The position numbers were made by a program, and so were the translations under genes. 64,000 nt of DNA, from the NCBI GenBank assembly GCA_043809585.1, contig JBDROZ010000017.1, positions 1 through 64,000 on the forward strand, in the 5' to 3' direction. This stretch comes from Candidatus Eiseniibacteriota bacterium. GTDB taxonomy: Bacteria > Orphanbacterota > Orphanbacteria > Orphanbacterales > Orphanbacteraceae. Positions 1 through 64,000 of the stretch are shown in pieces; the first letter of the stretch is position 1; the number at the start of each line of letters is the position of its first letter. A model generated the notes under the pieces. That model saw only the letters and a list, made by a program, of their open reading frames with translations. It was not told the origin of the DNA and did no database searches.

Positions 1-2
1 AC

Positions 3-1160
3 CACGCCATCGATTACTACGGGGTCGAGGAGCTTCTCACGGAGGAGGAGATCCTCATCCGGAACGGAATCCGCGATTTCGTCGACAGGCGGGCGATGCC
101 CGTCATCGCGGAGCATTTCGAGAACCACACCTTTCCGACGGAGCTCGTGCCGGAGCTGGCCCGGCTCGGGGTTTTCGGCTGTTTCCTGCCGGAGGAGTAC
201 GGCTGCGCCGGCGTGAGTAAGACGGCGTACGGCGTGATCTGCCGGGAGCTGGAGCGTTGCGATTCGGGGCTTCGGAGCTTCGTGTCGGTCCAGGGCTCCC
301 TCGCGATGTACTCGATCTACACGTGCGGAACCGAGGACCAGAAGAAGAAGTGGCTGCCGCCGATGGCGGAAGGAAAGATCATCGGCTGCTTCGGCCTGAC
401 CGAGCCGGACTACGGCTCCGATCCCGGCGGGCTCGTGACCCGAGCGGAGAAGACCTCGGCAGGATACGTCCTCCGCGGCGCGAAGATGTGGATCACCAAC
501 GGAAGCGTCGCGGACGTGGCGATCGTCTGGGCGAAACTGGACGGCGTGGTCCGGGGCTTCCTCGTCGAGAAGGGGACGCCGGGCTACCGCCCCATCCCAC
601 AGCTCGGCAAGTTCTCGCTCCGCGCGTCGGACACGTCGGAACTCGTCTTCGAGGAGTGCGAGATCCCGGAGGGGAACCTGCTCCCCGAATCAAGAGGACT
701 CGCGTCCCCCCTTCGCTGTCTCTCGAGCGCCCGGTACGGGATCGCCTGGGGGGCGTTGGGGGCGGCCATGGACTGCTTCGACCGGGCCCTCCGTTACGGG
801 AAGGAACGGATCCAGTTCGGCAAGCCGATCGCATCGTTCCAGCTCGTGCAGGAGAAGCTCGTCTACATGGCGACGGAGATCACCAAGGGGCAGCTCTTGG
901 CGTGGAGGCTCGGCCGACTGCTCGACGAGGGGAAGGCGAAGCACACGCAAATCTCCATGGCCAAGAGGAACAACGTGGCGGTGGCCCTCGACATCGCCCG
1001 GCTCGCGCGGGACATCGTCGCCGCGAACGGCATCATGTCCGAATATCATGTGATCCGGCACATGCTGAACCTGGAGGGCGTGAAGACATACGAGGGGACC
1101 CACGACATTCACACCCTCGTGCTCGGCGCGGACATCACCGGCATCGAAGCCTACCGGTAG
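3..1160 (+). CDS. Acyl-CoA dehydrogenase, glutaryl-CoA dehydrogenase-like (5' end outside window)
   Basis: Motifs IGCFGLTEPDYGSD, GAKMWITNG, RIQFGKPIASFQLVQ, KTYEGTHDIH. The frame stays open upstream of the ORF-track ATG at 96 (HAIDYYGVEELLTEEE...), so the true start precedes base 1. Confidence 0.9.
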   Translation, partial: HAIDYYGVEELLTEEEILIRNGIRDFVDRRAMPVIAEHFENHTFPTELVPELARLGVFGCFLPEEYGCAGVSKTAYGVICRELERCDSGLRSFVSVQGSLAMYSIYTCGTEDQKKKWLPPMAEGKIIGCFGLTEPDYGSDPGGLVTRAEKTSAGYVLRGAKMWITNGSVADVAIVWAKLDGVVRGFLVEKGTPGYRPIPQLGKFSLRASDTSELVFEECEIPEGNLLPESRGLASPLRCLSSARYGIAWGALGAAMDCFDRALRYGKERIQFGKPIASFQLVQEKLVYMATEITKGQLLAWRLGRLLDEGKAKHTQISMAKRNNVAVALDIARLARDIVAANGIMSEYHVIRHMLNLEGVKTYEGTHDIHTLVLGADITGIEAYR

Positions 1161-1407
1161 GCCGGGGCCGCCGGCCGAAATCTACTGCGATTCAGGCTCG
1201 CGGACTGCGAGACCTCCCTTCCTTCACCGCTTCCTCGACGGGGCCCGTCGGGCGCTTGGACTTATCGCGACGGCTAGGAGCGATAAGCGTTAGCGCCCGG
1301 GGGGAGAATCTAATGAGGCCCCGCCTGCGGGAGCGGTTCGTCCAGGTCGGCCTCTCTTCACGCGATCCTGAACCTCGCGACGATTTCGCCCGGCGGTCCC
1401 GGCCTAC
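1157..1407 (+). repeat. Long imperfect palindromic (rod-shaped) intergenic element, copy A
   Basis: 1157-1182 and the reverse complement of 1382-1407 match at 24/26 positions; nested internal stems throughout; homologous to 32751-33016. Confidence 0.8.
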
Positions 1408-1813
1408 GAAACCGAAGGAAGGGAACAGGATGAGAGACCCAGGCCGGGCTTGTCACAATCCTTTTGAAACAAACGGGTTGTGGTTCTGATGGCGCCCTGG
1501 GGTGCTTCACCGCGGCTAATAGTTTCAGAGATGGAATATCCAGGACCTCGTCCCCCAAGCCGGGGGTGTAACGCGGGAACCGATGGTTCCGCCCGTGCCG
1601 GAGGGGTGGGGACCGGCCCGGAGGGTTTTCTGCTTGCCGGGAGATCGTTTCCTCGGTTAATCTTGATCCTCCGGAAGTAACGAGCGGGCCGTCTGGCCCC
1701 GTCGTGGGCGCGGCCGGTCCGGGGAGGGTTTTGAATCCCCGGTGCCGCCGTCGCCATGAAGTGTCGGCGGGTCCGGATACGACGGAGCGCTCCGAAATCC
1801 TGGCAACGGGGGG

Positions 1814-2419
1814 ATGCGAATGAATCGGAAGATGTGGAACCTGATGGGTGTGGTCGGTCTCTGCTTCTCGGTGCTGTTCCTCTTCGGGCAGCTTTCGGCC
1901 GAGGAAGGCAAGGCCGTGGAAGGCAAGGCCGCCTTCACTTACACGGGCGCGGCCAAGTGCAAGACCTGCCATTCGACCGCGAAGAGCGGCGGCCAGTACA
2001 AACTCTGGGAAGCGAGTCTTCACGCGGGCGCTTTCAAGACCCTCCAGACGGAAGCGGCGAACAAGATCGCCCAGGAGAAGGGCATCAAGGTTCCGGCCGC
2101 CGAGGCGCCCGAGTGCCTCGGGTGCCACGTGACCGCCCACGGCGCGGCCGCCGAGGTTCGAGGTGCCGTGACCAACGAAGAAGGCGTCGGCTGCGAGTCG
2201 TGCCACGGTCCGGGCAGCGAGTACTTCAAGATGAGCGTCATGAAGCAGCTGTACGCGGGCGAGATCGAAGGGGCGACCGTGGGCCTGACCGAGGCGAACG
2301 AAGCGCTCTGCGTTACCTGCCACAACGAAAAGTCGCCGACCTTCAAGGGTTTCAAGTTCGACGAGTACGCGGCCAAGATCGCGCACCCCATTCCCGCGGC
2401 CGCTCCCGCGACGGAGTAG
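1814..2419 (+). CDS. Periplasmic tetraheme c-type cytochrome (cytochrome c554-like family)
   Basis: Signal peptide; four CxxCH motifs (CKTCH, CLGCH, CESCH in GVGCESCHGPGS, CVTCH). Start may be 1820. Confidence 0.85.
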   Translation: MRMNRKMWNLMGVVGLCFSVLFLFGQLSAEEGKAVEGKAAFTYTGAAKCKTCHSTAKSGGQYKLWEASLHAGAFKTLQTEAANKIAQEKGIKVPAAEAPECLGCHVTAHGAAAEVRGAVTNEEGVGCESCHGPGSEYFKMSVMKQLYAGEIEGATVGLTEANEALCVTCHNEKSPTFKGFKFDEYAAKIAHPIPAAAPATE

Positions 2420-2450
2420 CGCGCCGAGGTCCGAGCGAAGCACGGAATAC

Positions 2451-2485
2451 GGCAGGCGGGGAGATCGCTCCCCGCCGGCTTTTTC
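2451..2485 (+). terminator. Intrinsic terminator between convergent genes
   Basis: GGCGGGGAG-ATCG-CTCCCCGCC 9-bp stem followed by GGCTTTTT. Confidence 0.65.
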
Positions 2486-2491
2486 GTGGTT

Positions 2492-3277
2492 CTATTTCAC
2501 GCGCGCGGTGAGGGCGGGGATCTTCCCTTCCATCTTCTGCAGATCGTCGAAACCGTACTCCCAGACGGCCGTCTTCCCCTTCACCTCCGTGGCGTTCGAT
2601 TCGACCACGTCTCCGGGGAAGTTCACCGAGAAGCGGATCCTCCGCGTCGCCGTCTCATGCTCGATCTTCGCCTGCTGCTGCTCCATCCGGGCCTGCAGGT
2701 TCTCCATGTTCTTCATCATCTCTTCCATCTGGGCCTGCAGCTGGGAGGGGTCGAAGTTCTGGGGATCGATCGCGCCCATGCCGGGGATCTCGACCTTGCC
2801 TTCGTCCATCGCGTAGGTCTCCGTCGCGCCGCTCCCTCCCTGTTCCAGGTCTCTCCGGTAGAGCCATCCGCCCCCCGCCAGCTTCTCGAACGTGAAGGGG
2901 ACTTCGTCGTTCTTCTCGTCGAGGGCGTACCCGATGGCGGCCAGGTCGTCCATGCTCTCGAAGGTGAAGGCGATCTCCCAAACCTTGTCGCCCCCATTCT
3001 CCGACTCCGAGAAGCGCTCGATCTTCGCCTTCGATTTCCGCTCCTTCAGCGCCTGCTCGATCCGGCCCCGGTCCATGTCGCCTATGGGCGAGTCCTGGTT
3101 GCCGAACTCCTCCCCGATGGACCTCATGGTCTCGTACGATTCCTTGTCGACGGCCATGCGTATTTCAACGCGCCCCGAGCCGTCGCCGCTCAGGGTCAGC
3201 CGTTCGTCGTAGTCGACACACCCGAAAAACAGCGCCAGCATCATCACGGCCGGCGCGGCCGCTCGTCGCAGTTTCAT
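2492..3277 (-). CDS. Putative lipoprotein (LppM-like architecture)
   Basis: Lipobox-like LFFGC, then LTLSGDGSGRV; C-terminal FSVNFPGDVVESNAT...AVW; internal Gln/Met-rich coiled coil. Confidence 0.65.
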   Translation of the reverse strand: MKLRRAAAPAVMMLALFFGCVDYDERLTLSGDGSGRVEIRMAVDKESYETMRSIGEEFGNQDSPIGDMDRGRIEQALKERKSKAKIERFSESENGGDKVWEIAFTFESMDDLAAIGYALDEKNDEVPFTFEKLAGGGWLYRRDLEQGGSGATETYAMDEGKVEIPGMGAIDPQNFDPSQLQAQMEEMMKNMENLQARMEQQQAKIEHETATRRIRFSVNFPGDVVESNATEVKGKTAVWEYGFDDLQKMEGKIPALTARVK

Positions 3278-3341
3278 GAATCCGTCCTCCTGTTCGCGAT
3301 GTTTGGTCGTGGATCGAGGCCAAAGGGCCTTCTACTTCAAT

Positions 3342-4748
3342 TTAACCAGGAAAGGGCTCGAGCGCCCGTTCCGCCGCCCGCCGGGCAGCCCCGCGGTCCG
3401 GCTTTCCGGAAGGGGTCTCGGGGATCGAGGCGATTCGGGCGAGACGCCTCGGCCGCTTGTGCGGGGCAAGCCGCCCCCGAAGAAACCGGTCCAGGGCCGC
3501 CCGGTCGAGATCGCCCCCCCCCTTCGTCGCCACCGCCGCGGCGACGACCACCCCCCACGTGTCATCCTCGACGCCGAAGGCCACGGCGCCGGCGATGCCC
3601 GGATAGGCGACGAGGGCCTCCTCCACCTCCCGGAGCGACACGTTCTCCCCCCCCGTCGAAACCACGTCGTCCGCACGCCCCCGAACGGTCACGCGGCCCG
3701 CCCCGTCGATCTCTCCGAGGTCTCCCGTGTCGAGCCACCCGTCATCAGTATACGGGCTCGCGCACGAATCCTCGGGGAAGTAAGCGGTCATCGTCATCGG
3801 ACCCCGAACCTGGATCCGTCCCTCCCGGACCCGCATTTCCACTCCCGGGAGGGGGGGCGCGGCCGCGGTCGCCACGGCCCCGCCGGGCCGGGCCGTCGCC
3901 ACCTGGGAGCAAGTCTCCGTGAGGCCGTAGGTCGGAAGAAGGGGCAAGCCCCGGTCGTTCCCTTCGGCGAGCAACCGCTCCGAAACGGCCCCTCCCCCGA
4001 TCAGAATCGCCCGGAGATGGGCCGGCGGCGTCCAGGGCGGGTCGAGGTCGAGCAGCCGCCGCACCATGGCGGGCACCAACGAGAGGAGGGTGATCCGCTC
4101 TTCCTGGACGGCGCGGGCGAGGTTCGTCGCGTCGAACGGAGCCGCCCGGACCACGGCGCGGCGTGCGAGAAGGGCGCGGGTGACGACCGAGAGCCCGCCG
4201 ATGTGGGCGAGGGACATGGTGAGGCCCCACCGGTCGTTCTCCTCCCATCCGAGGTTCGCCTCGCTCGCCCGGGCACTCGCCACGAAGGCGGCGCGCGAAA
4301 GCACCACGCCCTTCGGCTTCCCCGTCGAACCGGAGGTGAAGACGATGGCGAGGGGCCGGCCGTCGTCGGGAATCGACTCGGTCTTTCGTACCGGCCCCTC
4401 CTCCAGGGGTTCCAGAAGCCGCGGTCTCCGGAGGGTGACGGCGGGCCGGCACGCCCGGGCGATCTCCTCCCGCTCCGTCGGAGTGAGCCGCGGATGGAGC
4501 GGCGCGAAGGGGAGGCCGAATTCGACGAGGGCGTGGAGGAACGCGAAAGTCCCCGTCTCCGGCGACCCCGTGAAGAGCGCCGCCGGTCCCGGCCCCGGTC
4601 TGCGGACGCGCACGCCGAGCCGGGCGAGCCGGTCCATGGCCCCCCGTACGGCGGGCGCGAAGGACCCGTACGTGTGCACCAGCCCCCGATCGACCAGCGC
4701 GACCCGATCGGGGAATTCCTCCGCGGCCCGGAGGAACGACAAACTCAT
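3342..4748 (-). CDS. menE: o-succinylbenzoate-CoA ligase
   Basis: AMP-binding motifs VFTSGSTGKPKG, YGLTET, WLDTGDLG, TPSGK; start ATG 4748 overlaps the menC stop (ATGA); men cluster context. Confidence 0.85.
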   Translation of the reverse strand: MSLSFLRAAEEFPDRVALVDRGLVHTYGSFAPAVRGAMDRLARLGVRVRRPGPGPAALFTGSPETGTFAFLHALVEFGLPFAPLHPRLTPTEREEIARACRPAVTLRRPRLLEPLEEGPVRKTESIPDDGRPLAIVFTSGSTGKPKGVVLSRAAFVASARASEANLGWEENDRWGLTMSLAHIGGLSVVTRALLARRAVVRAAPFDATNLARAVQEERITLLSLVPAMVRRLLDLDPPWTPPAHLRAILIGGGAVSERLLAEGNDRGLPLLPTYGLTETCSQVATARPGGAVATAAAPPLPGVEMRVREGRIQVRGPMTMTAYFPEDSCASPYTDDGWLDTGDLGEIDGAGRVTVRGRADDVVSTGGENVSLREVEEALVAYPGIAGAVAFGVEDDTWGVVVAAAVATKGGGDLDRAALDRFLRGRLAPHKRPRRLARIASIPETPSGKPDRGAARRAAERALEPFPG

Positions 4749-5830
4749 GAGAGCACCTCCGTCGGTTCGATGCCGTGCCCGGGGGGGCCGAAGGGGACGA
4801 TCGACGCCTCTTCGATCCGGGGAACCCGGGCCGCCGGCCAGGCGCCGAGGCCCGCGTGCCGGTCCAATCCACAGGCGAGAGGTTCCACGGGAAGGCCGAG
4901 GGCGAGTTCGGCGGCCGCCGCGAGGGCGACTGGCCCGTCGAAAAGGTGGCTGACGACGACGCCGTAACGCCGGGCCTTCGCGATCTTCATCATCCGGAGG
5001 GCGGGGACGAAACCGCCGAGGACCATCGGCTTCACGACGAGCACCCGGCAGGCGGGGACGAGGTTCAGGCGCTCCACGGCGCCGGGGAGGGCCAGGGTCT
5101 CGTCCGCCGCCACGGTCACCGGCGAACCGCCGAGCTTGAGGAGGAGGTAGGGCACCACCGGCTGCTCGACGAACTCGAGGCCGAACTCGGCGAGGGCCGC
5201 CAGTTTCTTCTCTCCCTCCACGAGGTCCCACGCGCCGTTGCCGTCGAGACGGAGCGCCGGCTCCGGCCCGATCTCCCGGCGGAGGGCGCGGACCGTTTCG
5301 AGCTCCTCGTCGAAGCGTCCCGCGCGGCCGATCTTCCATTTCAGCGTCCGAATCCCTCGGCGGAGGGCCCGGCGGGCGCTCTCGATCACGTCCCCCTCTT
5401 CCTCGCCCGAGAGCAGCGCCGCGAGGGGCACGGTCCTCTTCACGTCCCGCCCCGCGAGGAGGGAAGCGATCGAAACGCCGGCCCGGCGGCCCTCGAGATC
5501 GAGAAGCGCCGTCTCCAGGGCGAACCGAGCGGCCGGCGCGTTCGGATCGAGAAGTCGGGCGGCGGCGGTGAGCCACGCTTCGATCGATTCCCCTTCCGCC
5601 CGTTCCTTGATCCTTCCGGCGGGCATGTCCCGGAGCGTCGCTTCGCACCCCTCGATCGTGTCCGGCGAAAATCCGGGCAGGGGGCTCGCCTCGCCGAGGC
5701 CGATCTCCCCATCCTCGTTTCGAAGAACGAGGAGAAGGCCTTCCCGTTCTTTCCACGCCCGGCGCGCGTTCATGGCCCCCGCCCCGAGGGGCCCGCCGAA
5801 CCGCCGCACGTCGACGCTCGCGATGCTCAT
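4745..5830 (-). CDS. menC: o-succinylbenzoate synthase (enolase superfamily)
   Basis: [17 protein letters not shown] (KxK), LRLDGNG, FVEQP, AADET, VVKP; ATG 5830 overlaps the menA stop. Confidence 0.85.
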
Positions 5831-6741
5831 CGGACGAGGCCGGGCGCGGCGATCCCCGCCGCGAGCAGGGCGCCGTGGAGAAGGAGGAGCTTCGCCGTCC
5901 CCTCGAGGGCCCGGTTCAGCTCCGGTCCTCCGGTGCGCGTCAGGAGCACCCGCCCGACTTTCACCGCTAGCGGGAGCGCGAAGAGGGAGACGAGGGCCGG
6001 CGCTGGCGCGACCCCCGCCGCGACGAGAAGCACCGGCGCGGCGAAGGCGATCACGAGGAGCGCGGCGTACTCCGCCCGTCCGGCCCCCCGGCCGAACCGG
6101 GCCGGGATCGTCCCCTTGCCCGCCCGCCGGTCCGTGTCCGCGTCCCGCACGTTGTTCACCACCAGGATCGCCGTGGCGAGCGCCCCCACCGGGATCGCGG
6201 CGCCCCAGGCGAGGGGCGGAATCGAGAGGGCCTGAACGTACACGGTGCCGCAGACGGCGACGAAGCCGAAGAAAACGTAGACGAAGAGATCGCCGAGACC
6301 GTGATAGCCGAGCGGGTACGGGCCGCCCGTGTAGAGAATCGCCGACGCGATGGCGAGAATCCCGGCGACGACCACCGGCCACCCCGCGACCGCCGCGAGA
6401 TAGGCGCCGACGACGAGCGCGAGTCCGAACACCACGGCCATGCCCGCCCCCATGGCCCCTGGCGTGATGAGCCCCGACTGGGTCGCCCGGGTCGGGCCGA
6501 GGCGATCGGGCCTGTCCGCCCCCTTCCGGAAGTCGAAGAGATCGTTCGCGAAGTTCGAGCCGATCTGGAGAAGGGTCGCCCCGGCGAGGGCGGCGATGGC
6601 CGGGCCGGCGCGGAAAGACCGGACGTGGACCGCGCACGCCGCGCCGACGAGGACCGGCGTGACGGCGGCGGCGAGGGTGGCGGGCCGGGACGCGAGGATC
6701 CACGCCCGGGCCGATCCGGGGCGGATCGGAACGCCGGCCAT
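5827..6741 (-). CDS. menA: 1,4-dihydroxy-2-naphthoate polyprenyltransferase
   Basis: [43 protein letters not shown]; multiple TM helices; TGATG coupling with menB. Confidence 0.92.
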
Positions 6742-7571
6742 CAGGGGAACCTTTTGAACTTGGAGAAATCGGGAGGCCGCTTCTCGAGAAAGGCGTTCCT
6801 TCCCTCTTTCCCCTCTTCGGTCAGGTAGAAAAGGAGCGTGGCGTTCCCGGCCAGTTCCTGCAGCCCCGCCTGCCCGTCGCAGTCGGCGTTCATCGCCGCC
6901 TTGAGGCAGCGGATCGCCGTCGGGCTGTTCGCGAGGATCTCCCGGCACCACTGCACCGTCTCCTCCTCGAGACGCTCGTAGGGGACGACGGCGTTCACGA
7001 GGCCCATGTCGAGGGCCTGTTTGGCGTCGTACCGGCGGCAGAGAAACCAGATCTCCCGGGCTTTCTTCTGCCCCACGATCCGCGCCAGGTACGATGAACC
7101 GTAGCCGCCGTCGAAGCTGCCGACTTTCGGGCCCGTCTGCCCGAACCGGGCGTTGTCCGCGGCGATGGTGAGGTCGCAGATCAGATGGAGCACGTGGCCC
7201 CCGCCGATGGCGTAGCCCGCCACCATGGCGATGACCGGTTTCGGAAGCGTGCGGATCTGGCGCTGCAGGTCGAGCACGTTCAGGCGGGGCACGCCGTCGG
7301 CCCCCACGTAGCCCCCTTCGCCCCGCGCGCGCTGGTCCCCTCCCGAACAGAAAGCCCTCTCCCCTTCGCCCGTGAGAATCACGACCCCCACCCGTTCGTC
7401 GTCCCGGGCGTCCGCGAATGCCCGGCCCATCTCGGTCACCGTGAGGGGACGGAATGCGTTCCGCACTTCCGGCCGGCGGATGGTGATTTTCGCGATCCCC
7501 TCCGGCGACTTTTCGTATCCCACGTCCTCGAAATCGAAGCCCTTCACGGCTTCCCAAACGGCGCTGCTCAT
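6741..7571 (-). CDS. menB: 1,4-dihydroxy-2-naphthoyl-CoA synthase
   Basis: [43 protein letters not shown]; start taken at MSSAVW (7571). Confidence 0.95.
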
Positions 7572-7679
7572 GGCGTATATCCCTTCCCCCGCCCGCCGGC
7601 GGGCGGCCGTCCGCATCGGGGTCCGGCGATAGGGTACCACAGGGGAGGGACGGTCTCCACGGGAGGACGCGCCGGCGGG

Positions 7680-9674
7680 CTACGAAGAATGGGAGAGGCT
7701 CTCGGGAGCAACCGACGGGGTCACGGGCATCCGGGGCTCGCGCTCCTCCCCCTCGGGAAAGGGCCGCGGGGCGGGGATGTCCGTTGCGGGAAGGGTGAAG
7801 TGGAACGTGCTCCCCTCGCCGAGGACGCTCTCGGCCCAGATCTCTCCGCCGTAGTGGGAGACGATCTCCCGGCAGATCGGGAGGCCGAGCCCGGTTCCCT
7901 TGGGGACATCCGCTTTCGGAGGGCCCGAGGCCTGGCGGAACTTCTCGAAGATCGCTTCGAGGTCCTTTTCGTGGACGCCATCCCCCCGGTCGGCCACGGA
8001 GACCCGGATCCGGTCGCCCCCGTCCCCCCTCCGGTTCCCGCGGACCTTCGCCCCCCTCACCGCGATCGCCGTTCCCTCGGGGGAGAACTTGATCGCGTTC
8101 CCCACGAGATTCGTGAGGACCTGGTGGATCCGGTCCCTGTCGGCGAGGACCGCGGGCAGGCCCTCTTCGAAATCGACCTCGAACCCTATCGATTTCTTCT
8201 CGAGCATCTGGAGCTGACTCTTGCCGACACCCCGGGCAATCTCTTCGAGGGAACAGGGGGTATCGTTCCAGGTCATGCCCCCCGCCTCGATCTTCGAGAG
8301 GTCGAGCACGTCGTTGATGAGACGGGTCAGTCGCTCGCTCTCGAGGTTGATGATCTCTGCGAACTCCTTCCTCGTCTCCCGGTTCTCGTCGTAATTCATC
8401 AGGTATTCGGAGAAGGAGCGTATCGAGGTCAGGGGCGTGCGGAGTTCGTGGGAAACGGTGGAGAGGAAGCCGTCCTTCATCCGCCCGATGCGCTGCAGTT
8501 CGCCGTTCGCTTCTTCCAGCTCGGCGGTCCGCCGCCGCACCCGCTCCTCCAGTTCCTCGTTCAGCTTCTTGATTTTCCGCTCCGCCTCTTTCCGTTCGAG
8601 CACCTCGGCCATGAGGAGCCTGTTCGTCTCGCTCAGCTTGGCCGTCCTGTCCTCGACCTCGCCCTCCAGGCGGACCCGGCGGGCCTCGAGCTCCTCCTCG
8701 GCCCTCTTCTGGTCCGTGATGTCGACGATGATGCCGTTGACGTGGGTCGCCCGTCCCGAAGAGTCGATGGCGGGGCTCGACTTCACGCGGATCCAGCGAA
8801 TCTCTCTTCGATCGTGGTGCCGGATTCGGAACTCCTCGGAAGAGACCTCGCCGGTCTCCGCGGCCCGGAGATTCGTCTCGTGAATCCGCGCGCGGTCCTC
8901 CTCGTGGATGTTTTCGAACCAGGAGGTGAAACGCTCCGGCTCGGTGATGCCGAGAATATCGCGGATCGACGGGCTCGCGAAGACGACCCGCGCACCGAGG
9001 GGGGCCAGGTTGTCCGTTTCGATTCGGTAAACCACGAACCCACGGGCGCTCTCCATGAGGGATCGAAGGTGGGCCTCGCTGCTGCGGAGTTCCTCGGCGG
9101 AGCGTTTCCGTTCGAGGGCGTTGCTGAGCATGTCCCCTACGATGCGGAGAATGCCGATCGACTCGTCGGTCCATGTCTTCTCTTCGCGCACCGAATCGAA
9201 ACCGACAAGACCGATCACCCGGCCCGACGTGGCCAGGGGGACGAGCACGAGGGACTGAATCCCCTCCGCCTCGAACTCCTCCTTCGTCGCGGCGGCCTCG
9301 GCGGGGAGATTCGCGACCGACGGTACGTGGAAGACCTCCTGGGAGAAGATCGGGGCGAGGCAGAATTCGAAAACATCCACGGGAAGGTTTTGGAGGCGCT
9401 CGATCATCGGTTCGATGCCGCCGGCACACCATTCGTGGGTATTGGATACGAGCTTGTCGTCGTCGTGGAAGAGGAAGAGGTAGCTCCGGTCGACGCCGGC
9501 GTATTCGCCGATCTCCCGGAGGGCGCGGTGAATCATGTCGTCCACCGAATCCGGTTCGAGATGGATGAACCCGGTGGAGAGGCCCATGATGAGGTCTTGA
9601 AACTTGCGGCACTCGCTGCGATGGCCCGGTCCATTCATGAGTCGATTCCCGTCCCTTTTTTCCAGGTACTCCAC
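7680..9674 (-). CDS. Cytoplasmic sensor histidine kinase (GAF-PAS-coiled coil-HisKA-HATPase)
   Basis: GAF (VDRSYLF, SNTHEWC, GLVGFD), PAS/PAC ([22 protein letters not shown]), H-box [10 protein letters not shown]-box [10 protein letters not shown]2-box GTGLGL; no TM helix. Alternative start ATG 9638. Confidence 0.9.
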
Positions 9675-9803
9675 GGTTGATTACTTTACTTATCGGAATA
9701 TCGGCATGAGGCTGAAGGTGAAATCTGGCGGCCGCCGGGGAAGGGGCGGGATTCCGCTCCGGGTGACGGGGGGCTCTTTCTTAACTTCTCTATCAGTTGA
9801 ACC

Positions 9804-10601
9804 TTAGGACCGCGATGGGCGGCCTCCGCGGAGAAGAGAAGCGAGGACCGAGGGGGCTTCGAGAGGAATGTTGTGGCCCACCCCCGGCAGCACCGCCATC
9901 TCGGAGGCCCGGAGGACGTCCGCCATCTCCCGCGCGAGGGAGAGGAATTTCGTGTCTTTCTCGCCGGCGACGAGCCGGACGGGAACCCTGATCGACGGGA
10001 GGGCGGAGCGGTAATCGGGCATGGCCGCGAGGCCGAGGGCGGTCATGGCCCGTGCGAGGGAGGGGGCATCATGACGGAGGCGGATCGCCCGCTGCTCTTC
10101 GAGAACCTCTTCGGGGAGGTCCCGCTGGGTTGCGAAGAGAGGGAGGTCCTCCCACCGGGAGGAGAACGCTTCGATTCCCTCGTCCCGGATCCGCCGGGCC
10201 CACTCCCCGTCCCACCGGGCCCGCTCCCGGCGCCCCTCGCCGTCGGCGATCCCCGGGTTGACGCCGATCAGTGTCGCCCGCTCCAATATCCCGGGGTGGC
10301 GGACGAGAAGCCCGAGGGCGACCCGCGCGCCGAGGGAGTAGCCCGCCGCCTCGATCGGAAGGTCGAATTCTCCCTCGAGAAGCCGGGCGATCGAGTCGAC
10401 GAGGTCCTCGAAGCCGGCCCCCTCCGGAATCGGACAGGCGGGGTCGTGGCCGGGAAGGGTGAGCGCCGCGGTCTCCCGGGAGTTCGGGAGATGGGCGGCG
10501 ACTCTTCGCCAGCCCGCCCCGTGACCGGCGAACCCATGAATCAAGAGAAGAGGGGGGCCCTCGCCGCGGGAGAAGAAGTGAAGGGGCGCCCGGATCGTCA
10601 C
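9804..10601 (-). CDS. menH: SHCHC synthase (alpha/beta hydrolase)
   Basis: LIHGF, GYSLGAR nucleophile elbow, GEKDTKF, GHNIPLE; GTG 10601 overlaps the menD stop. Confidence 0.85.
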   Translation of the reverse strand: MTIRAPLHFFSRGEGPPLLLIHGFAGHGAGWRRVAAHLPNSRETAALTLPGHDPACPIPEGAGFEDLVDSIARLLEGEFDLPIEAAGYSLGARVALGLLVRHPGILERATLIGVNPGIADGEGRRERARWDGEWARRIRDEGIEAFSSRWEDLPLFATQRDLPEEVLEEQRAIRLRHDAPSLARAMTALGLAAMPDYRSALPSIRVPVRLVAGEKDTKFLSLAREMADVLRASEMAVLPGVGHNIPLEAPSVLASLLRGGRPSRS

Positions 10602-12388
10602 CGGGCCGCTCCGGCGATGGCCTCTGCCACGGCGCGGGTCAGCCGGGCGTGCTCTTCCGCCGCGGCGCTCGGCGGGACGACGGCCTCCACGATGGAGCAT
10701 CCCTTCACGCGATGCGCCTCGGCCAGGGCTTCGCGGAGGTCCGCCTCGGTCAGAACCTTCCGGTAGCCGTGGCCGAAGAGGGCGGCGGCGTGGGAGAAGT
10801 CGAGACCGTGGGGCGTGGTCCAGAATTCGAGGAGCCCTCCCTCGACTTCGGAAGAGCCCGCGATCGGAAGCTGTTCGAAGATGCGCCCCCCGTTATTCTG
10901 GGCCACGACGATCAGGAAGGGGTGATCGAGATCCCGCGCGGCGGCGAGGCCTTGCAGGTCGTGGAGAAACGCGAGGTCGCCCATGTAGAGAGTGACCGGT
11001 CCGCCGCTCACACTGGCCGCGCCGGCGGCGCCGCTGATCAGCCCGTCGATGCCGTTCACCCCCTTCTGGTGCCAGACCCCGGCGTTCATCATCGCGCCGG
11101 GGCAGAAGCCGTCCACCTCCCGGATCGCCAGGCTGTTCGCCACGGCGAGGATCGCCTCGCCCCGCAGGGAAGAGACGACGGCCCTGGCGAGGGCCGCCTT
11201 CGTGATGGCCCCGCTCTCACTTCGGAGCCACTCGTCGGTGAAACGCCAGACCAGACCGTCCGCGGCGGCGAAGTCCTCGGTCCACCGGGAAGGGCGGGCG
11301 TACGGAGGTCCCCCCATCGATTCCTTCAACCGCTCCCCCACCTCGTCGATGACGCCGGTGAGCAAGGCGGTCGCCGTGTTCTGCGGGTCGTTCCAACCGT
11401 GGGGGGCGATCACGAACCGGGGGCAGGGAGGATGGGCGCGGAGGTAGCGCTCCCACGCCTTCGAAGTCGGCGGCGCGCCGACCTGGATCACGAGTTCCGG
11501 CCGGTGCCCGTCGCGGAACGCCGGGGCGCGGAGGAACGTGTCGAAGCCGTCGCACCGGAGGGGGCGGGCGATGCCGGTGAAGCGGACCTGGCTCGTCCCC
11601 TCCGCGAGGAGAGGAAACTGCAGGGTCTCGGCGAGCGCCGCGACCGCCTCCCGGGACCGGCGTCTCGCGAGGGGGGCCGGGCCGCAGACGATGAGCCCCC
11701 GGCGAGCGCCGCGGCACGCTTCGGCGAGGGCGTCGACGCCGCCGGGGTCCGGCGCCCATACCGCCGGGTAGGCCGCCGGGAAAGGCTCGCTCCGGATCTC
11801 GGCGACGCGCGCCTCGAGTTCCCGGTCCGCTCCGGGAGGGCCCGGCTCGAGGGGCTTCCGGAACCACGCGTTGAGATGGACCGCGCCGGGCGTCGGGTGC
11901 CGGGAATCGAACACCGCCTGGGCCGCCTTCCGGCGGAGCGCCCGGAGGGCGTCGGTGTCGCCGTCCGGGAGGCCGAGTTCATGGTAGCGCCTCGCGTAAG
12001 ACCCGAAGAGACGGATCTGGTCGGTGGTTTGGGGGGCGGCGTTTCCGTGCAGCTCGGGGGGGCGGTCGGCGGTGATCACGACGAGGGGCGTGTATGACCG
12101 GTCTGCTTCGATGACGGCCGGGTAGTAATGGGCGCCGGCGGTGCCGGACGTGCAGATCAGGAGGCTCGGCGCGCCGGTCGTCTTCGCCTGGCCCAGGGCG
12201 AAGAAGGCGGCCGACCTCTCGTCCACGATCGACCGGACCCGGAGGCCTCGGTGGCGGACCGCCGCGAGGGCGACCGGCGTCGACCGCGACCCCGGGCTGA
12301 CGACCGCCTCCCGGATCCCCGCCCGGACGAGGGCGTCGATCAGGAGCCCGGCCCACTCGGTTTGCAGATTCCGGTTCAGTTCGAACAA
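10598..12388 (-). CDS. menD: SEPHCHC synthase (ThDP-dependent)
   Basis: SPGSRSTP, VDERSAAFFALG, TSGTA, TADRPPEL, GVNGIDG, GDLAFLHD, NNGGRIF; start inferred at TTG 12388. Confidence 0.92.
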   Translation of the reverse strand: MFELNRNLQTEWAGLLIDALVRAGIREAVVSPGSRSTPVALAAVRHRGLRVRSIVDERSAAFFALGQAKTTGAPSLLICTSGTAGAHYYPAVIEADRSYTPLVVITADRPPELHGNAAPQTTDQIRLFGSYARRYHELGLPDGDTDALRALRRKAAQAVFDSRHPTPGAVHLNAWFRKPLEPGPPGADRELEARVAEIRSEPFPAAYPAVWAPDPGGVDALAEACRGARRGLIVCGPAPLARRRSREAVAALAETLQFPLLAEGTSQVRFTGIARPLRCDGFDTFLRAPAFRDGHRPELVIQVGAPPTSKAWERYLRAHPPCPRFVIAPHGWNDPQNTATALLTGVIDEVGERLKESMGGPPYARPSRWTEDFAAADGLVWRFTDEWLRSESGAITKAALARAVVSSLRGEAILAVANSLAIREVDGFCPGAMMNAGVWHQKGVNGIDGLISGAAGAASVSGGPVTLYMGDLAFLHDLQGLAAARDLDHPFLIVVAQNNGGRIFEQLPIAGSSEVEGGLLEFWTTPHGLDFSHAAALFGHGYRKVLTEADLREALAEAHRVKGCSIVEAVVPPSAAAEEHARLTRAVAEAIAGAAR

Positions 12389-13791
12389 TCGCCGATCCCC
12401 AACGCCCGAAGCATCGGTTTCTGTTTCGTGCTCGTCTCCTCGTACTCCTTGTCGGGGTCCGAGTCGTGCACGATGCCCGCGCCGGCGTACAGGTGGGCGC
12501 GCCGCCCGTCGAGAACGCCGCAGCGGATCGCCACGGCGAAGTCCCCCCGCCCGGCGCCGTCGAACCACCCGATCGGTCCGGCGTACCAGCCGCGCTTGTC
12601 CGGCTCGTTCTCGACAATCCACCGCACCGCGTCCGCGGTCGGGACGCCGCCGACCGACGGGGTCGGATGAAGGGCCGCGACCAGCTCGAGGATGTGGGTG
12701 TCCCGGGCGAGGACGCCCCGCATCGGAGTGTGGAGGTGCATGACGTTTCGGAGCTCCCGGACCTGAGGACGCGCCGGGACCCGGAGCTCGGGGCAGTGGG
12801 AGTCGAGCTTCCGCTGGATCGCGTCGACGACCAGCTCGTGTTCGCCGAGGTCCTTTTGGCTCTCCAGGAGCTCGATCATCCTAAGGTGCTGCATGTCCTC
12901 GCTTCCGGCGGTGTCGATCGAACCGGCGAGGGCTTCGGTGGCGATCTCCCGCCCCCGCTGCCAGAGGAGCCGCTCCGGCGTGGCGCCGAGGAACACGCGC
13001 CCGCCCCGGCGGAAGAGGAATCGGTAGCAGTCGGGGTAGCTCCGTTCGAGGCGATGGAAGACGAGAATCGGGTCGATGTCGGCCGCGAGGTCGGCCACGG
13101 CCCGCCGGGCGGCGACGACTTTGGAAAAGCGCTCCTCCCGGATTCCTTCGCGGATCGACTCGACCATTTCGGTCCAGCGGGCGCGGTCCATCTGCTCGAT
13201 CCGCGCCTCCACCGACGCCGGCTCCTCCCGTCTCGCCGGGGCCTCCAAGGCGAGGAGCAGATGGGGAAGGTCCTCGAGGTAATCGTCGACCCGGGCCCGG
13301 TCCTCTTCGCCGTGAACGGCGAGGGAGAGCCATCCTTCCCCGTCCCTCCTGCCGTAACGCCAGCGGGGGACGACGAAGGACCCGTCGGAGAAGTGGGTCC
13401 ACGGCTCTTCGTCGCCGTGCCCGCTCTCGAAGGCAAGACCGCCGAAGAGGGCGGCCGGCGGCGCGTCCCCCTCCCGGGGGGCGTATTCGTGAAGCGACCT
13501 TTTCAGACGGATCGATTCTTCGAGAAGGTGGGGGATGCGGTTTTCCCCGCGGGTTTCGATCGACCACGCCACGCCGGCGCCGGCGAACCGGGCCCCTTCG
13601 GGGGGGTTCCAGACGAATCCGTCTTCCGTGGGGAGGGCCTCGACGAGGGCCTCGGGCCGGCCTCCGGGGAGCGCGACGGTGACCACCACGGTCTCCGCCT
13701 TCCGGGGAGCGGCGGCGACACGCTTCCGGATGAAGTCCCGGAGGGCGCTCGCGCGGGTCATCTCCGTGTTGTCGGAAAAGGGGGCCTTCAT
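12376..13791 (-). CDS. menF: Isochorismate synthase
   Basis: KVVAAR, GATPERL, EALAGS, HPTPSVGG, RGWYAGPIGW, YAGAGIV; first gene of the men cluster. Confidence 0.88.
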   Translation of the reverse strand: MKAPFSDNTEMTRASALRDFIRKRVAAAPRKAETVVVTVALPGGRPEALVEALPTEDGFVWNPPEGARFAGAGVAWSIETRGENRIPHLLEESIRLKRSLHEYAPREGDAPPAALFGGLAFESGHGDEEPWTHFSDGSFVVPRWRYGRRDGEGWLSLAVHGEEDRARVDDYLEDLPHLLLALEAPARREEPASVEARIEQMDRARWTEMVESIREGIREERFSKVVAARRAVADLAADIDPILVFHRLERSYPDCYRFLFRRGGRVFLGATPERLLWQRGREIATEALAGSIDTAGSEDMQHLRMIELLESQKDLGEHELVVDAIQRKLDSHCPELRVPARPQVRELRNVMHLHTPMRGVLARDTHILELVAALHPTPSVGGVPTADAVRWIVENEPDKRGWYAGPIGWFDGAGRGDFAVAIRCGVLDGRRAHLYAGAGIVHDSDPDKEYEETSTKQKPMLRALGIGDCSN

Positions 13792-13869
13792 GGTGATGCC
13801 TCGATGTCAGCCGCTCGGGGAACGCGCGCCGGGGCCGAGGGCGTGCGGGATTCTGCCGTCTCTATGGCA

Positions 13870-15555
13870 TTATACGCCCGCCCGGCTTCTATTTCCACAA
13901 CGCCGGCGTCGCCGGTTCGAGGCTGTCGCCGGCGGGGCCGCCGGCGCCGGTGTCCGGAACGCCCTCCACGCCTGCGCCACCAGGACGAGGGCGAGGAGGA
14001 AAAGGACCACGGCGATGGCGCGGACGATGCCGGTCTGCCCTCCTCCGAGGATCAGGATGCCTAGGGCCCAGAGGGTCATGACCACCATGAAGACCATCGG
14101 CACGAGAGTGAAGAGCGCCTTCTTGCCGGAGCGGCGGAGCCAGAGGCTCGCGACGAGGAGGGCGAGGCCGGCGAGGAGCTGGTTCGTGGCGCCGAAGACG
14201 GGCCAGATGGCGCGCCAGGCGGGGACCGGATTCCCCTCGGCATCGGTCAGTGCCACGAATACGAAGACGAGGGGAAGGGCGAGAGAGAAGGCGGTGCCGA
14301 ACGCCCGCCCGCCCGCGCCGGGGATCCCGAAGAGCTCCTGGAAGATGTAGCGGGAAATCCGCGTGCAAGTGTCGAGGGTCGTGAGGAGAAACGTCGAGAG
14401 GGCGAGGAACCCGAAGTGAGCCCCCATCGATTCGGGGATCCCGATCGCCGAGAGGAACCGGCCCATGCCGCCGGCGAAGACGGCCATCGGGTTCGTGCCG
14501 GCGAGGCTCGAACCGGGCGCCAGGATCATCACGGCGCCGAGGGCGATGACGGCGAGCACGCCTTCGACGAGCATCGCGCCGTAGCCGATCCGCTTCGCGT
14601 CCCCCTCCCGGGCGAGCTGCTTCGACGATGTGCCGGACGCCACGATCGAATGGAAACCGCTGCAGGCGCCGCACGCCACGGTGATGAAGAGGATGGGGAA
14701 GAGGGGCCCGATCTTGGCGTGAAGCCCGGTGAAGGCGGGGTAGGTGACGGGTATGCCCCCGATCAGAATTCCGACGAACCCCCCGACGATCGATCCGTAG
14801 AGAAGGAACGACGATAGGTAGTCGCGGGGCTGCAGCAGCGCCCAGACCGGCGTGACCGACGCGACGAAGCAATACGCGAGAAGAAGCAGGTCCCACGTGC
14901 GTTTGGGGCTGCCTTGGATCCCGGGGAGGGAGAGGGGGGCTTTCGCGCCGAGGACCAGGGCGCCGAAGAGGAGAACGAGAAAGAGCGCGGTCACCGGACC
15001 GAGGCGCGCCCTGAGCCTGTTCAGCGCGAATCCGAGCAGGACGGCGAGGCCGATGAAGGCGAGGGAGGAGGTGGCGACGGCGCCGTCCGCGGCGAAAGTG
15101 GTCGACGTCAGATCGAGGAAGACGATCAGCACGTAGACGAGGGCGAGCCATATGAAGATCAGGAAGAGGATGTAGCCGGTGCGGCTCATGTGGAGGCGGG
15201 CGATCTCGGCGATGGATCGTGCCCGGTTCCGGATGGAGGCAACCATGGAGGCGAAGTCGTGGACCCCGCCGATAAAGATCGAACCGAGGACGATCCAGAG
15301 AAGCGCGGGGACCCATCCGAAGGCGAGGCCGGCGATGATCGGCCCGACGATGGGGCCGGCGCCGGCGATGGAGGAAAAGTGGTGGCCGAAGAGGACGGGG
15401 GCCCGCGTGGGGACGTAGTCGACGCCGTCCCCCATGGTGTTCGACGGCGTCGGCCGTGTGTCGTCGAGGTCAAACCGCCGGGAGAGCCATGCGCCGTAGA
15501 AGCGGTAGGCGAGGGCGAAGGCGAATACGGCGAGACCGAAGACGACGGGCAGCAC
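13870..15555 (-). CDS. cstA: Carbon starvation protein CstA family transporter
   Basis: DGVDYVPT, FGHHFSSIAGAGPIVGP, LQPRDYL, ACGACSGFHS, FGATNQLLA; GTG 15555 preceded by GGAGG. Confidence 0.92.
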   Translation of the reverse strand: MLPVVFGLAVFAFALAYRFYGAWLSRRFDLDDTRPTPSNTMGDGVDYVPTRAPVLFGHHFSSIAGAGPIVGPIIAGLAFGWVPALLWIVLGSIFIGGVHDFASMVASIRNRARSIAEIARLHMSRTGYILFLIFIWLALVYVLIVFLDLTSTTFAADGAVATSSLAFIGLAVLLGFALNRLRARLGPVTALFLVLLFGALVLGAKAPLSLPGIQGSPKRTWDLLLLAYCFVASVTPVWALLQPRDYLSSFLLYGSIVGGFVGILIGGIPVTYPAFTGLHAKIGPLFPILFITVACGACSGFHSIVASGTSSKQLAREGDAKRIGYGAMLVEGVLAVIALGAVMILAPGSSLAGTNPMAVFAGGMGRFLSAIGIPESMGAHFGFLALSTFLLTTLDTCTRISRYIFQELFGIPGAGGRAFGTAFSLALPLVFVFVALTDAEGNPVPAWRAIWPVFGATNQLLAGLALLVASLWLRRSGKKALFTLVPMVFMVVMTLWALGILILGGGQTGIVRAIAVVLFLLALVLVAQAWRAFRTPAPAAPPATASNRRRRRCGNRSRAGV

Positions 15556-15629
15556 GGCGGCACCTCCGGAGAGCGTGGTCTCCCCTGAAGGTATGACGGG
15601 CGGGCCGATCAATCAAATGGAGAAGAAGA

Positions 15630-15685
15630 TGGTTAGGTAACCAGATACCATATTTCAGGTCCCCGGCCTTTCGGAACCAGATACC
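15630..15685. promoter_or_regulatory. Candidate operator upstream of cstA
   Basis: Perfect palindrome TGGTTA-GG-TAACCA (15630-15643) and direct repeat AACCAGATACC (15639-15649, 15675-15685) in an AT-rich patch. Confidence 0.45.
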
Positions 15686-15937
15686 CCTTCGCTTCGCTCC
15701 GGGAGGGATAGAGGGGCAGACTTGAACGCTCGTCGCACAGCGGGGGATAATCCTCCCTTTCTCCGGGCTCGCAGAGGAGGCGTCGCGTAAGACGGCAACA
15801 ACTCCCCGGTTATGCCCCCATCCCTCCCGGAGCCGCTCCCCCGCCTCGCCGTCCTCCTGACGGCTATCGCCCGCGAGCACAACTGTTCCGATGTGCAGAG
15901 GAGGGGTTCGAGGAGAATGGAAACTTCGGAGCGACCC

Positions 15938-16795
15938 CTACTCCGCCAGCCGGAACTCGACGCGGCGGTTGGCGGCGTAGGCCTCCTCGGTCGTGCCGTC
16001 GACCAGGGGGAGGGACTCGCCGAAACCGATCGACGTCAGGCGCCCTTCCGCGATGCCGAAATTGCCGACGAGGTAGGCGCGGACCGCGTTCGCCCGGCGC
16101 CGGCTGAGACCGAAGTTGTACTCGTCGCTCCCCCGTTCGTCGGCGTGGCCCTCGACCCGGATCGCCCACTCGGGGTGGTTTTTCAGAACCTCTCCGATGG
16201 TCCGGAGGGCCGGTTCCGATTCGGGGAGAATGTCGCTTCGGTCGAAGGCGAAGTGAATCCGGGTCGTCCGGAGGACGCCCGAGGTTTCGAGCTCCACCGC
16301 CGCTTCCTCGGCCGTTAGGTCAGCCAGGTCCGGGCCGGCGCCGGGGGGAAGGACGCCGACGAAGCTCGTCGGACCTCGTGCCGGGACGGTCCCGGCCGGA
16401 GTGATTTCGACCTTGAGGGGGCCGGTTCGGGCGGTGATGAAGCCGGTTCCGGGAGTGGCGGAGCTCTTCTCCGCCGCCAGCAGGCCGAGTTCCTCCAGCA
16501 GCAGCCGGTTCATCCGGTCCCGCCACGGCCCAGGGATCGGGGAATCGTCGGGAACCGCCGGCCGCTTCACCGAGCGGATCTTGACGCCCCCGGGGGTTCC
16601 GTAGCGGACGTAGAGAATTCCGGGCTCGGGAACGGGAACGACCGCGTCCTTTCCCTCCGGTCCCGGCTCCGACGCACCCGCGCCGGCCGCCGCCAGGAGG
16701 ATCAAGGCGGCGGTCCGGAGAAAACTCCGGACCGCCCCGCGGGTTCTCCGCTCCGCTCGTCCCCGTGGGGGAGCGGTGTCGCGGATGGTTCTCAT
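15938..16795 (-). CDS. OmpA C-terminal (peptidoglycan-binding) domain protein with signal peptide
   Basis: IHFAFDRS, VEGHADERGSDEYNFGLSRRRA, GFGESLP, NRRVEF; ATG directly follows the upstream TAA. Confidence 0.9.
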   Translation of the reverse strand: MRTIRDTAPPRGRAERRTRGAVRSFLRTAALILLAAAGAGASEPGPEGKDAVVPVPEPGILYVRYGTPGGVKIRSVKRPAVPDDSPIPGPWRDRMNRLLLEELGLLAAEKSSATPGTGFITARTGPLKVEITPAGTVPARGPTSFVGVLPPGAGPDLADLTAEEAAVELETSGVLRTTRIHFAFDRSDILPESEPALRTIGEVLKNHPEWAIRVEGHADERGSDEYNFGLSRRRANAVRAYLVGNFGIAEGRLTSIGFGESLPLVDGTTEEAYAANRRVEFRLAE

Positions 16796-18991
16796 TTACA
16801 TCCCCCAGCCCACGCCGACGATCACCCGGTGGAGGCTGTAGATGTCGATACCCTGGTGCTCGACGAAGGCGTTGTACTTCCCGAAGTCCTTGGTGAAACC
16901 GTAACCGAGGTTCAAGACGCCTTCCTGTTTGTCCCGGCCTTCGGCTTTCTTGTTGAAGAAGAGAATGCCGGCGCCGGCGCTGACGTAGGGCTGGATTCCC
17001 TGGACGTCGATGTGCTCTCCGAGGTCCCAAACCAGGTTCGCGCCGATCAACGTGGACGTCCCATTGAAGAACCCGAAGGCCACTTCCGGCACGTAGTAGA
17101 TGGGCCAGGTGCCGCCTTCACGCTTCAGCGGAAGACGCCCGCCGAGAATCCACTGGTCCGGCTTGTCCACGTTCGCGCCCGTGTAGATCTGTCCCCCGTG
17201 AAAGACGAGGCCGTTGCCGCCCGCACCCGCCGGCGAGGCGGATTCACTCACGACGACGACGGGGGGCGACGACGTGGTTACGGTCGCCGGTCGGTTCGCG
17301 ATCTCTTCCTGGACCCGTTTCTCGACCCGGCCGTCGATCTTCTTCATCAGCCGCTCTTCGAGAACGGAGAGGTTCTCGTCATCCATGCCGACGGATTCGG
17401 CGGCGCGCATCGAATCGTGGGCCGCCGTCATCTCGTCCCGGAGGACCGCACGAATCGCCTTCCGCATCGCGTCTTCCTCCGTCCGGGAAATGTCGCCGGA
17501 AGGGGCGGGGGCCGTCGTTCCGGGGGCTGCCTTCATGGGCGCCGCTTCCGTGTCGGTCTTGGTCTCGATCGTCACCGCCCCCGGTTCGCCGTAGCGGACG
17601 TAGATCTCACCGACCGTCGGCACGGGGATGGTCACCACCCGGTCACCCTGGTATGTGCGGACGGGGCTCGCCATCCACTCGGCGGGCTCCTTCACCACTT
17701 CCTTCTCCACCACCACCGTCTCGACGACCGCTTTCTCCGGCGCCGCGACGGTCTTCACCTTGGCCGCCGACACCGTTGCCGGGTACGGCTCGACATCGGC
17801 GGTTTTCGGAGCCCCCTCCCCTCCGCCGAACGTGAATGTCATGCCGGCGGTGTACATCCAGTTGTGGAAGAGTTCGTCCGGGTTGTCCGTGTCTTCCAGG
17901 TTCGAGGGGCCGAATATGTAGTCCCGGGCGTCGACGTTCACGCGCCACCGATCGGCCAGCGTGAAGCTGATACCGCCGCCGGCGATCAGGACCATCTCGT
18001 CATCGTGGCGGAGGCTGTCGGGGTCCTTGAACCCGCCCATGAAGTCGAGGTTGCCCACGCCGAGAAGCAGGTGGGGCTCCACGCCGGGGGAGGGGTTCAG
18101 GTTGAACTGGGTCTCGAACCCGTAGCTCTGGATCTGCTCGGTCTTGCCGAAGTCGCTCTCCGTGCCCCGCCAGTAGTAGCCGCGGAGATCGACGAAGGGC
18201 CCGAAGCCGATGCCGGTCCGAACGCCGACGAGTTCCGTGTTGTCCAGGTTCACGCCGGAGTCGTAGTCGAGCCGGCCGGCGAAGGGCTCGAACTTCCAGG
18301 AGGCGCCGGTGATGCCGCCGGAGAATTTGTTTCGCAATTCCCGGTCCGCGGCGGTTTCGCCGGAGTAGCCGCCGAGGAAGAAGTTGAGGCCTCCGCCGAT
18401 CACGAAGTTGTGCTCGAGGTCGTTGGTGTCGCCCTCTTTCTCGGGGACGAAGCTGGAGCCGGGCCGGATCAGGGCGTCTTCCGCGTAGAACACGGCCTCG
18501 ACCCGCTCGCTCACCGCGAAACGGAGCCCGGCACCGGCCTTCAGGCCGATCTTCTTGAATCGATCACCCTCGTCCGGATCGAAGCGGTAAATGCCGCCGC
18601 CGCCGTAAATGAAGGGAAGCACCGTTCCGCGGGGGAACTGCAGCGCCAGGTCGGCGCCGTAGTTCGCCACGTCCACATTGCCGAGCGTGGACGCATCGAC
18701 GCCCTCCGGGGCTTCGATCTCGATGTCCGTGTTGCCGAAGTAGAAGCCCCGAAGCGCCACGTACCGGCCGAAGTTGATGCCGAGACGGCCGCCGTACAAG
18801 AAATCGTCCTGGAGGTCGATGTCCTTGTTCCACTGCATGTGATCAACGCCGGGCGCCAGCGAGTAGCTGAGGCCCTGGATGCCGCCCGCGAAGGCAGGCG
18901 CCGCCGTGAACGCGAGAGCGAAGAACAGGGCCGGGATGAACGCGCCATTGCGGAGCGCTTCCGTTGCGGATCGGGGGAATCTACGAATCAT
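16796..18991 (-). CDS. Outer-membrane protein with three predicted small beta-barrel domains and a periplasmic linker/coiled coil
   Basis: RBS AAGGAGG before ATG 18991; signal peptide ending APAFA; alternating aromatic/Gly strands (YGGRLGINF, PFIYGGGG, GVRTGIGF, YTAGMTFTF, PYVSAGAG, LNLGYGF, VGVGW). Confidence 0.7.
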   Translation of the reverse strand: MIRRFPRSATEALRNGAFIPALFFALAFTAAPAFAGGIQGLSYSLAPGVDHMQWNKDIDLQDDFLYGGRLGINFGRYVALRGFYFGNTDIEIEAPEGVDASTLGNVDVANYGADLALQFPRGTVLPFIYGGGGIYRFDPDEGDRFKKIGLKAGAGLRFAVSERVEAVFYAEDALIRPGSSFVPEKEGDTNDLEHNFVIGGGLNFFLGGYSGETAADRELRNKFSGGITGASWKFEPFAGRLDYDSGVNLDNTELVGVRTGIGFGPFVDLRGYYWRGTESDFGKTEQIQSYGFETQFNLNPSPGVEPHLLLGVGNLDFMGGFKDPDSLRHDDEMVLIAGGGISFTLADRWRVNVDARDYIFGPSNLEDTDNPDELFHNWMYTAGMTFTFGGGEGAPKTADVEPYPATVSAAKVKTVAAPEKAVVETVVVEKEVVKEPAEWMASPVRTYQGDRVVTIPVPTVGEIYVRYGEPGAVTIETKTDTEAAPMKAAPGTTAPAPSGDISRTEEDAMRKAIRAVLRDEMTAAHDSMRAAESVGMDDENLSVLEERLMKKIDGRVEKRVQEEIANRPATVTTSSPPVVVVSESASPAGAGGNGLVFHGGQIYTGANVDKPDQWILGGRLPLKREGGTWPIYYVPEVAFGFFNGTSTLIGANLVWDLGEHIDVQGIQPYVSAGAGILFFNKKAEGRDKQEGVLNLGYGFTKDFGKYNAFVEHQGIDIYSLHRVIVGVGWGM

Positions 18992-19167
18992 GATATCCGT
19001 CCTCCTTGGCTTCCGGGGACCGCCTCGCCTCCCACCCCCTCGGGCCGGGCGTGGCAATCCCCTGCGAAGTTGGACAGCCGAGGGGACGGGGGAGTCACAT
19101 GGGCGAACAGAAAGATGAAAGTCGTTGATTCTTCTCTGGTTCCGAAGCGGCCCCTCCCCCCGGGGCG

Positions 19168-19196
19168 TTGACAAGAGGGCGCGAATCGTATTGAAT
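19168..19196 (+). promoter_or_regulatory. Candidate sigma70 promoter for glgC
   Basis: TTGACA-17 nt-TTGAAT. Confidence 0.4.
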
Positions 19197-19241
19197 GACA
19201 ACGAGTAAGCGGAATCGGCCCCGGGCGGAAGGCGGACGGGC

Positions 19242-20528
19242 ATGGCGCGAAGCGCGGCGGAACTGAGAAAGGTGGTGTCGGTCATCCTCGGCGGTGGCCG
19301 GGGGACCCGGCTCCTCCCCCTCACCGAACGGCGGGCGAAACCGGCGGTCAGCTTCGGCGGGAAGTACCGTCTCATCGACATCCCCATCTCGAACAGCATC
19401 AACTCGGACATCCGCAAGATCTTCGTGCTCACCCAGTTCCTCTCCGCCGGGCTCCACAGCCACATCAACCGCACCTACCGGATGGACGGCTTCTCGGACG
19501 GCTTCGTCGAGATCCTTGCCGCCGAGCAGACTCAGACGAGCAAGACCTGGTTTCAGGGGACCGCCGACGCGGTGCGCCACGGCCTCCGCTATCTGCTCCG
19601 GACCCCGGCCGAGCACGTCCTGATTCTCGCGGGGGACCAGCTCTACCACATGGATTTCCGCACCATGCTCGAAACCCATCTCGACGCCGGGGCGGACCTC
19701 ACCCTCGCGGCGACCCTGGTGGCGGAGCCCGAGGTTCCCCGCATGGGCATCCTCCGGGTCGACGGCGGGGGCAGCGTGATCGACCACGTGGAAAAGCCCG
19801 AGGCCCGGGACGTGATCGAGAGCCTCCGGGCGCCCGGAGAGCTCCGGGCCCGTCTCGGCGACGGCGACCCGGCCCGCGCCCATCTCGGTTCGATGGGCAT
19901 CTTCCTCTTCCGGCGGTCGGCGCTTATCGATCTTCTCGAAGAAGACGAGTCCCGAAAGGACCTCTCCCGGGAAGTGATCCCTGCCGCCCTCGGGCGTTAC
20001 CGGGTCGTGTTCCATCCCTTCGACGGCTACTGGGAGGACGTGGGGACCCTGCGCAGCTTCTTCGAGGCGAATCTCGATCTCACCGGCCTGAACCCCAAGT
20101 TCAATCTGTACGATCCGCTGAACCCCCTCTTCTCGCGCACCCGGTTCCTGCCCGCCGCGAAGATCCAGAACACGACGCTCGACCAGGCGCTCGTGGCGGA
20201 GGGATCGATCATCGAGGGGGCGCGGATCTCCCGGGTCGTGATCGGTCTCCGGAGCGTGGTCCGCCGCGGATGTGAGATCCGCAATTCGATCCTCATCGGG
20301 AACGACTCGTACGAGATCGACTTCGACGGGCCCCGCCGCCGCGCCGAAATCGGCCCGGATACGTTCATCGAGAACGCGGTGATCGACAAGAACGTGGTGA
20401 TCGGCGCGGGCTCGGAGATCCGGGGCCGCCCGGGCGAACCGGACCGGGACGGCCCGGGATTCGCGGTCCGGGACGGCATTGTCGTGATCCCCGAGGGGAC
20501 CGTGCTCCCGCCGGGCACGCGGGTGTAG
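19242..20528 (+). CDS. glgC: Glucose-1-phosphate adenylyltransferase
   Basis: GGGRGTRLLPLT..RAKPAV, GGKYRLIDIPISN, WFQGTADAV, GDQLY, EKP, GYWEDVGT, hexapeptide C-terminus. Confidence 0.92.
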   Translation: MARSAAELRKVVSVILGGGRGTRLLPLTERRAKPAVSFGGKYRLIDIPISNSINSDIRKIFVLTQFLSAGLHSHINRTYRMDGFSDGFVEILAAEQTQTSKTWFQGTADAVRHGLRYLLRTPAEHVLILAGDQLYHMDFRTMLETHLDAGADLTLAATLVAEPEVPRMGILRVDGGGSVIDHVEKPEARDVIESLRAPGELRARLGDGDPARAHLGSMGIFLFRRSALIDLLEEDESRKDLSREVIPAALGRYRVVFHPFDGYWEDVGTLRSFFEANLDLTGLNPKFNLYDPLNPLFSRTRFLPAAKIQNTTLDQALVAEGSIIEGARISRVVIGLRSVVRRGCEIRNSILIGNDSYEIDFDGPRRRAEIGPDTFIENAVIDKNVVIGAGSEIRGRPGEPDRDGPGFAVRDGIVVIPEGTVLPPGTRV

Positions 20529-20547
20529 CCCGATCCGCCGGAGGAAT

Positions 20548-21639
20548 ATGCGCGTTCTCTATCTGATGGACGACGTGGGCGGAGGGACGGGGAACCACAT
20601 TCTCGCCCTTCTCCCGCTCCTGAAAGGGGTGGAGCCGGTCTTCGCCACGACGGGGCGCACGGTGCGGAGCCGTCTCGCATCCGCGGGCCCGGAGATCTTT
20701 CGCGTTCCTCCGAAGCGATGGTACGAATTCCCCGTCCTTCATCAGATCCGGATGTATTCCGATCTCGTCCGGTTCGCCCGGGACCGGAACGTCGACGTGA
20801 TCCACACCTATTTCTTCTGGTCCATTTTCTTCGGCCGTCTCTTGAAGCGGCGCCTCGGCGTCCGTCTCCTCGTGGAGAACCGGGAGGACCTCGGCTTCCA
20901 GTGGGGCCGGTTCGAGTACGGGCTGCTCCGCTTCCGCGCGGGCGAGCCGGACCGGGTCGTTTGCGTGGCCGACGAAGTCCGGCGGAGGGTGCTCGCCCGT
21001 GAACGGGTCGCGCCGGAAAAGTTGACGGTCATTCACAACGGCCTCGCGCCGGCGGCGGCCGGGAAAGAAGGGGGCGACCTGCGGGCCGAGCTCGGCATTC
21101 CGCCGGGGGTGCCGGTGATCGGCGCCGTGGCGAACTTCCGGACCGTCAAGCGGCTCGACCGGCTGATCCGGGCATCCCGGAGGATTCGGGAACGCCTGCC
21201 CGGCGCCCGGGTCGTTCTCGCCGGGCGGGGGACCGAAGAGGAGGGGCTGCGGAAGCTGACGACCGATCTCGGCCTCGAGGGGACGGTGCTCTTCGCCGGC
21301 TACCGGACCGACGTCGATTCCACTTACCGGACCTTCGACGTCACGGTGCTCACGTCCGAATCGGAGGGATGCTCGATCACGATCCTCGAGTCCTTCGACG
21401 CCGGCGTCCCCGTGGTCGTGACCGACGTGGGGGGAAACGGCGAGCTGGTCGCCGACGGGGAAAACGGATTTCTCGTGCCCGAGTGGAACGAACCGCTCTT
21501 CGTCGACCGCGTGGCGCGGATCTTGGAGGACGGGGATCTACGGCGCCGTCTCGGCGAGGCCGGCAGAACGAGAGTGCGGGATCGTCACGCCATGGGCGAA
21601 GTCGCGGAGCGGTACCTCCGCGTGTATCGGGGGGAGTAG
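20548..21639 (+). CDS. GT4 family glycosyltransferase
   Basis: GGGTG N-terminal loop, VIHNG, EGCSITILE (ExxxxxxxE), PVVVTDVGG. Confidence 0.9.
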   Translation: MRVLYLMDDVGGGTGNHILALLPLLKGVEPVFATTGRTVRSRLASAGPEIFRVPPKRWYEFPVLHQIRMYSDLVRFARDRNVDVIHTYFFWSIFFGRLLKRRLGVRLLVENREDLGFQWGRFEYGLLRFRAGEPDRVVCVADEVRRRVLARERVAPEKLTVIHNGLAPAAAGKEGGDLRAELGIPPGVPVIGAVANFRTVKRLDRLIRASRRIRERLPGARVVLAGRGTEEEGLRKLTTDLGLEGTVLFAGYRTDVDSTYRTFDVTVLTSESEGCSITILESFDAGVPVVVTDVGGNGELVADGENGFLVPEWNEPLFVDRVARILEDGDLRRRLGEAGRTRVRDRHAMGEVAERYLRVYRGE

Positions 21640-21642
21640 ACG

Positions 21643-22332
21643 GTGGGATTCAAAGGGACCCTGCTCGGCGGCGCGTTTGGATGGGTCCTCGGCGGGCCGA
21701 TCGGCGCGGTGGTCGGCGGGCTGTTCGGCGACCGTGCGGGGGGGGGGAAGAAAGGGGGGGGCGACACGGCGGTCTCGCTGGCCGTCCTTCTCGCGGCGGT
21801 GACGAAGGCGGGGGGGGGGGTGGACGAGGGCCCGTCGGGCGTGCGGAGCTTCCTCGCCGGGAGCTTCGGCGCGGAGAACGCCGACGACCTGATGCAGATC
21901 TACGGCCGGGCGCTCACAATGGACCTCGACCAGAGCGCGATCACCACCCAGCTCCGCGGCGCCCTCGACGGCCCGAGCCGCCTCGAGCTCCTCCACGCCC
22001 TTTTCCGTCTCGTCGCCCCCGAAGGCCCGTCGTCGCCGCGGGCGGCGGTGGTACGCCAGGCCGGCGGCGGGCTCGGCGTCCCGCCGGAAGAGGTGCGGCG
22101 CATCGAGGCGTTCTACCGGAGCGACGATGATCGCGCCTACAGCGTGCTCGGCGCGGCGCCGGGCGATCCCCCCGAAGAGATCAGGCGGAAGTACCGGGAT
22201 CTCGCGAAGAAGTACCACCCCGACCGAGTCGCGCACCTGGGCGACGAGTTCCGTGCCCTCGCGGAAGATCGGTTCAAGACGATCCAGGACGCGTACGAGA
22301 AGATCGGGAAAGAATGGCGGGGCGATGCCTAG
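21643..22332 (+). CDS. DjlA-like protein (TM helix, TerB-like domain, C-terminal J domain)
   Basis: GGAFGWVLGGPIGAVVG; AYSVLG, YRDLAKKYHPDRV, FKTIQDAYEKI. Confidence 0.85.
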   Translation: MGFKGTLLGGAFGWVLGGPIGAVVGGLFGDRAGGGKKGGGDTAVSLAVLLAAVTKAGGGVDEGPSGVRSFLAGSFGAENADDLMQIYGRALTMDLDQSAITTQLRGALDGPSRLELLHALFRLVAPEGPSSPRAAVVRQAGGGLGVPPEEVRRIEAFYRSDDDRAYSVLGAAPGDPPEEIRRKYRDLAKKYHPDRVAHLGDEFRALAEDRFKTIQDAYEKIGKEWRGDA

Positions 22333-22469
22333 CCTGGATTCTCCTTAGAATCTCGGCTCCAAACGCGATCACTCCCGCGCCGGCCCGTCATCCGGAACCG
22401 TACTCGCCCTCACCATGACTCACGTATTGTGAAATGCGCTCCCCATGGTTCGGCCTACGGGCGGCCCCG

Positions 22470-23084
22470 TCACCCGAAAGACCTGAATCCCACCACCGAC
22501 TGATAGATGCCGAGACCGGCGAGAATCAGGGCGGACACCGGCAGGAGGGTCCGCTGGACCTTCGGACCGAGAGACCGGGCGCTGCCGAAGGCGAGAATCG
22601 ACGCGGCGAGCATGGCGACGATCGTCGCGTAGAAGGCCGCGACGACGGCGACGCCGTTCATCGGCGTTTCCCGCCACGCCGCGACCACGAGGGGGCCGAG
22701 GACGAGTGCCCAGCCGAGGTAGGGATTGGGGTTGAGGAGATTGACGAGGGCGGCCTCGAAGATCGTCTTGGGGGTCTTGCCCTCCATCTCCGAGGCAAGG
22801 GAAAGAGGGCGCCGCCACTGCCGGAACGTTCTCCAGGCGAGGTAGAGGAGGAGCAGGCCCCCGGCCGCCCGGAGGAAACCCTGCATCGCCGGAGTCAGCC
22901 GTCCGAGGACGAGAAGCGCGAGAAGGGCGATCGGACCGTCGCTCAGCAGTGGAGCGAGTGAGGCGGGGAGGGTCCGCCGCCATCCGATCGACGCGACCCG
23001 GGAGAGAAGATACGCCTGCAGCGGCCCCGGCTGCACCCCCGCCGAGAACCCGAGCCCCGCGCCGATGAGTATGTACTTCAGCAT
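22470..23084 (-). CDS. LysE family translocator
   Basis: SAGVQPGP, GGLLLLYLAW, NLLNPNP; about six TM helices. Confidence 0.88.
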   Translation of the reverse strand: MLKYILIGAGLGFSAGVQPGPLQAYLLSRVASIGWRRTLPASLAPLLSDGPIALLALLVLGRLTPAMQGFLRAAGGLLLLYLAWRTFRQWRRPLSLASEMEGKTPKTIFEAALVNLLNPNPYLGWALVLGPLVVAAWRETPMNGVAVVAAFYATIVAMLAASILAFGSARSLGPKVQRTLLPVSALILAGLGIYQSVVGFRSFG

Positions 23085-23112
23085 GGACGATTCCGGGGAT
23101 TTCTCCTTTCCT

Positions 23113-23283
23113 CTACTTCTTGATCTGGGCGGCGAGAATACCGAGGGAGATGGAGAAGCCGAGACTGAGCACCGCCACGACCCGGGTTTTGTAGGGGGTC
23201 CCCTTCAGAATCACCGCCACGGCGACGATCACGAACGCCCAGAGGAGGGCATTCAAGATATTGGTCTTGCTGTTGTTGTCCAT
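23113..23283 (-). CDS. Small two-TM membrane protein (56 aa), absent from the ORF track
   Basis: MDNNSKTNILNALLWAFVIVAVAVILKGTPYKTRVVAVLSLGFSISLGILAAQIKK; GAGGAAGG upstream; fills the gap between two co-oriented genes. Confidence 0.7.
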   Translation of the reverse strand: MDNNSKTNILNALLWAFVIVAVAVILKGTPYKTRVVAVLSLGFSISLGILAAQIKK

Positions 23284-23365
23284 GGCCTTCCTCGGTGTCC
23301 CCGAATTTCCGTACTCGCAGTACCCTCGCCGTCCCGGATGAATCGGAGGGGAAGATCGAATTCGC

Positions 23366-24574
23366 TCAAGGGAGGCGCCGCACGACGACGACCGTGGCGT
23401 CGTCGTCCCACCGTTCCCCGCCGTGCCGTTTCGCCGCGTCGAAGATCGCTGCCAGGATCGCCTCGGCCGCCTTCTCCCGGTTTTGCGAGAGCACCGCGGC
23501 GACCCGCCCCTCGCCGAACTGATCTCCCGTGCCGTCGTCCCGTTCGATGATGCCGTCGGAGACCGCCGCGAAGACGCCCCCCCGGTCGATGTGGGCGAAG
23601 CCCCGTTTGAAACGCGCTTCCGGGAGGGGCCCGAGCACCGAACCGCCCACTTCGAGCCGGAACATCCCCCGGTCGAGCAGCAAAAACGGCGCGATGTGCC
23701 CCGCGTTCACGTACATGAGATTGCCGTTCAGCTCCAGTTCGCCGTAGAAAAGGGAGACGAACTTCGTGGAGAGCGTGCTCCGGTGGATCACCTGGTTCAG
23801 CTTGCGGATCGTGGGCGTGATCTTCATGTCCTTCTCGACGCCCATCCGGAGACCGGTCACCACGTCCCGGACGAGAAGCGCCGCCGGGAGGCCGTGGCCG
23901 CTCGCGTCCCCCGTGGCGATGCCGATCGATTCCCCCTCGATCGGGATGAAATCGTAGAAGTCCCCGCCCACCAGGTCGATCGTGTCGGCCCGCGCCGCCA
24001 GCTCGTACCCGGGAAAGTCGGGGAGTCTCTTCGGAAAGAGACTCCGCTGGATCATGCGGGTCTCCTCGAGATCCGCCACGATCCACTCGTGCTCCAGCCG
24101 ATAGGTCAGGGCGTTCCGGATCGCGTTCAGCGAAAACTCCACGGTCTCCCGTTCCCACCCTTCGCCGAGGCCGAAGGCGAGCACCCACTCCCGCTCCCGG
24201 CCGACCACGATCGCCGCCGACGTGGTCCCCCCGACGACCTCTCTCTCGAACTCGGGGTCGATTCCCGGAGTGTGGGCGTCGAAGATGTAGCACCGGTGCT
24301 CGAAGAGAAGCCGGATCGGCGGGTAGTCGGTGGAGATCCGGAAGCCGTCCGGGTCGATGAGGGGACTTTTCAAATCGCAGCAGAGGACGAGCTGGTGCCC
24401 GGCCACCTCGTACACCCGCCCGTTCACGATCGACAGCTCGGGCCCGAACGAGTCGACCAGCTCCCGGAGCACCGCGGAAATGAGCTCCCCCCTTTCGATG
24501 CCCGCCCCGGATTGGATCTTCGAGAGAAGGGCGTCCAGCTTGCGATAGAAGGTTTTCTGATCGTGAGTCGCCAT
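23366..24574 (-). CDS. PP2C/SpoIIE-type Ser/Thr phosphatase with N-terminal GAF-like domain
   Basis: VGGDFYD, GDASGHG, NAGH, SDGIIE, DDATVVV. Confidence 0.9.
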   Translation of the reverse strand: MATHDQKTFYRKLDALLSKIQSGAGIERGELISAVLRELVDSFGPELSIVNGRVYEVAGHQLVLCCDLKSPLIDPDGFRISTDYPPIRLLFEHRCYIFDAHTPGIDPEFEREVVGGTTSAAIVVGREREWVLAFGLGEGWERETVEFSLNAIRNALTYRLEHEWIVADLEETRMIQRSLFPKRLPDFPGYELAARADTIDLVGGDFYDFIPIEGESIGIATGDASGHGLPAALLVRDVVTGLRMGVEKDMKITPTIRKLNQVIHRSTLSTKFVSLFYGELELNGNLMYVNAGHIAPFLLLDRGMFRLEVGGSVLGPLPEARFKRGFAHIDRGGVFAAVSDGIIERDDGTGDQFGEGRVAAVLSQNREKAAEAILAAIFDAAKRHGGERWDDDATVVVVRRLP

Positions 24575-24750
24575 GGCCTTGCTCCCCGTGTCCCCGGTAT
24601 GATCGTCCAGGGCTCTCCGGGGCGCAAGGCCTTTCCCGGAGGAGGAGGGGAGTTCACGGGGTTCGGACGGGCCGCGGGGGGGCGCCGACCCTTTTTCCCT
24701 TGCCGCTCCGCGGGCTTTTGCCTAAACTCATCAATCTTTGGTGAAGGGCC

Positions 24751-25047
24751 ATGGACGGGGAGAAAGATCCGGCCGGGCGGTGGACAAGGGGGCTCAGGAC
24801 CCTCAAGAACGCCCAGAAAACCGAAGCCACGGTGGGCAGTTACATCCACCTCGGCTTGACGTTGGCCGCTTCGACCCTGCTCTTCTTTTACGCCGGCTAC
24901 AAGCTCGACCGGTGGATCGGAACACTGCCGATTTTCGCTCTCCTGGGCACGTTCCTCGGGGCTTTCGGCGGTTTCCTCTATCTCTACCGGGTGCTGACCG
25001 CCGGCGAGAGGAAAAAGGAGAAGGGGCCGGACCGTGACGGGGTATGA
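24751..25047 (+). CDS. AtpZ/AtpI family protein
   Basis: Two TM helices around GYKLDRWIGT; first gene of the atp operon. Confidence 0.8.
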   Translation: MDGEKDPAGRWTRGLRTLKNAQKTEATVGSYIHLGLTLAASTLLFFYAGYKLDRWIGTLPIFALLGTFLGAFGGFLYLYRVLTAGERKKEKGPDRDGV

Positions 25048-25441
25048 CCGGTTCTTCGCGGCCGCCTCCCTGGCGATCACGGCGCTCCTTTTCGCGGGAC
25101 TCCGGCCGCTCTTTGCCGGCCGGTTCGGGACGAACCCCGGCGGCTCGGTGGCCTACGGCCTGCTCGTCGCCCTCGTCGCGGTGCTGCTGAGCTACGGGCT
25201 CCTCCGGAGATCGGTCGGCGCGTCCCACCAAACTTTTCAACTGGTCTTCTTCGGGGGAATCCTCGGACGGTTCGCGGTTTTCGGGGGAGCCGTGGGAGCG
25301 GCGTTCCTGATCGAGGGCCTCGACGGCCGGGTGGCGGCCCTGGCGATCCTGGCCGGCTTCCTTCCCCTGAGCGCACTCGAAGTCTTCTGCGTCGTTCGCG
25401 GCCAATCGGCCGGGCAACCGGGGAAGAGACGGAATGGCTGA
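25034..25441 (+). CDS. atpI: ATP synthase protein I-like membrane protein
   Basis: Four TM helices, GGILGRF; immediately upstream of atpB. Confidence 0.65.
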   Translation: MTGYDRFFAAASLAITALLFAGLRPLFAGRFGTNPGGSVAYGLLVALVAVLLSYGLLRRSVGASHQTFQLVFFGGILGRFAVFGGAVGAAFLIEGLDGRVAALAILAGFLPLSALEVFCVVRGQSAGQPGKRRNG

Positions 25442-26285
25442 TCACGGAGCGGTTCAGGAAGCGGCGCACGAAGCGGCGCTCGAAACGGCCCACGGCGGGC
25501 AGGCCGCCGAGCACTTCGACTTCGTCCACATGTTCCACCATCTCGAGGACGGCGTGCTCGTCCACCTGCCGACGATCAAGGCCGGCCCCGTCGCCCTCGA
25601 TCTCTCGATCACCAAGGTGGTCCTCATGATGTGGATCGCGGGCTTCGTCGCCCTCGTCGCCTTCGGCGCCGTGGCCCGGCGGCTATCGCGGGACGAAAAA
25701 CCGCGGGGGACGCTGACCAACCTCCTCGAGTCGATCATCCTTTTCATCCGTGACGATATCGTCTACGAGTTGATGGGCAAGAAGGACGGGAAGCGGTACA
25801 CGCCCTACTTCCTGACCCTCTTCTTCTTCATTCTTTTCTGCAATCTTCTCGGCCTGATCCCGTTCATGTTCACCGCCACGGCGAACATCGCGGTCACCGC
25901 CACCCTCGCGATCATGACGTTCGTGCTCACCCAGGGGAGCGGGATCCGCGAGCAGGGCCTGGGCCACTATCTGAAAAACATGGTCCCCCCCGGAATGCCC
26001 ATATTCCTGCTCCCCATCATGATCCCCATCGAGATCATCGGACACTTCATCAAGCCCTTCGCGCTCACGATCCGGCTCTTCGCCAACATGACCGCGGGCC
26101 ACGTGGTGATCCTGTCCCTCTTCGGCCTGATCTTCCTGTTCCGGATGATCGCGGTGGCCCTGCCCGCCGTGGCGTTCGTGCTGTTCATCGACATGCTGGA
26201 GCTCTTCGTGGCGTTCCTGCAGTCGTACATTTTCGTTTTCTTGTCGGTCCTCTTCGTCAGCTCCGCCATGCATCCGGAGCATTGA
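25434..26285 (+). CDS. atpB: ATP synthase Fo subunit a
   Basis: NLLGLIP, TATANIAVT, KPFALTIRLFANMTAGH, LQSYIF. Confidence 0.97.
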   Translation: MADHGAVQEAAHEAALETAHGGQAAEHFDFVHMFHHLEDGVLVHLPTIKAGPVALDLSITKVVLMMWIAGFVALVAFGAVARRLSRDEKPRGTLTNLLESIILFIRDDIVYELMGKKDGKRYTPYFLTLFFFILFCNLLGLIPFMFTATANIAVTATLAIMTFVLTQGSGIREQGLGHYLKNMVPPGMPIFLLPIMIPIEIIGHFIKPFALTIRLFANMTAGHVVILSLFGLIFLFRMIAVALPAVAFVLFIDMLELFVAFLQSYIFVFLSVLFVSSAMHPEH

Positions 26286-26369
26286 CGGGAGGCGATTCGA
26301 TCCCCGGCGCCGCCCCGCCGAGTGCGGGAGTTCGGAGCGGCGCTCGCAACAGAAGGAGGAAGGAGCAGA

Positions 26370-26594
26370 ATGGACCTCGGATTTCTCGCCGCAGGCGTCG
26401 GCGCCGGCATCAGCGTGTTCGGTGCTGGTTTCGGAATCGGCAAGCTCGCCGCCGCCGCCCTCGAAAGCATGGGGCGCCAGCCGGAAGCGGCCGGCGACCT
26501 CCGGACCTCGATGATCATCGCCGCCGCGCTGATCGAGGGAGTCGCGTTCTTCTCCCTCGTCATCTGCATGCTTCTCGCGACCAAGTCGGCGTAG
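26370..26594 (+). CDS. atpE: ATP synthase Fo subunit c
   Basis: GAGFGIG, RQPE loop, ALIEGV; strong RBS before ATG 26370. Confidence 0.97.
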   Translation: MDLGFLAAGVGAGISVFGAGFGIGKLAAAALESMGRQPEAAGDLRTSMIIAAALIEGVAFFSLVICMLLATKSA

Positions 26595-26622
26595 CACGGA
26601 CGGCGCGCATTGAGGAAAGAGC

Positions 26623-27135
26623 ATGGATAATCTTCTGAGCATCAACCCGGGGCTCGCCGTCTGGACGGTCGTGAGCTTCCTGCTCTTCTTCCTGCTGCTC
26701 CGGAAGTTCGCCTGGGGGCCGATCCTCCAGGCCCTGGACCGGCGGGAGAAGCGGATTCACGACGCGATCGAGTCGGCGGAGCGCTCCCGGAAAGAAGCCG
26801 AAAAGATCCTCGAGGTCCAAAGGGCGGAGCTCGCGAAGGCACGGGGAGAGGCGAAGGCGATCGTCGACGAGGCGACATCCGACGCGGGCCACCGGAGCGA
26901 GGAGATCCTGGCCGAGACGCGCAAGGAGTCGGAGAGGCTTCTGGAGCGGGCCCGCCGGGAGATCCATCATGAGGAGACCCAGGCGATCGACCATATCCGG
27001 CGCGACGCGGTGGACATCGCCCTCGAGGCGGCCACCCGCCTGCTCGGGCGGTCCATGACCGAGGCGGACCACCGGCGGATGGTGGAGCAATTCATCGCCG
27101 ACGCGACGAAGGCGGCGGGGGAGAAGAACCGGTGA
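26623..27135 (+). CDS. atpF: ATP synthase Fo subunit b
   Basis: N-terminal TM, KFAWGPILQALDRRE, long coiled coil. Confidence 0.95.
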   Translation: MDNLLSINPGLAVWTVVSFLLFFLLLRKFAWGPILQALDRREKRIHDAIESAERSRKEAEKILEVQRAELAKARGEAKAIVDEATSDAGHRSEEILAETRKESERLLERARREIHHEETQAIDHIRRDAVDIALEAATRLLGRSMTEADHRRMVEQFIADATKAAGEKNR

Positions 27136-27689
27136 CCGAGAAAAGCGGCGGGGCGCTGGCGCGGGTCTACGCGGACGCCCTCTTCGAGTTGGCGGCGGAA
27201 AAGCACGCCGTCGACGAGCGCCTGGACGAGGTTCGGACCCTCCTCGCCGTCTTCGCCGGAAGGCCGGGCCTCCGGCCGGTCCTCGAGTCGCCGAAAATAG
27301 ACGGGGCGAGGAAGGCGGCCATGGTGCGGGACGTCTTCGGCGACCGCTTCTCCCGGGACCTCCTGAACCTGGTTCTGCTGCTGATCGAAAAAAACCGTCC
27401 GTCCCTGCTTACGGCGATTCTCGAGTCCTTCGAGGATCGATGCGACGAGGAGAGCGGCCGGCTCCAGGCGCGGGTGACCACCGCGGTGCCCTTGGAGAAC
27501 GCCGAGGCGGAGCTGCTTTCCCGGGGTCTCTCGGACAAGACGCGGATGGAAATCGTGCTCGACCGCCGGGTGGACCCGGAGGTCCTCGGCGGCGCGGTGC
27601 TCCGGTTCGGCGATTTCATCGTGGACGGAAGCCTGAAGCGGCGGCTCGAGCGCCTGAGAGACGACCTCCTCACCCCATCGGAGCAATGA
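27132..27689 (+). CDS. atpH: ATP synthase F1 subunit delta
   Basis: [22 protein letters not shown]. Confidence 0.95.
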
Positions 27690-27705
27690 GGGAGCCAGAG
27701 TTTCC

Positions 27706-29220
<1,515 letters not shown>

Positions 29221-29255
29221 GCTGGCGAAAGAAGAAGAAGAAGAAGACGAAGCCC

Positions 29256-31555
<2,300 letters not shown>

Positions 31556-31825
31556 ATGGGGGAGAGGACTTTTCGCTGCGAGATCTATTCGCCCGAGGGG
31601 ACCGTCTACTCGGGGGAGACGACGAAGGTCGTCGCCACGGCGATCGACGGCGAGCTGGGGGTTCTTTTCAACCACGCGCCCCTCGTCACCGCCCTCGGCG
31701 AGGGCTCCCTCCGGATCACGGCCGTGGGCGGCGAGGAACTCCGGTACGTCGCCCACGGGGGCTTCCTCGAGGTTTTCAAGAACCACGTCACGATCCTGAC
31801 CGAGAAGGTGGAGAAGGCGGAGTAG
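31556..31825 (+). CDS. atpC: ATP synthase F1 subunit epsilon (short, beta-sandwich only)
   Basis: SPEG, GELGVLFNHAPL, GGFLEV; 89 aa. Confidence 0.92.
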   Translation: MGERTFRCEIYSPEGTVYSGETTKVVATAIDGELGVLFNHAPLVTALGEGSLRITAVGGEELRYVAHGGFLEVFKNHVTILTEKVEKAE

Positions 31826-31842
31826 GCTCCGCCCCCTTGATC

Positions 31843-31870
31843 CCCGCCCACCGAATTCAGGGCCGCGGTC
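31843..31870 (+). repeat. Short dispersed repeat, copy 1
   Basis: 26/28 identical to 60794-60821; exact core CACCGAATTCAGGGCCGCGG. Confidence 0.7.
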
Positions 31871-31964
31871 TTTGAAAGATCCAGCTTAACTCACGGGATT
31901 TCAGGATCTTCGTTCGTTCTCCCGTACCGGGCCGAATTTTTCGCTCGATTTCCTGCCCCGTAAG

Positions 31965-31973
31965 TGGTATAGT
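31965..31973 (+). promoter_or_regulatory. Candidate extended -10 promoter
   Basis: TG-G-TATAGT about 85 nt upstream of the 32059 start. Confidence 0.4.
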
Positions 31974-32058
31974 ATCAGTCCGTTGCTGTATCTCTCGATT
32001 ATTTTGACGGTTCCGGGAAGACCGACCCGCGCCGCCGGGGAAGAGCCGGAGGAGACCC

Positions 32059-32703
32059 ATGAAAGCAGCCTGCACCGTCCTCGCTCTCACACTGTTCACC
32101 GTCGGCGCCGCCTACGCCAATCCGCTCCCGGAAGGCTACGCCGGCATGGATCAGAACGGCGACCTCGTCTGCAATCCGGAAGAGATGGGGTTCGAACTGA
32201 CGGCGGGAGACGCCGGAATGAGCTTCGGCCTGGATCCGTTCTTCGACATGATCGGGGGCGGAGTGCTCTCCTTCGGCTGTGTCTTCTGTGTTCAGGACAA
32301 GAACCTCGTCTCCGACGAGTCGTGGACCTTCGCGACTCCGGCCGGCTGGACCAACGGCGTCTTCCGGAACTCGGACGAGCCGGGGTTTCCCTACCCCGTG
32401 AGCTCCTGGATCGGGGCGGCCTACCCGAACTACCGGTGCTACGCCGTGGAGGCGACTGACTTCACGTTCTCCTCCCCCCTCGCGAGCCCGTTCCCGCTCG
32501 GCACCTTCACCTTCACGTACGCCGCCGCCGAAGAGGGCTGCGTCGGGTTCGTGATCGACGGCGCCAACACGGGCTTCCTCACGACGTCGTTCATCACCGG
32601 AACGATGGAACTCGAGGGGCAGACCTGCCCGCCCTACGAGTGCGGCGGGATTTCGTCGACCGAGAAGGAGTCGTGGGGGGGCGTGAAGGCGCTCTTCCGT
32701 TAG
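32059..32703 (+). CDS. Secreted Cys-rich hypothetical protein with SW-tail
   Basis: RBS GGAGGAG; signal peptide ending AYA; C-terminus STEKESWGGVKALFR. Confidence 0.8.
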   Translation: MKAACTVLALTLFTVGAAYANPLPEGYAGMDQNGDLVCNPEEMGFELTAGDAGMSFGLDPFFDMIGGGVLSFGCVFCVQDKNLVSDESWTFATPAGWTNGVFRNSDEPGFPYPVSSWIGAAYPNYRCYAVEATDFTFSSPLASPFPLGTFTFTYAAAEEGCVGFVIDGANTGFLTTSFITGTMELEGQTCPPYECGGISSTEKESWGGVKALFR

Positions 32704-32750
32704 CCCTGGAATCGAGTTTGATCATTCGATCGGCGGTCCGCTACCTAGGT

Positions 32751-33016
32751 GGGCCGCCGGTTCTATCTGGCTTTCTGCTGCGACTCCGGCTCGCGGGCTG
32801 CGAGGCCTCCTTTCCATCGCCGCTTCCTCAACGGGGCACTTTGGCCCCGCACCTGGCGACCGAGGCCGGGTACCCACCCGAGTGGGAGGCGAGGGTGGGG
32901 GGCCGAGGGACGTCCCGGAGGCGCGGGAGCGCCGGAGGGGGAGCGGCTTGTCCAAGTCGGCCTCTCGCCTCGCGATCCGGAGCCTCGCGACGAAACCCAG
33001 AAAGAATCGGCGACCC
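32751..33016 (+). repeat. Long imperfect palindromic (rod-shaped) intergenic element, copy B
   Basis: 32774-32837 is 55/64 identical to 1181-1244 and 32939-32993 is 47/55 identical to 1329-1383; its ends base-pair. Confidence 0.8.
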
Positions 33017-33035
33017 CGGGCCGCCGGTTCTTTTT
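33002..33035 (+). terminator. Terminator-like hairpin at the 3' edge of element B
   Basis: AAGAATCGGCGACC-CCG-GGCCGCCGGTTCTT followed by TTT. Confidence 0.5.
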
Positions 33036-33237
33036 CATCGGGGAGGGCCAAGAGTACTCCCTTCCCCGGGGCAAGAGTGACTATATTCACCGACATGGGG
33101 GGAAGTTCCCCCCCAGAATTGCATTCCCCCCCGAGTGACTTTCGAGGTTCGCGCCCCCTGCGCGAGAAGCCGCGGCGATCCGGATTGCACCGCTCCTCCC
33201 CGGGCGCCCGGTCCGGCCCGCCGCCGGAGGTAGCCCC

Positions 33238-33654
33238 ATGCCCCGGTTTCTGTTGTTGACGCTTTTTTTCGCAACTGGATTCGCGATCGTTCCGGCTGCC
33301 GATGCCGCGACCTTCGTGGTGACGACTTCGGGAGTGACTTTCGTCCCCGATTCTGTGACGGTCAGCGTCGGAGACACCGTTCAGTGGGTGTGGGGCGGCG
33401 CGCCGAACCACACGGTGACGAGCGGCACCGGCTCGGCGGACCCGGACGCGGGCGCGCTCTACGACGCGCCCCTGAACTCTCTGAATCCGACCTTCTCCTA
33501 CGTCTTCTCCGGCGCGGGGGGGATCTACCCGTACTTCTGCCGTCTCCACGAACTACTGAACATGGACGGGGTGGTGATCGTCGAGGAGCAGGTGGGTGTT
33601 CCCGCCCCTTCGGGGTTGGTTTCCTGGTCCCGGATCAAGGAAGTCTTCCGGTAG
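33238..33654 (+). CDS. Secreted cupredoxin (plastocyanin/azurin family) with SW-tail
   Basis: Signal peptide; VSVGDTVQW, NHTVT, type-1 copper ligands YFCRLHELLNM; C-terminus SWSRIKEVFR. Confidence 0.9.
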   Translation: MPRFLLLTLFFATGFAIVPAADAATFVVTTSGVTFVPDSVTVSVGDTVQWVWGGAPNHTVTSGTGSADPDAGALYDAPLNSLNPTFSYVFSGAGGIYPYFCRLHELLNMDGVVIVEEQVGVPAPSGLVSWSRIKEVFR

Positions 33655-33672
33655 CCGAACAAAGCCCGGAAA

Positions 33673-33710
33673 ACGAAAGACGGCGGGGCCGGCGCCCCGC
33701 CGTTTTTCGT
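33673..33710. terminator. Bidirectional intrinsic terminator
   Basis: ACGAAAGACGGCGGGG / CCCCGCCGTTTTTCGT between the convergent cupredoxin and mscL genes. Confidence 0.75.
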
Positions 33711-33728
33711 GTCATGCGGTCCGTGGCC

Positions 33729-34178
33729 TCAGGCGGAGATCGCCGAGGTGCAGTGGGCGCACTTGGTCGCCTTGATCGGAACCGTCGACAGGCAGTGCGG
33801 GCACTCCTTGGTCGTCGGCGCGGCCGGAGGGGCCGCCTCTTCCTTCTTCATCTTGTTCATGCTCCGGATCACCATGAAGATCGCGAACGCCACGATCAGG
33901 AAATTGATGATCGTGTTGAAGAAGAGACCGTAGTTCAGGGTGACCGCCCCCGCCTCCTGCGCCGCGGTGATGGTCGGGAAGCCCCCCGGGACGGCCCCCT
34001 TGAGGACGAGGAAGAGATTGGAGAAGTCCACGTTGCCGAGGAGCATGCCGATGGGGGGCATGATCACGTCGGCGACGAGAGACTTCACGATCGCCCCGAA
34101 CGCGGTGCCGATGACGATGCCGACGGCCATGTCGATGACATTGCCGCGCATCGCGAACGCTTTGAACTCCTTGAACAA
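33729..34178 (-). CDS. mscL: Large-conductance mechanosensitive channel with C-terminal zinc-ribbon
   Basis: [34 protein letters not shown]; tail CPHC..CAHC; TTG start after AGGAGG. Confidence 0.95.
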
Positions 34179-34674
34179 AACCCGCCTCCTTTGCGATGGG
34201 TGTGGCGGGGCGCACGGCACCCCGGAGATATCGTTTCGGAGAGATTGTTCGGTTTCTTGAAGCGATCGTCAAGAACAACGGGCATACCCCCCTTCCATCG
34301 AGCCCCCGGACCCCGTAGGCGCGACGGCGCATTCCCCCCTCCGCGCCCCGAGTCCCGCCGGGTCTTCCCTCTCGACATTCGGGGCCCGAACCGCCTCCTG
34401 ACCGGCGAATCAGGAGGGGCGGCTCCGCTAAGGCCCTTTCGTGAATAGCGATAAGGATTCCGTGTCTCGCGGTGTTTTGCGTCTCATGATTCCCCCGACT
34501 CGGTCGAACCTCATATGGAGAGCGATCCGGCGAAAACGCCGAAGCCGGCGGTCGTGCCATCCGCGGGTGGGCATGGCCGAAGGGGACAGAAACGACGAGG
34601 GGAACGGAACGACGGATCCGCCGCCGGGGTGGGGCGGGGTCCGGGGCGCCGGGATCCCCGGCGGGTGCTATCTC

Positions 34675-37002
34675 ATGAGAATGTGGGTCAACCTACCGAT
34701 TCGACAGAAGCTCCGGCGGATCGTCGGCGTGCCCATGGTGCTCGCGCTTCTCTTGATGTCCGCCGGCGTTCTGCTCTGGGACCGCCGGGACTTTCGAGAG
34801 AAGCAGCGGGGCGAGATCGTCAGCCTGAGCCACATGGTCGCCGCCAACGGGGCCGTGGCCCTGGCCTTCAACGACCCCGCGCTGGCGACCGAGCTGCTCT
34901 CCTCGCTTCGCCACATTCCCAAGGTCGACTACGCCTGCCTGTACGATCGGGACGGAACTCCCTTTGCCCACTACGGACACGAGCCCGGCGACGCGTGTGA
35001 GCTCAGCCCGTGCGAGCCCGGCTCGCCCGTCGTCGAAGCGAAGGGGATGGTGTACGTCTGCGACGTCGGGTGGGACGGCGATGTCGTCGGTACGTTGATG
35101 CTCGAGTTCAGCCTTCACGACCTGTTCGAGCGGACCTCGAAATTCATGGCCCTTCTCGGGACGACGCTCCTCTTCGTCACCGTCGCGGCGCTCCTTTTGG
35201 GAGAATGGCTGCAGGGGGGGATCTGCCGCCCTGTCAAGCGGCTCGCGGATGCGGCGGAGGCGGTGAAGGACGACCCCGACTGCCGCCGCCGGGTTCCCGT
35301 CGAGGGGAGCGACGAAGTCGGCCGCTTGACATGGGTCTTCAACGAGATGCTCGAGACGATCGAAGCGCGGGACCAGGCCCTCCAGGCGGCGAAAGAGGAG
35401 GCGGACCGGGCGAACGACGCCAAGGGGGACTTTCTGGCCAACATGAGCCACGAGATCCGGACGCCCATGAACGGCGTGATCGGCATGACGGAAATCCTCC
35501 GCGCAACGGAGCTGACCGCCGAGCAATTGGATTGCGTGCGGACCATCGGCAAGTCCGGGCGGAACCTGCTCTGCATTCTGAACGATATCCTCGACTACTC
35601 GAAGATCGAGGCCAAGAAGCTGACTCTCGAGAGCGTCCGGTTCGACTTCGACATGATGGTCGAGGCAGTCGCCCTGCAGGTGGCGTCCGCGAGGGGATCC
35701 AAACCGGTCGAACTGATCGAGCAGATCGGCGAGAAAATTCCCCCCCTGGTGGTGGGGGACGAGATCCGGGTCACCCAGATCCTCACGAACCTCGTCGGGA
35801 ACGCGATGAAGTTCACCTCCGAGGGATTCGTTCGAATCACGGCCGACGCCGAGGAGGACGACGGCCGCACGGTGTGGATCCGGTTCCGCATCGAGGACAC
35901 GGGAATCGGTATCTCGGAGGATAAGCGGGCGAAGATCTTCGAGAAATTCACCCAGGCGGACGATTCGACGACGCGGAGGTTCGGCGGCACCGGTCTCGGG
36001 CTCACCATCTCCCGGGCCCTCGTCGAGATGATGGGGGGTGAAATCGGCGTCGAATCGAGGAGAGGGGGGGGGACGGTCTTCTGGTTCCGAATCCCCCTTT
36101 CCCGGGCGGAGAATGACGAAATGGAGCCCGGGACGGGAACCACGGACCGGGATGTGCTCGTGGTGGGAGGACTCCCCGAGTCGGCGGCCGGCCTCCGGAG
36201 CCGGATCGCGAGGCTGGGCGGCTCCTCCCGATCCTGCGGCACCGCCGAGGAGGCGCTCGCGATGTTGGAGGGCCCGGCAGAGGAGATCCCGAATCCCGGC
36301 GCGGTCCTGGTCGACGAGGATGTCTTCTCCCGATTCGGCGACGATCTCTTCGGCCGGTTTCGGAGCGCGTGCGAAAGCCGGGGGTGCCTGTTCGGCGTCC
36401 TGACCTCGATCGATGTCTCCTCTTCCTCCCGTTTCGGCCAGGCATTCGCCGGCGCCCTCTGTTTGATGAAGCCGGTCCGCCGGTCCCGGCTCCGGGAGGT
36501 GCTGCGGAGGGCGGGCTCCGGCGCGGGGGGGACGGGGGGGGCGACGTCGCTGGAAGATTCCGGAACCGGGGAAGGCGCCGGAGTTCTCGTGAGCGGCGGG
36601 GACGGAGGTCCGCTCCGCGTGCTGGTCGCCGAAGACAATCGGGTGAATCAGAAGGTGGCCCGGCGCTTCCTCGAGAAGCTCGGCTGCGACGTCAAGATCG
36701 TCGAAGACGGCGAGGAAGCGGTGGAGGCCGCGCTCGCGGGGGGGCACGACTTGGTGCTGATGGACTGCCAGATGCCCCGGATGGACGGTTACGAGGCCGC
36801 GAGGCGAATTCGCGGGGAAGAGCTGGGGGCGCCGATTCCGATCATCGCTCTGACCGCCGACGCCATGCCGGGGGTCCGAGATCGCTGTTTGAAGGCTGGC
36901 ATGGACGACTACCTCACCAAGCCGTTCAAGCTCGCCGAACTCGGGCAGATTCTCGACCGGTGGGCGGCGATGATTCCCTCCCGATCCGACTCTACTCCGT
37001 AA
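34675..37002 (+). CDS. Hybrid sensor kinase (2TM periplasmic sensor-HAMP-HisKA-HATPase-degenerate REC-REC)
   Basis: [61 protein letters not shown]. Confidence 0.92.
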
Positions 37003-40000
37003 GGGCCGCCCGCCTTCTTCTCCACCGAAAGATCCGGCCGATCGCGACTCCCCAAGACGCCAATCTTCCGAAGAAATCCTCGGACAGGGTCGCGGTCGTG
37101 GGAAGGAGAACCGATGTCAGGAACGTCGAGACGAGCAGCCCCCCCATGATCACCAGGGCCATGGAGTAGTAATAGACGCCGGCAAGGGCCGGCCTCTGCA
37201 CCACGATCGGGACGAGCCCGACGAGGGTGGTGATGGCCGTCATCATGATAGGCCGGAGCCGCTCCCGCCCCCCCCGGAGCATCGCCTCCTGCCGGTTCAT
37301 GCCCTTCCGGCGGTACTGGTTGATGTGCTCGAGCATGACGATGCCGTTGTTCACCACCACGCCGATGAGGAGCAGAAGTCCGATCGCCGCCGGCTGGTCG
37401 AAGTCCGTCTTCGTGAGGTAGAGGGTCCAGACGGCGCCGACGAGGGCGAACGGGAGGGCGACCATGAGTCCGATCGCCTGTCGCACCGACTCGAAGACGC
37501 CCGCCATGACGGCGAAGACGAGCATGAGCGCCAGACCGAGATTGACGAGGAACTCCCGTGACTGCTCCCGCCGGCGCTCTTCCCAATCCCGGAAGGTGTA
37601 CTCGTACCCGTAGGGCCAGGCCATCTGGTCGAGAGAGGCCGTCACCCGAGGGAGGTAGTCGCCGATCACCCCTTCGTCGTAACGGGCACCGACCCAAACG
37701 CCCGTGATCCGGTTGTCCCGGTTGATGCGCTCCGGCCCGGGGGCCGCGTTGAAGTTCGCGAGCGAGGCGAGGGGGATCTTCTCGCCGTCCTCCGTCCACA
37801 GGGGGAGGTTCCGGAGCTGGGAGAGGCTCTCCTTCTCTTTCTCGTCGAGGGTGAGCCGCATCTCCCTCTCGCCGTCGGGGGTCCGGAACCGCGCGAGGCG
37901 GCGCCCCCGGTAGGTGAGGGAGATCACTTCCGCCGGCTGCCCGAGGGGGATGCCGTACCGGGAGGCAAGCTCCCGGTCCAGATCGACCGAGAGCTGGAGC
38001 CCGCCCGATTGGGTGCTGCTCCACGCGTCGAAGAGCCCCTCGATTTCTCCGAGGCGCCCCTTTGCCTCCTCGGCGAGGCGGGCGAGCACGCCCGTGTCCT
38101 CGCCGATGATCTGGAAACCGACCCGCTTGCTCCCCCCGTGGCGCCACATGGGGCCCTCTTCCATCACCTCGAGCTTCAGCCCCGGGATCTCGGGGAGGAG
38201 CTCGCGAAGCCGGCGCCTCGTCTCGGCCATCGCCTTCTCGTTCGCGCGCCCCTCCTCCATGTAGATCCGGGTCAGCGACCACCGCTCGCTCCAAAACGAG
38301 TAGATCGCCCGGGCGTGGAGCTCCTCCCGGTGGGGGACGAGCTCCGCCTCCACCCGGCCGACCACCCGCTCCTTCCGGTCCAGGTTCAGCTCCTCGCTGA
38401 ACTCGTAGTTCACCTGCACGAACGCCTCGGACCGGCTCGTGTCGAAGTTCTTGTCGACGCGGAGGAAGGGATAGATCGCCGAGGCGATCGCCGCGAGGCC
38501 GATGAGCGGCGTCAGCCAGCGGTGGCGGAGGTTGAACCGGAGGAGCCCCACGTAGCGATCCTCGAACCCCCGCATGAGACGGCCCGTCCGTCGCGGCCGC
38601 GCGTGGATGAATCGGGACGTGGCGAGGGGGATCAAGGTCTGGCTGATGAAGAGGGAAGCGAGAAGGGTCAGGCAGACCGTGATGCCCAGTTCCCGGAGGT
38701 AGATGTTCATCTCGCTCGGCTTGTTGAAGATGATCGGAAGAAAGACGATCACCGACGTGAGCGTCGCCGCCACCACCGCCGTGGAGACTTCTCTCGACCC
38801 GACGAGGGCCGCCTCCTTCCGCTCCAGCCCCTCCTGCTGGTGGCGGAAGATGTTCTCCATCACCACCACGGCGTTGTCCACGAGCATGCCGATTCCGACG
38901 ATGAGGCCGAGAAGGGTGAGCGTGTTCAGGCTTCTCCCCTGGGCCCAGATGACGCCGCACGCCACGATGAGGGAGAAGGGGATGCAGAGGACGGAGACGA
39001 CGGTCATGCTGAAGCGCCGGAGGAAACCGAAGAGAACGACGCTCGCGAGGATCGCTCCGAAGACGCCGGTGAAGGAGAGGTCCCGGAGGGTTTTCCGGAT
39101 CTCCTCCCCCATGTTGAACCAGATGAGGAAGTTCACGCCCTCCAGCTCGGGGTCGTCCCCCATCGCCTCGACGCGCCGCTGCACCTCGTCGCAGATCGGC
39201 ACCGCGTTGGCCCCCGCTTCCTTGTTCAGGGTGAGACCGATCGCGAAGTCGCCGTCGAGGTGGCGCCCGTACTCGAGGGGCGGTTCCTCGTAGACCACGT
39301 CCGCCAAGTCGGCGAGGCGAAGCCCGTCGGAGCGGAGCGGAAGATCCCGGATCTCGTCGAGGGTGGCGTAGGTGCCGACGGTGCGCACCGTGTAGACCGT
39401 GCCCGCCTCCTTCACCTTACCGAGGCTCTGGTCGAAGTTCGAGCCCCGGAGCGCCTGGAGGACCTGCCGGACGTCGATCCCGTGGGCCTCGAGCGCGGCG
39501 ACGCGGAGATTGATGCGGACCTCCTTCGGATTCACCCCGTCGAGGCGCACCTGGGCGACGCCGGGGATGCGTTCGAGGGGCTTCACGATCTTCCGGTCGA
39601 GGAGCTCGTAGCTTTCCGATAGGTCCCGCCTCGACGAGAGGCGCCCTTCGAGGATCGGCTCGTCCGCTTCCCGGGCGTCCCAGTTGCCGCTGATGAAGAC
39701 TTCCGTCACGTCGTCCGGGAGCTCCCGCCGCACCCGGTCGACTTTCTCCCGGACCTCGACGCGGGCGAGGCTCATCTCATGGCCCCACTCGAAGTTGAGC
39801 CGGACCCGTCCGCCGTCGGCGTCGCACATGGCCCACATGTCCTTGAGCCCTTTCACGGAGCCGAGGGTCTCCTCGAGTGGCCTCACGATGAGCCGCTCCA
39901 CCTGCTCCGGCGTCGAGTTCGGGTAAGGCACGTAGACGAAGAGCTCCGGTTCCTCCGTGTCGGGAAGGAAGCCAAGAGGGAGGCGGAAGAGGGCGACGGT

Positions 40001-40075
40001 GCCGAGAACCACGATGCTCACCAGGATCATGAGGGTCGTGATGGGACGCCTGATCGCCAGTTCCGGCAGGGTCAT
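36992..40075 (-). CDS. RND efflux permease (AcrB/AcrD/AcrF family)
   Basis: [39 protein letters not shown] 40075 overlaps the upstream stop. Confidence 0.93.
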
Positions 40076-43000
40076 GGCGTCGCTCCCTCGGGGGCGGTTC
40101 CGGCGCGGGGGGCGAAGTCGGTCTCCTCCTCTTCGGCCCGCAGGCGGCTCGGCACGATCATGTAGATCGCGGGGATCACCACGAGGGTGAGCATCGTGCT
40201 GAGAAGCAGACCGAAGCTGACGGTGATGGCCAGGGGCGACCGGAGCTCGGCGCCTTCCCCGAGGGCGAGGGCCATCGGGAGGAGGCCGAGGACCGTGGTG
40301 AGCGTGGTCATGAGAATGGGGCGGAGCCGGACCCGGCACGCCCGGACGACGGCCTCCTCCTTCTCCACGCCCGACCGGCGGAGCCGGTTCACCTTGTCGA
40401 TGAGCACGATCGAGTTGTTCACCACGATGCCGGCGAGCATGACCACGCCGATCAGGACGATCACGCTGATCTCCGTCCCCGTCACGAAAAGGCCGAGCAC
40501 GACGCCGACGAGGGCGAGGGGAATCGAGAAGAGCACGATGAACGGGTGAACGAGGGACTCGAAGGTGGCCGCCATGACGAGGTAGACCAGGAAGACGGCG
40601 AGGGCGAGGGCGAAGCGGAGGCTCGCGAAGGAGACCTCCATTTCCTCGTTCTGGCCGCCGAGCTCGACGGACACGCCCGCCGGGGGCGGGGTCCTCCGCA
40701 CCGCCTCCCCGATGTCCCGGACCACGGCGCCGAGACTCCGGTCGTGAAGATTGCCCGAGATGACCGCCGCCCGCTGTTGCTGGATTCTGTGGATCTCGGC
40801 CGGGCCCCGGTCGAGGCGGACGTCGGCGACCGTGAGCAGCCGGATCGGACTCCCGTCCGGTCCGGGAATGACGAGATTCTTCACGTCATCCGCCGTCGCC
40901 CGGTCGAGCTCCCGGTTCCGCACCCGGATGTCGATCTGCCGGTCCTCTTCCTTGAAGCGGGTCGGCACGGCCCCCTGGATCCGGTCCCGGAGCGTTTCGG
41001 AGAGGACCCGCATGTCGAGGCCGAGGGAGGCGAGCCGCGGGCGGTCGAAGCGGATCCGCAGCTCCGGGCTCCCCTCCTCGAGGGAGGAACGGATATCGAC
41101 GAGGCCCCGGACGTCCCGGAACTCCCGCTCGAGATCGAGGGAGTAGTCCCGGAGGAGGTCGAGGTTCTCGCCGAAGAGGACCACCTCGACGGGGGTTTTC
41201 AAACTGAAGTAGGTCGGCCGGCCCTGTTTCGCGACAAGGTCGGGGATCGCCTCGAACCGCCGCCGGAGCCGCTCGGCGACGATCGCCTCGCCTGTCTCGT
41301 CGGCCCGGTCTTTCATGACCACGTTCAGCTGGCCGTAGTGCTCCGCCTTCGTGTTGAACGACATTCCCCCCGAGACGAGCCGGCTTCCGACCGCCGTGTA
41401 ATAGCGGTCCACGCCGTGCTCTTCGCCCGCGAAGGCCTCCATGGATTTGAGGACCCGGTCCGTGGCCGCGATCGGCGTCCCTTCAGGCATGCTCGCCTCG
41501 AAGAAGAACTCGCCCTCGTTGATCTCCGGAATCAGCTCCGTGTCGATCAGCGGCAGTGCGAGGAGACTGGCGCCGAACGAGAGAAACGCGACGGCGACGG
41601 TCAGCACCCGCCGCCGGAGGGCGTGGGCGAGAAACCGGTCGTAGAGCGCGGAGAAGCGGCCGAGGCTGAGTTCGTCTTCCTTGGTCGATCTCGGCGCCCC
41701 CCGGGACGATTCCCGGCTTCCCAGGGCGGCGAGCATCGGAATGAGGGTGATGGCCACGAGAAGGGAGGCGAGGAGGCTGAGGGTCACCGTCGCCGCCATG
41801 TCGCCGAAGAGCTGCCCCGCGATCCCCTCGACGAAGACGATCGGGAGGAAGACGGCCACCGTGGTGAGGGTCGATGCCGTCACCGCGCCCCCGACCTCGG
41901 CCGCGCCCTCGATCGCCGCGGCGGCGGGACCGAGTCCCTCCTGGCGCCGCCGGAAGATCGATTCGAGGACGACGATCGAGTTGTCCACGAGCATGCCGAT
42001 GCCGAGGGTGAGGCCGCCGAGGGACATGATGTTGAGTGAGACGTCGAGGCGGTACATGGCCACGAAGGCGGCGAGCACCGAGAGGGGGATCGACGTGGCG
42101 ATGATCGCGGTGCTCCTCCAGTGGCGGAGGAACGCGAAGAGCACCGCCACCGCGAGCAGCCCGCCGATGACGGCGGAGCCCCGCACCTCGTTCACCGCCC
42201 GCTCGATGAACCGGGACTGGTCGAAGAGCACGGCGAGTTCCCATCCCTCGGGGAGCGTCTCCCGGAGTTCGGTCATCCGCTCCTTCACGGCCCGCGCCGT
42301 GGTGACGATGTTCGCGTCCCCTTCTTTATAGATGGAGATCTCGACACTCTCGGCGCCGTTCACCCGGGTGATCTCCTCCCGATCCTTCGCCCCCCGGCGC
42401 ACCTCCGCCACGTCCCGGAGACGGACGGCCGCGTCTCCCTGCCACGCCACGATCAGGCCGGCGATCTCCTCGACCGAGCCGTATTCGTTCACGGTGCGGA
42501 TGAGGTACTGGCTCTCCTCATCCTGAAGGGATCCGCCGGGGATGTTCACGTTCGACACGCCGACCACCTGACGCACCCGGTCGAGGCCGATACCGAGGGC
42601 GGCGAGTTTCTCCTGGTCCACATTGACCTGGATCTCCTCCTCCAGGCCCCCCTTCACCGTCGCCGCGGCCACGCCCGGGATCGTCTCGATCGCCTGCTTC
42701 AGCTTCCGGTCCGCCACGCGCCGCGTCTCGGTCAGGTCCCCCTCGCCGCCGAGGGCGAGGCGCATGATCGGGTCGAGGGAGGGATCGAACCGGAGCACGA
42801 TCGGGTCCTCCGCCTCATCGGGAAGAATGAGCCTGTCGAGCTTCTCCCGGACGTCCATGGAGAGGAGGTCCATGTCCGAGCCCCAGTCGAACTCGAGGGT
42901 CACCTCCGATGCGCCGGGCCGGGAGATCGAGTGGACCGTGCGGAGGCCCCGGAGCACCCCGACGGTCTCCTCGATGGGGCGGGTGATCAGGTTCTCCACC

Positions 43001-43176
43001 TCCGCCGGCGCGGTGTCCGGGAAGTCGGTCTGGACCGGGAGGGAGGGGTAGCTGATGTCGGGCAGGAGATCGAGGGTGAGTCGCTGGTAGCCCACGAACC
43101 CGAAGGCGGCCACGGCGATGGCGAACATGAACACCGCCACGCGGCGGCGAACGGCCAGGGCGACCAGAGGGCGCAT
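40072..43176 (-). CDS. RND efflux permease (AcrB/AcrD/AcrF family)
   Basis: GMLVDNSIVVLESI, GIVVNNSI, RLRPILMT. Confidence 0.93.
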   Translation of the reverse strand: MRPLVALAVRRRVAVFMFAIAVAAFGFVGYQRLTLDLLPDISYPSLPVQTDFPDTAPAEVENLITRPIEETVGVLRGLRTVHSISRPGASEVTLEFDWGSDMDLLSMDVREKLDRLILPDEAEDPIVLRFDPSLDPIMRLALGGEGDLTETRRVADRKLKQAIETIPGVAAATVKGGLEEEIQVNVDQEKLAALGIGLDRVRQVVGVSNVNIPGGSLQDEESQYLIRTVNEYGSVEEIAGLIVAWQGDAAVRLRDVAEVRRGAKDREEITRVNGAESVEISIYKEGDANIVTTARAVKERMTELRETLPEGWELAVLFDQSRFIERAVNEVRGSAVIGGLLAVAVLFAFLRHWRSTAIIATSIPLSVLAAFVAMYRLDVSLNIMSLGGLTLGIGMLVDNSIVVLESIFRRRQEGLGPAAAAIEGAAEVGGAVTASTLTTVAVFLPIVFVEGIAGQLFGDMAATVTLSLLASLLVAITLIPMLAALGSRESSRGAPRSTKEDELSLGRFSALYDRFLAHALRRRVLTVAVAFLSFGASLLALPLIDTELIPEINEGEFFFEASMPEGTPIAATDRVLKSMEAFAGEEHGVDRYYTAVGSRLVSGGMSFNTKAEHYGQLNVVMKDRADETGEAIVAERLRRRFEAIPDLVAKQGRPTYFSLKTPVEVVLFGENLDLLRDYSLDLEREFRDVRGLVDIRSSLEEGSPELRIRFDRPRLASLGLDMRVLSETLRDRIQGAVPTRFKEEDRQIDIRVRNRELDRATADDVKNLVIPGPDGSPIRLLTVADVRLDRGPAEIHRIQQQRAAVISGNLHDRSLGAVVRDIGEAVRRTPPPAGVSVELGGQNEEMEVSFASLRFALALAVFLVYLVMAATFESLVHPFIVLFSIPLALVGVVLGLFVTGTEISVIVLIGVVMLAGIVVNNSIVLIDKVNRLRRSGVEKEEAVVRACRVRLRPILMTTLTTVLGLLPMALALGEGAELRSPLAITVSFGLLLSTMLTLVVIPAIYMIVPSRLRAEEEETDFAPRAGTAPEGATP

Positions 43177-44315
43177 CAGGGCTTGTCCGACGGTTCGAAG
43201 GAGAGGGGGTCGAGGATCTTGATGTTCTGGCCGTCCCGGAGGGAGCGCTGTCCCTGGACGACCACGGGCTCGCCCCCCTCGATGCCGGAGAGGATCTCGG
43301 CGTTCACGTCGTCCTGGAAGCCGACGCTGACGATGCGCCGCTCCGCGACGCTGTCGGCGGCCACGAAGACGACCTGCTCGTTCCGGTCGGAGACGACGGC
43401 GGACTTCGGTACGAGCACCGCGTCCTCACGGATGTCCGTCACGATGTGCACTTCCGCGAAGTCGCCGGGCCGGATGTTGTCCGGGTAGTCGGTGATCTCC
43501 ACGGTCACCTTGATGGTGCCGCTGTTCGGGTCGATGATCGGGCTCACCAGGATGATGCGTCCCGAGAGGGCTTTTTCGGAAGTGTCGACCGTGAGCTTCA
43601 CGGTCTGGTCGGTCTTGATGTTGCGGAACTCCTTGGCGGGCACGTGGACCCGGGCGAGGAGGCGGTCGACGTCGGCGATCGAGAAGAGGGGCGTTCCGTC
43701 GCTGACCATCACGCCGGGGTCGACGTGGCGCCGGGTGATCCGCCCCGCGAAGGGGGCCCGCACCCGGGTGTACGAAAGCTCGAGCGCCGCGAGCTCCTCG
43801 GTCGCCACCGCCGACTGGAGATCGGCGCGGGACGCCTCGAACTCGTCGGCGGAGATGAACTCCTCCCGGAACATGTTCTGGAGCCGGTCGAAGCGCGCCC
43901 GTTCCTTCGCCGCCGCCGCGTTCGCCTGGCTTTGACGGTGCCTGTATTCGGCGTCATCGATGCGGAGCAGGGCCGCCCCCTTCGCCACCCGGTCCCCCTC
44001 CTCGCAGAGGAGCTCGAGAACTACGCCCGAGACGCGGGCGAGCACCTCCGCTTCCTTGTTCGGGTCGAGGGTGGCGTTGGCCGTGTAGTAGCTCCCGATG
44101 GTTCCCCGCCCGGCCGGCCGGGTGGCGACGGTAACGGCCGCCGTTCCCGGACGGCCTCCGTTCCCCCGTCCCCCGGGGGTCGCTTCGCCCCCGGCCCGAG
44201 CCTCGTCCCCCTTGCCGCACCCGGGGGCGAAGAGGAGGAGGGAGACCGCGGAAGCGGCGAAGACCCGGCGACGGGCCGCCCGGAGACGCTCTCGAGCACT
44301 GTCGGAACTGGTCAT
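43176..44315 (-). CDS. RND membrane fusion (periplasmic adaptor) protein
   Basis: ARVSG, EEGDRV.KG, VRAPFAG, VLVPKSAV; lipobox-like APGC. Confidence 0.92.
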   Translation of the reverse strand: MTSSDSARERLRAARRRVFAASAVSLLLFAPGCGKGDEARAGGEATPGGRGNGGRPGTAAVTVATRPAGRGTIGSYYTANATLDPNKEAEVLARVSGVVLELLCEEGDRVAKGAALLRIDDAEYRHRQSQANAAAAKERARFDRLQNMFREEFISADEFEASRADLQSAVATEELAALELSYTRVRAPFAGRITRRHVDPGVMVSDGTPLFSIADVDRLLARVHVPAKEFRNIKTDQTVKLTVDTSEKALSGRIILVSPIIDPNSGTIKVTVEITDYPDNIRPGDFAEVHIVTDIREDAVLVPKSAVVSDRNEQVVFVAADSVAERRIVSVGFQDDVNAEILSGIEGGEPVVVQGQRSLRDGQNIKILDPLSFEPSDKP

Positions 44316-44343
44316 CTTCCTATAACCCTTTTCATGATACGGA

Positions 44344-44359
44344 TTTACATGTATGCAAA
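44344..44359. promoter_or_regulatory. Candidate operator upstream of the RND operon
   Basis: AT-rich imperfect palindrome TTTACAT-GT-ATGCAAA about 30 nt before the adaptor start. Confidence 0.3.
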
Positions 44360-44718
44360 CCCCGGGGGACAACGATCGGAAGGCCCGGACGCTACGGGCT
44401 GAATATATGCAATATTAGCACGATCTCCGACGGGAAATCCCCCTCTCGCTCTTCTCCGCGTGAGCCGCCGGGGCGTGACGGGGGAAAGGAAAAGGGGCGG
44501 ACCTCGGCCAGTGAGCCGTTCGGCGCGAGGGCGCCCCGTGCACGAAAGTGAACGGCCGGACACGGGTGGATCGTCCCTCCTCCTGGTCCGCCCCACGGAA
44601 GAGCGGGGCGCGGAGGACGCCGCCCTCGGGGGGAGCGATCGGCGTTCTCGTGCATTAGGACGGCGCGAGTGGGCGCTTTGTCGAAGAAAAAGGGGCTATT
44701 CCTACCGGAACATCCAGG

Positions 44719-46266
44719 CTACCGGAACATCTTCTTCACGGTGGTCCAGCTGGCGGCCTCGACCCGGGTCGAGCCGCCGCACCCCTCGCCGAAGGCGCCG
44801 ACGACGTCGCAGTTCTCCCCCTGCGGGTGGTTGCCCGGCAGGCAGGGGGAATCGGCCCGGAGGGTGAAGTCCTCCGCGGCGTCGTCGCAGTAGAGCGGGT
44901 CGGCGGAGAAGTTCCCCGCCACGCCGAGCTGGCCGGCGATCGGGCCGACCCAGTCTCCCCCCTCGTTGCCGAAGATGTCGCAGCAGGAGAAGTCCGCGCT
45001 CCCCGACCCGTCCCACGAGACCCCGGCTCCGAGAAGACCGAAGGAGACGATGGTGTTCTCCAGCGTGACTTCCGACTCGAATATCACGGCGATTCCCGAG
45101 CCGACGGGCGAACGGTTCCCGTTCATGGTGCAGTCATAGAGGTTGTAGACGGAGTTGACCGAGGCGAAGAGGGCGCCCCCGGAGTCATTGGCGGCGTTGG
45201 CGGAGAAGACGCACTCCCGGAACTCGAGGGTCGAGATCTCGGAGTACACGCCGCCGCCGTTCAGGGTCGCCGAGTTCCCCTCGAACCGGCATCGCAGGAA
45301 ATCGGCGGGGCCGTTGACCGAGACGCCCGCGGCGTACGTGGCGGTATTCTCCCGAAAGATGCATTCCTCCAGGGAGGCGCTCCACTCGGAGATCGCCATC
45401 CCCCCCGCGGCGAGGCTCCCGTGGTTGCCCACGAACTCGCACCGGAGCAAATTGGCATAGGAGGGGTGGTAGGGCCCGGCGTACGAGTACATTCCCCCGC
45501 ACGCGAAGTTCCCGCGGTTCCCCTTGAAGAGACAATCGGTGAGGTCCGCTTCGGTGGAGTAGCTGAAGATCCCCCCGGCGTATCCCCCCTCGTTCCGATC
45601 GAAGAGGACGTCGCCCAGGCGGACCGTCGACTCCCACATCCCGAGGGCGCCCCCGAGGTCCGACTCGGAGGGGGCCACATTCCCGGCGAACACGGTCGAC
45701 ACGATCTCCGCCGTCGACGATTCGATCCACGCCCCCCCTCCGAACTTGGCGTGGTTGTCCTCGATACCGGAGTCCTCGATCCGGGCGTCGGGAGAGCCGA
45801 TCACGTAAAGGGCGCCGCCGTTCTCCCCGGCGCCGTTGTTCCGGAGGGCCATGTTCCTGATCACGATCCCCGAGTTCGAGCACCGGATCGCGCCCCCCTC
45901 GTTCGCCCCGTACCCGTTCCGGATGGTGAAGGCCTCGAAGGTGACGGGGTCTCCGGCGGCCGCGGAGACCAGGAATCCCCGGTGGGGCGATCCAACAGAT
46001 CCCTCGCAGTCGAGGACGCACGAGCCCGGGGAGAGGCTCGTGGAATGAACGACGATCCCGCCCGCCCCGATCGCGACGTCCCGGTTGCCGTCGCCGCTGA
46101 AGGTGCCGTCGCCGAGGAGGACCGTGTCCCCCGGCGCCGAGGCGTCGACCGCCGCCTGGATGGTCGGGAAGTCGCCGGTGCCGCCGGGAAGGACGAGCCG
46201 GGAGGCGGGCCATCCGGCGGCCGGAAGCAGGAGGAACGAGAACAGGAGAAGAAGGAACGGGCGCAT
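44719..46266 (-). CDS. Secreted right-handed beta-helix repeat protein (GGA/FxxN repeats) with SW-tail
   Basis: Signal peptide; FPTIQAAVD..PGDTVLL..GTF; about ten GGA(I/L) plus FxxN repeats; ADPLYC..DFTL..DSPC; C-terminus SWTTVKKMFR. Confidence 0.85.
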   Translation of the reverse strand: MRPFLLLLFSFLLLPAAGWPASRLVLPGGTGDFPTIQAAVDASAPGDTVLLGDGTFSGDGNRDVAIGAGGIVVHSTSLSPGSCVLDCEGSVGSPHRGFLVSAAAGDPVTFEAFTIRNGYGANEGGAIRCSNSGIVIRNMALRNNGAGENGGALYVIGSPDARIEDSGIEDNHAKFGGGAWIESSTAEIVSTVFAGNVAPSESDLGGALGMWESTVRLGDVLFDRNEGGYAGGIFSYSTEADLTDCLFKGNRGNFACGGMYSYAGPYHPSYANLLRCEFVGNHGSLAAGGMAISEWSASLEECIFRENTATYAAGVSVNGPADFLRCRFEGNSATLNGGGVYSEISTLEFRECVFSANAANDSGGALFASVNSVYNLYDCTMNGNRSPVGSGIAVIFESEVTLENTIVSFGLLGAGVSWDGSGSADFSCCDIFGNEGGDWVGPIAGQLGVAGNFSADPLYCDDAAEDFTLRADSPCLPGNHPQGENCDVVGAFGEGCGGSTRVEAASWTTVKKMFR

Positions 46267-46313
46267 GGGGGGCCTCCTCTGGCGCGGGGGTCGGTTGAAC
46301 CGAGCTCGCAACC

Positions 46314-46322
46314 ATTATATCA
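46314..46322 (-). promoter_or_regulatory. Extended -10 promoter
   Basis: TG-A-TATAAT on the minus strand, about 48 nt upstream of ATG 46266. Confidence 0.55.
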
Positions 46323-46338
46323 CGAAAATTGTGAAATC

Positions 46339-46370
46339 GAAAAACGACCCGGAGGGGGTCCCCCCGGGCC
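46339..46370 (-). terminator. Intrinsic terminator after pepF
   Basis: Minus strand GGCCCGGGGGG-ACC-CCCTCCGGGTC-type stem followed by GTTTTT. Confidence 0.55.
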
Positions 46371-46402
46371 GCGGTCTCGCTTCGATGTGATCCGGATTAG
46401 GG

Positions 46403-48310
46403 CTAACTCTTCTTCAGTTCCCGGAGCATGGTGCTCATCTGCCGGAGCGTCTCGCCGTAGCGGTCCATCACGGTCCGGATCACGGCCGGGTCGGTCATGT
46501 CCACGCCCGCCGTCCCGAGCGCCTCGAGGGGGTAGACGCTGCCGCCGAGCTTCAGCATGGCGAGGTAGTCGCCCACGGCGGTCGTCTCGCCCTCCCGAAC
46601 GCGCGCGGCGATCGCCTCGCCGGCGGCGAAGCTCGTGGCGTAGACCCAGACGTAGTAGGTCCGGTAGAAGTGGGGGATCCGCGCCCAGCCGGCGTGGAAC
46701 TCTTCGTCCAGCACGAGATCGGGGCCGTAGTATTGCTTCCACATCTCGGCGTACACCTCGCCGAGGGACTCCTTGGTGAGCGCCTCCCCCGCCTCGGCCA
46801 TGGTGTGGGCCTTCAACTCGAACTCGTGGAAGAAGATCTGGCGGAGGAAGGTGCCGGTGATGTTCCCCATGTAGATGTCGAGAAGGTTCAGCCTCTCCAC
46901 GTCCGTCTCGACCCGGTTCATCATGTAGTCGAGGAAGAGCGCCTCGCTCGCGACGGACGCGACCTCGGCCACGAAGAGGGAGTATTCGGCGTTGGGGAAG
47001 TCCTGGTTCCTGTTCGCCAGGTAGGTGTGAATGGAGTGCCCCATCTCGTGGACGAGGGTGAAGACATCCTCGAGGGTGCCGCCCCAGTTGAGGAGCAGGT
47101 ACGGATGGGAGTCGTAGGAGCCCCACGAGTAGGCGCCCCCCCGCTTCCCCTCGCCGGCGTACACGTCGACCCATCGCTTGTCGTAGGCGTCCTTCGCGAC
47201 CTGGTAGTACTCGTCACCGTAGGTCGTCTTCCAGAAGTCGAGGGCGATGTCGTACGCCTCGTCGTAGCCGTACTTCGTGTCCGCCTCGGAAACGAGGCCC
47301 ACGTACAGGTCGTAGACGTGGAACTCGTCGAGATCGAGGAGCTCCTTCCGGAGCGCGGCGTACTCGTGGATCAGCTCCAGGTTCTCGTGGACCGTGCTGA
47401 CGAGCGTCTCGATCACCTCGGTCGGAACGTTCACCTCGAACATCTTCGCGTCGATGGCGGTGTCGAAGTTGCGGGTTCTCGCCATGAAGACGTCCTTCTG
47501 CACGCTGCCGCCGTAGGTGGCGGCGAAGGTGTTCGCGAAGTCCGTGTAGGTCTGGAAGAGGGCGAGGGCCGCCTCCTTGCGGACGCTCCGATCCTGATCG
47601 GAAACGAAGCTGTAGTAGAGGGCGGGAGAAACGGTCTTCTCTTCGCCCTTCACCATGATCTTCGGCCACTGGATGTCGGCGGAGGTCAGGTTCGAGTACG
47701 CCTCGTAGGGCGCCCGGGCGACCAGAGACATGGAGGCGAGCAGCTCCTCCACCTCGCCGGAGCGGATGTGCGGCTTCTGGCGGATCAGGTTGTCCAGGTA
47801 GTGGCCGTAGGTCTTCAGCCGCTCGTTCTTACGGAACTTCTCGAGCTTCTTCTCGTCGATCTGGGTGATCTCGGGATCCACGAACGCGATCGCCTGGCTC
47901 ACGCGGGAGCTCAGGCCGTTCATGCGGGCGTACAACTCGTTCGCCTCGGCGTTCTTGGTGTCCTGGTCGCGGTACTGGCCGGCGTAAACCTGGAGCTCGC
48001 CCTGCACCCGGAGGAGATCGAACATGGCGGCGATTCCCTCGGCGAGGGTAAGGGCCGACTCGCCGAGGCGGCCCCGGTACTTCTCCATCTCCGGAATGCG
48101 GTTCTCCACGCGCTCATAGGCCTGGTTCCACATCTCCACGGAGGGGAAAATGTCGTCGAGGTTCCATCGGTACTGCAGGGGGATCTCGTCCCTGGTCCCG
48201 TAGTACATCACTTCGTCCGCTTCCTCGCCGGCGGCGACGGGAATGGCGAAGAGGAGGGCGAGGAAGGGCACGATCGCGGACTTCACGAGGATCTTCATGC
48301 GTTTCTCCAT
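46403..48310 (-). CDS. pepF: Oligoendopeptidase F (peptidase M3B) with predicted signal peptide
   Basis: WNLDDIF, WVDVY..GKRGGAYS, TLVHEMGHSIH (HExxH), FVAEVAS, WARIPHFY. Confidence 0.92.
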   Translation of the reverse strand: MEKRMKILVKSAIVPFLALLFAIPVAAGEEADEVMYYGTRDEIPLQYRWNLDDIFPSVEMWNQAYERVENRIPEMEKYRGRLGESALTLAEGIAAMFDLLRVQGELQVYAGQYRDQDTKNAEANELYARMNGLSSRVSQAIAFVDPEITQIDEKKLEKFRKNERLKTYGHYLDNLIRQKPHIRSGEVEELLASMSLVARAPYEAYSNLTSADIQWPKIMVKGEEKTVSPALYYSFVSDQDRSVRKEAALALFQTYTDFANTFAATYGGSVQKDVFMARTRNFDTAIDAKMFEVNVPTEVIETLVSTVHENLELIHEYAALRKELLDLDEFHVYDLYVGLVSEADTKYGYDEAYDIALDFWKTTYGDEYYQVAKDAYDKRWVDVYAGEGKRGGAYSWGSYDSHPYLLLNWGGTLEDVFTLVHEMGHSIHTYLANRNQDFPNAEYSLFVAEVASVASEALFLDYMMNRVETDVERLNLLDIYMGNITGTFLRQIFFHEFELKAHTMAEAGEALTKESLGEVYAEMWKQYYGPDLVLDEEFHAGWARIPHFYRTYYVWVYATSFAAGEAIAARVREGETTAVGDYLAMLKLGGSVYPLEALGTAGVDMTDPAVIRTVMDRYGETLRQMSTMLRELKKS

Positions 48311-48469
48311 GCACGGGTTGGGTGTATTGGAAACGGGCCAATCATGGAATAGTAATCGATCATCTCCGGGGCATCAAGCGCGGGAACGGGGCGAAAGGAA
48401 GCGCCGGACACCCCGGGGGGGGCATCCGGCGCCCTTCTTCGGTCACACGGTGCGGCCGTCACCGGCGTT

Positions 48470-51400
48470 TCATCGGATCAAGACGAGCTTTCTGGTCTCC
48501 GTAAAGGGCCCCGCATCGAGGCGGTAGAAGTAGACGCCCGACCCGACCTCCCGGTTCCTCTCGTCCCGCCCCCGCCAGAGCGCGGTGTGTCGTCCCTCCG
48601 TCCGCACTTCGCCGTCGACAAGGACCCTTACGAGCCGTCCCGAGACGTCGTAGACCCGGAGCGTTACGGGGGAGGGGCAGGGAAGGTCGTAGCGAATCGT
48701 AGTCGCCGGGTTGAACGGGTTCGGCGAGTTCGGGTGGAGCGCGAAGGGAAGGCCGGGAACGCCCGCCCCGCCGCCGTCCGCTACGTCCGTGACGATCTCT
48801 TCGATCACGATCTTCTGGTTGGCCGTCACGGCCGTCCGGATCGAGACGTTGCCGGAAGGCCAGAGAACGATGATCGAGTCGACGATTCCGGCCGTCCCAA
48901 GGCCGAACTCGGCGGTCAGCGAGTTCATGGGCGCCAGGTAACCGCCCCCCGCCTCGACCTCCCGGATCTGGGCGCGCCGCCCGCCCGTCCCCGCGCCGGT
49001 GATCACCTCGATGCGGGCGCCGATGCCGCGGCTGTTCGAGACCGCCCCGGCCAGGTCGACGTGGAGCCAGGGCCAAGCCGAAGCGCCGTCGTTCCGGTAG
49101 AGCTTGTTCGCGAGGGAGTAGTGCGAATTGTAGATGTCGAGGTCCCCGTCACCGTCGTAATCGCCGAGGGCGGCGCAAATGCCCCCGCGGGAGTCGCACG
49201 GCGGATCGAGAAGGTAATCGGCGAACACGCCGCTTCCCTGGTTCATATAGAGGCGGTTCGCGACGCCGTAGTTGGCGATGTAGAGATCGAGATGTCCGTT
49301 GTGGTCCAAGTCGGCCCACTGGGCGGCGTAGGTCGGATTGGTCTCGGCCAGGAGCGAGGGCGTCACGTCGGTGAACACGCCTCCCCCCTGGTTTTGTAAC
49401 AGCCGGTTCGGATAGGCGGCCGTTCCGTTGGCGAGGTACATGTCCAAATCGCCGTCGTTGTCGTAATCCCCCCACGCCGCGACGGCGCTGGTTCCGACGC
49501 TTCCGAGAGGGCCGCTCGTGGCGTTCACGAAGACCTCGTTCCCCTCGTTCCGGTACAATCGGTTCGGGCCGGTGTAGTTCGCCACGTAGATGTCGAGGTC
49601 GCCGTCGTCGTCGTAGTCGGACCAGGAAACGCCGGCGCTGCTTCCCGTGTCGTCCAGCGGCGGCGCGGTGACGTCGACCAGCTGGCCGCCATCGTTCCGG
49701 TAGAGCCGGTTCTTGCTGCTCCCCCCCGCCCCCTGCATGTTCCCCACGTACATGTCGATGTCGCCGTCGTTGTCGTAGTCCCCCCACGCCCCGGTCTGGG
49801 TGTTCCCCGTGTCGGAGGCGGCGAAGGAGGAGACATCCGTGAAGACATCGCCCCCGTCGTTCCGGAGCAGGGCGTTCAGCTGGGCCGCGCCGCGAAGGAC
49901 GAAGATGTCGAGATCCCCGTCGTCGTCGTAGTCCCCCCAGAGTCCGCTGATGTCCCGCTCCCCACCGAGAATGGGTCCGGCCGCCACGTCGACCCACGCC
50001 CCGCCGTCGTTCCGGCAGAGCCGGTTCGGGTAGGTCGACGCCCGGGCGATGAAGAGATCGAGATCGCCGTCGCCGTCGTAGTCCCCCCAGGCGATCCCGG
50101 TGCTCTGGTCCGTGGGGTCGAGAGGCGAAACCGTGGCGTCGACCCACTGGACGCCGAGAAGGGCGAAGGCGGCGAGAAGGTCCGGCCGGGGCCCGATGTT
50201 CCCGGGCGGCCCGAAGACCTGGGGCGTGCCCGTGGTCTTCAAGAGATTCCTGATGTAGGAGGGCGACGGGGGCGTCGTCGAGATCGTCGCCTTCCAATGT
50301 CCCACGACGCACGCCACCGCCCCCGCTACGATCGGCGAAGCGCTCGACGTGCCGCTGAACATGTGGGTGAAGAGGCTGTCGTAGCCGCCCTGGTTGTAGA
50401 GGTGCCCGTAGCCGGTGGTCGCCACGTCCTCGCCCCACCCCTGGAGATCGAAGCGGGGGCCGTAGCTCGAGTAGCCGCACCGTTCGAGGTCGGTCTCCAC
50501 CCACGTGCCTCCCGGCCAGGCACCGCCCCCCCCGACGATGATGGCCCCCGAGTCGCCGTACCACGAGAGGAGTCCCGTGTTCACGCCCGTGCCGGCGGCG
50601 TTCCCCCCGTTGCCTCCGGCCTCGACGACGCTGATGCCGTTGCCGACGGCGGCGGCGATCGCCGCGTAGACGCCGTTGTACGTCTGCGCCCCCGGCCACC
50701 AGTTCGTCCACCACTCGATCGGGATGAAGTCGGTGTGGGCCGTCGTGGTGTCGTCGTAATCCCACTGCTGTTCGAGCAGGATCACGTCCCCCGCCTGGAG
50801 GGCGGCCGCGGCCATGGCGATGGCCGCCGGCACGTCCCACGTCGTGTCGGGGGGAGTGCCCGGGACGATGAAGTTGGTGCCGCAGGTCCGTAGGTTCGAC
50901 CCGTAGCAGATGCCGCTCGTGCCCCAGCCGTTCCGGTCCGACACGAGTTCGCCGAGCACCGCCGTTCCGTGATGATCGTCGCTGAAGGGATCGACGAGGG
51001 TGTTCGTGTTGATCTCACACCAGGGGTAGGCGGCCTTCGAGATGTCCGCGTGGTTCCTGTTCCAGCTGTACTCGAGATCACAGACCGTCGCCCCCGCGCC
51101 GTTTCCCCAGGTTTGGGTCCAGGCGTACTCGGCGTCGATGCCGGTCGGGTAGGGGGAATTGTTCGCCGGATCGAGGTAGTACTGCATGTACTCGTAGTCG
51201 TAGACGGGCGGCGGCGCCGGCAGCGGCATGGGACGGGCGGTCAAGACCCCGGGCAGGGCTTCGAGATCCTCGCAGATCTTCCACACGTCGTGCCCCTTCG
51301 GAATCTCGAGCCGGTAGATGTTGTTCAGATTGTAGACCGGATCGCCCCCCTTGGCCGCGGCCGCTCGTTCCCAGGCGTCGAAGGTCGATTCCGGAACATC

Positions 51401-51652
51401 GCAAAGACGGCGCCACTCGTGCCACGAGAGGGCGGCCAGCCTCTCCTCGACCCCCGCCATCGCGCCCGTGGCGGGGTCGGCCGGGATTCCGTCCCGGAGA
51501 CGGACTTTCGCGTCCCACGCGAACATCACTTCGATGAGATCGTCGCGGCAGGCAAGGGTCGAAGGTTCGCCGGCGGAAGCCGCGGGCGAAAGGAAAAGCA
51601 CTGTCGAAGCGAGAATAAGAAGGGCTCGGAAAGGGGGAACCGGACAGATCAT
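48470..51652 (-). CDS. Secreted S8 subtilase with 7 FG-GAP-like repeats, ASPIC/UnbV domain and FlgD-Ig/T9SS-like C-terminal domain
   Basis: Triad VCDLE / HGTAVLG / GTSSASP; seven DxDxDGDLD repeats; PNPFNP..VYDVSGRLV..SGVYFYRL..KLVLIR; RBS AGGAGGT before ATG 51652. Confidence 0.88.
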   Translation of the reverse strand: MICPVPPFRALLILASTVLFLSPAASAGEPSTLACRDDLIEVMFAWDAKVRLRDGIPADPATGAMAGVEERLAALSWHEWRRLCDVPESTFDAWERAAAAKGGDPVYNLNNIYRLEIPKGHDVWKICEDLEALPGVLTARPMPLPAPPPVYDYEYMQYYLDPANNSPYPTGIDAEYAWTQTWGNGAGATVCDLEYSWNRNHADISKAAYPWCEINTNTLVDPFSDDHHGTAVLGELVSDRNGWGTSGICYGSNLRTCGTNFIVPGTPPDTTWDVPAAIAMAAAALQAGDVILLEQQWDYDDTTTAHTDFIPIEWWTNWWPGAQTYNGVYAAIAAAVGNGISVVEAGGNGGNAAGTGVNTGLLSWYGDSGAIIVGGGGAWPGGTWVETDLERCGYSSYGPRFDLQGWGEDVATTGYGHLYNQGGYDSLFTHMFSGTSSASPIVAGAVACVVGHWKATISTTPPSPSYIRNLLKTTGTPQVFGPPGNIGPRPDLLAAFALLGVQWVDATVSPLDPTDQSTGIAWGDYDGDGDLDLFIARASTYPNRLCRNDGGAWVDVAAGPILGGERDISGLWGDYDDDGDLDIFVLRGAAQLNALLRNDGGDVFTDVSSFAASDTGNTQTGAWGDYDNDGDIDMYVGNMQGAGGSSKNRLYRNDGGQLVDVTAPPLDDTGSSAGVSWSDYDDDGDLDIYVANYTGPNRLYRNEGNEVFVNATSGPLGSVGTSAVAAWGDYDNDGDLDMYLANGTAAYPNRLLQNQGGGVFTDVTPSLLAETNPTYAAQWADLDHNGHLDLYIANYGVANRLYMNQGSGVFADYLLDPPCDSRGGICAALGDYDGDGDLDIYNSHYSLANKLYRNDGASAWPWLHVDLAGAVSNSRGIGARIEVITGAGTGGRRAQIREVEAGGGYLAPMNSLTAEFGLGTAGIVDSIIVLWPSGNVSIRTAVTANQKIVIEEIVTDVADGGGAGVPGLPFALHPNSPNPFNPATTIRYDLPCPSPVTLRVYDVSGRLVRVLVDGEVRTEGRHTALWRGRDERNREVGSGVYFYRLDAGPFTETRKLVLIR

Positions 51653-51762
51653 GACACACCTCCTGGAGAAGGTGCCGTCCCCCCGCCCGCCGGCCGGGGG
51701 GTGGCCGTTCGGGTCGTTTCGCGGGGTGTTCGGAATCACCCGGCTCGAAGCTGCGCACCCCA

Positions 51763-51771
51763 ATTATAGCA
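51763..51771 (-). promoter_or_regulatory. Extended -10 promoter for the minus-strand subtilase
   Basis: TG-C-TATAAT on the minus strand. Confidence 0.55.
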
Positions 51772-51977
51772 CACAGGAGATTCACACAGGAAGGGGTGGC
51801 CGGGGGGTGTGAGGGGTCGGAGCCACGGGGGCCGGCCGGGATCGGGCGAGAAGGCCCGGCCGGGAGGCACGCCCCCGGCGGGGGCGCCCGCTGTCCTCTT
51901 TCGGTACAGGGGCGGAACCTCATCCTCCGCGCCGGTTTGGCGGACCGGCGCCCCCTCGCGGCCCCTTCCCTACTCCT

Positions 51978-52006
51978 TTGACTTTCAAAGCGTTATGCAG
52001 TATAAT
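51978..52006 (+). promoter_or_regulatory. Near-consensus sigma70 promoter for the large subtilase
   Basis: TTGACT-17 nt-TATAAT. Confidence 0.75.
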
Positions 52007-52135
52007 CACGGCGTATCCGAGATGGAAAGGGGTGCCCTACTCTCCCTCGTCATGCCCCTCCGAGACGACTCTCCGCCGAGAGCGGTTTTTTCATCCCCAA
52101 ATGGCGCCGCGTCGCGGCGAAATCGGGAGGATTCT

Positions 52136-55100
52136 ATGCCGAAGCAGACGCGGTTCTTCATCGCATTCGCCGCACTCTTGGTTGGTATGGGAACGGCCGG
52201 GGCTTCCGACGCGCCGACCTACTTCTACTATCAAGGAGAGCGGGTCGAACTGGAGCTGGATCCGGGGCGTCTCTACGTCCGTGTGGTCGAAGGAACGCCG
52301 GCGGCCGCGGTGGAGGGGAACGCCCCCTTCGTCTTCATGGCGGGCGCCGAACTCGAGCGTACGTCCCTCGACGAGTGGCGCTTCCTCGTCTTCGAATCGG
52401 CGGCGGACAAGGCCGCCGACGCGAGGGACCGCGTCGAAGCCGCCATCGCGACGGACCAGTTCGACTTCGTGTCCCCCGTGTTCCGGGGCGTCCACTTCGG
52501 CCGGGTCGCGATCACGCCGGATCTGCTCGTCCGCTTCGCGCCGGGCTACCGGAACCGGGCGGGGTCGATTCTCGCCGGTCTCGAACCATCGCTGGCGACC
52601 CTGGACCCGACTTTCGGCGGGATGGAGGGGGCGCTGAAGCTCCGGACGAAGACGAAGGACGGCTTCGAGGTGCTCGCGATCGCGAACCGTCTCGCCGAGG
52701 ACCCGCGCATCGCCTGGGCCGAACCGGACTTCATGATCACCGGAAGGAACGAACTCACCCCGAACGATCCCGGCTTCTCGGATCTCTGGGGGATCAAGAA
52801 CACGGGGCAGTTCGGCGGGACGCCGGACATGGACATGGACGGCGACACGGCGTGGGATATCACCACCGGCGACTCGACGATCATCGTTCTCATTCTCGAC
52901 ACGGGCGTGCAGCAGGACCACCCGGACCTGAATCAGGTCCCGGGGAGGGACTTCACCACCCAGAACTACTTCGGCGGGCCGGGGAATGAATGCGACAACC
53001 ACGGCACGACCGTGGCCGGGTGCGTTTCGGCGGTCATCAACAACAGCCTCGGCACGGTCGGAATCGCCCCGGACTGCCGGATCGCTTCCGCCCGCATCGG
53101 CATCTCCACCGTTCCTTGCGAAGGAACGTGGTCGGGTCAATACAGTTGGTCCGTGGACGCCTTGGACTGGGCGATGACGAACGGCTTCCGGGTGACGAAC
53201 AACAGCAACTCCTACGGCAACATTTCGAACGCGCTCAACGACAAGTACGCCGAGACCCGGGCGTGGGGCATGGTCCACTTCGCCTCGGCCGGGAACAACA
53301 ACGTCGACCTCATCAGCTATCCGTCGAGCCTGCCCACGGTCATGTCGATCATGGCCCTCACGCCGACCGGCGCCCGGGCGTCCTTCAGCAGCTGGGGGAA
53401 CGGTCTCGCCTTCGGCGCCCCCGGGACCGATGTGTACACCACGGACCGGACCGGCTCCCTCGGGTACTCGTCGGGCGACTACGCCTTCGTCCAGGGGACG
53501 AGCTTTTCCTCTCCCTACTCGGCCGGCGTGGCGGCCCTTCTCCTCTCCCGTCGGCCCGAGCTCTCGGCGCCCAACGTGGAAGGCATCCTGAAGTACACCT
53601 GCGTCGATCTCGGAGCGGAAGGATACGATCTCACCTTCGGGTGGGGCTTCGTGAACGCGGAAGCGGCCCTCGGGTTCGGTGGGTGGTACGACGCCTCCGA
53701 GAGCCCCGTGGACGACGACGGGAACGGCGCGGGCGTGGTCTGGCTAGACTTCGACGGGGGCGCCGATCTGGATCTCTACATCGTGAACAACGGAACGGGG
53801 AACCGGCTCGTCCGGCAGGGACCGAACGGGTGGCTCAATTTCACGAGCGGTCCCGTGGGGGACGCGGGGAACGGTGCCGGCGCCGCGGCGGCGGATTACG
53901 ACAACGACGGCGACGAGGACATCTACCTCGCCAACGACGGGGCGAACAGGCTATTCCGGAATGACGACGAGACATTCGTCGACGCCACGAGCGGGCCCCT
54001 CGGGGACGCCGGCACCGGGCGGAGCGTGGCGTGGGCGGACATCGAGAACGACGGCGATCTCGACCTCTACCTCGCCAACAACGGGGCGAACAAGCTCTTC
54101 CGGAACGACGGCGGGACCTTCGTGGACGCCACGGCCGGACCGCTCGGCGACGGGGACGACGGACGGGGAGCGGTCTTCGGCGATTACGACGGCGACGGCG
54201 ATCTCGATCTCTACCTCGTCGACAACGGCGCGAACAATCTGCTGGAGAACGACGGGAGCGGCTCCTTCACCGACGTGACTCCCGCCCTGCTCGCCGATGC
54301 CGGCGACGGATACGGCGGGGAGTGGGGGGACGTGGACAACGATGGCGACCTCGACCTCTACCTATCGAACGACGGCGCGAACAAGTTGTTCGTCAATCTC
54401 GGGGGCGGCTCCTTCTCGGACGGGACGGGCGGCGTTCTCGGCGACGCCGGAAACGGCCGGAGCGTGGGCTTCGCGGACGCGGACAACGACGGCGATCTCG
54501 ATTTGTACCTCGTGAACTCCGGGAGCGCGAACAGGCTGCTCCGGAACGACGGGGGCCTCGTCTTCGCGGACGTCACCGTCGAACCCCTCGACGACGCCGG
54601 AACGGCGGCGGGCATGGCGTGGGGCGATTACAGTGGCAGCGGCATGTCCGACATCTACCTCGCCAAGTCGGGCGCGAACGAACTCTACCGAAACGTCTCG
54701 TACCCGGCGAACTCGTGGGTGGGGCTCCGGCTGATCGGCGTCGCTTCCAACCGCTCCTCCGTCGGCGCCCGGGCGCGGGTCGTGGCGAACGGCGCGGCCC
54801 AGATCCGGGAGGTCACGGCCGGCTCGGGCTACCTCTCCCAGAGGTCGCTCCATCTCGATTTCGGTCTCGGGAGCGCGACGGTGATCGACACGATCCACGT
54901 CGAGTGGCCTTCGGGATTGACGAAGACCTTCACGAACCTCCCCGTCGACTCGCTCTACACGATTCGGGAGTTGACGCCGCCCGTCGTGAGGGTGACCTCG
55001 CCGAACGGAGGCGAGGAGTGGGGCCAGGGGGCAACGGAGACGATCACCTGGACCAGCACGGGGGGAGTGCCCGATTGGTTCTTCATCGAGTATTCGACCA

Positions 55101-58100
55101 GCGGCGGCGCCGCCTGGGACTCGGTCCACTACGAGGCGGGGCCCGGGAGCGGCAGTTACGACTGGCTCGTGCCGACCACCCCGTCGACCCAGGCCCTCGT
55201 GCGGATCACCATGGAGAACGGCGACGGGACGTCGATCGACACGAGCGACGGCTTCTTCTCGATCAAGGCGATCCCGGTGGTGACCGTGACGGCGCCGAAC
55301 GGAGGCGAGCTGTTCGAGGTGGGTACGGTAGAGAACGTGACCTGGACGAACACGGGGGAGGCCGCCACGGCCCACACCGTGGAGTACAGCGCCGACGCCG
55401 GAGCCGGGTGGACCGTGCTCGCCGACTCCCTTCCCGGCGACGGCGGCAGCTTGCCGTGGACCGTCTCCGACACGCCGTCCCTGGAGGCCCTCGTCCGGGT
55501 GACCCTGTTCAACGCCGAAGGGTCGGCTTCGGACGAGAGCGACGCCTTCTTCAGCATCGCCCCCGAGGCGAACGTATCGACGGAGTTCGCCGACGGAACG
55601 GTTTCGCCCCTGGACGATGCCGGCGCGGGCCGGGGGGCGGCGTGGGGCGACTTCGACGGGGACACGGACCCGGACCTCTACCTCGTAAACAGCGACGGGC
55701 CGAACCGGCTCTTCGAGAACCAGGGCGGCGTTTTCGTGGACGTGACGGGCGCTCAACTCGGCGACGTGGGGGATGGATACGGCGCGGCGTGGGGGGACTA
55801 CGACAACGACGGCGATCCCGATCTCTACCTCGCCAATTCCGACTCGGGCAACAAGCTTTTCCGGAACGATGCGGGAACCTTCGTGAACGTCACCGCCTCG
55901 CCGGTGGGCGACCTCGGCAAGGGACGGACGACCATGTGGATCGACGCCGAGAACGACGGCGACCTCGACCTCTACCTGATCAACGTGGCCGGCGGGAACA
56001 AGCTGTTCGAGAACGACGGCGGCGGGACCTTCACCGACGGGACGTCGGCGCCGATCAACTCGGGCGGCACCAAGTGGGGCGGGGCGTGGGCGGACTACGA
56101 CAATGACGGCGATCTCGACCTCTACGTGGCGCGCCTCGGGACCAACCAGCTCTTCCGGAACGAGGGGTACGGCAACTTCACGAACGTGACGAGCGGTCCC
56201 GCGGGGGACGGCGGGCTGGGCTTCGGCGCGGCCTGGGGCGACTACGACAACGACGGCGACTTCGACCTGTACGTGACGAACCAGGGCCCGAACGTGCTCC
56301 TCCGGAACGACGGCGGGACGTTCGTCGACGCCACGAGCGGGCCCCTCGGCGACGTCGGAAAGGGGTGCGGCGCGTCGTGGGCCGATTACGACAACGACGG
56401 CGACCTCGATCTTTATCTCGCGAACGACGGGTACAACCGCCTCTTCCGGAACGACGGAGCGGGGGTCTTCGCCGACGCGGCGAACACGCCCCTTCTCGAC
56501 GCCGGTTCCGGGCAATCGGTGACGTGGGCCGACGCCGACCGGGACGGGGACCTCGACCTGTACGTGACGAACCTCGGCGCGAACAAGTACTTCCGGAACG
56601 ATCTCTCGAGCGGCGCCCACTGGATCCACGTCACCCCCGTCGGAACCGTTTCGAACCGGATGGCCATCGGCGCCCGGGTGCGGGTCGTGGCGGGCGGCCT
56701 GTCGCGAATCCGGGAGATCAGCGGCGGCGGCGGCTACCTCGGCCAGGACTCGCCGGAGGCGGAGTTCGGTCTCGGTGCGGCGGCGACGGTCGACACAATC
56801 GAGATCTCCTGGCCTTCGGGCGCGGTGCAGACGCTGGCCGGGTTCGCGGCGGACCAGTTCGTGCAGATCGTCGAGCCCGCGGCGCGGTGGGTCGACGCGA
56901 CGACCGGCCCTCTCGGCGACACCGGCTTCGGGCAGGGGGCGGCATGGGGGGATTACGACGGCGACGGCGATCACGATCTGTACGTTTCGAATTCGGGCGG
57001 CGCGAACGTGATGCTCCGGAACGAAGGGGCGGGGGCGTTCAGCGACGTGACGGGCGGTCCCCTGGGCGACGGGGCCGCCGGCGCGGGTGTCGCGTGGGCG
57101 GACATGGACGACGACGGCGATCTGGACCTCTCCCTGGTGAACGCGGGATCGGCGAACAAGTTCTTCCGTAACGACGGCGGGGGGACGATGATCGACGGGA
57201 CATCCGGCCCCCTCGGCGACTCCGGGTTCGGCTTCGGCACGTCATGGAGCGACTACGACGGCGACGGCGATGCGGACCTCTACGTGGTGAACGCGGGGTC
57301 GTCGAACAAGCTCTTCCGGAACGACGGCGGGGGCGCATTCGTCGACGCCACGACCGCCGTGGTGGGGGACGCCATCGGGTTCGGCTTCACGGCAGCGTGG
57401 GGCGACTACGACAACGACGGTGACGGCGACCTCTACATCGGAAACGGGTTCGGTCCGAACAAGCTGATCCGGAACGACGGCGCGGGCGTCTTCACCGATA
57501 TCACCGCCGGTCCCCTCGCCGACGGGAACAGCACCTACGGCGTGGCGTGGGGGGACTACGACAACGACGGCGATCTCGATCTCTATCTCGCGAACGAGTT
57601 GGCGGCCAACCGGCTTCTCCGGAATGACGGGGGCACGTTCGTCGACGCGACGAGCGCTCCCCTCGGCGACACGGGGGCGGGCTACGGCTGCTCCTTCGTC
57701 GACTTCGACAACGACGGCGACCTCGACGTCTTCGTGGCCCAGTCGGGGGCGAACCGGCTCTTCGAGAACCTCGGGGGCGGGAGCTTCGCCGACGCGGCGG
57801 AGACTCCCGTTCGGGACGCCGCTTCCAGCGCCGGCGCGGCGTGGGCCGACTACGACGGAGACGGCGATCTCGATCTCTACCTGCCGAACGCGGGGGGGGC
57901 GAACAAGCTCTTCCGGAACGACGATCCGGGGACGAACCGTTGGATCCAGGTGGACCTCGTGGGGAGCGCCTCGAACAGGTCCGGGATCGGCGCGCGCGTG
58001 CGGGTCGTGGCGGGGGGCGGGGCGCAAATCCGGGAGGTCGCGAGCGGCTCCGGGTTCCTCAGCCAGGACGCGCTGACCGCCGGGTTCGGTCTCGGGGCTT

Positions 58101-58516
58101 CGGCGACGATCGACTCGATCATCGTCCGGTGGCCGAGTGGTACCGTGACGGACACGGCGAACGTGGCCGCCGACCAGCGGATCACGCTCTTCGAAGAGAC
58201 GGTCCAGACCGGCGTGGCGGGGGGCCCGCCCCTTCCTGTCCGCTACGAACTCTTCGGCAACGCGCCGAACCCGTTCAACCCGGTGACGACGGTCCGCTTC
58301 GCTCTTCCCGAGCGGAGCCGGGTGAGTCTGTCGGTCTACGACATTTCGGGGCGGCTCGTGAGGGCCCTGAAGACCGGAGAAGAGGACGCCGGCTGGTTCT
58401 CGGTCACCTGGAACGGCCGGGACGGGGCGGGACGGGAGGTCGGCTCGGGCATCTACTTCGTGCGGATGGCGACGCCGAAGCACTCGGACACGAAGAAGAT
58501 GGTCCTGATCAGATAA
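52136..58516 (+). CDS. 2126-aa secreted S8 subtilase with three FG-GAP propeller/ASPIC-UnbV modules, two Ig-like domains and FlgD-Ig/T9SS-like C-terminal domain
   Basis: RBS GGGAGG; signal peptide; triad ILDTG / HGTTVAG / GTSFSSP; 3 x 7 DxDxDGDLD repeats; two PNGGE..W Ig-like units; PNPFNP..KMVLIR. Confidence 0.9.
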   Translation: MPKQTRFFIAFAALLVGMGTAGASDAPTYFYYQGERVELELDPGRLYVRVVEGTPAAAVEGNAPFVFMAGAELERTSLDEWRFLVFESAADKAADARDRVEAAIATDQFDFVSPVFRGVHFGRVAITPDLLVRFAPGYRNRAGSILAGLEPSLATLDPTFGGMEGALKLRTKTKDGFEVLAIANRLAEDPRIAWAEPDFMITGRNELTPNDPGFSDLWGIKNTGQFGGTPDMDMDGDTAWDITTGDSTIIVLILDTGVQQDHPDLNQVPGRDFTTQNYFGGPGNECDNHGTTVAGCVSAVINNSLGTVGIAPDCRIASARIGISTVPCEGTWSGQYSWSVDALDWAMTNGFRVTNNSNSYGNISNALNDKYAETRAWGMVHFASAGNNNVDLISYPSSLPTVMSIMALTPTGARASFSSWGNGLAFGAPGTDVYTTDRTGSLGYSSGDYAFVQGTSFSSPYSAGVAALLLSRRPELSAPNVEGILKYTCVDLGAEGYDLTFGWGFVNAEAALGFGGWYDASESPVDDDGNGAGVVWLDFDGGADLDLYIVNNGTGNRLVRQGPNGWLNFTSGPVGDAGNGAGAAAADYDNDGDEDIYLANDGANRLFRNDDETFVDATSGPLGDAGTGRSVAWADIENDGDLDLYLANNGANKLFRNDGGTFVDATAGPLGDGDDGRGAVFGDYDGDGDLDLYLVDNGANNLLENDGSGSFTDVTPALLADAGDGYGGEWGDVDNDGDLDLYLSNDGANKLFVNLGGGSFSDGTGGVLGDAGNGRSVGFADADNDGDLDLYLVNSGSANRLLRNDGGLVFADVTVEPLDDAGTAAGMAWGDYSGSGMSDIYLAKSGANELYRNVSYPANSWVGLRLIGVASNRSSVGARARVVANGAAQIREVTAGSGYLSQRSLHLDFGLGSATVIDTIHVEWPSGLTKTFTNLPVDSLYTIRELTPPVVRVTSPNGGEEWGQGATETITWTSTGGVPDWFFIEYSTSGGAAWDSVHYEAGPGSGSYDWLVPTTPSTQALVRITMENGDGTSIDTSDGFFSIKAIPVVTVTAPNGGELFEVGTVENVTWTNTGEAATAHTVEYSADAGAGWTVLADSLPGDGGSLPWTVSDTPSLEALVRVTLFNAEGSASDESDAFFSIAPEANVSTEFADGTVSPLDDAGAGRGAAWGDFDGDTDPDLYLVNSDGPNRLFENQGGVFVDVTGAQLGDVGDGYGAAWGDYDNDGDPDLYLANSDSGNKLFRNDAGTFVNVTASPVGDLGKGRTTMWIDAENDGDLDLYLINVAGGNKLFENDGGGTFTDGTSAPINSGGTKWGGAWADYDNDGDLDLYVARLGTNQLFRNEGYGNFTNVTSGPAGDGGLGFGAAWGDYDNDGDFDLYVTNQGPNVLLRNDGGTFVDATSGPLGDVGKGCGASWADYDNDGDLDLYLANDGYNRLFRNDGAGVFADAANTPLLDAGSGQSVTWADADRDGDLDLYVTNLGANKYFRNDLSSGAHWIHVTPVGTVSNRMAIGARVRVVAGGLSRIREISGGGGYLGQDSPEAEFGLGAAATVDTIEISWPSGAVQTLAGFAADQFVQIVEPAARWVDATTGPLGDTGFGQGAAWGDYDGDGDHDLYVSNSGGANVMLRNEGAGAFSDVTGGPLGDGAAGAGVAWADMDDDGDLDLSLVNAGSANKFFRNDGGGTMIDGTSGPLGDSGFGFGTSWSDYDGDGDADLYVVNAGSSNKLFRNDGGGAFVDATTAVVGDAIGFGFTAAWGDYDNDGDGDLYIGNGFGPNKLIRNDGAGVFTDITAGPLADGNSTYGVAWGDYDNDGDLDLYLANELAANRLLRNDGGTFVDATSAPLGDTGAGYGCSFVDFDNDGDLDVFVAQSGANRLFENLGGGSFADAAETPVRDAASSAGAAWADYDGDGDLDLYLPNAGGANKLFRNDDPGTNRWIQVDLVGSASNRSGIGARVRVVAGGGAQIREVASGSGFLSQDALTAGFGLGASATIDSIIVRWPSGTVTDTANVAADQRITLFEETVQTGVAGGPPLPVRYELFGNAPNPFNPVTTVRFALPERSRVSLSVYDISGRLVRALKTGEEDAGWFSVTWNGRDGAGREVGSGIYFVRMATPKHSDTKKMVLIR

Positions 58517-58544
58517 CGAGCGACATAACAACGAATTACGATGG

Positions 58545-58574
58545 GGCCCGGGACTTCGCCGTTCCGGGCCTTTT
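58545..58574 (+). terminator. Intrinsic terminator
   Basis: GGCCCGGGA / TTCCGGGCC stem followed by TTTT. Confidence 0.6.
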
Positions 58575-58660
58575 CATCGGTCGGCCTTGGGGGGGACATC
58601 TTCGAAAAAGAGATCAAGATCTTCTCCGATCGCGCCGATCTTTGGTTCGAGGAGGAGAAG

Positions 58661-59296
58661 ATGCGACGGGTTGCCCTTCTGTTGTGGGCGGCGATGCTCG
58701 CCCTTTCGTGCGGGTCGGACCGGGGAGCGAATGTGGCCCGCTCGATTCCCCCCCGTCTCGAGGACCCCGACGAGTTTTTGGGGCGCGTCGCCGCGGCGTA
58801 CACCGCCATGGACACGGCGGCCTACTTCCTGGAGCTCGACCCGGCGTACGTCTTCGAGATGAGGGTGGACGAGTGGTCCGCCGCCGGTCTCTCCGCGCGG
58901 GCGTGGGACCGGGCGGGAGAGAGGGCGGTCACCCGGCGGCTCTTCACGGGCGGACGAAACGACGAGGCCGAATGGGTCGACGAGATCCGGATGGGCCTCC
59001 TCGTGAGGAGCGTGGCCGAAGACCGGACCGACTATCCGGGGCGCCCGCCGGGGGAGACCTGGTACCGGGTCGCGGCGCTCGTCGAGATCGACGCGGTGAT
59101 CGTCAATCCCGTGGAGATGGCGATCACGACCTACCATGTCCTGTCGCCGCAATCCTTCGTGGTCCGCCCCGATCCGCGGGGGACGGGCCGGTATCTGGTG
59201 GCGCGGCAATCCGACGAGCCTCCGGCCGCCGTTGATGACACCGGCTCCGCGACCTCCCTCTCCTGGGGTCTCCTCAAAGCCCGCTTCTACCAGTAG
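58661..59296 (+). CDS. Lipoprotein, divergent paralog 1, with SW-tail
   Basis: RBS GGAGGAG; lipobox ALSC; AAYTAMD, WD..E, W..V.ALV, Q.F.VRP shared with the next two genes; tail SWGLLKARFYQ. Confidence 0.8.
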   Translation: MRRVALLLWAAMLALSCGSDRGANVARSIPPRLEDPDEFLGRVAAAYTAMDTAAYFLELDPAYVFEMRVDEWSAAGLSARAWDRAGERAVTRRLFTGGRNDEAEWVDEIRMGLLVRSVAEDRTDYPGRPPGETWYRVAALVEIDAVIVNPVEMAITTYHVLSPQSFVVRPDPRGTGRYLVARQSDEPPAAVDDTGSATSLSWGLLKARFYQ

Positions 59297-59332
59297 CTGG
59301 TGTCAGGCACCATCTTCCCCCGTTTTCCCTTG

Positions 59333-59361
59333 GTGACACCCACCGCCTGAAGTGGTATCCT
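59333..59361 (+). promoter_or_regulatory. Candidate sigma70 promoter
   Basis: GTGACA-17 nt-TATCCT with extended TG. Confidence 0.5.
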
Positions 59362-59408
59362 TCTAAACAAGCCGATCGATCATCGGACCTCCAACCAGGA
59401 GCACAGCC

Positions 59409-60050
59409 ATGCGCCGTCTTCTCCCGTTTGCGGCAGCGTTCTTGGCACTGGCCCTCGCCGTTTCCTGCGGCGATGACGACAACCCCGCGGACACGGGCGA
59501 TCCGGAACCGGAACTGCCCAAGACCCCGGCGGAGCTGATCACTCAGTTCTTCCGCGCCGCCTACGCGTCGATGGACAGCGCCGCCTACGCCGCCCTTCTC
59601 GATTCGGCGTACGTCTTCGTGCTTTACGCGGCGGGAGTCGATCCAGACGACCCGAACCCGTGGTGGGACCTGGGCGAGGAGATGAAGATCGCGGGGCACA
59701 TGTTCGGCGGGTGGTACAACGATGACGGGCAGAAAGTCGAACGGATCGTTCTGCAGATGACGGAGCGCTTGAACGTCGTCGACAACACCCCCTACCCGGA
59801 CAAACCGGAAGGCGAGGAGTGGCGGAAGGTGACGGCTCTGATCGATCTCCTCGTCGTCGTCAACGATCCGGACGACGTGGATGGATTCATCAACTTTGTG
59901 GTTGCTTCCGACCAGCTCTTCACCGTCCGCCCGAGCCGGACCGATTCGACGACCTGGACCGTCTACAAGCAGGTCGACCAGGAGCCGATCAACAAGGGAA
60001 CGGGGACCGAGAACGCGTCGTGGGGAGCGGTGAAGGAGATGTTCCGATGA
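59409..60050 (+). CDS. Lipoprotein paralog 2 with SW-tail
   Basis: Lipobox AVSC then GDDDNP; tail SWGAVKEMFR. Confidence 0.85.
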   Translation: MRRLLPFAAAFLALALAVSCGDDDNPADTGDPEPELPKTPAELITQFFRAAYASMDSAAYAALLDSAYVFVLYAAGVDPDDPNPWWDLGEEMKIAGHMFGGWYNDDGQKVERIVLQMTERLNVVDNTPYPDKPEGEEWRKVTALIDLLVVVNDPDDVDGFINFVVASDQLFTVRPSRTDSTTWTVYKQVDQEPINKGTGTENASWGAVKEMFR

Positions 60051-60706
60051 TGGGCGGGGGCTTCCTCACCGGCCGGGCAGGGGCATTCGCCATGATCCTC
60101 GCCGCCGCCCTCTTTCTCGCCTGCGGCGACGACGACAACCCCGCGGACGCGGGCGATCCGGGACCGGAACTGCCCAAGACCCCGGCGGAGTTGATCACCG
60201 AGTTCTTCCCCGCTGCCTACGCGTCGATGGACAGCGCCGCCTACGCTGCGATCCTGGACGAGGACTATCGGTTCGAGCTGATCCCGGGGGAGGTCGATCC
60301 CGACGACCCGAACCCGTGGTGGAATCTCGAAGAAGAGATGAAGATCGCAGGAAACATGTTCAACGCGCGGTACAACGAAGAAGGCCAGCGGGTCGACCGC
60401 ATCAAGCTCCAGATGACGGAGCGCTCGAACGTCGTCGACAACACTCCCTACCCGAACAAACCGTCCGGCGAGGAGTGGCGGGAGGTGACGGCCCTCGTCG
60501 ATCTCCTTGTGGTCATCGACGACCCCGATGATCCGGAGGGGGTCACCATCTTCGTCATCGGCTCCGACCAGCTCTTCACGGTCCGCCCGAGCCGGACCGA
60601 TTCGACCGCCTGGACCGTCTACAAGCAGATCGACCAGGAGCCGATCAACAAGACCGGCTCCACCGCTGACGCCTCCTGGTCCGGCGTCAAATCCCTCTTC
60701 CGCTGA
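60047..60706 (+). CDS. Lipoprotein paralog 3 with SW-tail
   Basis: ATGA overlap with paralog 2; lipobox FLAC then GDDDNP; tail SWSGVKSLFR. Confidence 0.85.
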   Translation: MMGGGFLTGRAGAFAMILAAALFLACGDDDNPADAGDPGPELPKTPAELITEFFPAAYASMDSAAYAAILDEDYRFELIPGEVDPDDPNPWWNLEEEMKIAGNMFNARYNEEGQRVDRIKLQMTERSNVVDNTPYPNKPSGEEWREVTALVDLLVVIDDPDDPEGVTIFVIGSDQLFTVRPSRTDSTAWTVYKQIDQEPINKTGSTADASWSGVKSLFR

Positions 60707-60793
60707 CCCTCCCCAGGGCAGGGGACACCGATGAATTCCGAGGGGATCCAAGATGGCCGGGCGGACCGGGACATCACCCGGACCACCCCGGCT

Positions 60794-60821
60794 CCCGCTC
60801 ACCGAATTCAGGGCCGCGGCC
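60794..60821 (+). repeat. Short dispersed repeat, copy 2
   Basis: 26/28 identical to 31843-31870. Confidence 0.7.
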
Positions 60822-60887
60822 CTGTGGAATCAAGGCTGGTCGCGGGACGGTCCCGCCGGGCCTTTCGATGACCGATCGACAGGGAGA

Positions 60888-62552
60888 ATGGGGACGATGA
60901 CCATTCGGACGGAGAGGGGCCTCGCCGCGCTCCTCCTCCTCGCGTTTCTCGTGCAGGGGCTCGTCGCGATCCGCCGCGACTCGGTCACGGTGGACGAGTT
61001 CATCCATCTCCCCGTCGGCCTTCACATGCTCCGCACCGGCGACCTCTCGAAGGATCCGGTGAACCCGCCTTTTCCGCCGATGATCGCCGCCCTCCCCCTT
61101 CTTCTCCGGAATCCGGCGCTCGAAGTCGGCGAGATGAAGCACCACTTCCGGCTCGGCTACGAGTTCGAGACGCAAAACCGGGAGGAGTACCAGAGCCTCT
61201 TCGAGTCCTCCCGGGGGATGATCCTCCTCCTGTCGCTCTTTCTCGGTCTGCTCGTTCGCCGCTGGGCGACCCGTCTCTATGGCGCGAAGTCGGGCCTAAC
61301 CGCCCTCTTCTTCTTCGCCTTCTCGCCGAATCTGCTCGCCCACGGTCATCTCGTCACCCTCGACGCCGCCGGCGCCCTCGGATTCCTTCTCGCGACCTAC
61401 TCCTTCTGGCGCCTGCTGGAAAGGCCCTCCTTTCCGAGGGCCTCTCTCGCGGGCGCCGCGTTCGGGCTCGCGAATCTCATGAAGCTCTCGGGCGTCGTTC
61501 TCGCCGGATCGATCGCGACGCTCGTCCTCTTCGAGGCGACGAGGGGTCTCCGGGCGAGGGGAGAACGGGGGGTCTCCGCCGCCCGGTGGGCACTCCTCCT
61601 CCTGATCGCGGCGGTCATCGCCCTCGTGGTGCTGAACGCCGGCTACGGTTTCGACGGAACGTTCCGCTCCCTCGGCGAATACCGGTTCTACCCGGACGGC
61701 CTCTTGAAGAGAGCCCAGAACGCCCTCCCGGCTCTTCCCGTTCCCCTGCCGAGGCCCTTCGTCCGGGGCCTCGACATCGCCATGAACGCCGGGAAAGCGG
61801 ACAAGCCGAGCTACTTCCTCGCCGGCGAACTCTCGAAGGAGGGGTGGTGGCAGTACCATCTCGTCGCGTTCGCCGTGAAGACGCCGCTCCCGGTCCTTCT
61901 TCTCGCCCTCTTCGCGACCGCGGCGTGGGCCGCGGGGCGGAGCCGGGGCGCCCGGGATTTCTGTCTCTTCGTGCCGGTCCTCCTTCTCTTCCTCGCCAAC
62001 TCGGCGTTCAACTCCCTGGACATCGGGGTGCGGCACCTGCTCCCCGTCTACCCTCTGCTCTGGATCGGCATCGCGCCCCATGTTGCCGATCGACTGCGCG
62101 GCCCCGTACGTGCCGGGACCCTTCTCGCTGCCGCGGCCTTCCTCTGGACCGCCGTCGCCTGCCTCTCCGTCGCCCCCCGATACCTGCAGTTCTTCAATCT
62201 TCCCTCGGGCGGTCCCTCCCGGGGATACCGTCTCCTGATCGATTCGAACTACGACTGGGGCCAGGACCTGATCCGTCTCCGGGAGCAGATGGACGAGAAC
62301 GGGATCGACGGCATCGCCCTCGCGTATTTCGGCCGCGTCGATCCGGCGACCTACGGCATCCGTTACGAGCCTCTCGACGCCGAGACGTCCCATGGCGTTG
62401 CGGCCGTCTCCGCCACGTTCCTCATGGGGCGCCCCTACGTCTGGTACGGGAAGGAGGGGCTCGAGTGGACCGAGCCCCGGCAGTTCTCGTGGTTGTCGGA
62501 AAGGGAACCGATCGACCGGGTGGGCGCGATGTTCCTTTACGCGTTGCCTTGA
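60888..62552 (+). CDS. ArnT/PMT-like (GT-C fold) membrane glycosyltransferase
   Basis: DSVTVDE after TM1, NPP, FSPNLLAHGHLVTLD, IGVRHLLP, DSNYDWGQDL; many TM helices. Confidence 0.85.
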   Translation: MGTMTIRTERGLAALLLLAFLVQGLVAIRRDSVTVDEFIHLPVGLHMLRTGDLSKDPVNPPFPPMIAALPLLLRNPALEVGEMKHHFRLGYEFETQNREEYQSLFESSRGMILLLSLFLGLLVRRWATRLYGAKSGLTALFFFAFSPNLLAHGHLVTLDAAGALGFLLATYSFWRLLERPSFPRASLAGAAFGLANLMKLSGVVLAGSIATLVLFEATRGLRARGERGVSAARWALLLLIAAVIALVVLNAGYGFDGTFRSLGEYRFYPDGLLKRAQNALPALPVPLPRPFVRGLDIAMNAGKADKPSYFLAGELSKEGWWQYHLVAFAVKTPLPVLLLALFATAAWAAGRSRGARDFCLFVPVLLLFLANSAFNSLDIGVRHLLPVYPLLWIGIAPHVADRLRGPVRAGTLLAAAAFLWTAVACLSVAPRYLQFFNLPSGGPSRGYRLLIDSNYDWGQDLIRLREQMDENGIDGIALAYFGRVDPATYGIRYEPLDAETSHGVAAVSATFLMGRPYVWYGKEGLEWTEPRQFSWLSEREPIDRVGAMFLYALP

Positions 62553-62619
62553 GACAGGAAGATGAAGACGGGCCGGCCCCCTCCGCCGGCCCCGATCGTT
62601 TGCGCGGGTGCTCGGGCGC

Positions 62620-63885
62620 CTACCCGTGCAGGTTCTTCGCCGCCAAGACCGGCACGCCCGCTTTCAGCAAAGCCACGGCGGTCCGGTTCAGGGAGACGTG
62701 CTTCTGGATGTAGTTCTCCTCGAAGGCGTCCATCAGCCCGTTCTCGAGGATCTCTTCCTTCGGCACGAAGTAGTCGAGGATGCTCGACGGGTGGTCCAAG
62801 GTCTCCTCGATGTCGGGGTCGCCCCCCTCGTGTTTGGCGCTGATGTTCGGCACCTTCGGCGCGACCTCGACCAGCTCGTCCCGGCGGTTGTACGGCTGCC
62901 GCACGATCGCCTTGAAGGTCTCGGTGATGTGGTGCTCGAAGCGGACCACCTCGTCGAAGCCGAGCGCCTTCCGCGACTCGGCGGAGAGCTCGATGGTCTC
63001 GTTGTTCACGGAGTTCGAGTAGTTGAAGCCGATGAGCGACGTGGTGCCGTCGTCCCGGGAGAGGAGCTTCGCCGCGAGCAGGGTCCAGAGCACGGCGAAG
63101 GGATTGTCGTTCCCCATGAACACGCTGATCTTGAACTCGATGTCCACGCCCACCTTGTGAAGCATGTAGCCGAGGAAGACGGTGCCCGGGTTGATGTTCA
63201 GCACCTGGCCGGTCCCGTAGTTGGTGTGGTAGTAGAGGAACTCGTCGAGCCACTTCAAGGGGTAGTCGTTCGGCTGGCCGACGCCGCCGAAGTAGCCGGT
63301 GATCGTGTCCGGCCCCCCGAGATGGACGTTCGACCCGTCGGTCCCCTTCGTGTCGAGGGTCTCCACGTAACTCGCGCCGACGATGCGCATGGCCGCCGCC
63401 ATGGCGAGCAGGTCGCCATCGTCCTCTTCCGCCTCCTTCATGAAGCGGACGCGGATGAACCGGCCCGGCATCAACTCCCTCTTCTCGATCGCCCGTTTCG
63501 CCTCGGTGATCATCCAGGGGAAGAAATTCATGGCGCTGATCTCGAGGGTGACGGCGAACTTGTCGGACACGACCTTCGGCTTCGCGCCGCCGAGCGCCGC
63601 CGCCCGGTAGTCGCTCATGGAGACGAACGCCTTCTTGTCCCGCTGTTCGGCGAGCCAATCGAGGTCCCTCCGGTAGGGGGACTTGATTTCGTCGAGCCGG
63701 CGAAGCAGGTACTCGAGCTTGCCCGACTCCCGCGCCTTCCGGTTGATCTCGTCCACGCCGCCATGTTTCTCGATGACGGCGAGGAAGCGCTCGACCAGGG
63801 TGTTGTCCGGGCTCGTCAGGTACCGGTTGATCGATTCGAGCCGGTCGGCCGGAATGGACAGTTTTTCGCGGAGATGATCGCTCAC
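62620..63885 (-). CDS. Cytoplasmic hypothetical protein (enzyme-like)
   Basis: 421-aa ORF with GGGAGG RBS, strong GC3 bias and globular composition; no family recognised. Confidence 0.8.
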   Translation of the reverse strand: MSDHLREKLSIPADRLESINRYLTSPDNTLVERFLAVIEKHGGVDEINRKARESGKLEYLLRRLDEIKSPYRRDLDWLAEQRDKKAFVSMSDYRAAALGGAKPKVVSDKFAVTLEISAMNFFPWMITEAKRAIEKRELMPGRFIRVRFMKEAEEDDGDLLAMAAAMRIVGASYVETLDTKGTDGSNVHLGGPDTITGYFGGVGQPNDYPLKWLDEFLYYHTNYGTGQVLNINPGTVFLGYMLHKVGVDIEFKISVFMGNDNPFAVLWTLLAAKLLSRDDGTTSLIGFNYSNSVNNETIELSAESRKALGFDEVVRFEHHITETFKAIVRQPYNRRDELVEVAPKVPNISAKHEGGDPDIEETLDHPSSILDYFVPKEEILENGLMDAFEENYIQKHVSLNRTAVALLKAGVPVLAAKNLHG

Positions 63886-64000
63886 GGGGGGTGCCTCCCT
63901 TCCGGGGTGTCGCTTGTCGAGATCGAGTGGCTGGTTGATCGATCTCAGGATACCGTCCGGCGGGCTCTTCTGTCAGCACCGAACTCGGGGGGCCGGAGTC

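Follow-up and report, generated by a model that had tools for sequence, protein, structure and literature searches.

The window, by which we mean the whole 64-kb stretch of DNA that was analysed, carries two rod-shaped elements on the forward strand, here called copy A and copy B, each of which follows a gene. The genes, the two copies and their parts are listed below, with the evidence for each in brackets.

96..1160, + strand: gene before copy A, acyl-CoA dehydrogenase family (Pfam Acyl-CoA_dh_N/M/1, E 9e-33 to 4e-19)
1158..1406, + strand: copy A in full (TAG...CTA), a variant of the family with an apex insert (model R1, rod fold)
1158..1182, + strand: left outer arm of A, 25 nt, variable in sequence, partner of 1383-1406 (outward arm pairing)
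1183..1244, + strand: left half of the core of A, TACTGCG..., with C-rich bubble strand CCTCCCTTCCTTC, CCTCGACGGGGC (nhmmer L block, alignment A2)
1245..1317, + strand: apex insert module of A, 73 nt, a hairpin of its own with CTAG at its centre (comparison with minimal copies)
1318..1382, + strand: right half of the core of A, GCCCCGCC..GGGAGCGG, with bubble strand TTCGTCCAGGTC, CTCTC.., CCTCGCGACG (nhmmer R block, alignment A2)
1383..1406, + strand: right outer arm of A, 24 nt (outward arm pairing; helix 1 covariation)
32059..32703, + strand: gene before copy B, matching no Pfam family (ORF call)
32746..33016, + strand: copy B, whole (nhmmer pair, arm pairing, rod fold)
32746-32748, + strand: terminal TAG of B (part of copy B)
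32751-32775 and 32993-33016, + strand: outer arms of B (arm pairing)
32776-32992, + strand: core of B (nhmmer pair C17:32776-32992)
32855..32938, + strand: nested central module of B, ~84 nt (BLASTN of B 105-188; C23 repeat query 2501-2582)
33018..33040, + strand: short GC hairpin and then a T run directly after B (terminator-like consensus match only)

The TAG stop codon of the acyl-CoA dehydrogenase gene (1158-1160) forms the first three bases of copy A, which reads GTAGGCC at its start and GGCCTAC at its finish, while the TAG stop of the gene before copy B sits 43 nt ahead of the terminal TAG of that copy. The terminator-like match that follows B in a consensus scan consists of a hairpin at 33018-33030 and TTTTTCATCG. 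A covariance model of the family, R1, matches copy A at C17:1156-1409 with 159.7 bits (E 7e-35). The predicted fold of A has a free energy of -156.4 kcal/mol (z -6.9), equalled by none of 200 shuffles, and that of B -188.3 kcal/mol (z -5.3), equalled by none of 100. The first-pass annotation of this DNA had placed two copies with shared blocks at 1157-1407 and 32751-33016, and both the coordinates and the blocks were recovered: the left blocks are identical at 55 of 64 positions (A 25-88 against 32774-32837), and BLASTN gives 52 of 64 for the right blocks (A 166-227 against 32930-32993). The compensatory pair TTCAGG/CCTGAA in A and CTCCGG/CCGGAG in B was found as quoted there, as was ACCGCTTCC/GGGAGCGGT in A against GCCGCTTCC/GGGAGCGGC in B, and the CGGGGC helix, the bubble strands and the GGCGC-GGGA-GCGCC loop are all present. 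The rod shape and covarying arms that it described likewise hold, in that both folds beat their shuffles and the arms covary.

Copy number and architecture of the family

The two copies counted at first sight proved to be a small part of a previously unannotated repeat family, for which BLASTN, nhmmer and the covariance model together identified 105 paired copies and 111 model matches across dozens of contigs of this genome (G000). nhmmer returned 138 left (L) and 130 right (R) blocks, which resolve into 105 pairs, 84 of them with only 11-20 nt between the L and R blocks, and 58 unpaired halves located mostly at contig ends; the assembly owes much of its fragmentation to the family. The basic unit is ~180 nt long and consists of a conserved 131-nt core within a variable outer helix of 25 and 24 nt, where pairing of the arms extends a set distance beyond the core (mode 25 nt on the left, 24 nt on the right). 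Termini read TAGCCYGG...CCRGGCTA, and the inverted terminal ends of the family can be written as CTAGCCYGGAYNATKCA. The core is a series of short helices parted by conserved C-rich internal loops and topped by a conserved apex hairpin (CCTCGACGTAGC-loop-GCTACGCCTCCGG), with UUCG- and GNRA-like apical loops present among the family's rods, and variability is greatest in the outer arms, which are nevertheless paired.

Minimal copies measure ~180 nt and variants reach 250-330 nt, A and B being variants with extra modules at or beside the apex or nested in the bubble. The centres of the two copies, taken as unrelated in the first-pass annotation, are instead recurrent modules. Centres of the A-type size class (78-86 nt) occur in 9 of the 105 paired copies, and the insert is also found in copies at contig ends, while the central module of B is ~80% identical (BLASTN, alignment) to a ~95-nt module that has inserted into a second repeat family at 7 other loci. 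A young, near-identical subfamily has the end CTAGCCTGGATTATGCA, which stands at both of its extremities as a terminal inverted repeat and has 113 matches at up to 2 mismatches, comprising 21 pairs less than 330 nt apart and ~70 singles mostly at contig ends. Mosaic copies, such as one with a young body and an old-type left apex arm, point to exchange between copies.

R1 matches were found in 6 of the 10 genomes examined for the phylum, with 111 in G000, 68 in G007, 50 in G008, 35 in G004, 31 in G003 and 2 in G005. A wider search, which used an apex pattern, returned homologues in MAGs and isolates labelled Desulfobacterota, Acidobacteriota, Nitrospirota, Myxococcota, Bacteroidota and others; conservation across phyla is greatest at the apex rather than at the ends. 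Desulfosarcina widdelii and Desulfocarbo indianensis both possess the apex motif, and the complete genome of the former holds just 3 weak R1 matches. By blastn a young copy had no match among 72,556 plasmids, nor, at word size 11, among 5,426 complete E. coli genomes, and so no similarity to ERIC. The literature search yielded general MITE and REP papers, among which none was found to describe the family.

The family is new, but the kind of mobile element is known, and what was found is not a new RNA gene. Of the two identities offered in the first-pass annotation, a non-autonomous mobile element agrees with the copy number, the terminal inverted repeats, the contig breaks and the filled and empty sites described below, and a candidate 6S-like ncRNA was not upheld. 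It is highly improbable that the copies are independent structured ncRNA genes, 6S-like or encoding some other trans-acting RNA, that were duplicated in the genome. Such genes could well present the rod, the conserved internal loops, the UUCG- and GNRA-like apical loops and the strong covariation seen here, and 6S RNA is itself a rod with a large internal bubble; the element, however, is mobile, with more than 100 copies and insertion polymorphism between species, its copies begin on or beside the stop codons of upstream genes, and it shows no sign of a transcription unit of its own, with no sigma-70-like promoter found around B. Rfam gave no match at gathering score over the 64-kb window, and around A and B, at E values up to 10, it returned chance-level rows (best E 2) with none for 6S. 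The number of copies and their position on or beside stop codons argue for co-transcription with the upstream gene rather than for a gene of its own.

Insertion sites and candidate mobilisers

A search for empty sites in relatives, proposed in the first-pass annotation, yielded two filled/empty pairs between two species, with flanks 87-92% identical (filled G007:C168 and G007:C79, empty G004:C61 and G004:C85). The first site reads TCT-CTAG-[element]-CTAG-CGG when filled and TTT-CTCT-CGA when empty, and the second ACAG-CTAG-[element]-CTAG-GCTAG-AAGA when filled, with an extra GCTAG, and ACAT-CTAG-AAGA when empty. Empty sites have one CTAG-type 4-mer and filled sites have CTAG on either side; with CTAG and TA both palindromic, a 2-bp (TA) duplication, a 4-bp duplication and an element-borne CTAG look alike at these sites. 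Flanks of the kind C-TA...TA-G and T-TA...TA-A, around a palindromic target, fit duplication of TA better than a 4-bp repeat. Insertion takes place at CTAG or other TA sites, hence the CTAG that flanks both ends. A paralogous candidate for an empty site (C23 against C82/C119) was set aside because its supposedly empty sequence resembles a decayed element end. The insertion sequence IS630 prefers CTAG targets. G000 contains only 1012 CTAG sites, and of the 948 TAG stops called in it for ORFs of 150 aa or longer, 231 directly follow a C.

The elements are short and non-coding, occur in many dispersed copies, bear terminal inverted repeats and occupy sites that are filled in one species and empty in another, which are the features of MITEs, and copies A and B are probably members of a large family of such DNA elements, small, mobile and non-coding. 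The element is MITE-like and comparable to ERIC, Correia and RUP. Bacterial MITEs are described in PMC2229807 as shorter than 200 bp, with TIRs, terminal TA and end-to-end folding; the same paper links RUP to IS630-Spn1 and to TA targets, through TIRs in common with an IS630-family transposase, and reports co-transcription of ERIC with neighbouring genes and an orientation-dependent effect on mRNA. Likeness to RUP of pneumococcus and Correia/NEMIS of Neisseria lies in terminal inverted repeats, TA termini or targets, size (~100-160 bp), copy number (at least 100) and RNA hairpins, but no IS whose ends match came to light here, the outer arms differ freely from copy to copy yet remain paired, and the conserved part is internal. 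ERIC/IRU (127 bp) is likewise a small non-coding repeat that forms a long end-to-end hairpin in transcribed intergenic DNA, as the present family is presumed to do; the latter differs in being GC-rich and ~180 nt long, in overlapping stop codons and in occurring in many phyla with no match in E. coli. Size variants of ERIC arise from internal inserts, and its orthologous sites are retained with compensated changes; the evolution of ERIC has reportedly been treated by Wilson and Sharp and by De Gregorio.

The element would be moved in trans by a transposase, of which the most likely candidate would be a TA-duplicating DDE enzyme of the IS630/Tc1-mariner or IS5 type. As regards an autonomous copy, no pair of ends 0.5-3 kb apart was found in G000, and none was evident among the matches listed for G003-G005, G007 and G008. 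An IS630-type partner was rejected in G000, where the three DDE_3 genes have unrelated ends (best local alignment scores 14-16); DDE_3 was not found in the fragmented assemblies of G003, G005 and G007, the last of which holds 68 copies and a young subfamily. An IS4/IS5-type DDE_Tnp_1 partner was likewise discarded, as none of its 4 matches lies near element ends, and a search for a DUF4096 transposase gave no match. Conservation of the apex rather than the ends across phyla is unusual for a TIR-recognising transposase and counts against one.

Some of these observations might be accommodated by a giant REPIN-like element, a folded single strand with a TAG head and a long hairpin that a HUH tyrosine transposase of the RAYT type would cut and move with no real duplication of the target, and whose recognition as a hairpin would require complementary arms; we consider this quite unlikely. 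Within the phylum, Y1_Tnp genes occur in each of the 6 genomes that bear the element and in none of the 3 element-free genomes of family f1, with a weak match in G009, although co-occurrence drawn from 10 related genomes may be plain phylogeny. In G000 a 219-aa ORF has HUH-like and Tyr motifs and scores 40.6 bits with the REP-associated tyrosine transposase model, the cut-off of which is 80. The element resembles REPs and REPINs in its GC-rich palindromic arms, its position downstream of genes, its co-varying hairpin arms and the RAYT-like gene found in every element-bearing genome of the phylum, and its ends read (G/C)TAG and then GC-rich sequence, as in the GTAG-tagged REPs described in PMC3733652, with copy A spanning GTAGGCC to GGCCTAC. 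Covariation confined to Watson-Crick pairs would fit a structure read as DNA, and the filled and empty sites are compatible with a target CTAG plus an element-borne CTAG. However, REPs are conserved 20-40-nt units with GTAG heads, arranged in inverted pairs, whereas this element is much longer and has TAG heads on arms that are its most variable part, and TA or CTAG stands at both ends, TA being found on both sides of young copies without exception. RAYT was rejected as the mobiliser: it co-occurs with the element, yet the hairpin repeat that stands on either side of the RAYT-like gene (L097) is another one, GGGGGACAC...GTGTCCCCC, and the nearby R1 match has an E value of 0.97.

Gene ends, orientation and complementarity of the arms

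Using our own crude ORF caller, we counted 47 copies, out of 79 with flanks, in which a gene's stop codon overlaps a terminus or lies just beyond it. The called stop falls 18-38 nt left of the core in 39 of the 79, with TAG exactly at -25 in 16 of these, and at the right end in 9. In the other phyla, a long ORF finishes on a terminus in 22 of the 38 full-length copies. Element ends read TAG inward on either strand, so that a stop codon hit by an insertion is restored as TAG. Pfam domains were detected in 19 of 20 upstream ORFs tested, and the upstream genes have no common function. Among old copies 34 have the gene end on the left and 4 on the right, as against 5 and 5 among young copies, which show no preferred orientation; 10 of 19 young copies lie on stops. 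An intrinsic terminator was rejected, the T run being missing from most right flanks; B alone is followed by one. Dozens of genes have a stop codon that is provided by an element terminus or lies next to one, and annotators who overlook the family would misjudge gene ends, predicted terminators and candidates for novel ncRNAs.

Assessment of covariation on more copies, also proposed in the first-pass annotation, gave a very strong signal, with 91.1% of cells paired against 66.1% in shuffles (0 of 500) and 32-45% when the alignment was slid. Double changes were found at 43 of 50 consensus pairs, and at 22 of 23 in helix 1, the outer arms. In a syntenic trio beside a tRNA, comparison of G004 with G008 showed 46 pairs unchanged, 17 changed doubly, 1 singly and 4 unpaired, with the element 73-88% identical and its flanks 45-57% identical over aligned positions. 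For genes of G003 that carry an element, the best match in G000 carries a co-oriented element in 4 of 10 cases and a remnant in a fifth. Old copies persist at the same gene ends across genera, their arms kept complementary almost only via double Watson-Crick changes.

G-U pairs had been read as an argument for a plus-strand RNA, but they are nearly absent: mismatches comprise 86 A:C cells against 29 G:T cells, and the antisense strand folds better than the sense RNA in 52 of 52 copies, so that selection on a sense-strand RNA finds no support in the pair spectrum. Mismatch cells of the sense strand contain C in 174 cases and G in 61, and its loops and mismatches are strongly C-rich (CCTCC 81, GGAGG 6). 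The earlier statement that the structure is under selection stands insofar as complementarity is kept by massive double changes, also in syntenic orthologues, but hairpin-templated DNA repair would explain this equally well. That covariation at syntenic loci is almost purely of the Watson-Crick type cautions against taking covariation in palindromic repeats as proof of a function in RNA, and the family could serve to tell selection on a hairpin apart from hairpin-templated repair.

It is possible, if doubtful, that the elements are purely selfish DNA with no role at the RNA level, their arms kept complementary only by mismatch repair in extruded hairpins and their conserved loops by gene conversion between the numerous copies, and that their position at stop codons merely reflects TA or CTAG sites that can be hit without damage. 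The 17 to 1 ratio of double to single changes in syntenic orthologues, the rarity of G:U cells, the exchange between copies seen in mosaics, the numbers of CTAG sites and of TAG stops preceded by C, the unbiased young copies and the upstream genes without common function are all in keeping with such elements. The 34:4 sense bias of old copies, on the other hand, would require a transcription-linked filter, a C-rich sense strand is not predicted by a strand-symmetric DNA process, and the elements are far better conserved than flanking non-coding DNA. For the MITE-like element that we favour, we suggest that transcripts of the upstream gene may include it as their 3' UTR and that it may fold there into a long hairpin, the complementarity of which could be kept by hairpin selection, hairpin-templated mismatch repair, or both. 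Antisense copies may have been purged, since they would place GGAGG-rich, Shine-Dalgarno-like loops in mRNAs.

A broader scenario, which we regard as unlikely, is that of an ancient multi-phylum superfamily in which a sense copy on a stop becomes a long-lived 3' UTR device, or, alternatively, in which the apex is the handle of a mobilising enzyme that reads structure. In such a device C-rich, anti-Shine-Dalgarno-like loops (CCUCC, CCUUUCC) and the apex would act on ribosomes, termination or RNA decay, and hairpin-templated repair would keep the arms complementary and could account for the 17:1 ratio of double to single changes. In the other phyla, a long ORF finishes on a terminus in 22 of the 38 full-length copies.

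Anatomy and copy number of the element

The rod-shaped stretches at 1157-1407 (copy A) and 32751-33016 (copy B) had been reported in the first-pass annotation as an element in two copies; instead, the genome from which the window derives (4.24 Mb in 123 contigs) holds 105 pairs of its left and right blocks. BLASTN with A yielded 46 matches and a search at higher sensitivity with both copies 319 rows; iterated nhmmer searches located 138 left and 130 right blocks, leaving 33 and 25 blocks, respectively, unpaired and mostly at contig ends. The gap between blocks is only 11-20 nt in 84 of the 105 pairs, which defines a basic core of 131 nt. Pairing of the flanks extends outward from this core by a fixed length (mode 25 nt left, 24 nt right) and stops at termini of the form TAGCCYGG...CCRGGCTA, giving a whole unit of about 180 nt. 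Larger centres comprise the class of A (78-86 nt, nine pairs), that of B (106 nt), and others of 117, 125, about 133 (four pairs), about 181 (four pairs) and 289 nt. Some copies are mosaics of subfamilies, which shows that sequence is exchanged between copies.

A and B are variants of this element that carry extra modules. Their left blocks are identical at 55 of 64 positions and their right blocks at 52 of 64 (BLASTN), while their centres differ as follows:

1245-1317: apex hairpin module of copy A, 73 nt, extra relative to the minimal unit
32855-32938: part of the centre (about 106 nt) of copy B, about 80% identical to a module of about 95 nt at seven other loci

The compensatory pairs, bubble strands and GGCGC-GGGA-GCGCC loop described previously were all recovered at A and B, and the rod folds are far more stable than those of shuffles (A, -156.4 kcal/mol, z -6.9, with 0 of 200 shuffles as good; B, -188.3 kcal/mol, z -5.3, with 0 of 100). 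At the seven other loci the B-type module sits mid-way inside a second abundant repeat family. This family (e.g. C42:42908-43077, C39:59663-59838 and C23:26600-26900) occurs at dozens of loci as halves of about 64 and 91 nt separated by about 18 nt, and the module found between its halves (GGCGACCGAGCCCGGGTACCC...GATGATGCCTA) is of the same type as that in B. Several further copies of the element have this module type in their right bubble.

The gene upstream of A encodes an acyl-CoA dehydrogenase (Pfam). Downstream of A lies a multihaem cytochrome c gene (1814-2419; Cytochrome_C554/C7), and downstream of B a gene for a small blue-copper protein (33238-33654); both are ordinary neighbours, unlinked to the element. 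Ahead of B, the stop codon of the upstream gene is followed by CCCTGGAATCG (32701-32720), and TAGCCCTGGA, 45 nt before the TAG of B, resembles by eye the left end of another, decayed copy. In addition, the inner part of B is bracketed by a direct repeat (ATCGGCG..GGGCCGCCGGTTCT; 32728-32764 and 33006-33032), the right-hand copy of which runs into a T run with a terminator-like score; this repeat may have arisen by duplication of a terminator or as part of an atypical insertion.

Complementarity and persistence

Among 52 minimal copies, lacking the extra centre modules, RNAalifold defined a consensus of 50 pairs, 43 of which show double changes. Of the cells in the pair columns, 91.1% are paired, compared with 66.1% in 500 shuffles, none of which reached the observed value, and 32-45% when partners were slid by 1-3 columns; double-change cells number 657, compared with 188 in shuffles. 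Several pairs had earlier been read as favouring a plus-strand RNA, a reading to which the pair spectrum lends no support. In 46 older copies, with two conserved G-U pairs left out, 1961 of 2208 cells are Watson-Crick; G:T and T:G together account for 29 and A:C and C:A for 86, and mismatches involve C in 174 cells and G in 61. The antisense strand folds better in all 52 copies (mean -117 versus -104 kcal/mol for sense), and the sense strand is composed of 37.6% C and 29.1% G, with CCTCC occurring 81 times and GGAGG 6 times. The spectrum thus shows strictly maintained, DNA-type complementarity combined with strand-specific C richness. Rfam gave no match at gathering scores in the whole 64-kb window and, in the surroundings of A and B, only chance rows at E values of up to 10, and the proposal of a non-coding RNA resembling 6S is not supported.

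A covariance model of the element identified it in 6 of the 10 genomes examined from this small phylum, with 111 matches in the window's genome (G000), 31 in G003, 35 in G004, 68 in G007, 50 in G008 and 2 in G005, and none in G001, G002, G006 and G009. For ten G003 genes ending in the element, the best tblastn match in G000 carries a co-oriented 3' element in four cases (protein identity 46-88%) and a remnant in a fifth; in the resulting element pairs, 20-22 of 54-61 base pairs have changed doubly and 0-2 singly, and 0-1 are broken. The clearest case is a syntenic trio in G004, G007 and G008 adjoining a fully conserved tRNA gene. Between G004 and G008, 46 of 68 pairs are unchanged, 17 doubly changed, 1 singly changed and 4 unpaired, and differences fall in 8 of 46 unpaired and 41 of 136 paired columns. 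The syntenic element is 73-88% identical and neighbouring non-coding DNA 45-57%, the latter over alignable positions only. These comparisons indicate that both complementarity and loop sequences are maintained in place, which could reflect selection, conversion from other copies, repair of an extruded hairpin in which one arm serves as template for the other, or several of these together. In G008 (contig C405), and in that genome only, an extra right-end fragment (CCTCGCGACGGACCCAGATCGAAACCGAGGGTGA) follows a complete syntenic copy, and G000 contains solitary 5' stumps that retain TAG (e.g. C18:50771 and C64:5621); together these indicate that deletion erodes copies but leaves the stop codon in place.

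Insertion, stop codons and candidate mobilising enzymes

The mobile-element alternative was supported by two insertions in G007 with empty counterparts in G004, whose flanks are 87-92% identical. At the first, TCT-CTAG-[element]-CTAG-CGG corresponds to an empty TTT-CTCT-CGA; at the second, ACAG-CTAG-[element]-CTAG-GCTAG-AAGA, with an extra GCTAG, corresponds to ACAT-CTAG-AAGA. These pairs show the element to be a genuine insertion with CTAG at its boundaries. TA duplication in an NTAN target fits flanks such as TTAG...CTAA better than a 4-bp direct repeat does, a preference that the palindromic target keeps short of proof, and the second site has the extra GCTAG besides. A young, near-identical subfamily ends in CTAGCCTGGATTATGCA; with up to two mismatches this 17-mer occurs 113 times in G000, forming 21 close inverted pairs, and some 70 single matches, most of them no more than a few hundred bases from the end of a contig, indicate that the assembly breaks at the element. 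A young variant specific to the sister genus g5 shares the outer 18 nt.

Gene context was assessed with our own crude ORF caller (2455 calls, 78% of the genome). An overlap of more than 10 nt with a called gene is seen in only 6 of 81 copies. Copies are over-represented in convergent spaces (24 of 73, versus 417 of 2332 intergenic spaces) and depleted in divergent ones (8 of 73, versus 429 of 2332). A stop codon lies at a terminus in 47 of the 79 copies with flanks and is absent from both in 32. In 39 it falls 18-38 nt left of the core, and in 16 of those it is a TAG at exactly -25, formed, as in A, by the element's own first three bases; nine copies have a right-end stop on the other strand, one having both. 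When 20 of the upstream ORFs were searched against Pfam, 19 had ordinary domains of many kinds, among them peptidases, glutamine synthetase, MFS transporters, PdxS and PorV. Because TAG is read inward from either end, a copy that lands in a TAG or TAA stop codon puts a stop back. CTAG sites number only 1012 in the genome, and among 948 TAG stops called for ORFs of 150 aa or longer, 231 follow a C. Target preference, combined with the loss of those insertions that were disruptive, suffices to account for the position at stop codons. Young copies have no orientation bias (5 left, 5 right; n=19), whereas old copies are strongly skewed (34 left, 4 right; n=60), which points to a transcription-linked filter acting after insertion. 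By the crude calls, TAG stops (1067) are nearly as frequent as TGA (1081) and exceed TAA (283), which is unusual at 66% G+C.

No partner transposase was found in G000 or the other five element-bearing genomes. Three IS630-type elements of G000 are TA-flanked, yet their ends are unrelated to the element; no IS4/IS5-type gene adjoins element ends; and distant end pairs are absent from G000 and not evident among the matches listed for the other five genomes. The IS630-type domain DDE_3 is present in G000, G004 and G008 and was not found in G007. As the mover, we place a TA-duplicating DDE enzyme acting in trans ahead of an HUH enzyme. Each of the six genomes that carry the element has Y1_Tnp genes, and the three f1 genomes that lack it have none, but the RAYT-like gene of G000 is flanked by another hairpin repeat. 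This gene encodes a putative HUH tyrosine transposase of 219 aa (ORF 1207-1866, minus strand, of locus L097, C51:14169-17495) and is bracketed by inverted GGGGGACAC...GTGTCCCCC hairpin repeats of a third family. An 88-nt hairpin, whose CTAGCC termini equal those of the element, contains the stop codon of this gene in its CTAG end. One TA-flanked IS630-type insertion sequence (C38:335-1445) has two ORFs that overlap at an A8 run, possibly the site of a programmed frameshift, and a minimal element copy lies about 330 nt downstream.

Relation to known repeats and spread beyond the phylum

In anatomy and context the element matches the bacterial MITEs ERIC, Correia and RUP, which fold into RNA hairpins and for which PMC2229807 gives small size, terminal inverted repeats, terminal TA, co-transcription and orientation-dependent effects on mRNA; GTAG-tagged REPs (PMC3733652) are a looser parallel. 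No sequence similarity to E. coli repeats or plasmids was detected, and no description of the family was found in the main texts of the literature searched. The element is a new family of an already known kind of repeat.

Homologues of low G+C content (0.38-0.45) were identified by the covariance model in an unrelated group of genomes (three in G016, one in G042 and six in G043). Furthermore, when one genome per species was scanned, the apex motif CCTCRACGTAG-N4-9-CTACGCCTSNG was present in at least 116 stretches, with records among the matches listed labelled Desulfobacterota (including Desulfosarcina widdelii and Desulfocarbo indianensis), Acidobacteriota, Nitrospirota, Myxococcota, Planctomycetota, Bacteroidota, Cloacimonadota, Gammaproteobacteria and others. 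When the covariance model was applied to 80 of these loci, it gave 54 matches at E <=0.01, 38 of them at full length, and many of these have in common a base helix (CTACTGCGG...CCTCGCTACG) as well as termini of CTAG or TTAA, features absent from the search pattern. In 22 of the 38 full-length copies (12 left, 10 right), a terminus coincides with the end of an ORF of 80 aa or more. The apex is the best-conserved part across phyla, as the search pattern selected for, and it is likewise best conserved in the G016 and G043 copies, which were found without the pattern.

Follow-up and report, generated by a model that had tools for sequence, protein, structure and literature searches.

Six proteins encoded in the window, that is, the whole stretch of 64,000 nucleotides analyzed, share a short C-terminal tail that looks like an undescribed protein-sorting tag common to a group of bacterial phyla. 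The tag exists, is strictly terminal, modular, and restricted to signal-peptide proteins, and occurs almost only in SprA-bearing genomes. Direct re-reading of the DNA recovered each of the six tails exactly where the earlier note had placed it, letter for letter. The carriers, their tails, and two subtilases used as a comparison class are listed here.

32059..32703, plus strand: carrier 1, Cys-rich secreted protein, family unassigned; 13 tail-bearing paralogs in the genome
32671-32703, plus strand: tail of carrier 1, SWGGVKALFR and stop; linker GGISSTEKE just before
33238..33654, plus strand: carrier 2, small cupredoxin (plastocyanin/azurin family) with signal peptide; singleton cluster
33622-33654, plus strand: tail of carrier 2, SWSRIKEVFR and stop
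44719..46266, minus strand: carrier 3, right-handed beta-helix protein with PMP repeat (PF02415 Chlam_PMP); 10 tail-bearing paralogs
44719-44751, minus strand: tail of carrier 3, SWTTVKKMFR and stop
48470..51763, minus strand: S8 subtilase (comparison class) with FG-GAP/ASPIC repeats; FlgD_ig-type T9SS CTD ending KLVLIR
51809..58516, plus strand: S8 subtilase of 2235 aa (comparison class) with FG-GAP/ASPIC repeats; FlgD_ig/Por_Secre_tail CTD ending KMVLIR
58661..59296, plus strand: carrier 4, lipoprotein with lipobox LSCG, NTF2/cystatin-like family; aligns with carriers 5 and 6
59261-59296, plus strand: tail of carrier 4, deviant, SWGLLKARFYQ and stop
59409..60050, plus strand: carrier 5, lipoprotein with lipobox VSCG, NTF2/cystatin-like fold (AlphaFold2, Foldseek)
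60018-60050, plus strand: tail of carrier 5, SWGAVKEMFR and stop
60047..60706, plus strand: carrier 6, lipoprotein paralog with lipobox LACG, 219 aa (product P0007); aligns with carriers 4 and 5
60674-60706, plus strand: tail of carrier 6, SWSGVKSLFR and stop

The tail and its carriers

The window carriers belong to four unrelated types, all of them exported, as had been proposed: blastp places them in clusters of 13, 1, 10, and 5 members, and signal-peptide-like N-termini are present in all six, with a lipobox in three. Carrier 1 matched no Pfam or NCBIfam family; a paralog of it on contig C21 bears a CTD. In carrier 2, the Copper-bind domain (PF00127, 2.4e-07) covers residues 29-116, and the tail lies outside of it. 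Carrier 3, whose start is likely the Met of MRPFLLLLF, also has a CTD-bearing paralog (C70:96137-97690). The AlphaFold2 model of carrier 5 (mean pLDDT 85) matched NTF2/cystatin-like proteins in Foldseek, and its homologs are named Candidatus Eisenbacteria. The ATG of carrier 6 overlaps the stop codon of carrier 5 (ATGA). The lipoprotein family includes some homologs whose sequence stops immediately ahead of the linker.

A genome-wide pattern scan yielded 67 ORFs with a terminal W-x-x-[VIL]-K-x-x-[FY]. The earlier note saw the last 10 residues only, but the conserved unit comprises about 19 residues, P-T-S-T-E linker included, and the full signal reads (C/G)-G-P-T-S-T-E-x-x-S-W-G-x-[VI]-K-x-[LM]-F-R-COOH. 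In the core, W and K are found in 67 of 67 ORFs, F in 63, and R in 58, while T, S, T, and E of the linker are conserved in 45, 39, 53, and 43 of them, respectively. The stop codon directly follows the residue after F in 60/67 ORFs. When the complete 4.24-Mb genome was scanned in six frames (7.59 million residues in 61,273 ORFs of at least 30 aa), the pattern [ST]W..[VILMA]K..[FYW] occurred 59 times at most 4 aa from a stop and four times elsewhere, two of these being located just 5 aa before a stop. A profile built from 60 tails produced 64 matches in the genome at a cut-off of 15 bits, 63 of which were C-terminal and one internal. The motif is thus not equally common at internal positions, and its abundance at ORF ends is far above chance. 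The reversed DNA pattern, which served as a control, had no match in any genome searched except for one, with a single match there.

Glycine codons in the tails are mixed (GGC 25, GGG 12, GGT 9, GGA 5), serine is encoded by AGC as well as by TCN, and the 40 nucleotides downstream of the tails look random (entropy 1.90 bits). Because synonymous sites vary, selection acts on the peptide.

The tail is portable, as 65 carriers fall into 33 sequence clusters according to blastp. It is confined to exported proteins: with a permissive heuristic, applied identically to carriers and background ORFs, signal-peptide-like N-termini were called for 63 of the 67 carriers compared to 1219 of 3586 background ORFs (34%). 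Seven carriers in the genome are already lipid-anchored. Among the cargo domains are LTD, VWA, pAdhesive_15, Lcl_C, PPC, and PMP-repeat beta-helices, which are typical of surface proteins and adhesins; for the cupredoxin and lipoprotein carriers, the periplasm would be as plausible a location as the surface.

The short amphipathic helix suggested by the earlier note stands in part. In two AlphaFold2 models, the tail forms a short helix after a linker of lower confidence (in carrier 5, helix residues 205-210 and linker residues 190-200 with a pLDDT of 69). Its amphipathicity is only moderate, however, with a mean helical hydrophobic moment of 0.49 at 100 degrees, which is reached by 17% of shuffles, and of 0.43 at 180 degrees.

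Relation to the T9SS CTD and other C-terminal signals

The Eisenbacteria MAG encodes SprA, PorU, and PorV, including two PorU above the cut-off, PorV adjacent to them, and nine PorV-like barrels. At least 106 of its proteins bear a T9SS-type CTD, and none of these 106 also bears the tail. Paralogs in which a CTD stands in for the tail exist for 23 of the 65 carriers. The bodies of such paralogs align to their last residues and then diverge, one continuing into the 19-aa tail and the other into a linker and a CTD of about 90 aa. The tail is therefore not an integral part of the carrier domains; it takes the position of the CTD, as had been supposed, and is interchangeable with it in paralogs.

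The tail and the T9SS type A CTD (TIGR04183/PF18962; here FlgD_ig-like, PF13860) have much in common. Both are located at the extreme C-terminus of proteins with Sec signal peptides, in this case in a genome with SprA, PorU, and PorV, both are modular and occur across many unrelated cargo families, and they share genomes, cargo families, and phylogenetic range. Their endings are alike as well (hydrophobic-hydrophobic-basic-COOH): CTDs end in L-[LIV]-R (L in 100 and R in 88 of 106), tails in [LM]-F-R. Nevertheless, the tail is not a type A CTD. While both window subtilases match CTD HMMs, type A HMMs matched neither the six window carriers (Pfam and NCBIfam, E up to 1) nor 20 further carriers (Pfam, E up to 0.01), and CTD motifs such as PNPFNP are missing from the tail. 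According to PMC12618676, type A is a folded seven-strand beta-sandwich of about 100 aa (Ig-like, approximately 80-100 aa), in contrast to the predicted helix in a unit of about 19 residues, and type B, likewise a folded domain, comprises 150-235 aa. The tail also resides on small proteins, unlike the type A CTD (median ORF length 278 aa for tail carriers versus 742 aa for CTD proteins). Type B (TIGR04131) was rejected owing to the wrong length and the lack of an NCBIfam match; type B proteins often have a porP/sprF-like gene directly downstream, whereas the window carriers adjoin other carriers, a PMT_2 glycosyltransferase, and a histidine kinase.

No Pfam model (30 tail-bearing proteins searched) or NCBIfam model (10 proteins) covers the tail, although the earlier note had allowed for an existing family, and a literature search retrieved no description of it. 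PEP-CTERM, LPXTG, GlyGly-CTERM, and MYXO-CTERM signals are tripartite and consist of a motif, a transmembrane helix, and a basic cluster. The tail resembles these exosortase, sortase, and rhombosortase signals in being a short C-terminal motif on many unrelated signal-peptide proteins per genome and in the same 'choice of anchor' logic, in which a cargo family bears alternative C-terminal signals. It was nevertheless excluded from this class: only nine residues extend from W to the stop, K and R among them, so that no transmembrane segment is possible, in line with the original observation. A dedicated sortase gene was not recognized. The beta-signal of BAM substrates, in which a terminal aromatic is the last residue of a beta-barrel protein, does not apply either, since the last residue is R in 58/67 ORFs and the carriers are soluble (cupredoxin, NTF2-like, FN3, beta-helix).

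Two further systems offer partial likeness. The S-domain of secretins is a C-terminal docking peptide that folds into a helix on its pilotin; the tail is likewise a short flexible C-terminal peptide that may become helical, docking being the proposed reading, but known pilotin-type peptides serve one client each as opposed to about 65 in one genome. C-terminal amphipathic anchors of the PBP5/DacA type are weakly conserved and tolerate changes. Like the tail, they add a short helix to the C-terminus of a soluble domain that is exported by Sec, but the tail is nearly invariant across phyla and has a fixed last residue.

Distribution among genomes

The tail is present in many lineages of the Fibrobacteres-Chlorobi-Bacteroidetes (FCB) group; cultured bacteria that carry it include Melioribacter, Rosettibacter, Hymenobacter, and Adhaeribacter. 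In Ignavibacteria and some Bacteroidota, it is found on one conserved small FN3 protein, 49 of 49 members of which start with a typical signal peptide; among complete carrier ORFs in other phyla, 53 of 55 have signal-peptide-like N-termini. In other phyla, the FN3 carrier is encoded in single copy, and its neighbors include Maf, a SpoIID-like lipoprotein, a MATE/MOP-type transporter, and Ham1, and no T9SS gene was seen among them.

The translocon protein SprA is encoded in 143 of the 144 tail-positive genomes tested; this co-occurrence is confounded by phylogeny because all lineages are kin. The individual sets gave 12/12 tail-positive genomes with SprA (first set, tail in 0/20 SprA-negative genomes), 40/40 (second set), 88/88 (Bacteroidota, tail in 0/88 SprA-negative genomes, both tables read together), and 4/5 (further genomes). 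Pooled over three genome sets, the tail was found in none of 109 SprA-negative genomes; the SprA-negative Bacteroidota probably form one clade. The single tail-bearing genome lacking a SprA match is a 1.6 Mb MAG that may be incomplete. Of the 313 SprA-positive Bacteroidota sampled, 88 contain the strict tail pattern and 225 do not, and the tail is not a general feature of T9SS.

Possible roles of the tail

That the distance to the free C-terminus is fixed and polar residues are invariant speaks for recognition by a protein receptor. Our leading, still tentative, reading is that the tail is a C-terminal docking or sorting tag, probably linked to T9SS, that is read by a receptor. Sec would carry the cargo across the inner membrane before the tail acts. 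A conserved FCB envelope protein may then bind the exported tail, consisting of the T-S-T-E linker and the short helix S-W-G-x-[VI]-K-x-[LM]-F-R with a free carboxylate, via the invariant W, K, F, and the terminal R, and this binding would fix the final place of the cargo. The receptor would most likely belong to the type IX secretion and attachment apparatus, either as one of its components or as a shuttle, and the cargo would be displayed on the cell surface or released from it. In the Eisenbacteria genome, the tail would represent a compact alternative to the CTD of approximately 100 aa, mainly for small proteins. We infer the reading by a receptor, the T9SS membership of this receptor, and the final location of the cargo alike. 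In favor of this reading are the exact terminal position, the export signals of the cargo, the exchange with the CTD in paralogs, the similar endings, the surface-type cargo domains, the T9SS machinery of the genome, and the nesting of tail-positive within SprA-positive genomes. The link to T9SS is opposed by the scattered positions of the carriers in the genome, unlinked to porV, porU, or sprA, by the non-T9SS neighbors of the FN3 carrier, and by the fact that a candidate receptor was not recognized. The unlikeness to known T9SS signals, the many SprA-positive Bacteroidota without the strict pattern, the phylogenetic confounding, the one tail-bearing MAG lacking a SprA match, and the cargo of periplasmic appearance count against it as well.

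The same observations would suit a docking tag independent of T9SS, to which all receptor arguments apply equally and which we regard as the less probable of the two. The cargo would be tethered in the envelope or on a scaffold by a different conserved envelope protein, such as one associated with peptidoglycan or the outer membrane, with CTD paralogs being secreted and tail paralogs retained. The cell-wall- and division-type genes next to the single-copy FN3 carrier (SpoIID-like lipoprotein, Maf, MATE/MOP-type transporter), the cupredoxin and NTF2-like lipoproteins as typical periplasmic proteins, the many SprA-positive Bacteroidota lacking the strict pattern, and the missing linkage of the carriers to T9SS genes are in accordance with such a tether. 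The absence of the tail from all SprA-negative genomes, the surface-adhesin-type cargo domains, and its placement exactly in the CTD position in paralogs argue against it.

It is also conceivable, though rather unlikely, that type IX secretion uses a third class of signal, of which the tail would be the minimal form, replacing the folded 100-aa CTD. If so, a peptide of about 19 residues ending in L/M-F-R-COOH would suffice for handing proteins exported by Sec over to the SprA translocon or to one of the PorV-like shuttles. The FN3 protein present as a single copy in Ignavibacteria and Hymenobacteraceae would in that case be the ancestral client of this signal, or else an accessory subunit of T9SS with a docking site to which dozens of cargo proteins would have gained access in Eisenbacteria, Krumholzibacteria, and some Fibrobacteraceae.

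A peripheral membrane anchor that needs no receptor, of the kind seen at the C-terminus of PBP5-type carboxypeptidases or in the membrane-targeting sequence of MinD, appears improbable. In such an anchor, W, V, L, and F would be buried in LPS or in one leaflet of a membrane, while K and R would stay at the interface. The helix in the two models, the mean moment at 100 degrees, and the aromatic and basic composition typical of interfacial helices are compatible with this. However, the amphipathicity is unremarkable in comparison with the shuffles and at 180 degrees, the helix has only about 10 residues, and binding lipids would require neither an exact stop nor the near-invariance of W, G, K, F, and R from phylum to phylum. 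Moreover, seven carriers already possess a lipid anchor, and the restriction to SprA-positive genomes would be left unexplained.

Even less can be said for a pro-peptide that is cleaved off, or for a tag by which a periplasmic C-terminal protease would recognize proteins for quality control or degradation, in either case without a role in localization; we consider this very improbable. The extreme C-terminal position, the conserved small-residue linker T-S-T-E as a possible cleavage site, and the lipoprotein-family homologs stopping ahead of the linker could be reconciled with it; yet it gives no reason for replacing a secretion domain in paralogs or for the restriction to T9SS-bearing genomes, and the terminal Arg is unlike classical tail-specific protease substrates, which end in non-polar residues. 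Nothing was found in favor of a tail without function, whether it arose by chance, as repeated DNA at the ends of genes, or as the closing structural element of a single domain family. This possibility is refuted by the terminal counts in the six-frame and profile scans, the reversed control with no match in every genome of the first set, the 33 unrelated carrier clusters, and the codon variation, with third-codon positions and downstream DNA being unconstrained.

The C-terminal tail and its carriers in the genome

The six related C-terminal endings reported for the window in an earlier note, on a Cys-rich protein, a cupredoxin, a beta-helix protein and three tandem lipoproteins, were reproduced exactly by ORF translation, coordinates included. 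The motif was followed through the whole genome (G000; 4.24 Mb, 123 contigs) in a six-frame scan of 61,273 stop-to-stop ORFs of at least 30 amino acids, comprising 7.59 million residues. The terminal position claimed for it held genome-wide, as the pattern [ST]W..[VILMA]K..[FYW] occurred 59 times at most four residues from a stop codon and four times elsewhere, two of these four lying only five residues before the stop. A looser pattern yielded 67 terminal ORFs, two of which (41 and 64 amino acids) are probably spurious. Their Trp-anchored alignment revealed a conserved unit longer than the version first described, (C/G)-G-P-T-S-T-E-x-[TSA]-S-W-G-x-[VI]-K-x-[LM]-F-R-stop. This peptide of about 19 residues is termed the tail here, and the proteins bearing it carriers. 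Trp and Lys were present in all 67 ORFs, Phe in 63, Arg in 58 and Gly in 56; the linker residues T, S, T and E were found in 45, 39, 53 and 43 ORFs, respectively, and the stop codon directly followed the Arg position in 60.

A profile built from 60 tails and run against all ORFs of the genome gave 64 matches of at least 15 bits, 63 of them C-terminal. The sole internal match (26 bits) is located in a 225-amino-acid ORF on the minus strand of contig C115 (reverse-complement coordinates 12133-12810), in which ...TGTEKESWGSVKRRFR is followed by 84 residues; its stop codon may have been lost, or the ORF may be a fusion. On contig C88 (27491-29377, plus strand), a 628-amino-acid lipoprotein akin to the lipoprotein family of the window contains an internal TSWGDLKKIFH (residue 351) in addition to a terminal tail, as if two tail-bearing units had been fused in tandem. 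Third-codon positions within the tail are free to vary, all three stop codons are used, the Ser preceding Trp is encoded by both the AGC and the TCN codon families, and entropy averages 1.90 bits over the 40 nucleotides downstream of the tail genes. It is thus the tail peptide that is under selection.

The restriction to exported proteins noticed in the window extended to the genome: an N-terminus resembling a signal peptide was found in 63 of 67 carriers versus 1219 of 3586 background ORFs (high GC3, at least 150 amino acids; Fisher p ~1e-24), using a deliberately permissive heuristic. A lipobox is present in seven carriers, and the median carrier ORF comprises 278 amino acids. After removal of the last 20 residues, 65 carrier bodies fell into 33 blastp clusters. 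The largest (13 members) is the Cys-rich family to which window gene 32059-32703 belongs, followed by the beta-helix family of window gene 44719-46266 (10 members) and the lipoprotein family at 58.6-60.7 kb of the window (five members). Pfam assigned one cupredoxin and one PMP-repeat beta-helix among the window carriers. Among 20 further carriers, PPC, VWA, Lamin-tail (twice), PD40, pAdhesive_15 and Lcl_C domains were found above or near the cut-offs; eleven of the 20 had no Pfam family and two had sub-threshold matches alone. The earlier note had allowed for an existing family model. In the proteins searched, the tail was covered by no model of Pfam-A (2025 copy; 26 Eisenbacteria carriers and four from other phyla) or NCBIfam release 20 (six and four, respectively).

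Exchange of the tail with T9SS-type C-terminal domains

The genome encodes SprA as a 2058-amino-acid ORF, together with further T9SS components and T9SS-type C-terminal domains (CTDs), which are of the FlgD_ig form. The set of shuttle and sortase paralogs is unusually large.

PorU and PorV-like proteins of the genome
C39:1357-4836, PorU above the curated cut-off
C39:109688-113119, PorU above the curated cut-off
C66 and C25, two PorU-like proteins, each with a PorU-like N-terminal half and its own CTD
C39:510-1151, C59, C72 (two), C50, C74, C53, C76 and C13, nine PorV-like barrels

The best-scoring PorV-like barrel lies directly downstream of a PorU gene. The carrier genes are dispersed over the genome, none of them adjoining PorV-like, PorU or SprA genes; the closest lies on C50, where 2.1 kb separate it from a PorV-like domain. 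FlgD_ig matched 150 places at E <=0.01. The 106 CTD proteins defined by regular expression have a median ORF length of 742 amino acids and end in T-[RK]-[KR]-[MLI]-[VT]-L-[LIV]-R, with a final Arg in 88 and a final Lys in 11 of the 106. None of these 106 proteins carries the tail. Two divergently placed giant S8 subtilases of the window (48470-51763, minus strand, 1097 amino acids; 51809-58516, plus strand, 2235 amino acids) contain FG-GAP and ASPIC/UnbV repeats and end in FlgD_ig-type CTDs.

For 23 of 65 carriers, a CTD-bearing paralog was found in the same genome (E <=1e-6). In the clearest pairs, the bodies are alignable up to the last residues: one partner ends in ...LSIEGY-CGGTAAESATWGRVKGIFR-stop, the other continues from ...LTIDGY into a linker of 30 residues and then a PNPFNP-type CTD. 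The same switch between tail and CTD takes place after ...CGLIGA..GCE in the beta-helix family. This exchange between paralogs is the strongest evidence for the tail as a putative module that serves sorting or anchoring by the same logic as the CTD. Tail and CTD also have their last three positions in common (L/M, a hydrophobic residue and R-COOH). In 22 CTDs from fetched loci of other genomes, the final residue was Lys in 17, a comparison with the tail that is uninformative across lineages because the DNA pattern fixed Arg in the tail. Complex prediction with residues 23-323 of the canonical PorV, one of the nine PorV-like proteins, and 23 aligned 40-residue tails scored 0.00 in both runs, which were performed without control pairs and carry no weight on binding in either direction.

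Distribution of the tail and co-occurrence with SprA

With the strict DNA pattern WG-x-[VI]-K-x-x-FR-stop, 38 matches were obtained in G000, 9 to 37 in each of eight genomes of the same family and 18 in the sole other genome of the class. It occurred once each in two of 31 genomes from other phyla, and the reversed pattern used as control matched nowhere in G000, the same-family, the same-class or the 31 other-phylum genomes. A scan of one genome per species gave at least 116 matching stretches, and the lineage was read from 80 of the 116. Among the matches listed, the lineages were almost exclusively Ignavibacteria, Melioribacter, Rosettibacter, Kapaibacterium, Chlorobiota, Hymenobacter and Adhaeribacter, as well as Eisenbacteria, Krumholzibacteria, Latescibacterota, Zixibacteria, KSB1, Calditrichaceae, Fibrobacteraceae and Delongbacteria, which are members of the Fibrobacteres-Chlorobi-Bacteroidetes (FCB) group. 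Two tail-bearing records among them were labelled Alphaproteobacteria; one Gemmatimonadetes-labelled record with an Eisenbacteria-type tail was not counted as a phylum of its own.

The tail is used in two ways. Eisenbacteria, Krumholzibacteria, Latescibacterota and some Fibrobacteraceae (nine strict matches in one genome) have diverse carriers with a retained ...[ST]-E-x-x-[ST]-W-G... linker. In Ignavibacteria, Kapaibacteria, Chlorobiota, Hymenobacteraceae, Calditrichaceae, KSB1 and Delongbacteria, it terminates one conserved protein of 130 to 142 amino acids, named the FN3 carrier here. Of the complete carrier ORFs from other phyla that do not belong to this family, 53 of 55 begin like signal peptides, a count leaving out 17 truncated or short ORFs. 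The tail was detected in 40 of 52 genomes in the phylum of genome G025, with a single match in 39. In an even sample of 401 Bacteroidota, it was present in 88 genomes, 87 of which had one match each.

In the FN3 carrier, a signal peptide and an FN3-like domain precede the ending ...S-G-V-K-R-T-W-G-S-I-K-A-M-F-R, whose W, G, I, K, F and R show no variation over 49 loci.

FN3 carriers in other genomes, ending ...SGVKRTWGSIKAMFR
Loci L011-L126, for example
L067:6038-6445, minus strand
L076:6854-7273, plus strand

One copy of this protein is present in each of four genomes (records named Hymenobacter, Adhaeribacter, Melioribacter MAG and Rosettibacter). The family comprises at least 815 protein clusters, named 'hypothetical protein' among the matches listed except for one 'uncharacterized membrane protein', and has no Pfam or NCBIfam family. 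The AlphaFold2 model (pLDDT 90) predicts an FN3 sandwich (residues 24-117) that a linker joins to a C-terminal helix (residues 123-134). Foldseek retrieved generic FN3 domains only, and an ESM Atlas search only unnamed 'hypothetical protein' clusters. Recurrent neighbours in the 49 loci are Maf (27), a SpoIID-like lipoprotein (16) and a MATE-type transporter (14), as well as Ham1 in Hymenobacteraceae; no obvious receptor gene was found around the FN3 carrier in these loci. A profile search of G000 gave no FN3-carrier ortholog, just FN3-like repeats in a 1051-amino-acid ORF and tail-only matches.

Co-occurrence of the tail and SprA
Genome set; tail-positive genomes with SprA; SprA-negative genomes with tail
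41 relatives; 12 of 12; 0 of 20
Phylum of G025, 52 genomes; 40 of 40; 0 of 1
Bacteroidota sample, 401 genomes (tail and SprA tables read side by side); 88 of 88; 0 of 88
Five further tail-bearing genomes; 4 of 5; not applicable

SprA was also detected in nine of the 29 tail-negative relatives. The tail-bearing genome with no SprA match is a 1.6-Mb MAG of unstated completeness. Pooled, SprA was found in 143 of 144 tail-positive genomes tested, with one probable duplicate (five-genome versus 41-relative set) and G025 counted once each. The association is suggestive and no statistical proof, because the genomes are kin. Since the strict pattern is absent from 225 of 313 SprA-positive Bacteroidota, the tail is no general T9SS element.

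Candidate roles of the tail and the lipoprotein genes of the window

C-terminal sorting signals define which proteins bacteria place on their surface, and to our knowledge each one newly found so far has pointed to a component of the envelope machinery that was new as well. We argue for a dedicated protein receptor that would recognize the tail, over generic lipid binding, because the distance to the free C-terminus is fixed and W, K, F and R are invariant over very deep divergence. The restriction of the tail to exported proteins, the surface-type cargo domains and the replacement of the CTD in paralogs favour a receptor, too. Such a receptor may be part of, or feed, the T9SS and attachment pathway, a reading that we favour tentatively. 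Where a lineage has one carrier, the tail would be an interaction motif between the FN3 protein and its partner; this docking site would have been opened to dozens of proteins in Eisenbacteria and a few other phyla.

The tail could also be a tether that functions independently of the T9SS. The cell-wall-type neighbours of the FN3 gene, the cupredoxin and lipoprotein among the cargo and the lack of linkage between carriers and T9SS genes are consistent with this possibility, which we consider rather unlikely. The role of an amphipathic anchor that needs no receptor appears improbable, as the hydrophobic moment of the tail was unremarkable; this measure did not discriminate as a test of the amphipathic helix. 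That the tail would act as a pro-peptide or degradation tag is very improbable.

In PMC12618676, type A T9SS signals are described as folded domains of about 100 amino acids bound by PorV, and type B signals as folded domains of 150-235 amino acids bound by PorP/SprF-like shuttles. As these known signals are large folded domains, a T9SS signal of 19 residues would be a new class. The tables of PMC3079729 list the Fibrobacter 'basic terminal domain' (FPm-1) as a paralogous module; the Fibrobacteraceae carriers have no basic-rich region before the tail. No description of the tail was found in the main text of the open-access articles searched. It may prove categorically new if its receptor is novel or if it represents a minimal T9SS signal.

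The tail is unusually small, has no transmembrane helix and is near-invariant over several phyla for which metagenomes are almost the sole source. The proteins marked by it here number about 65 per genome and are 'hypothetical' in current annotation. The tail provides a one-line rule for predicting the exported envelope or surface proteomes of Eisenbacteria, Krumholzibacteria, Latescibacterota, Zixibacteria, Fibrobacteraceae and Ignavibacteria. Cultured single-carrier species, together with a synthetic peptide whose C-terminus is free, would offer a handle on the putative receptor. If the tail feeds the T9SS, this would overturn the folded-domain requirement for T9SS signals and yield a very short secretion tag.

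The AlphaFold2 model of the window lipoprotein family (mean pLDDT 85) predicts an NTF2/cystatin-like body, a linker (pLDDT 69) and a tail helix (residues 205-210). Homologs of the window lipoprotein carry the name Candidatus Eisenbacteria. Three metagenomic homologs (P0009, P0012 and P0013) stop at ...DQEPIN, where linker and tail start in the others; these three either lack the tail naturally or are truncated at contig ends. The following genes were observed near the carriers in the window.

30119-31555, V/A-type ATPase subunit, upstream of the RND genes
34441-37002, hybrid CHASE8 histidine kinase, upstream of the RND genes
36992-44372, minus strand, two tandem AcrB-type RND transporters (1115 and 1034 amino acids) and a HlyD-type membrane fusion protein, between the second and the third carrier
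60047-60050, ATGA, in which the third lipoprotein gene starts within an overlap with the stop codon of the second
60753-62552, plus strand, membrane glycosyltransferase of 599 amino acids resembling PMT_2/dolichyl-phosphate-mannose-protein mannosyltransferases

The ATGA overlap suggests translational coupling of the tandem lipoprotein paralogs, and the glycosyltransferase gene is located directly 3' of the three tail-bearing lipoprotein genes.
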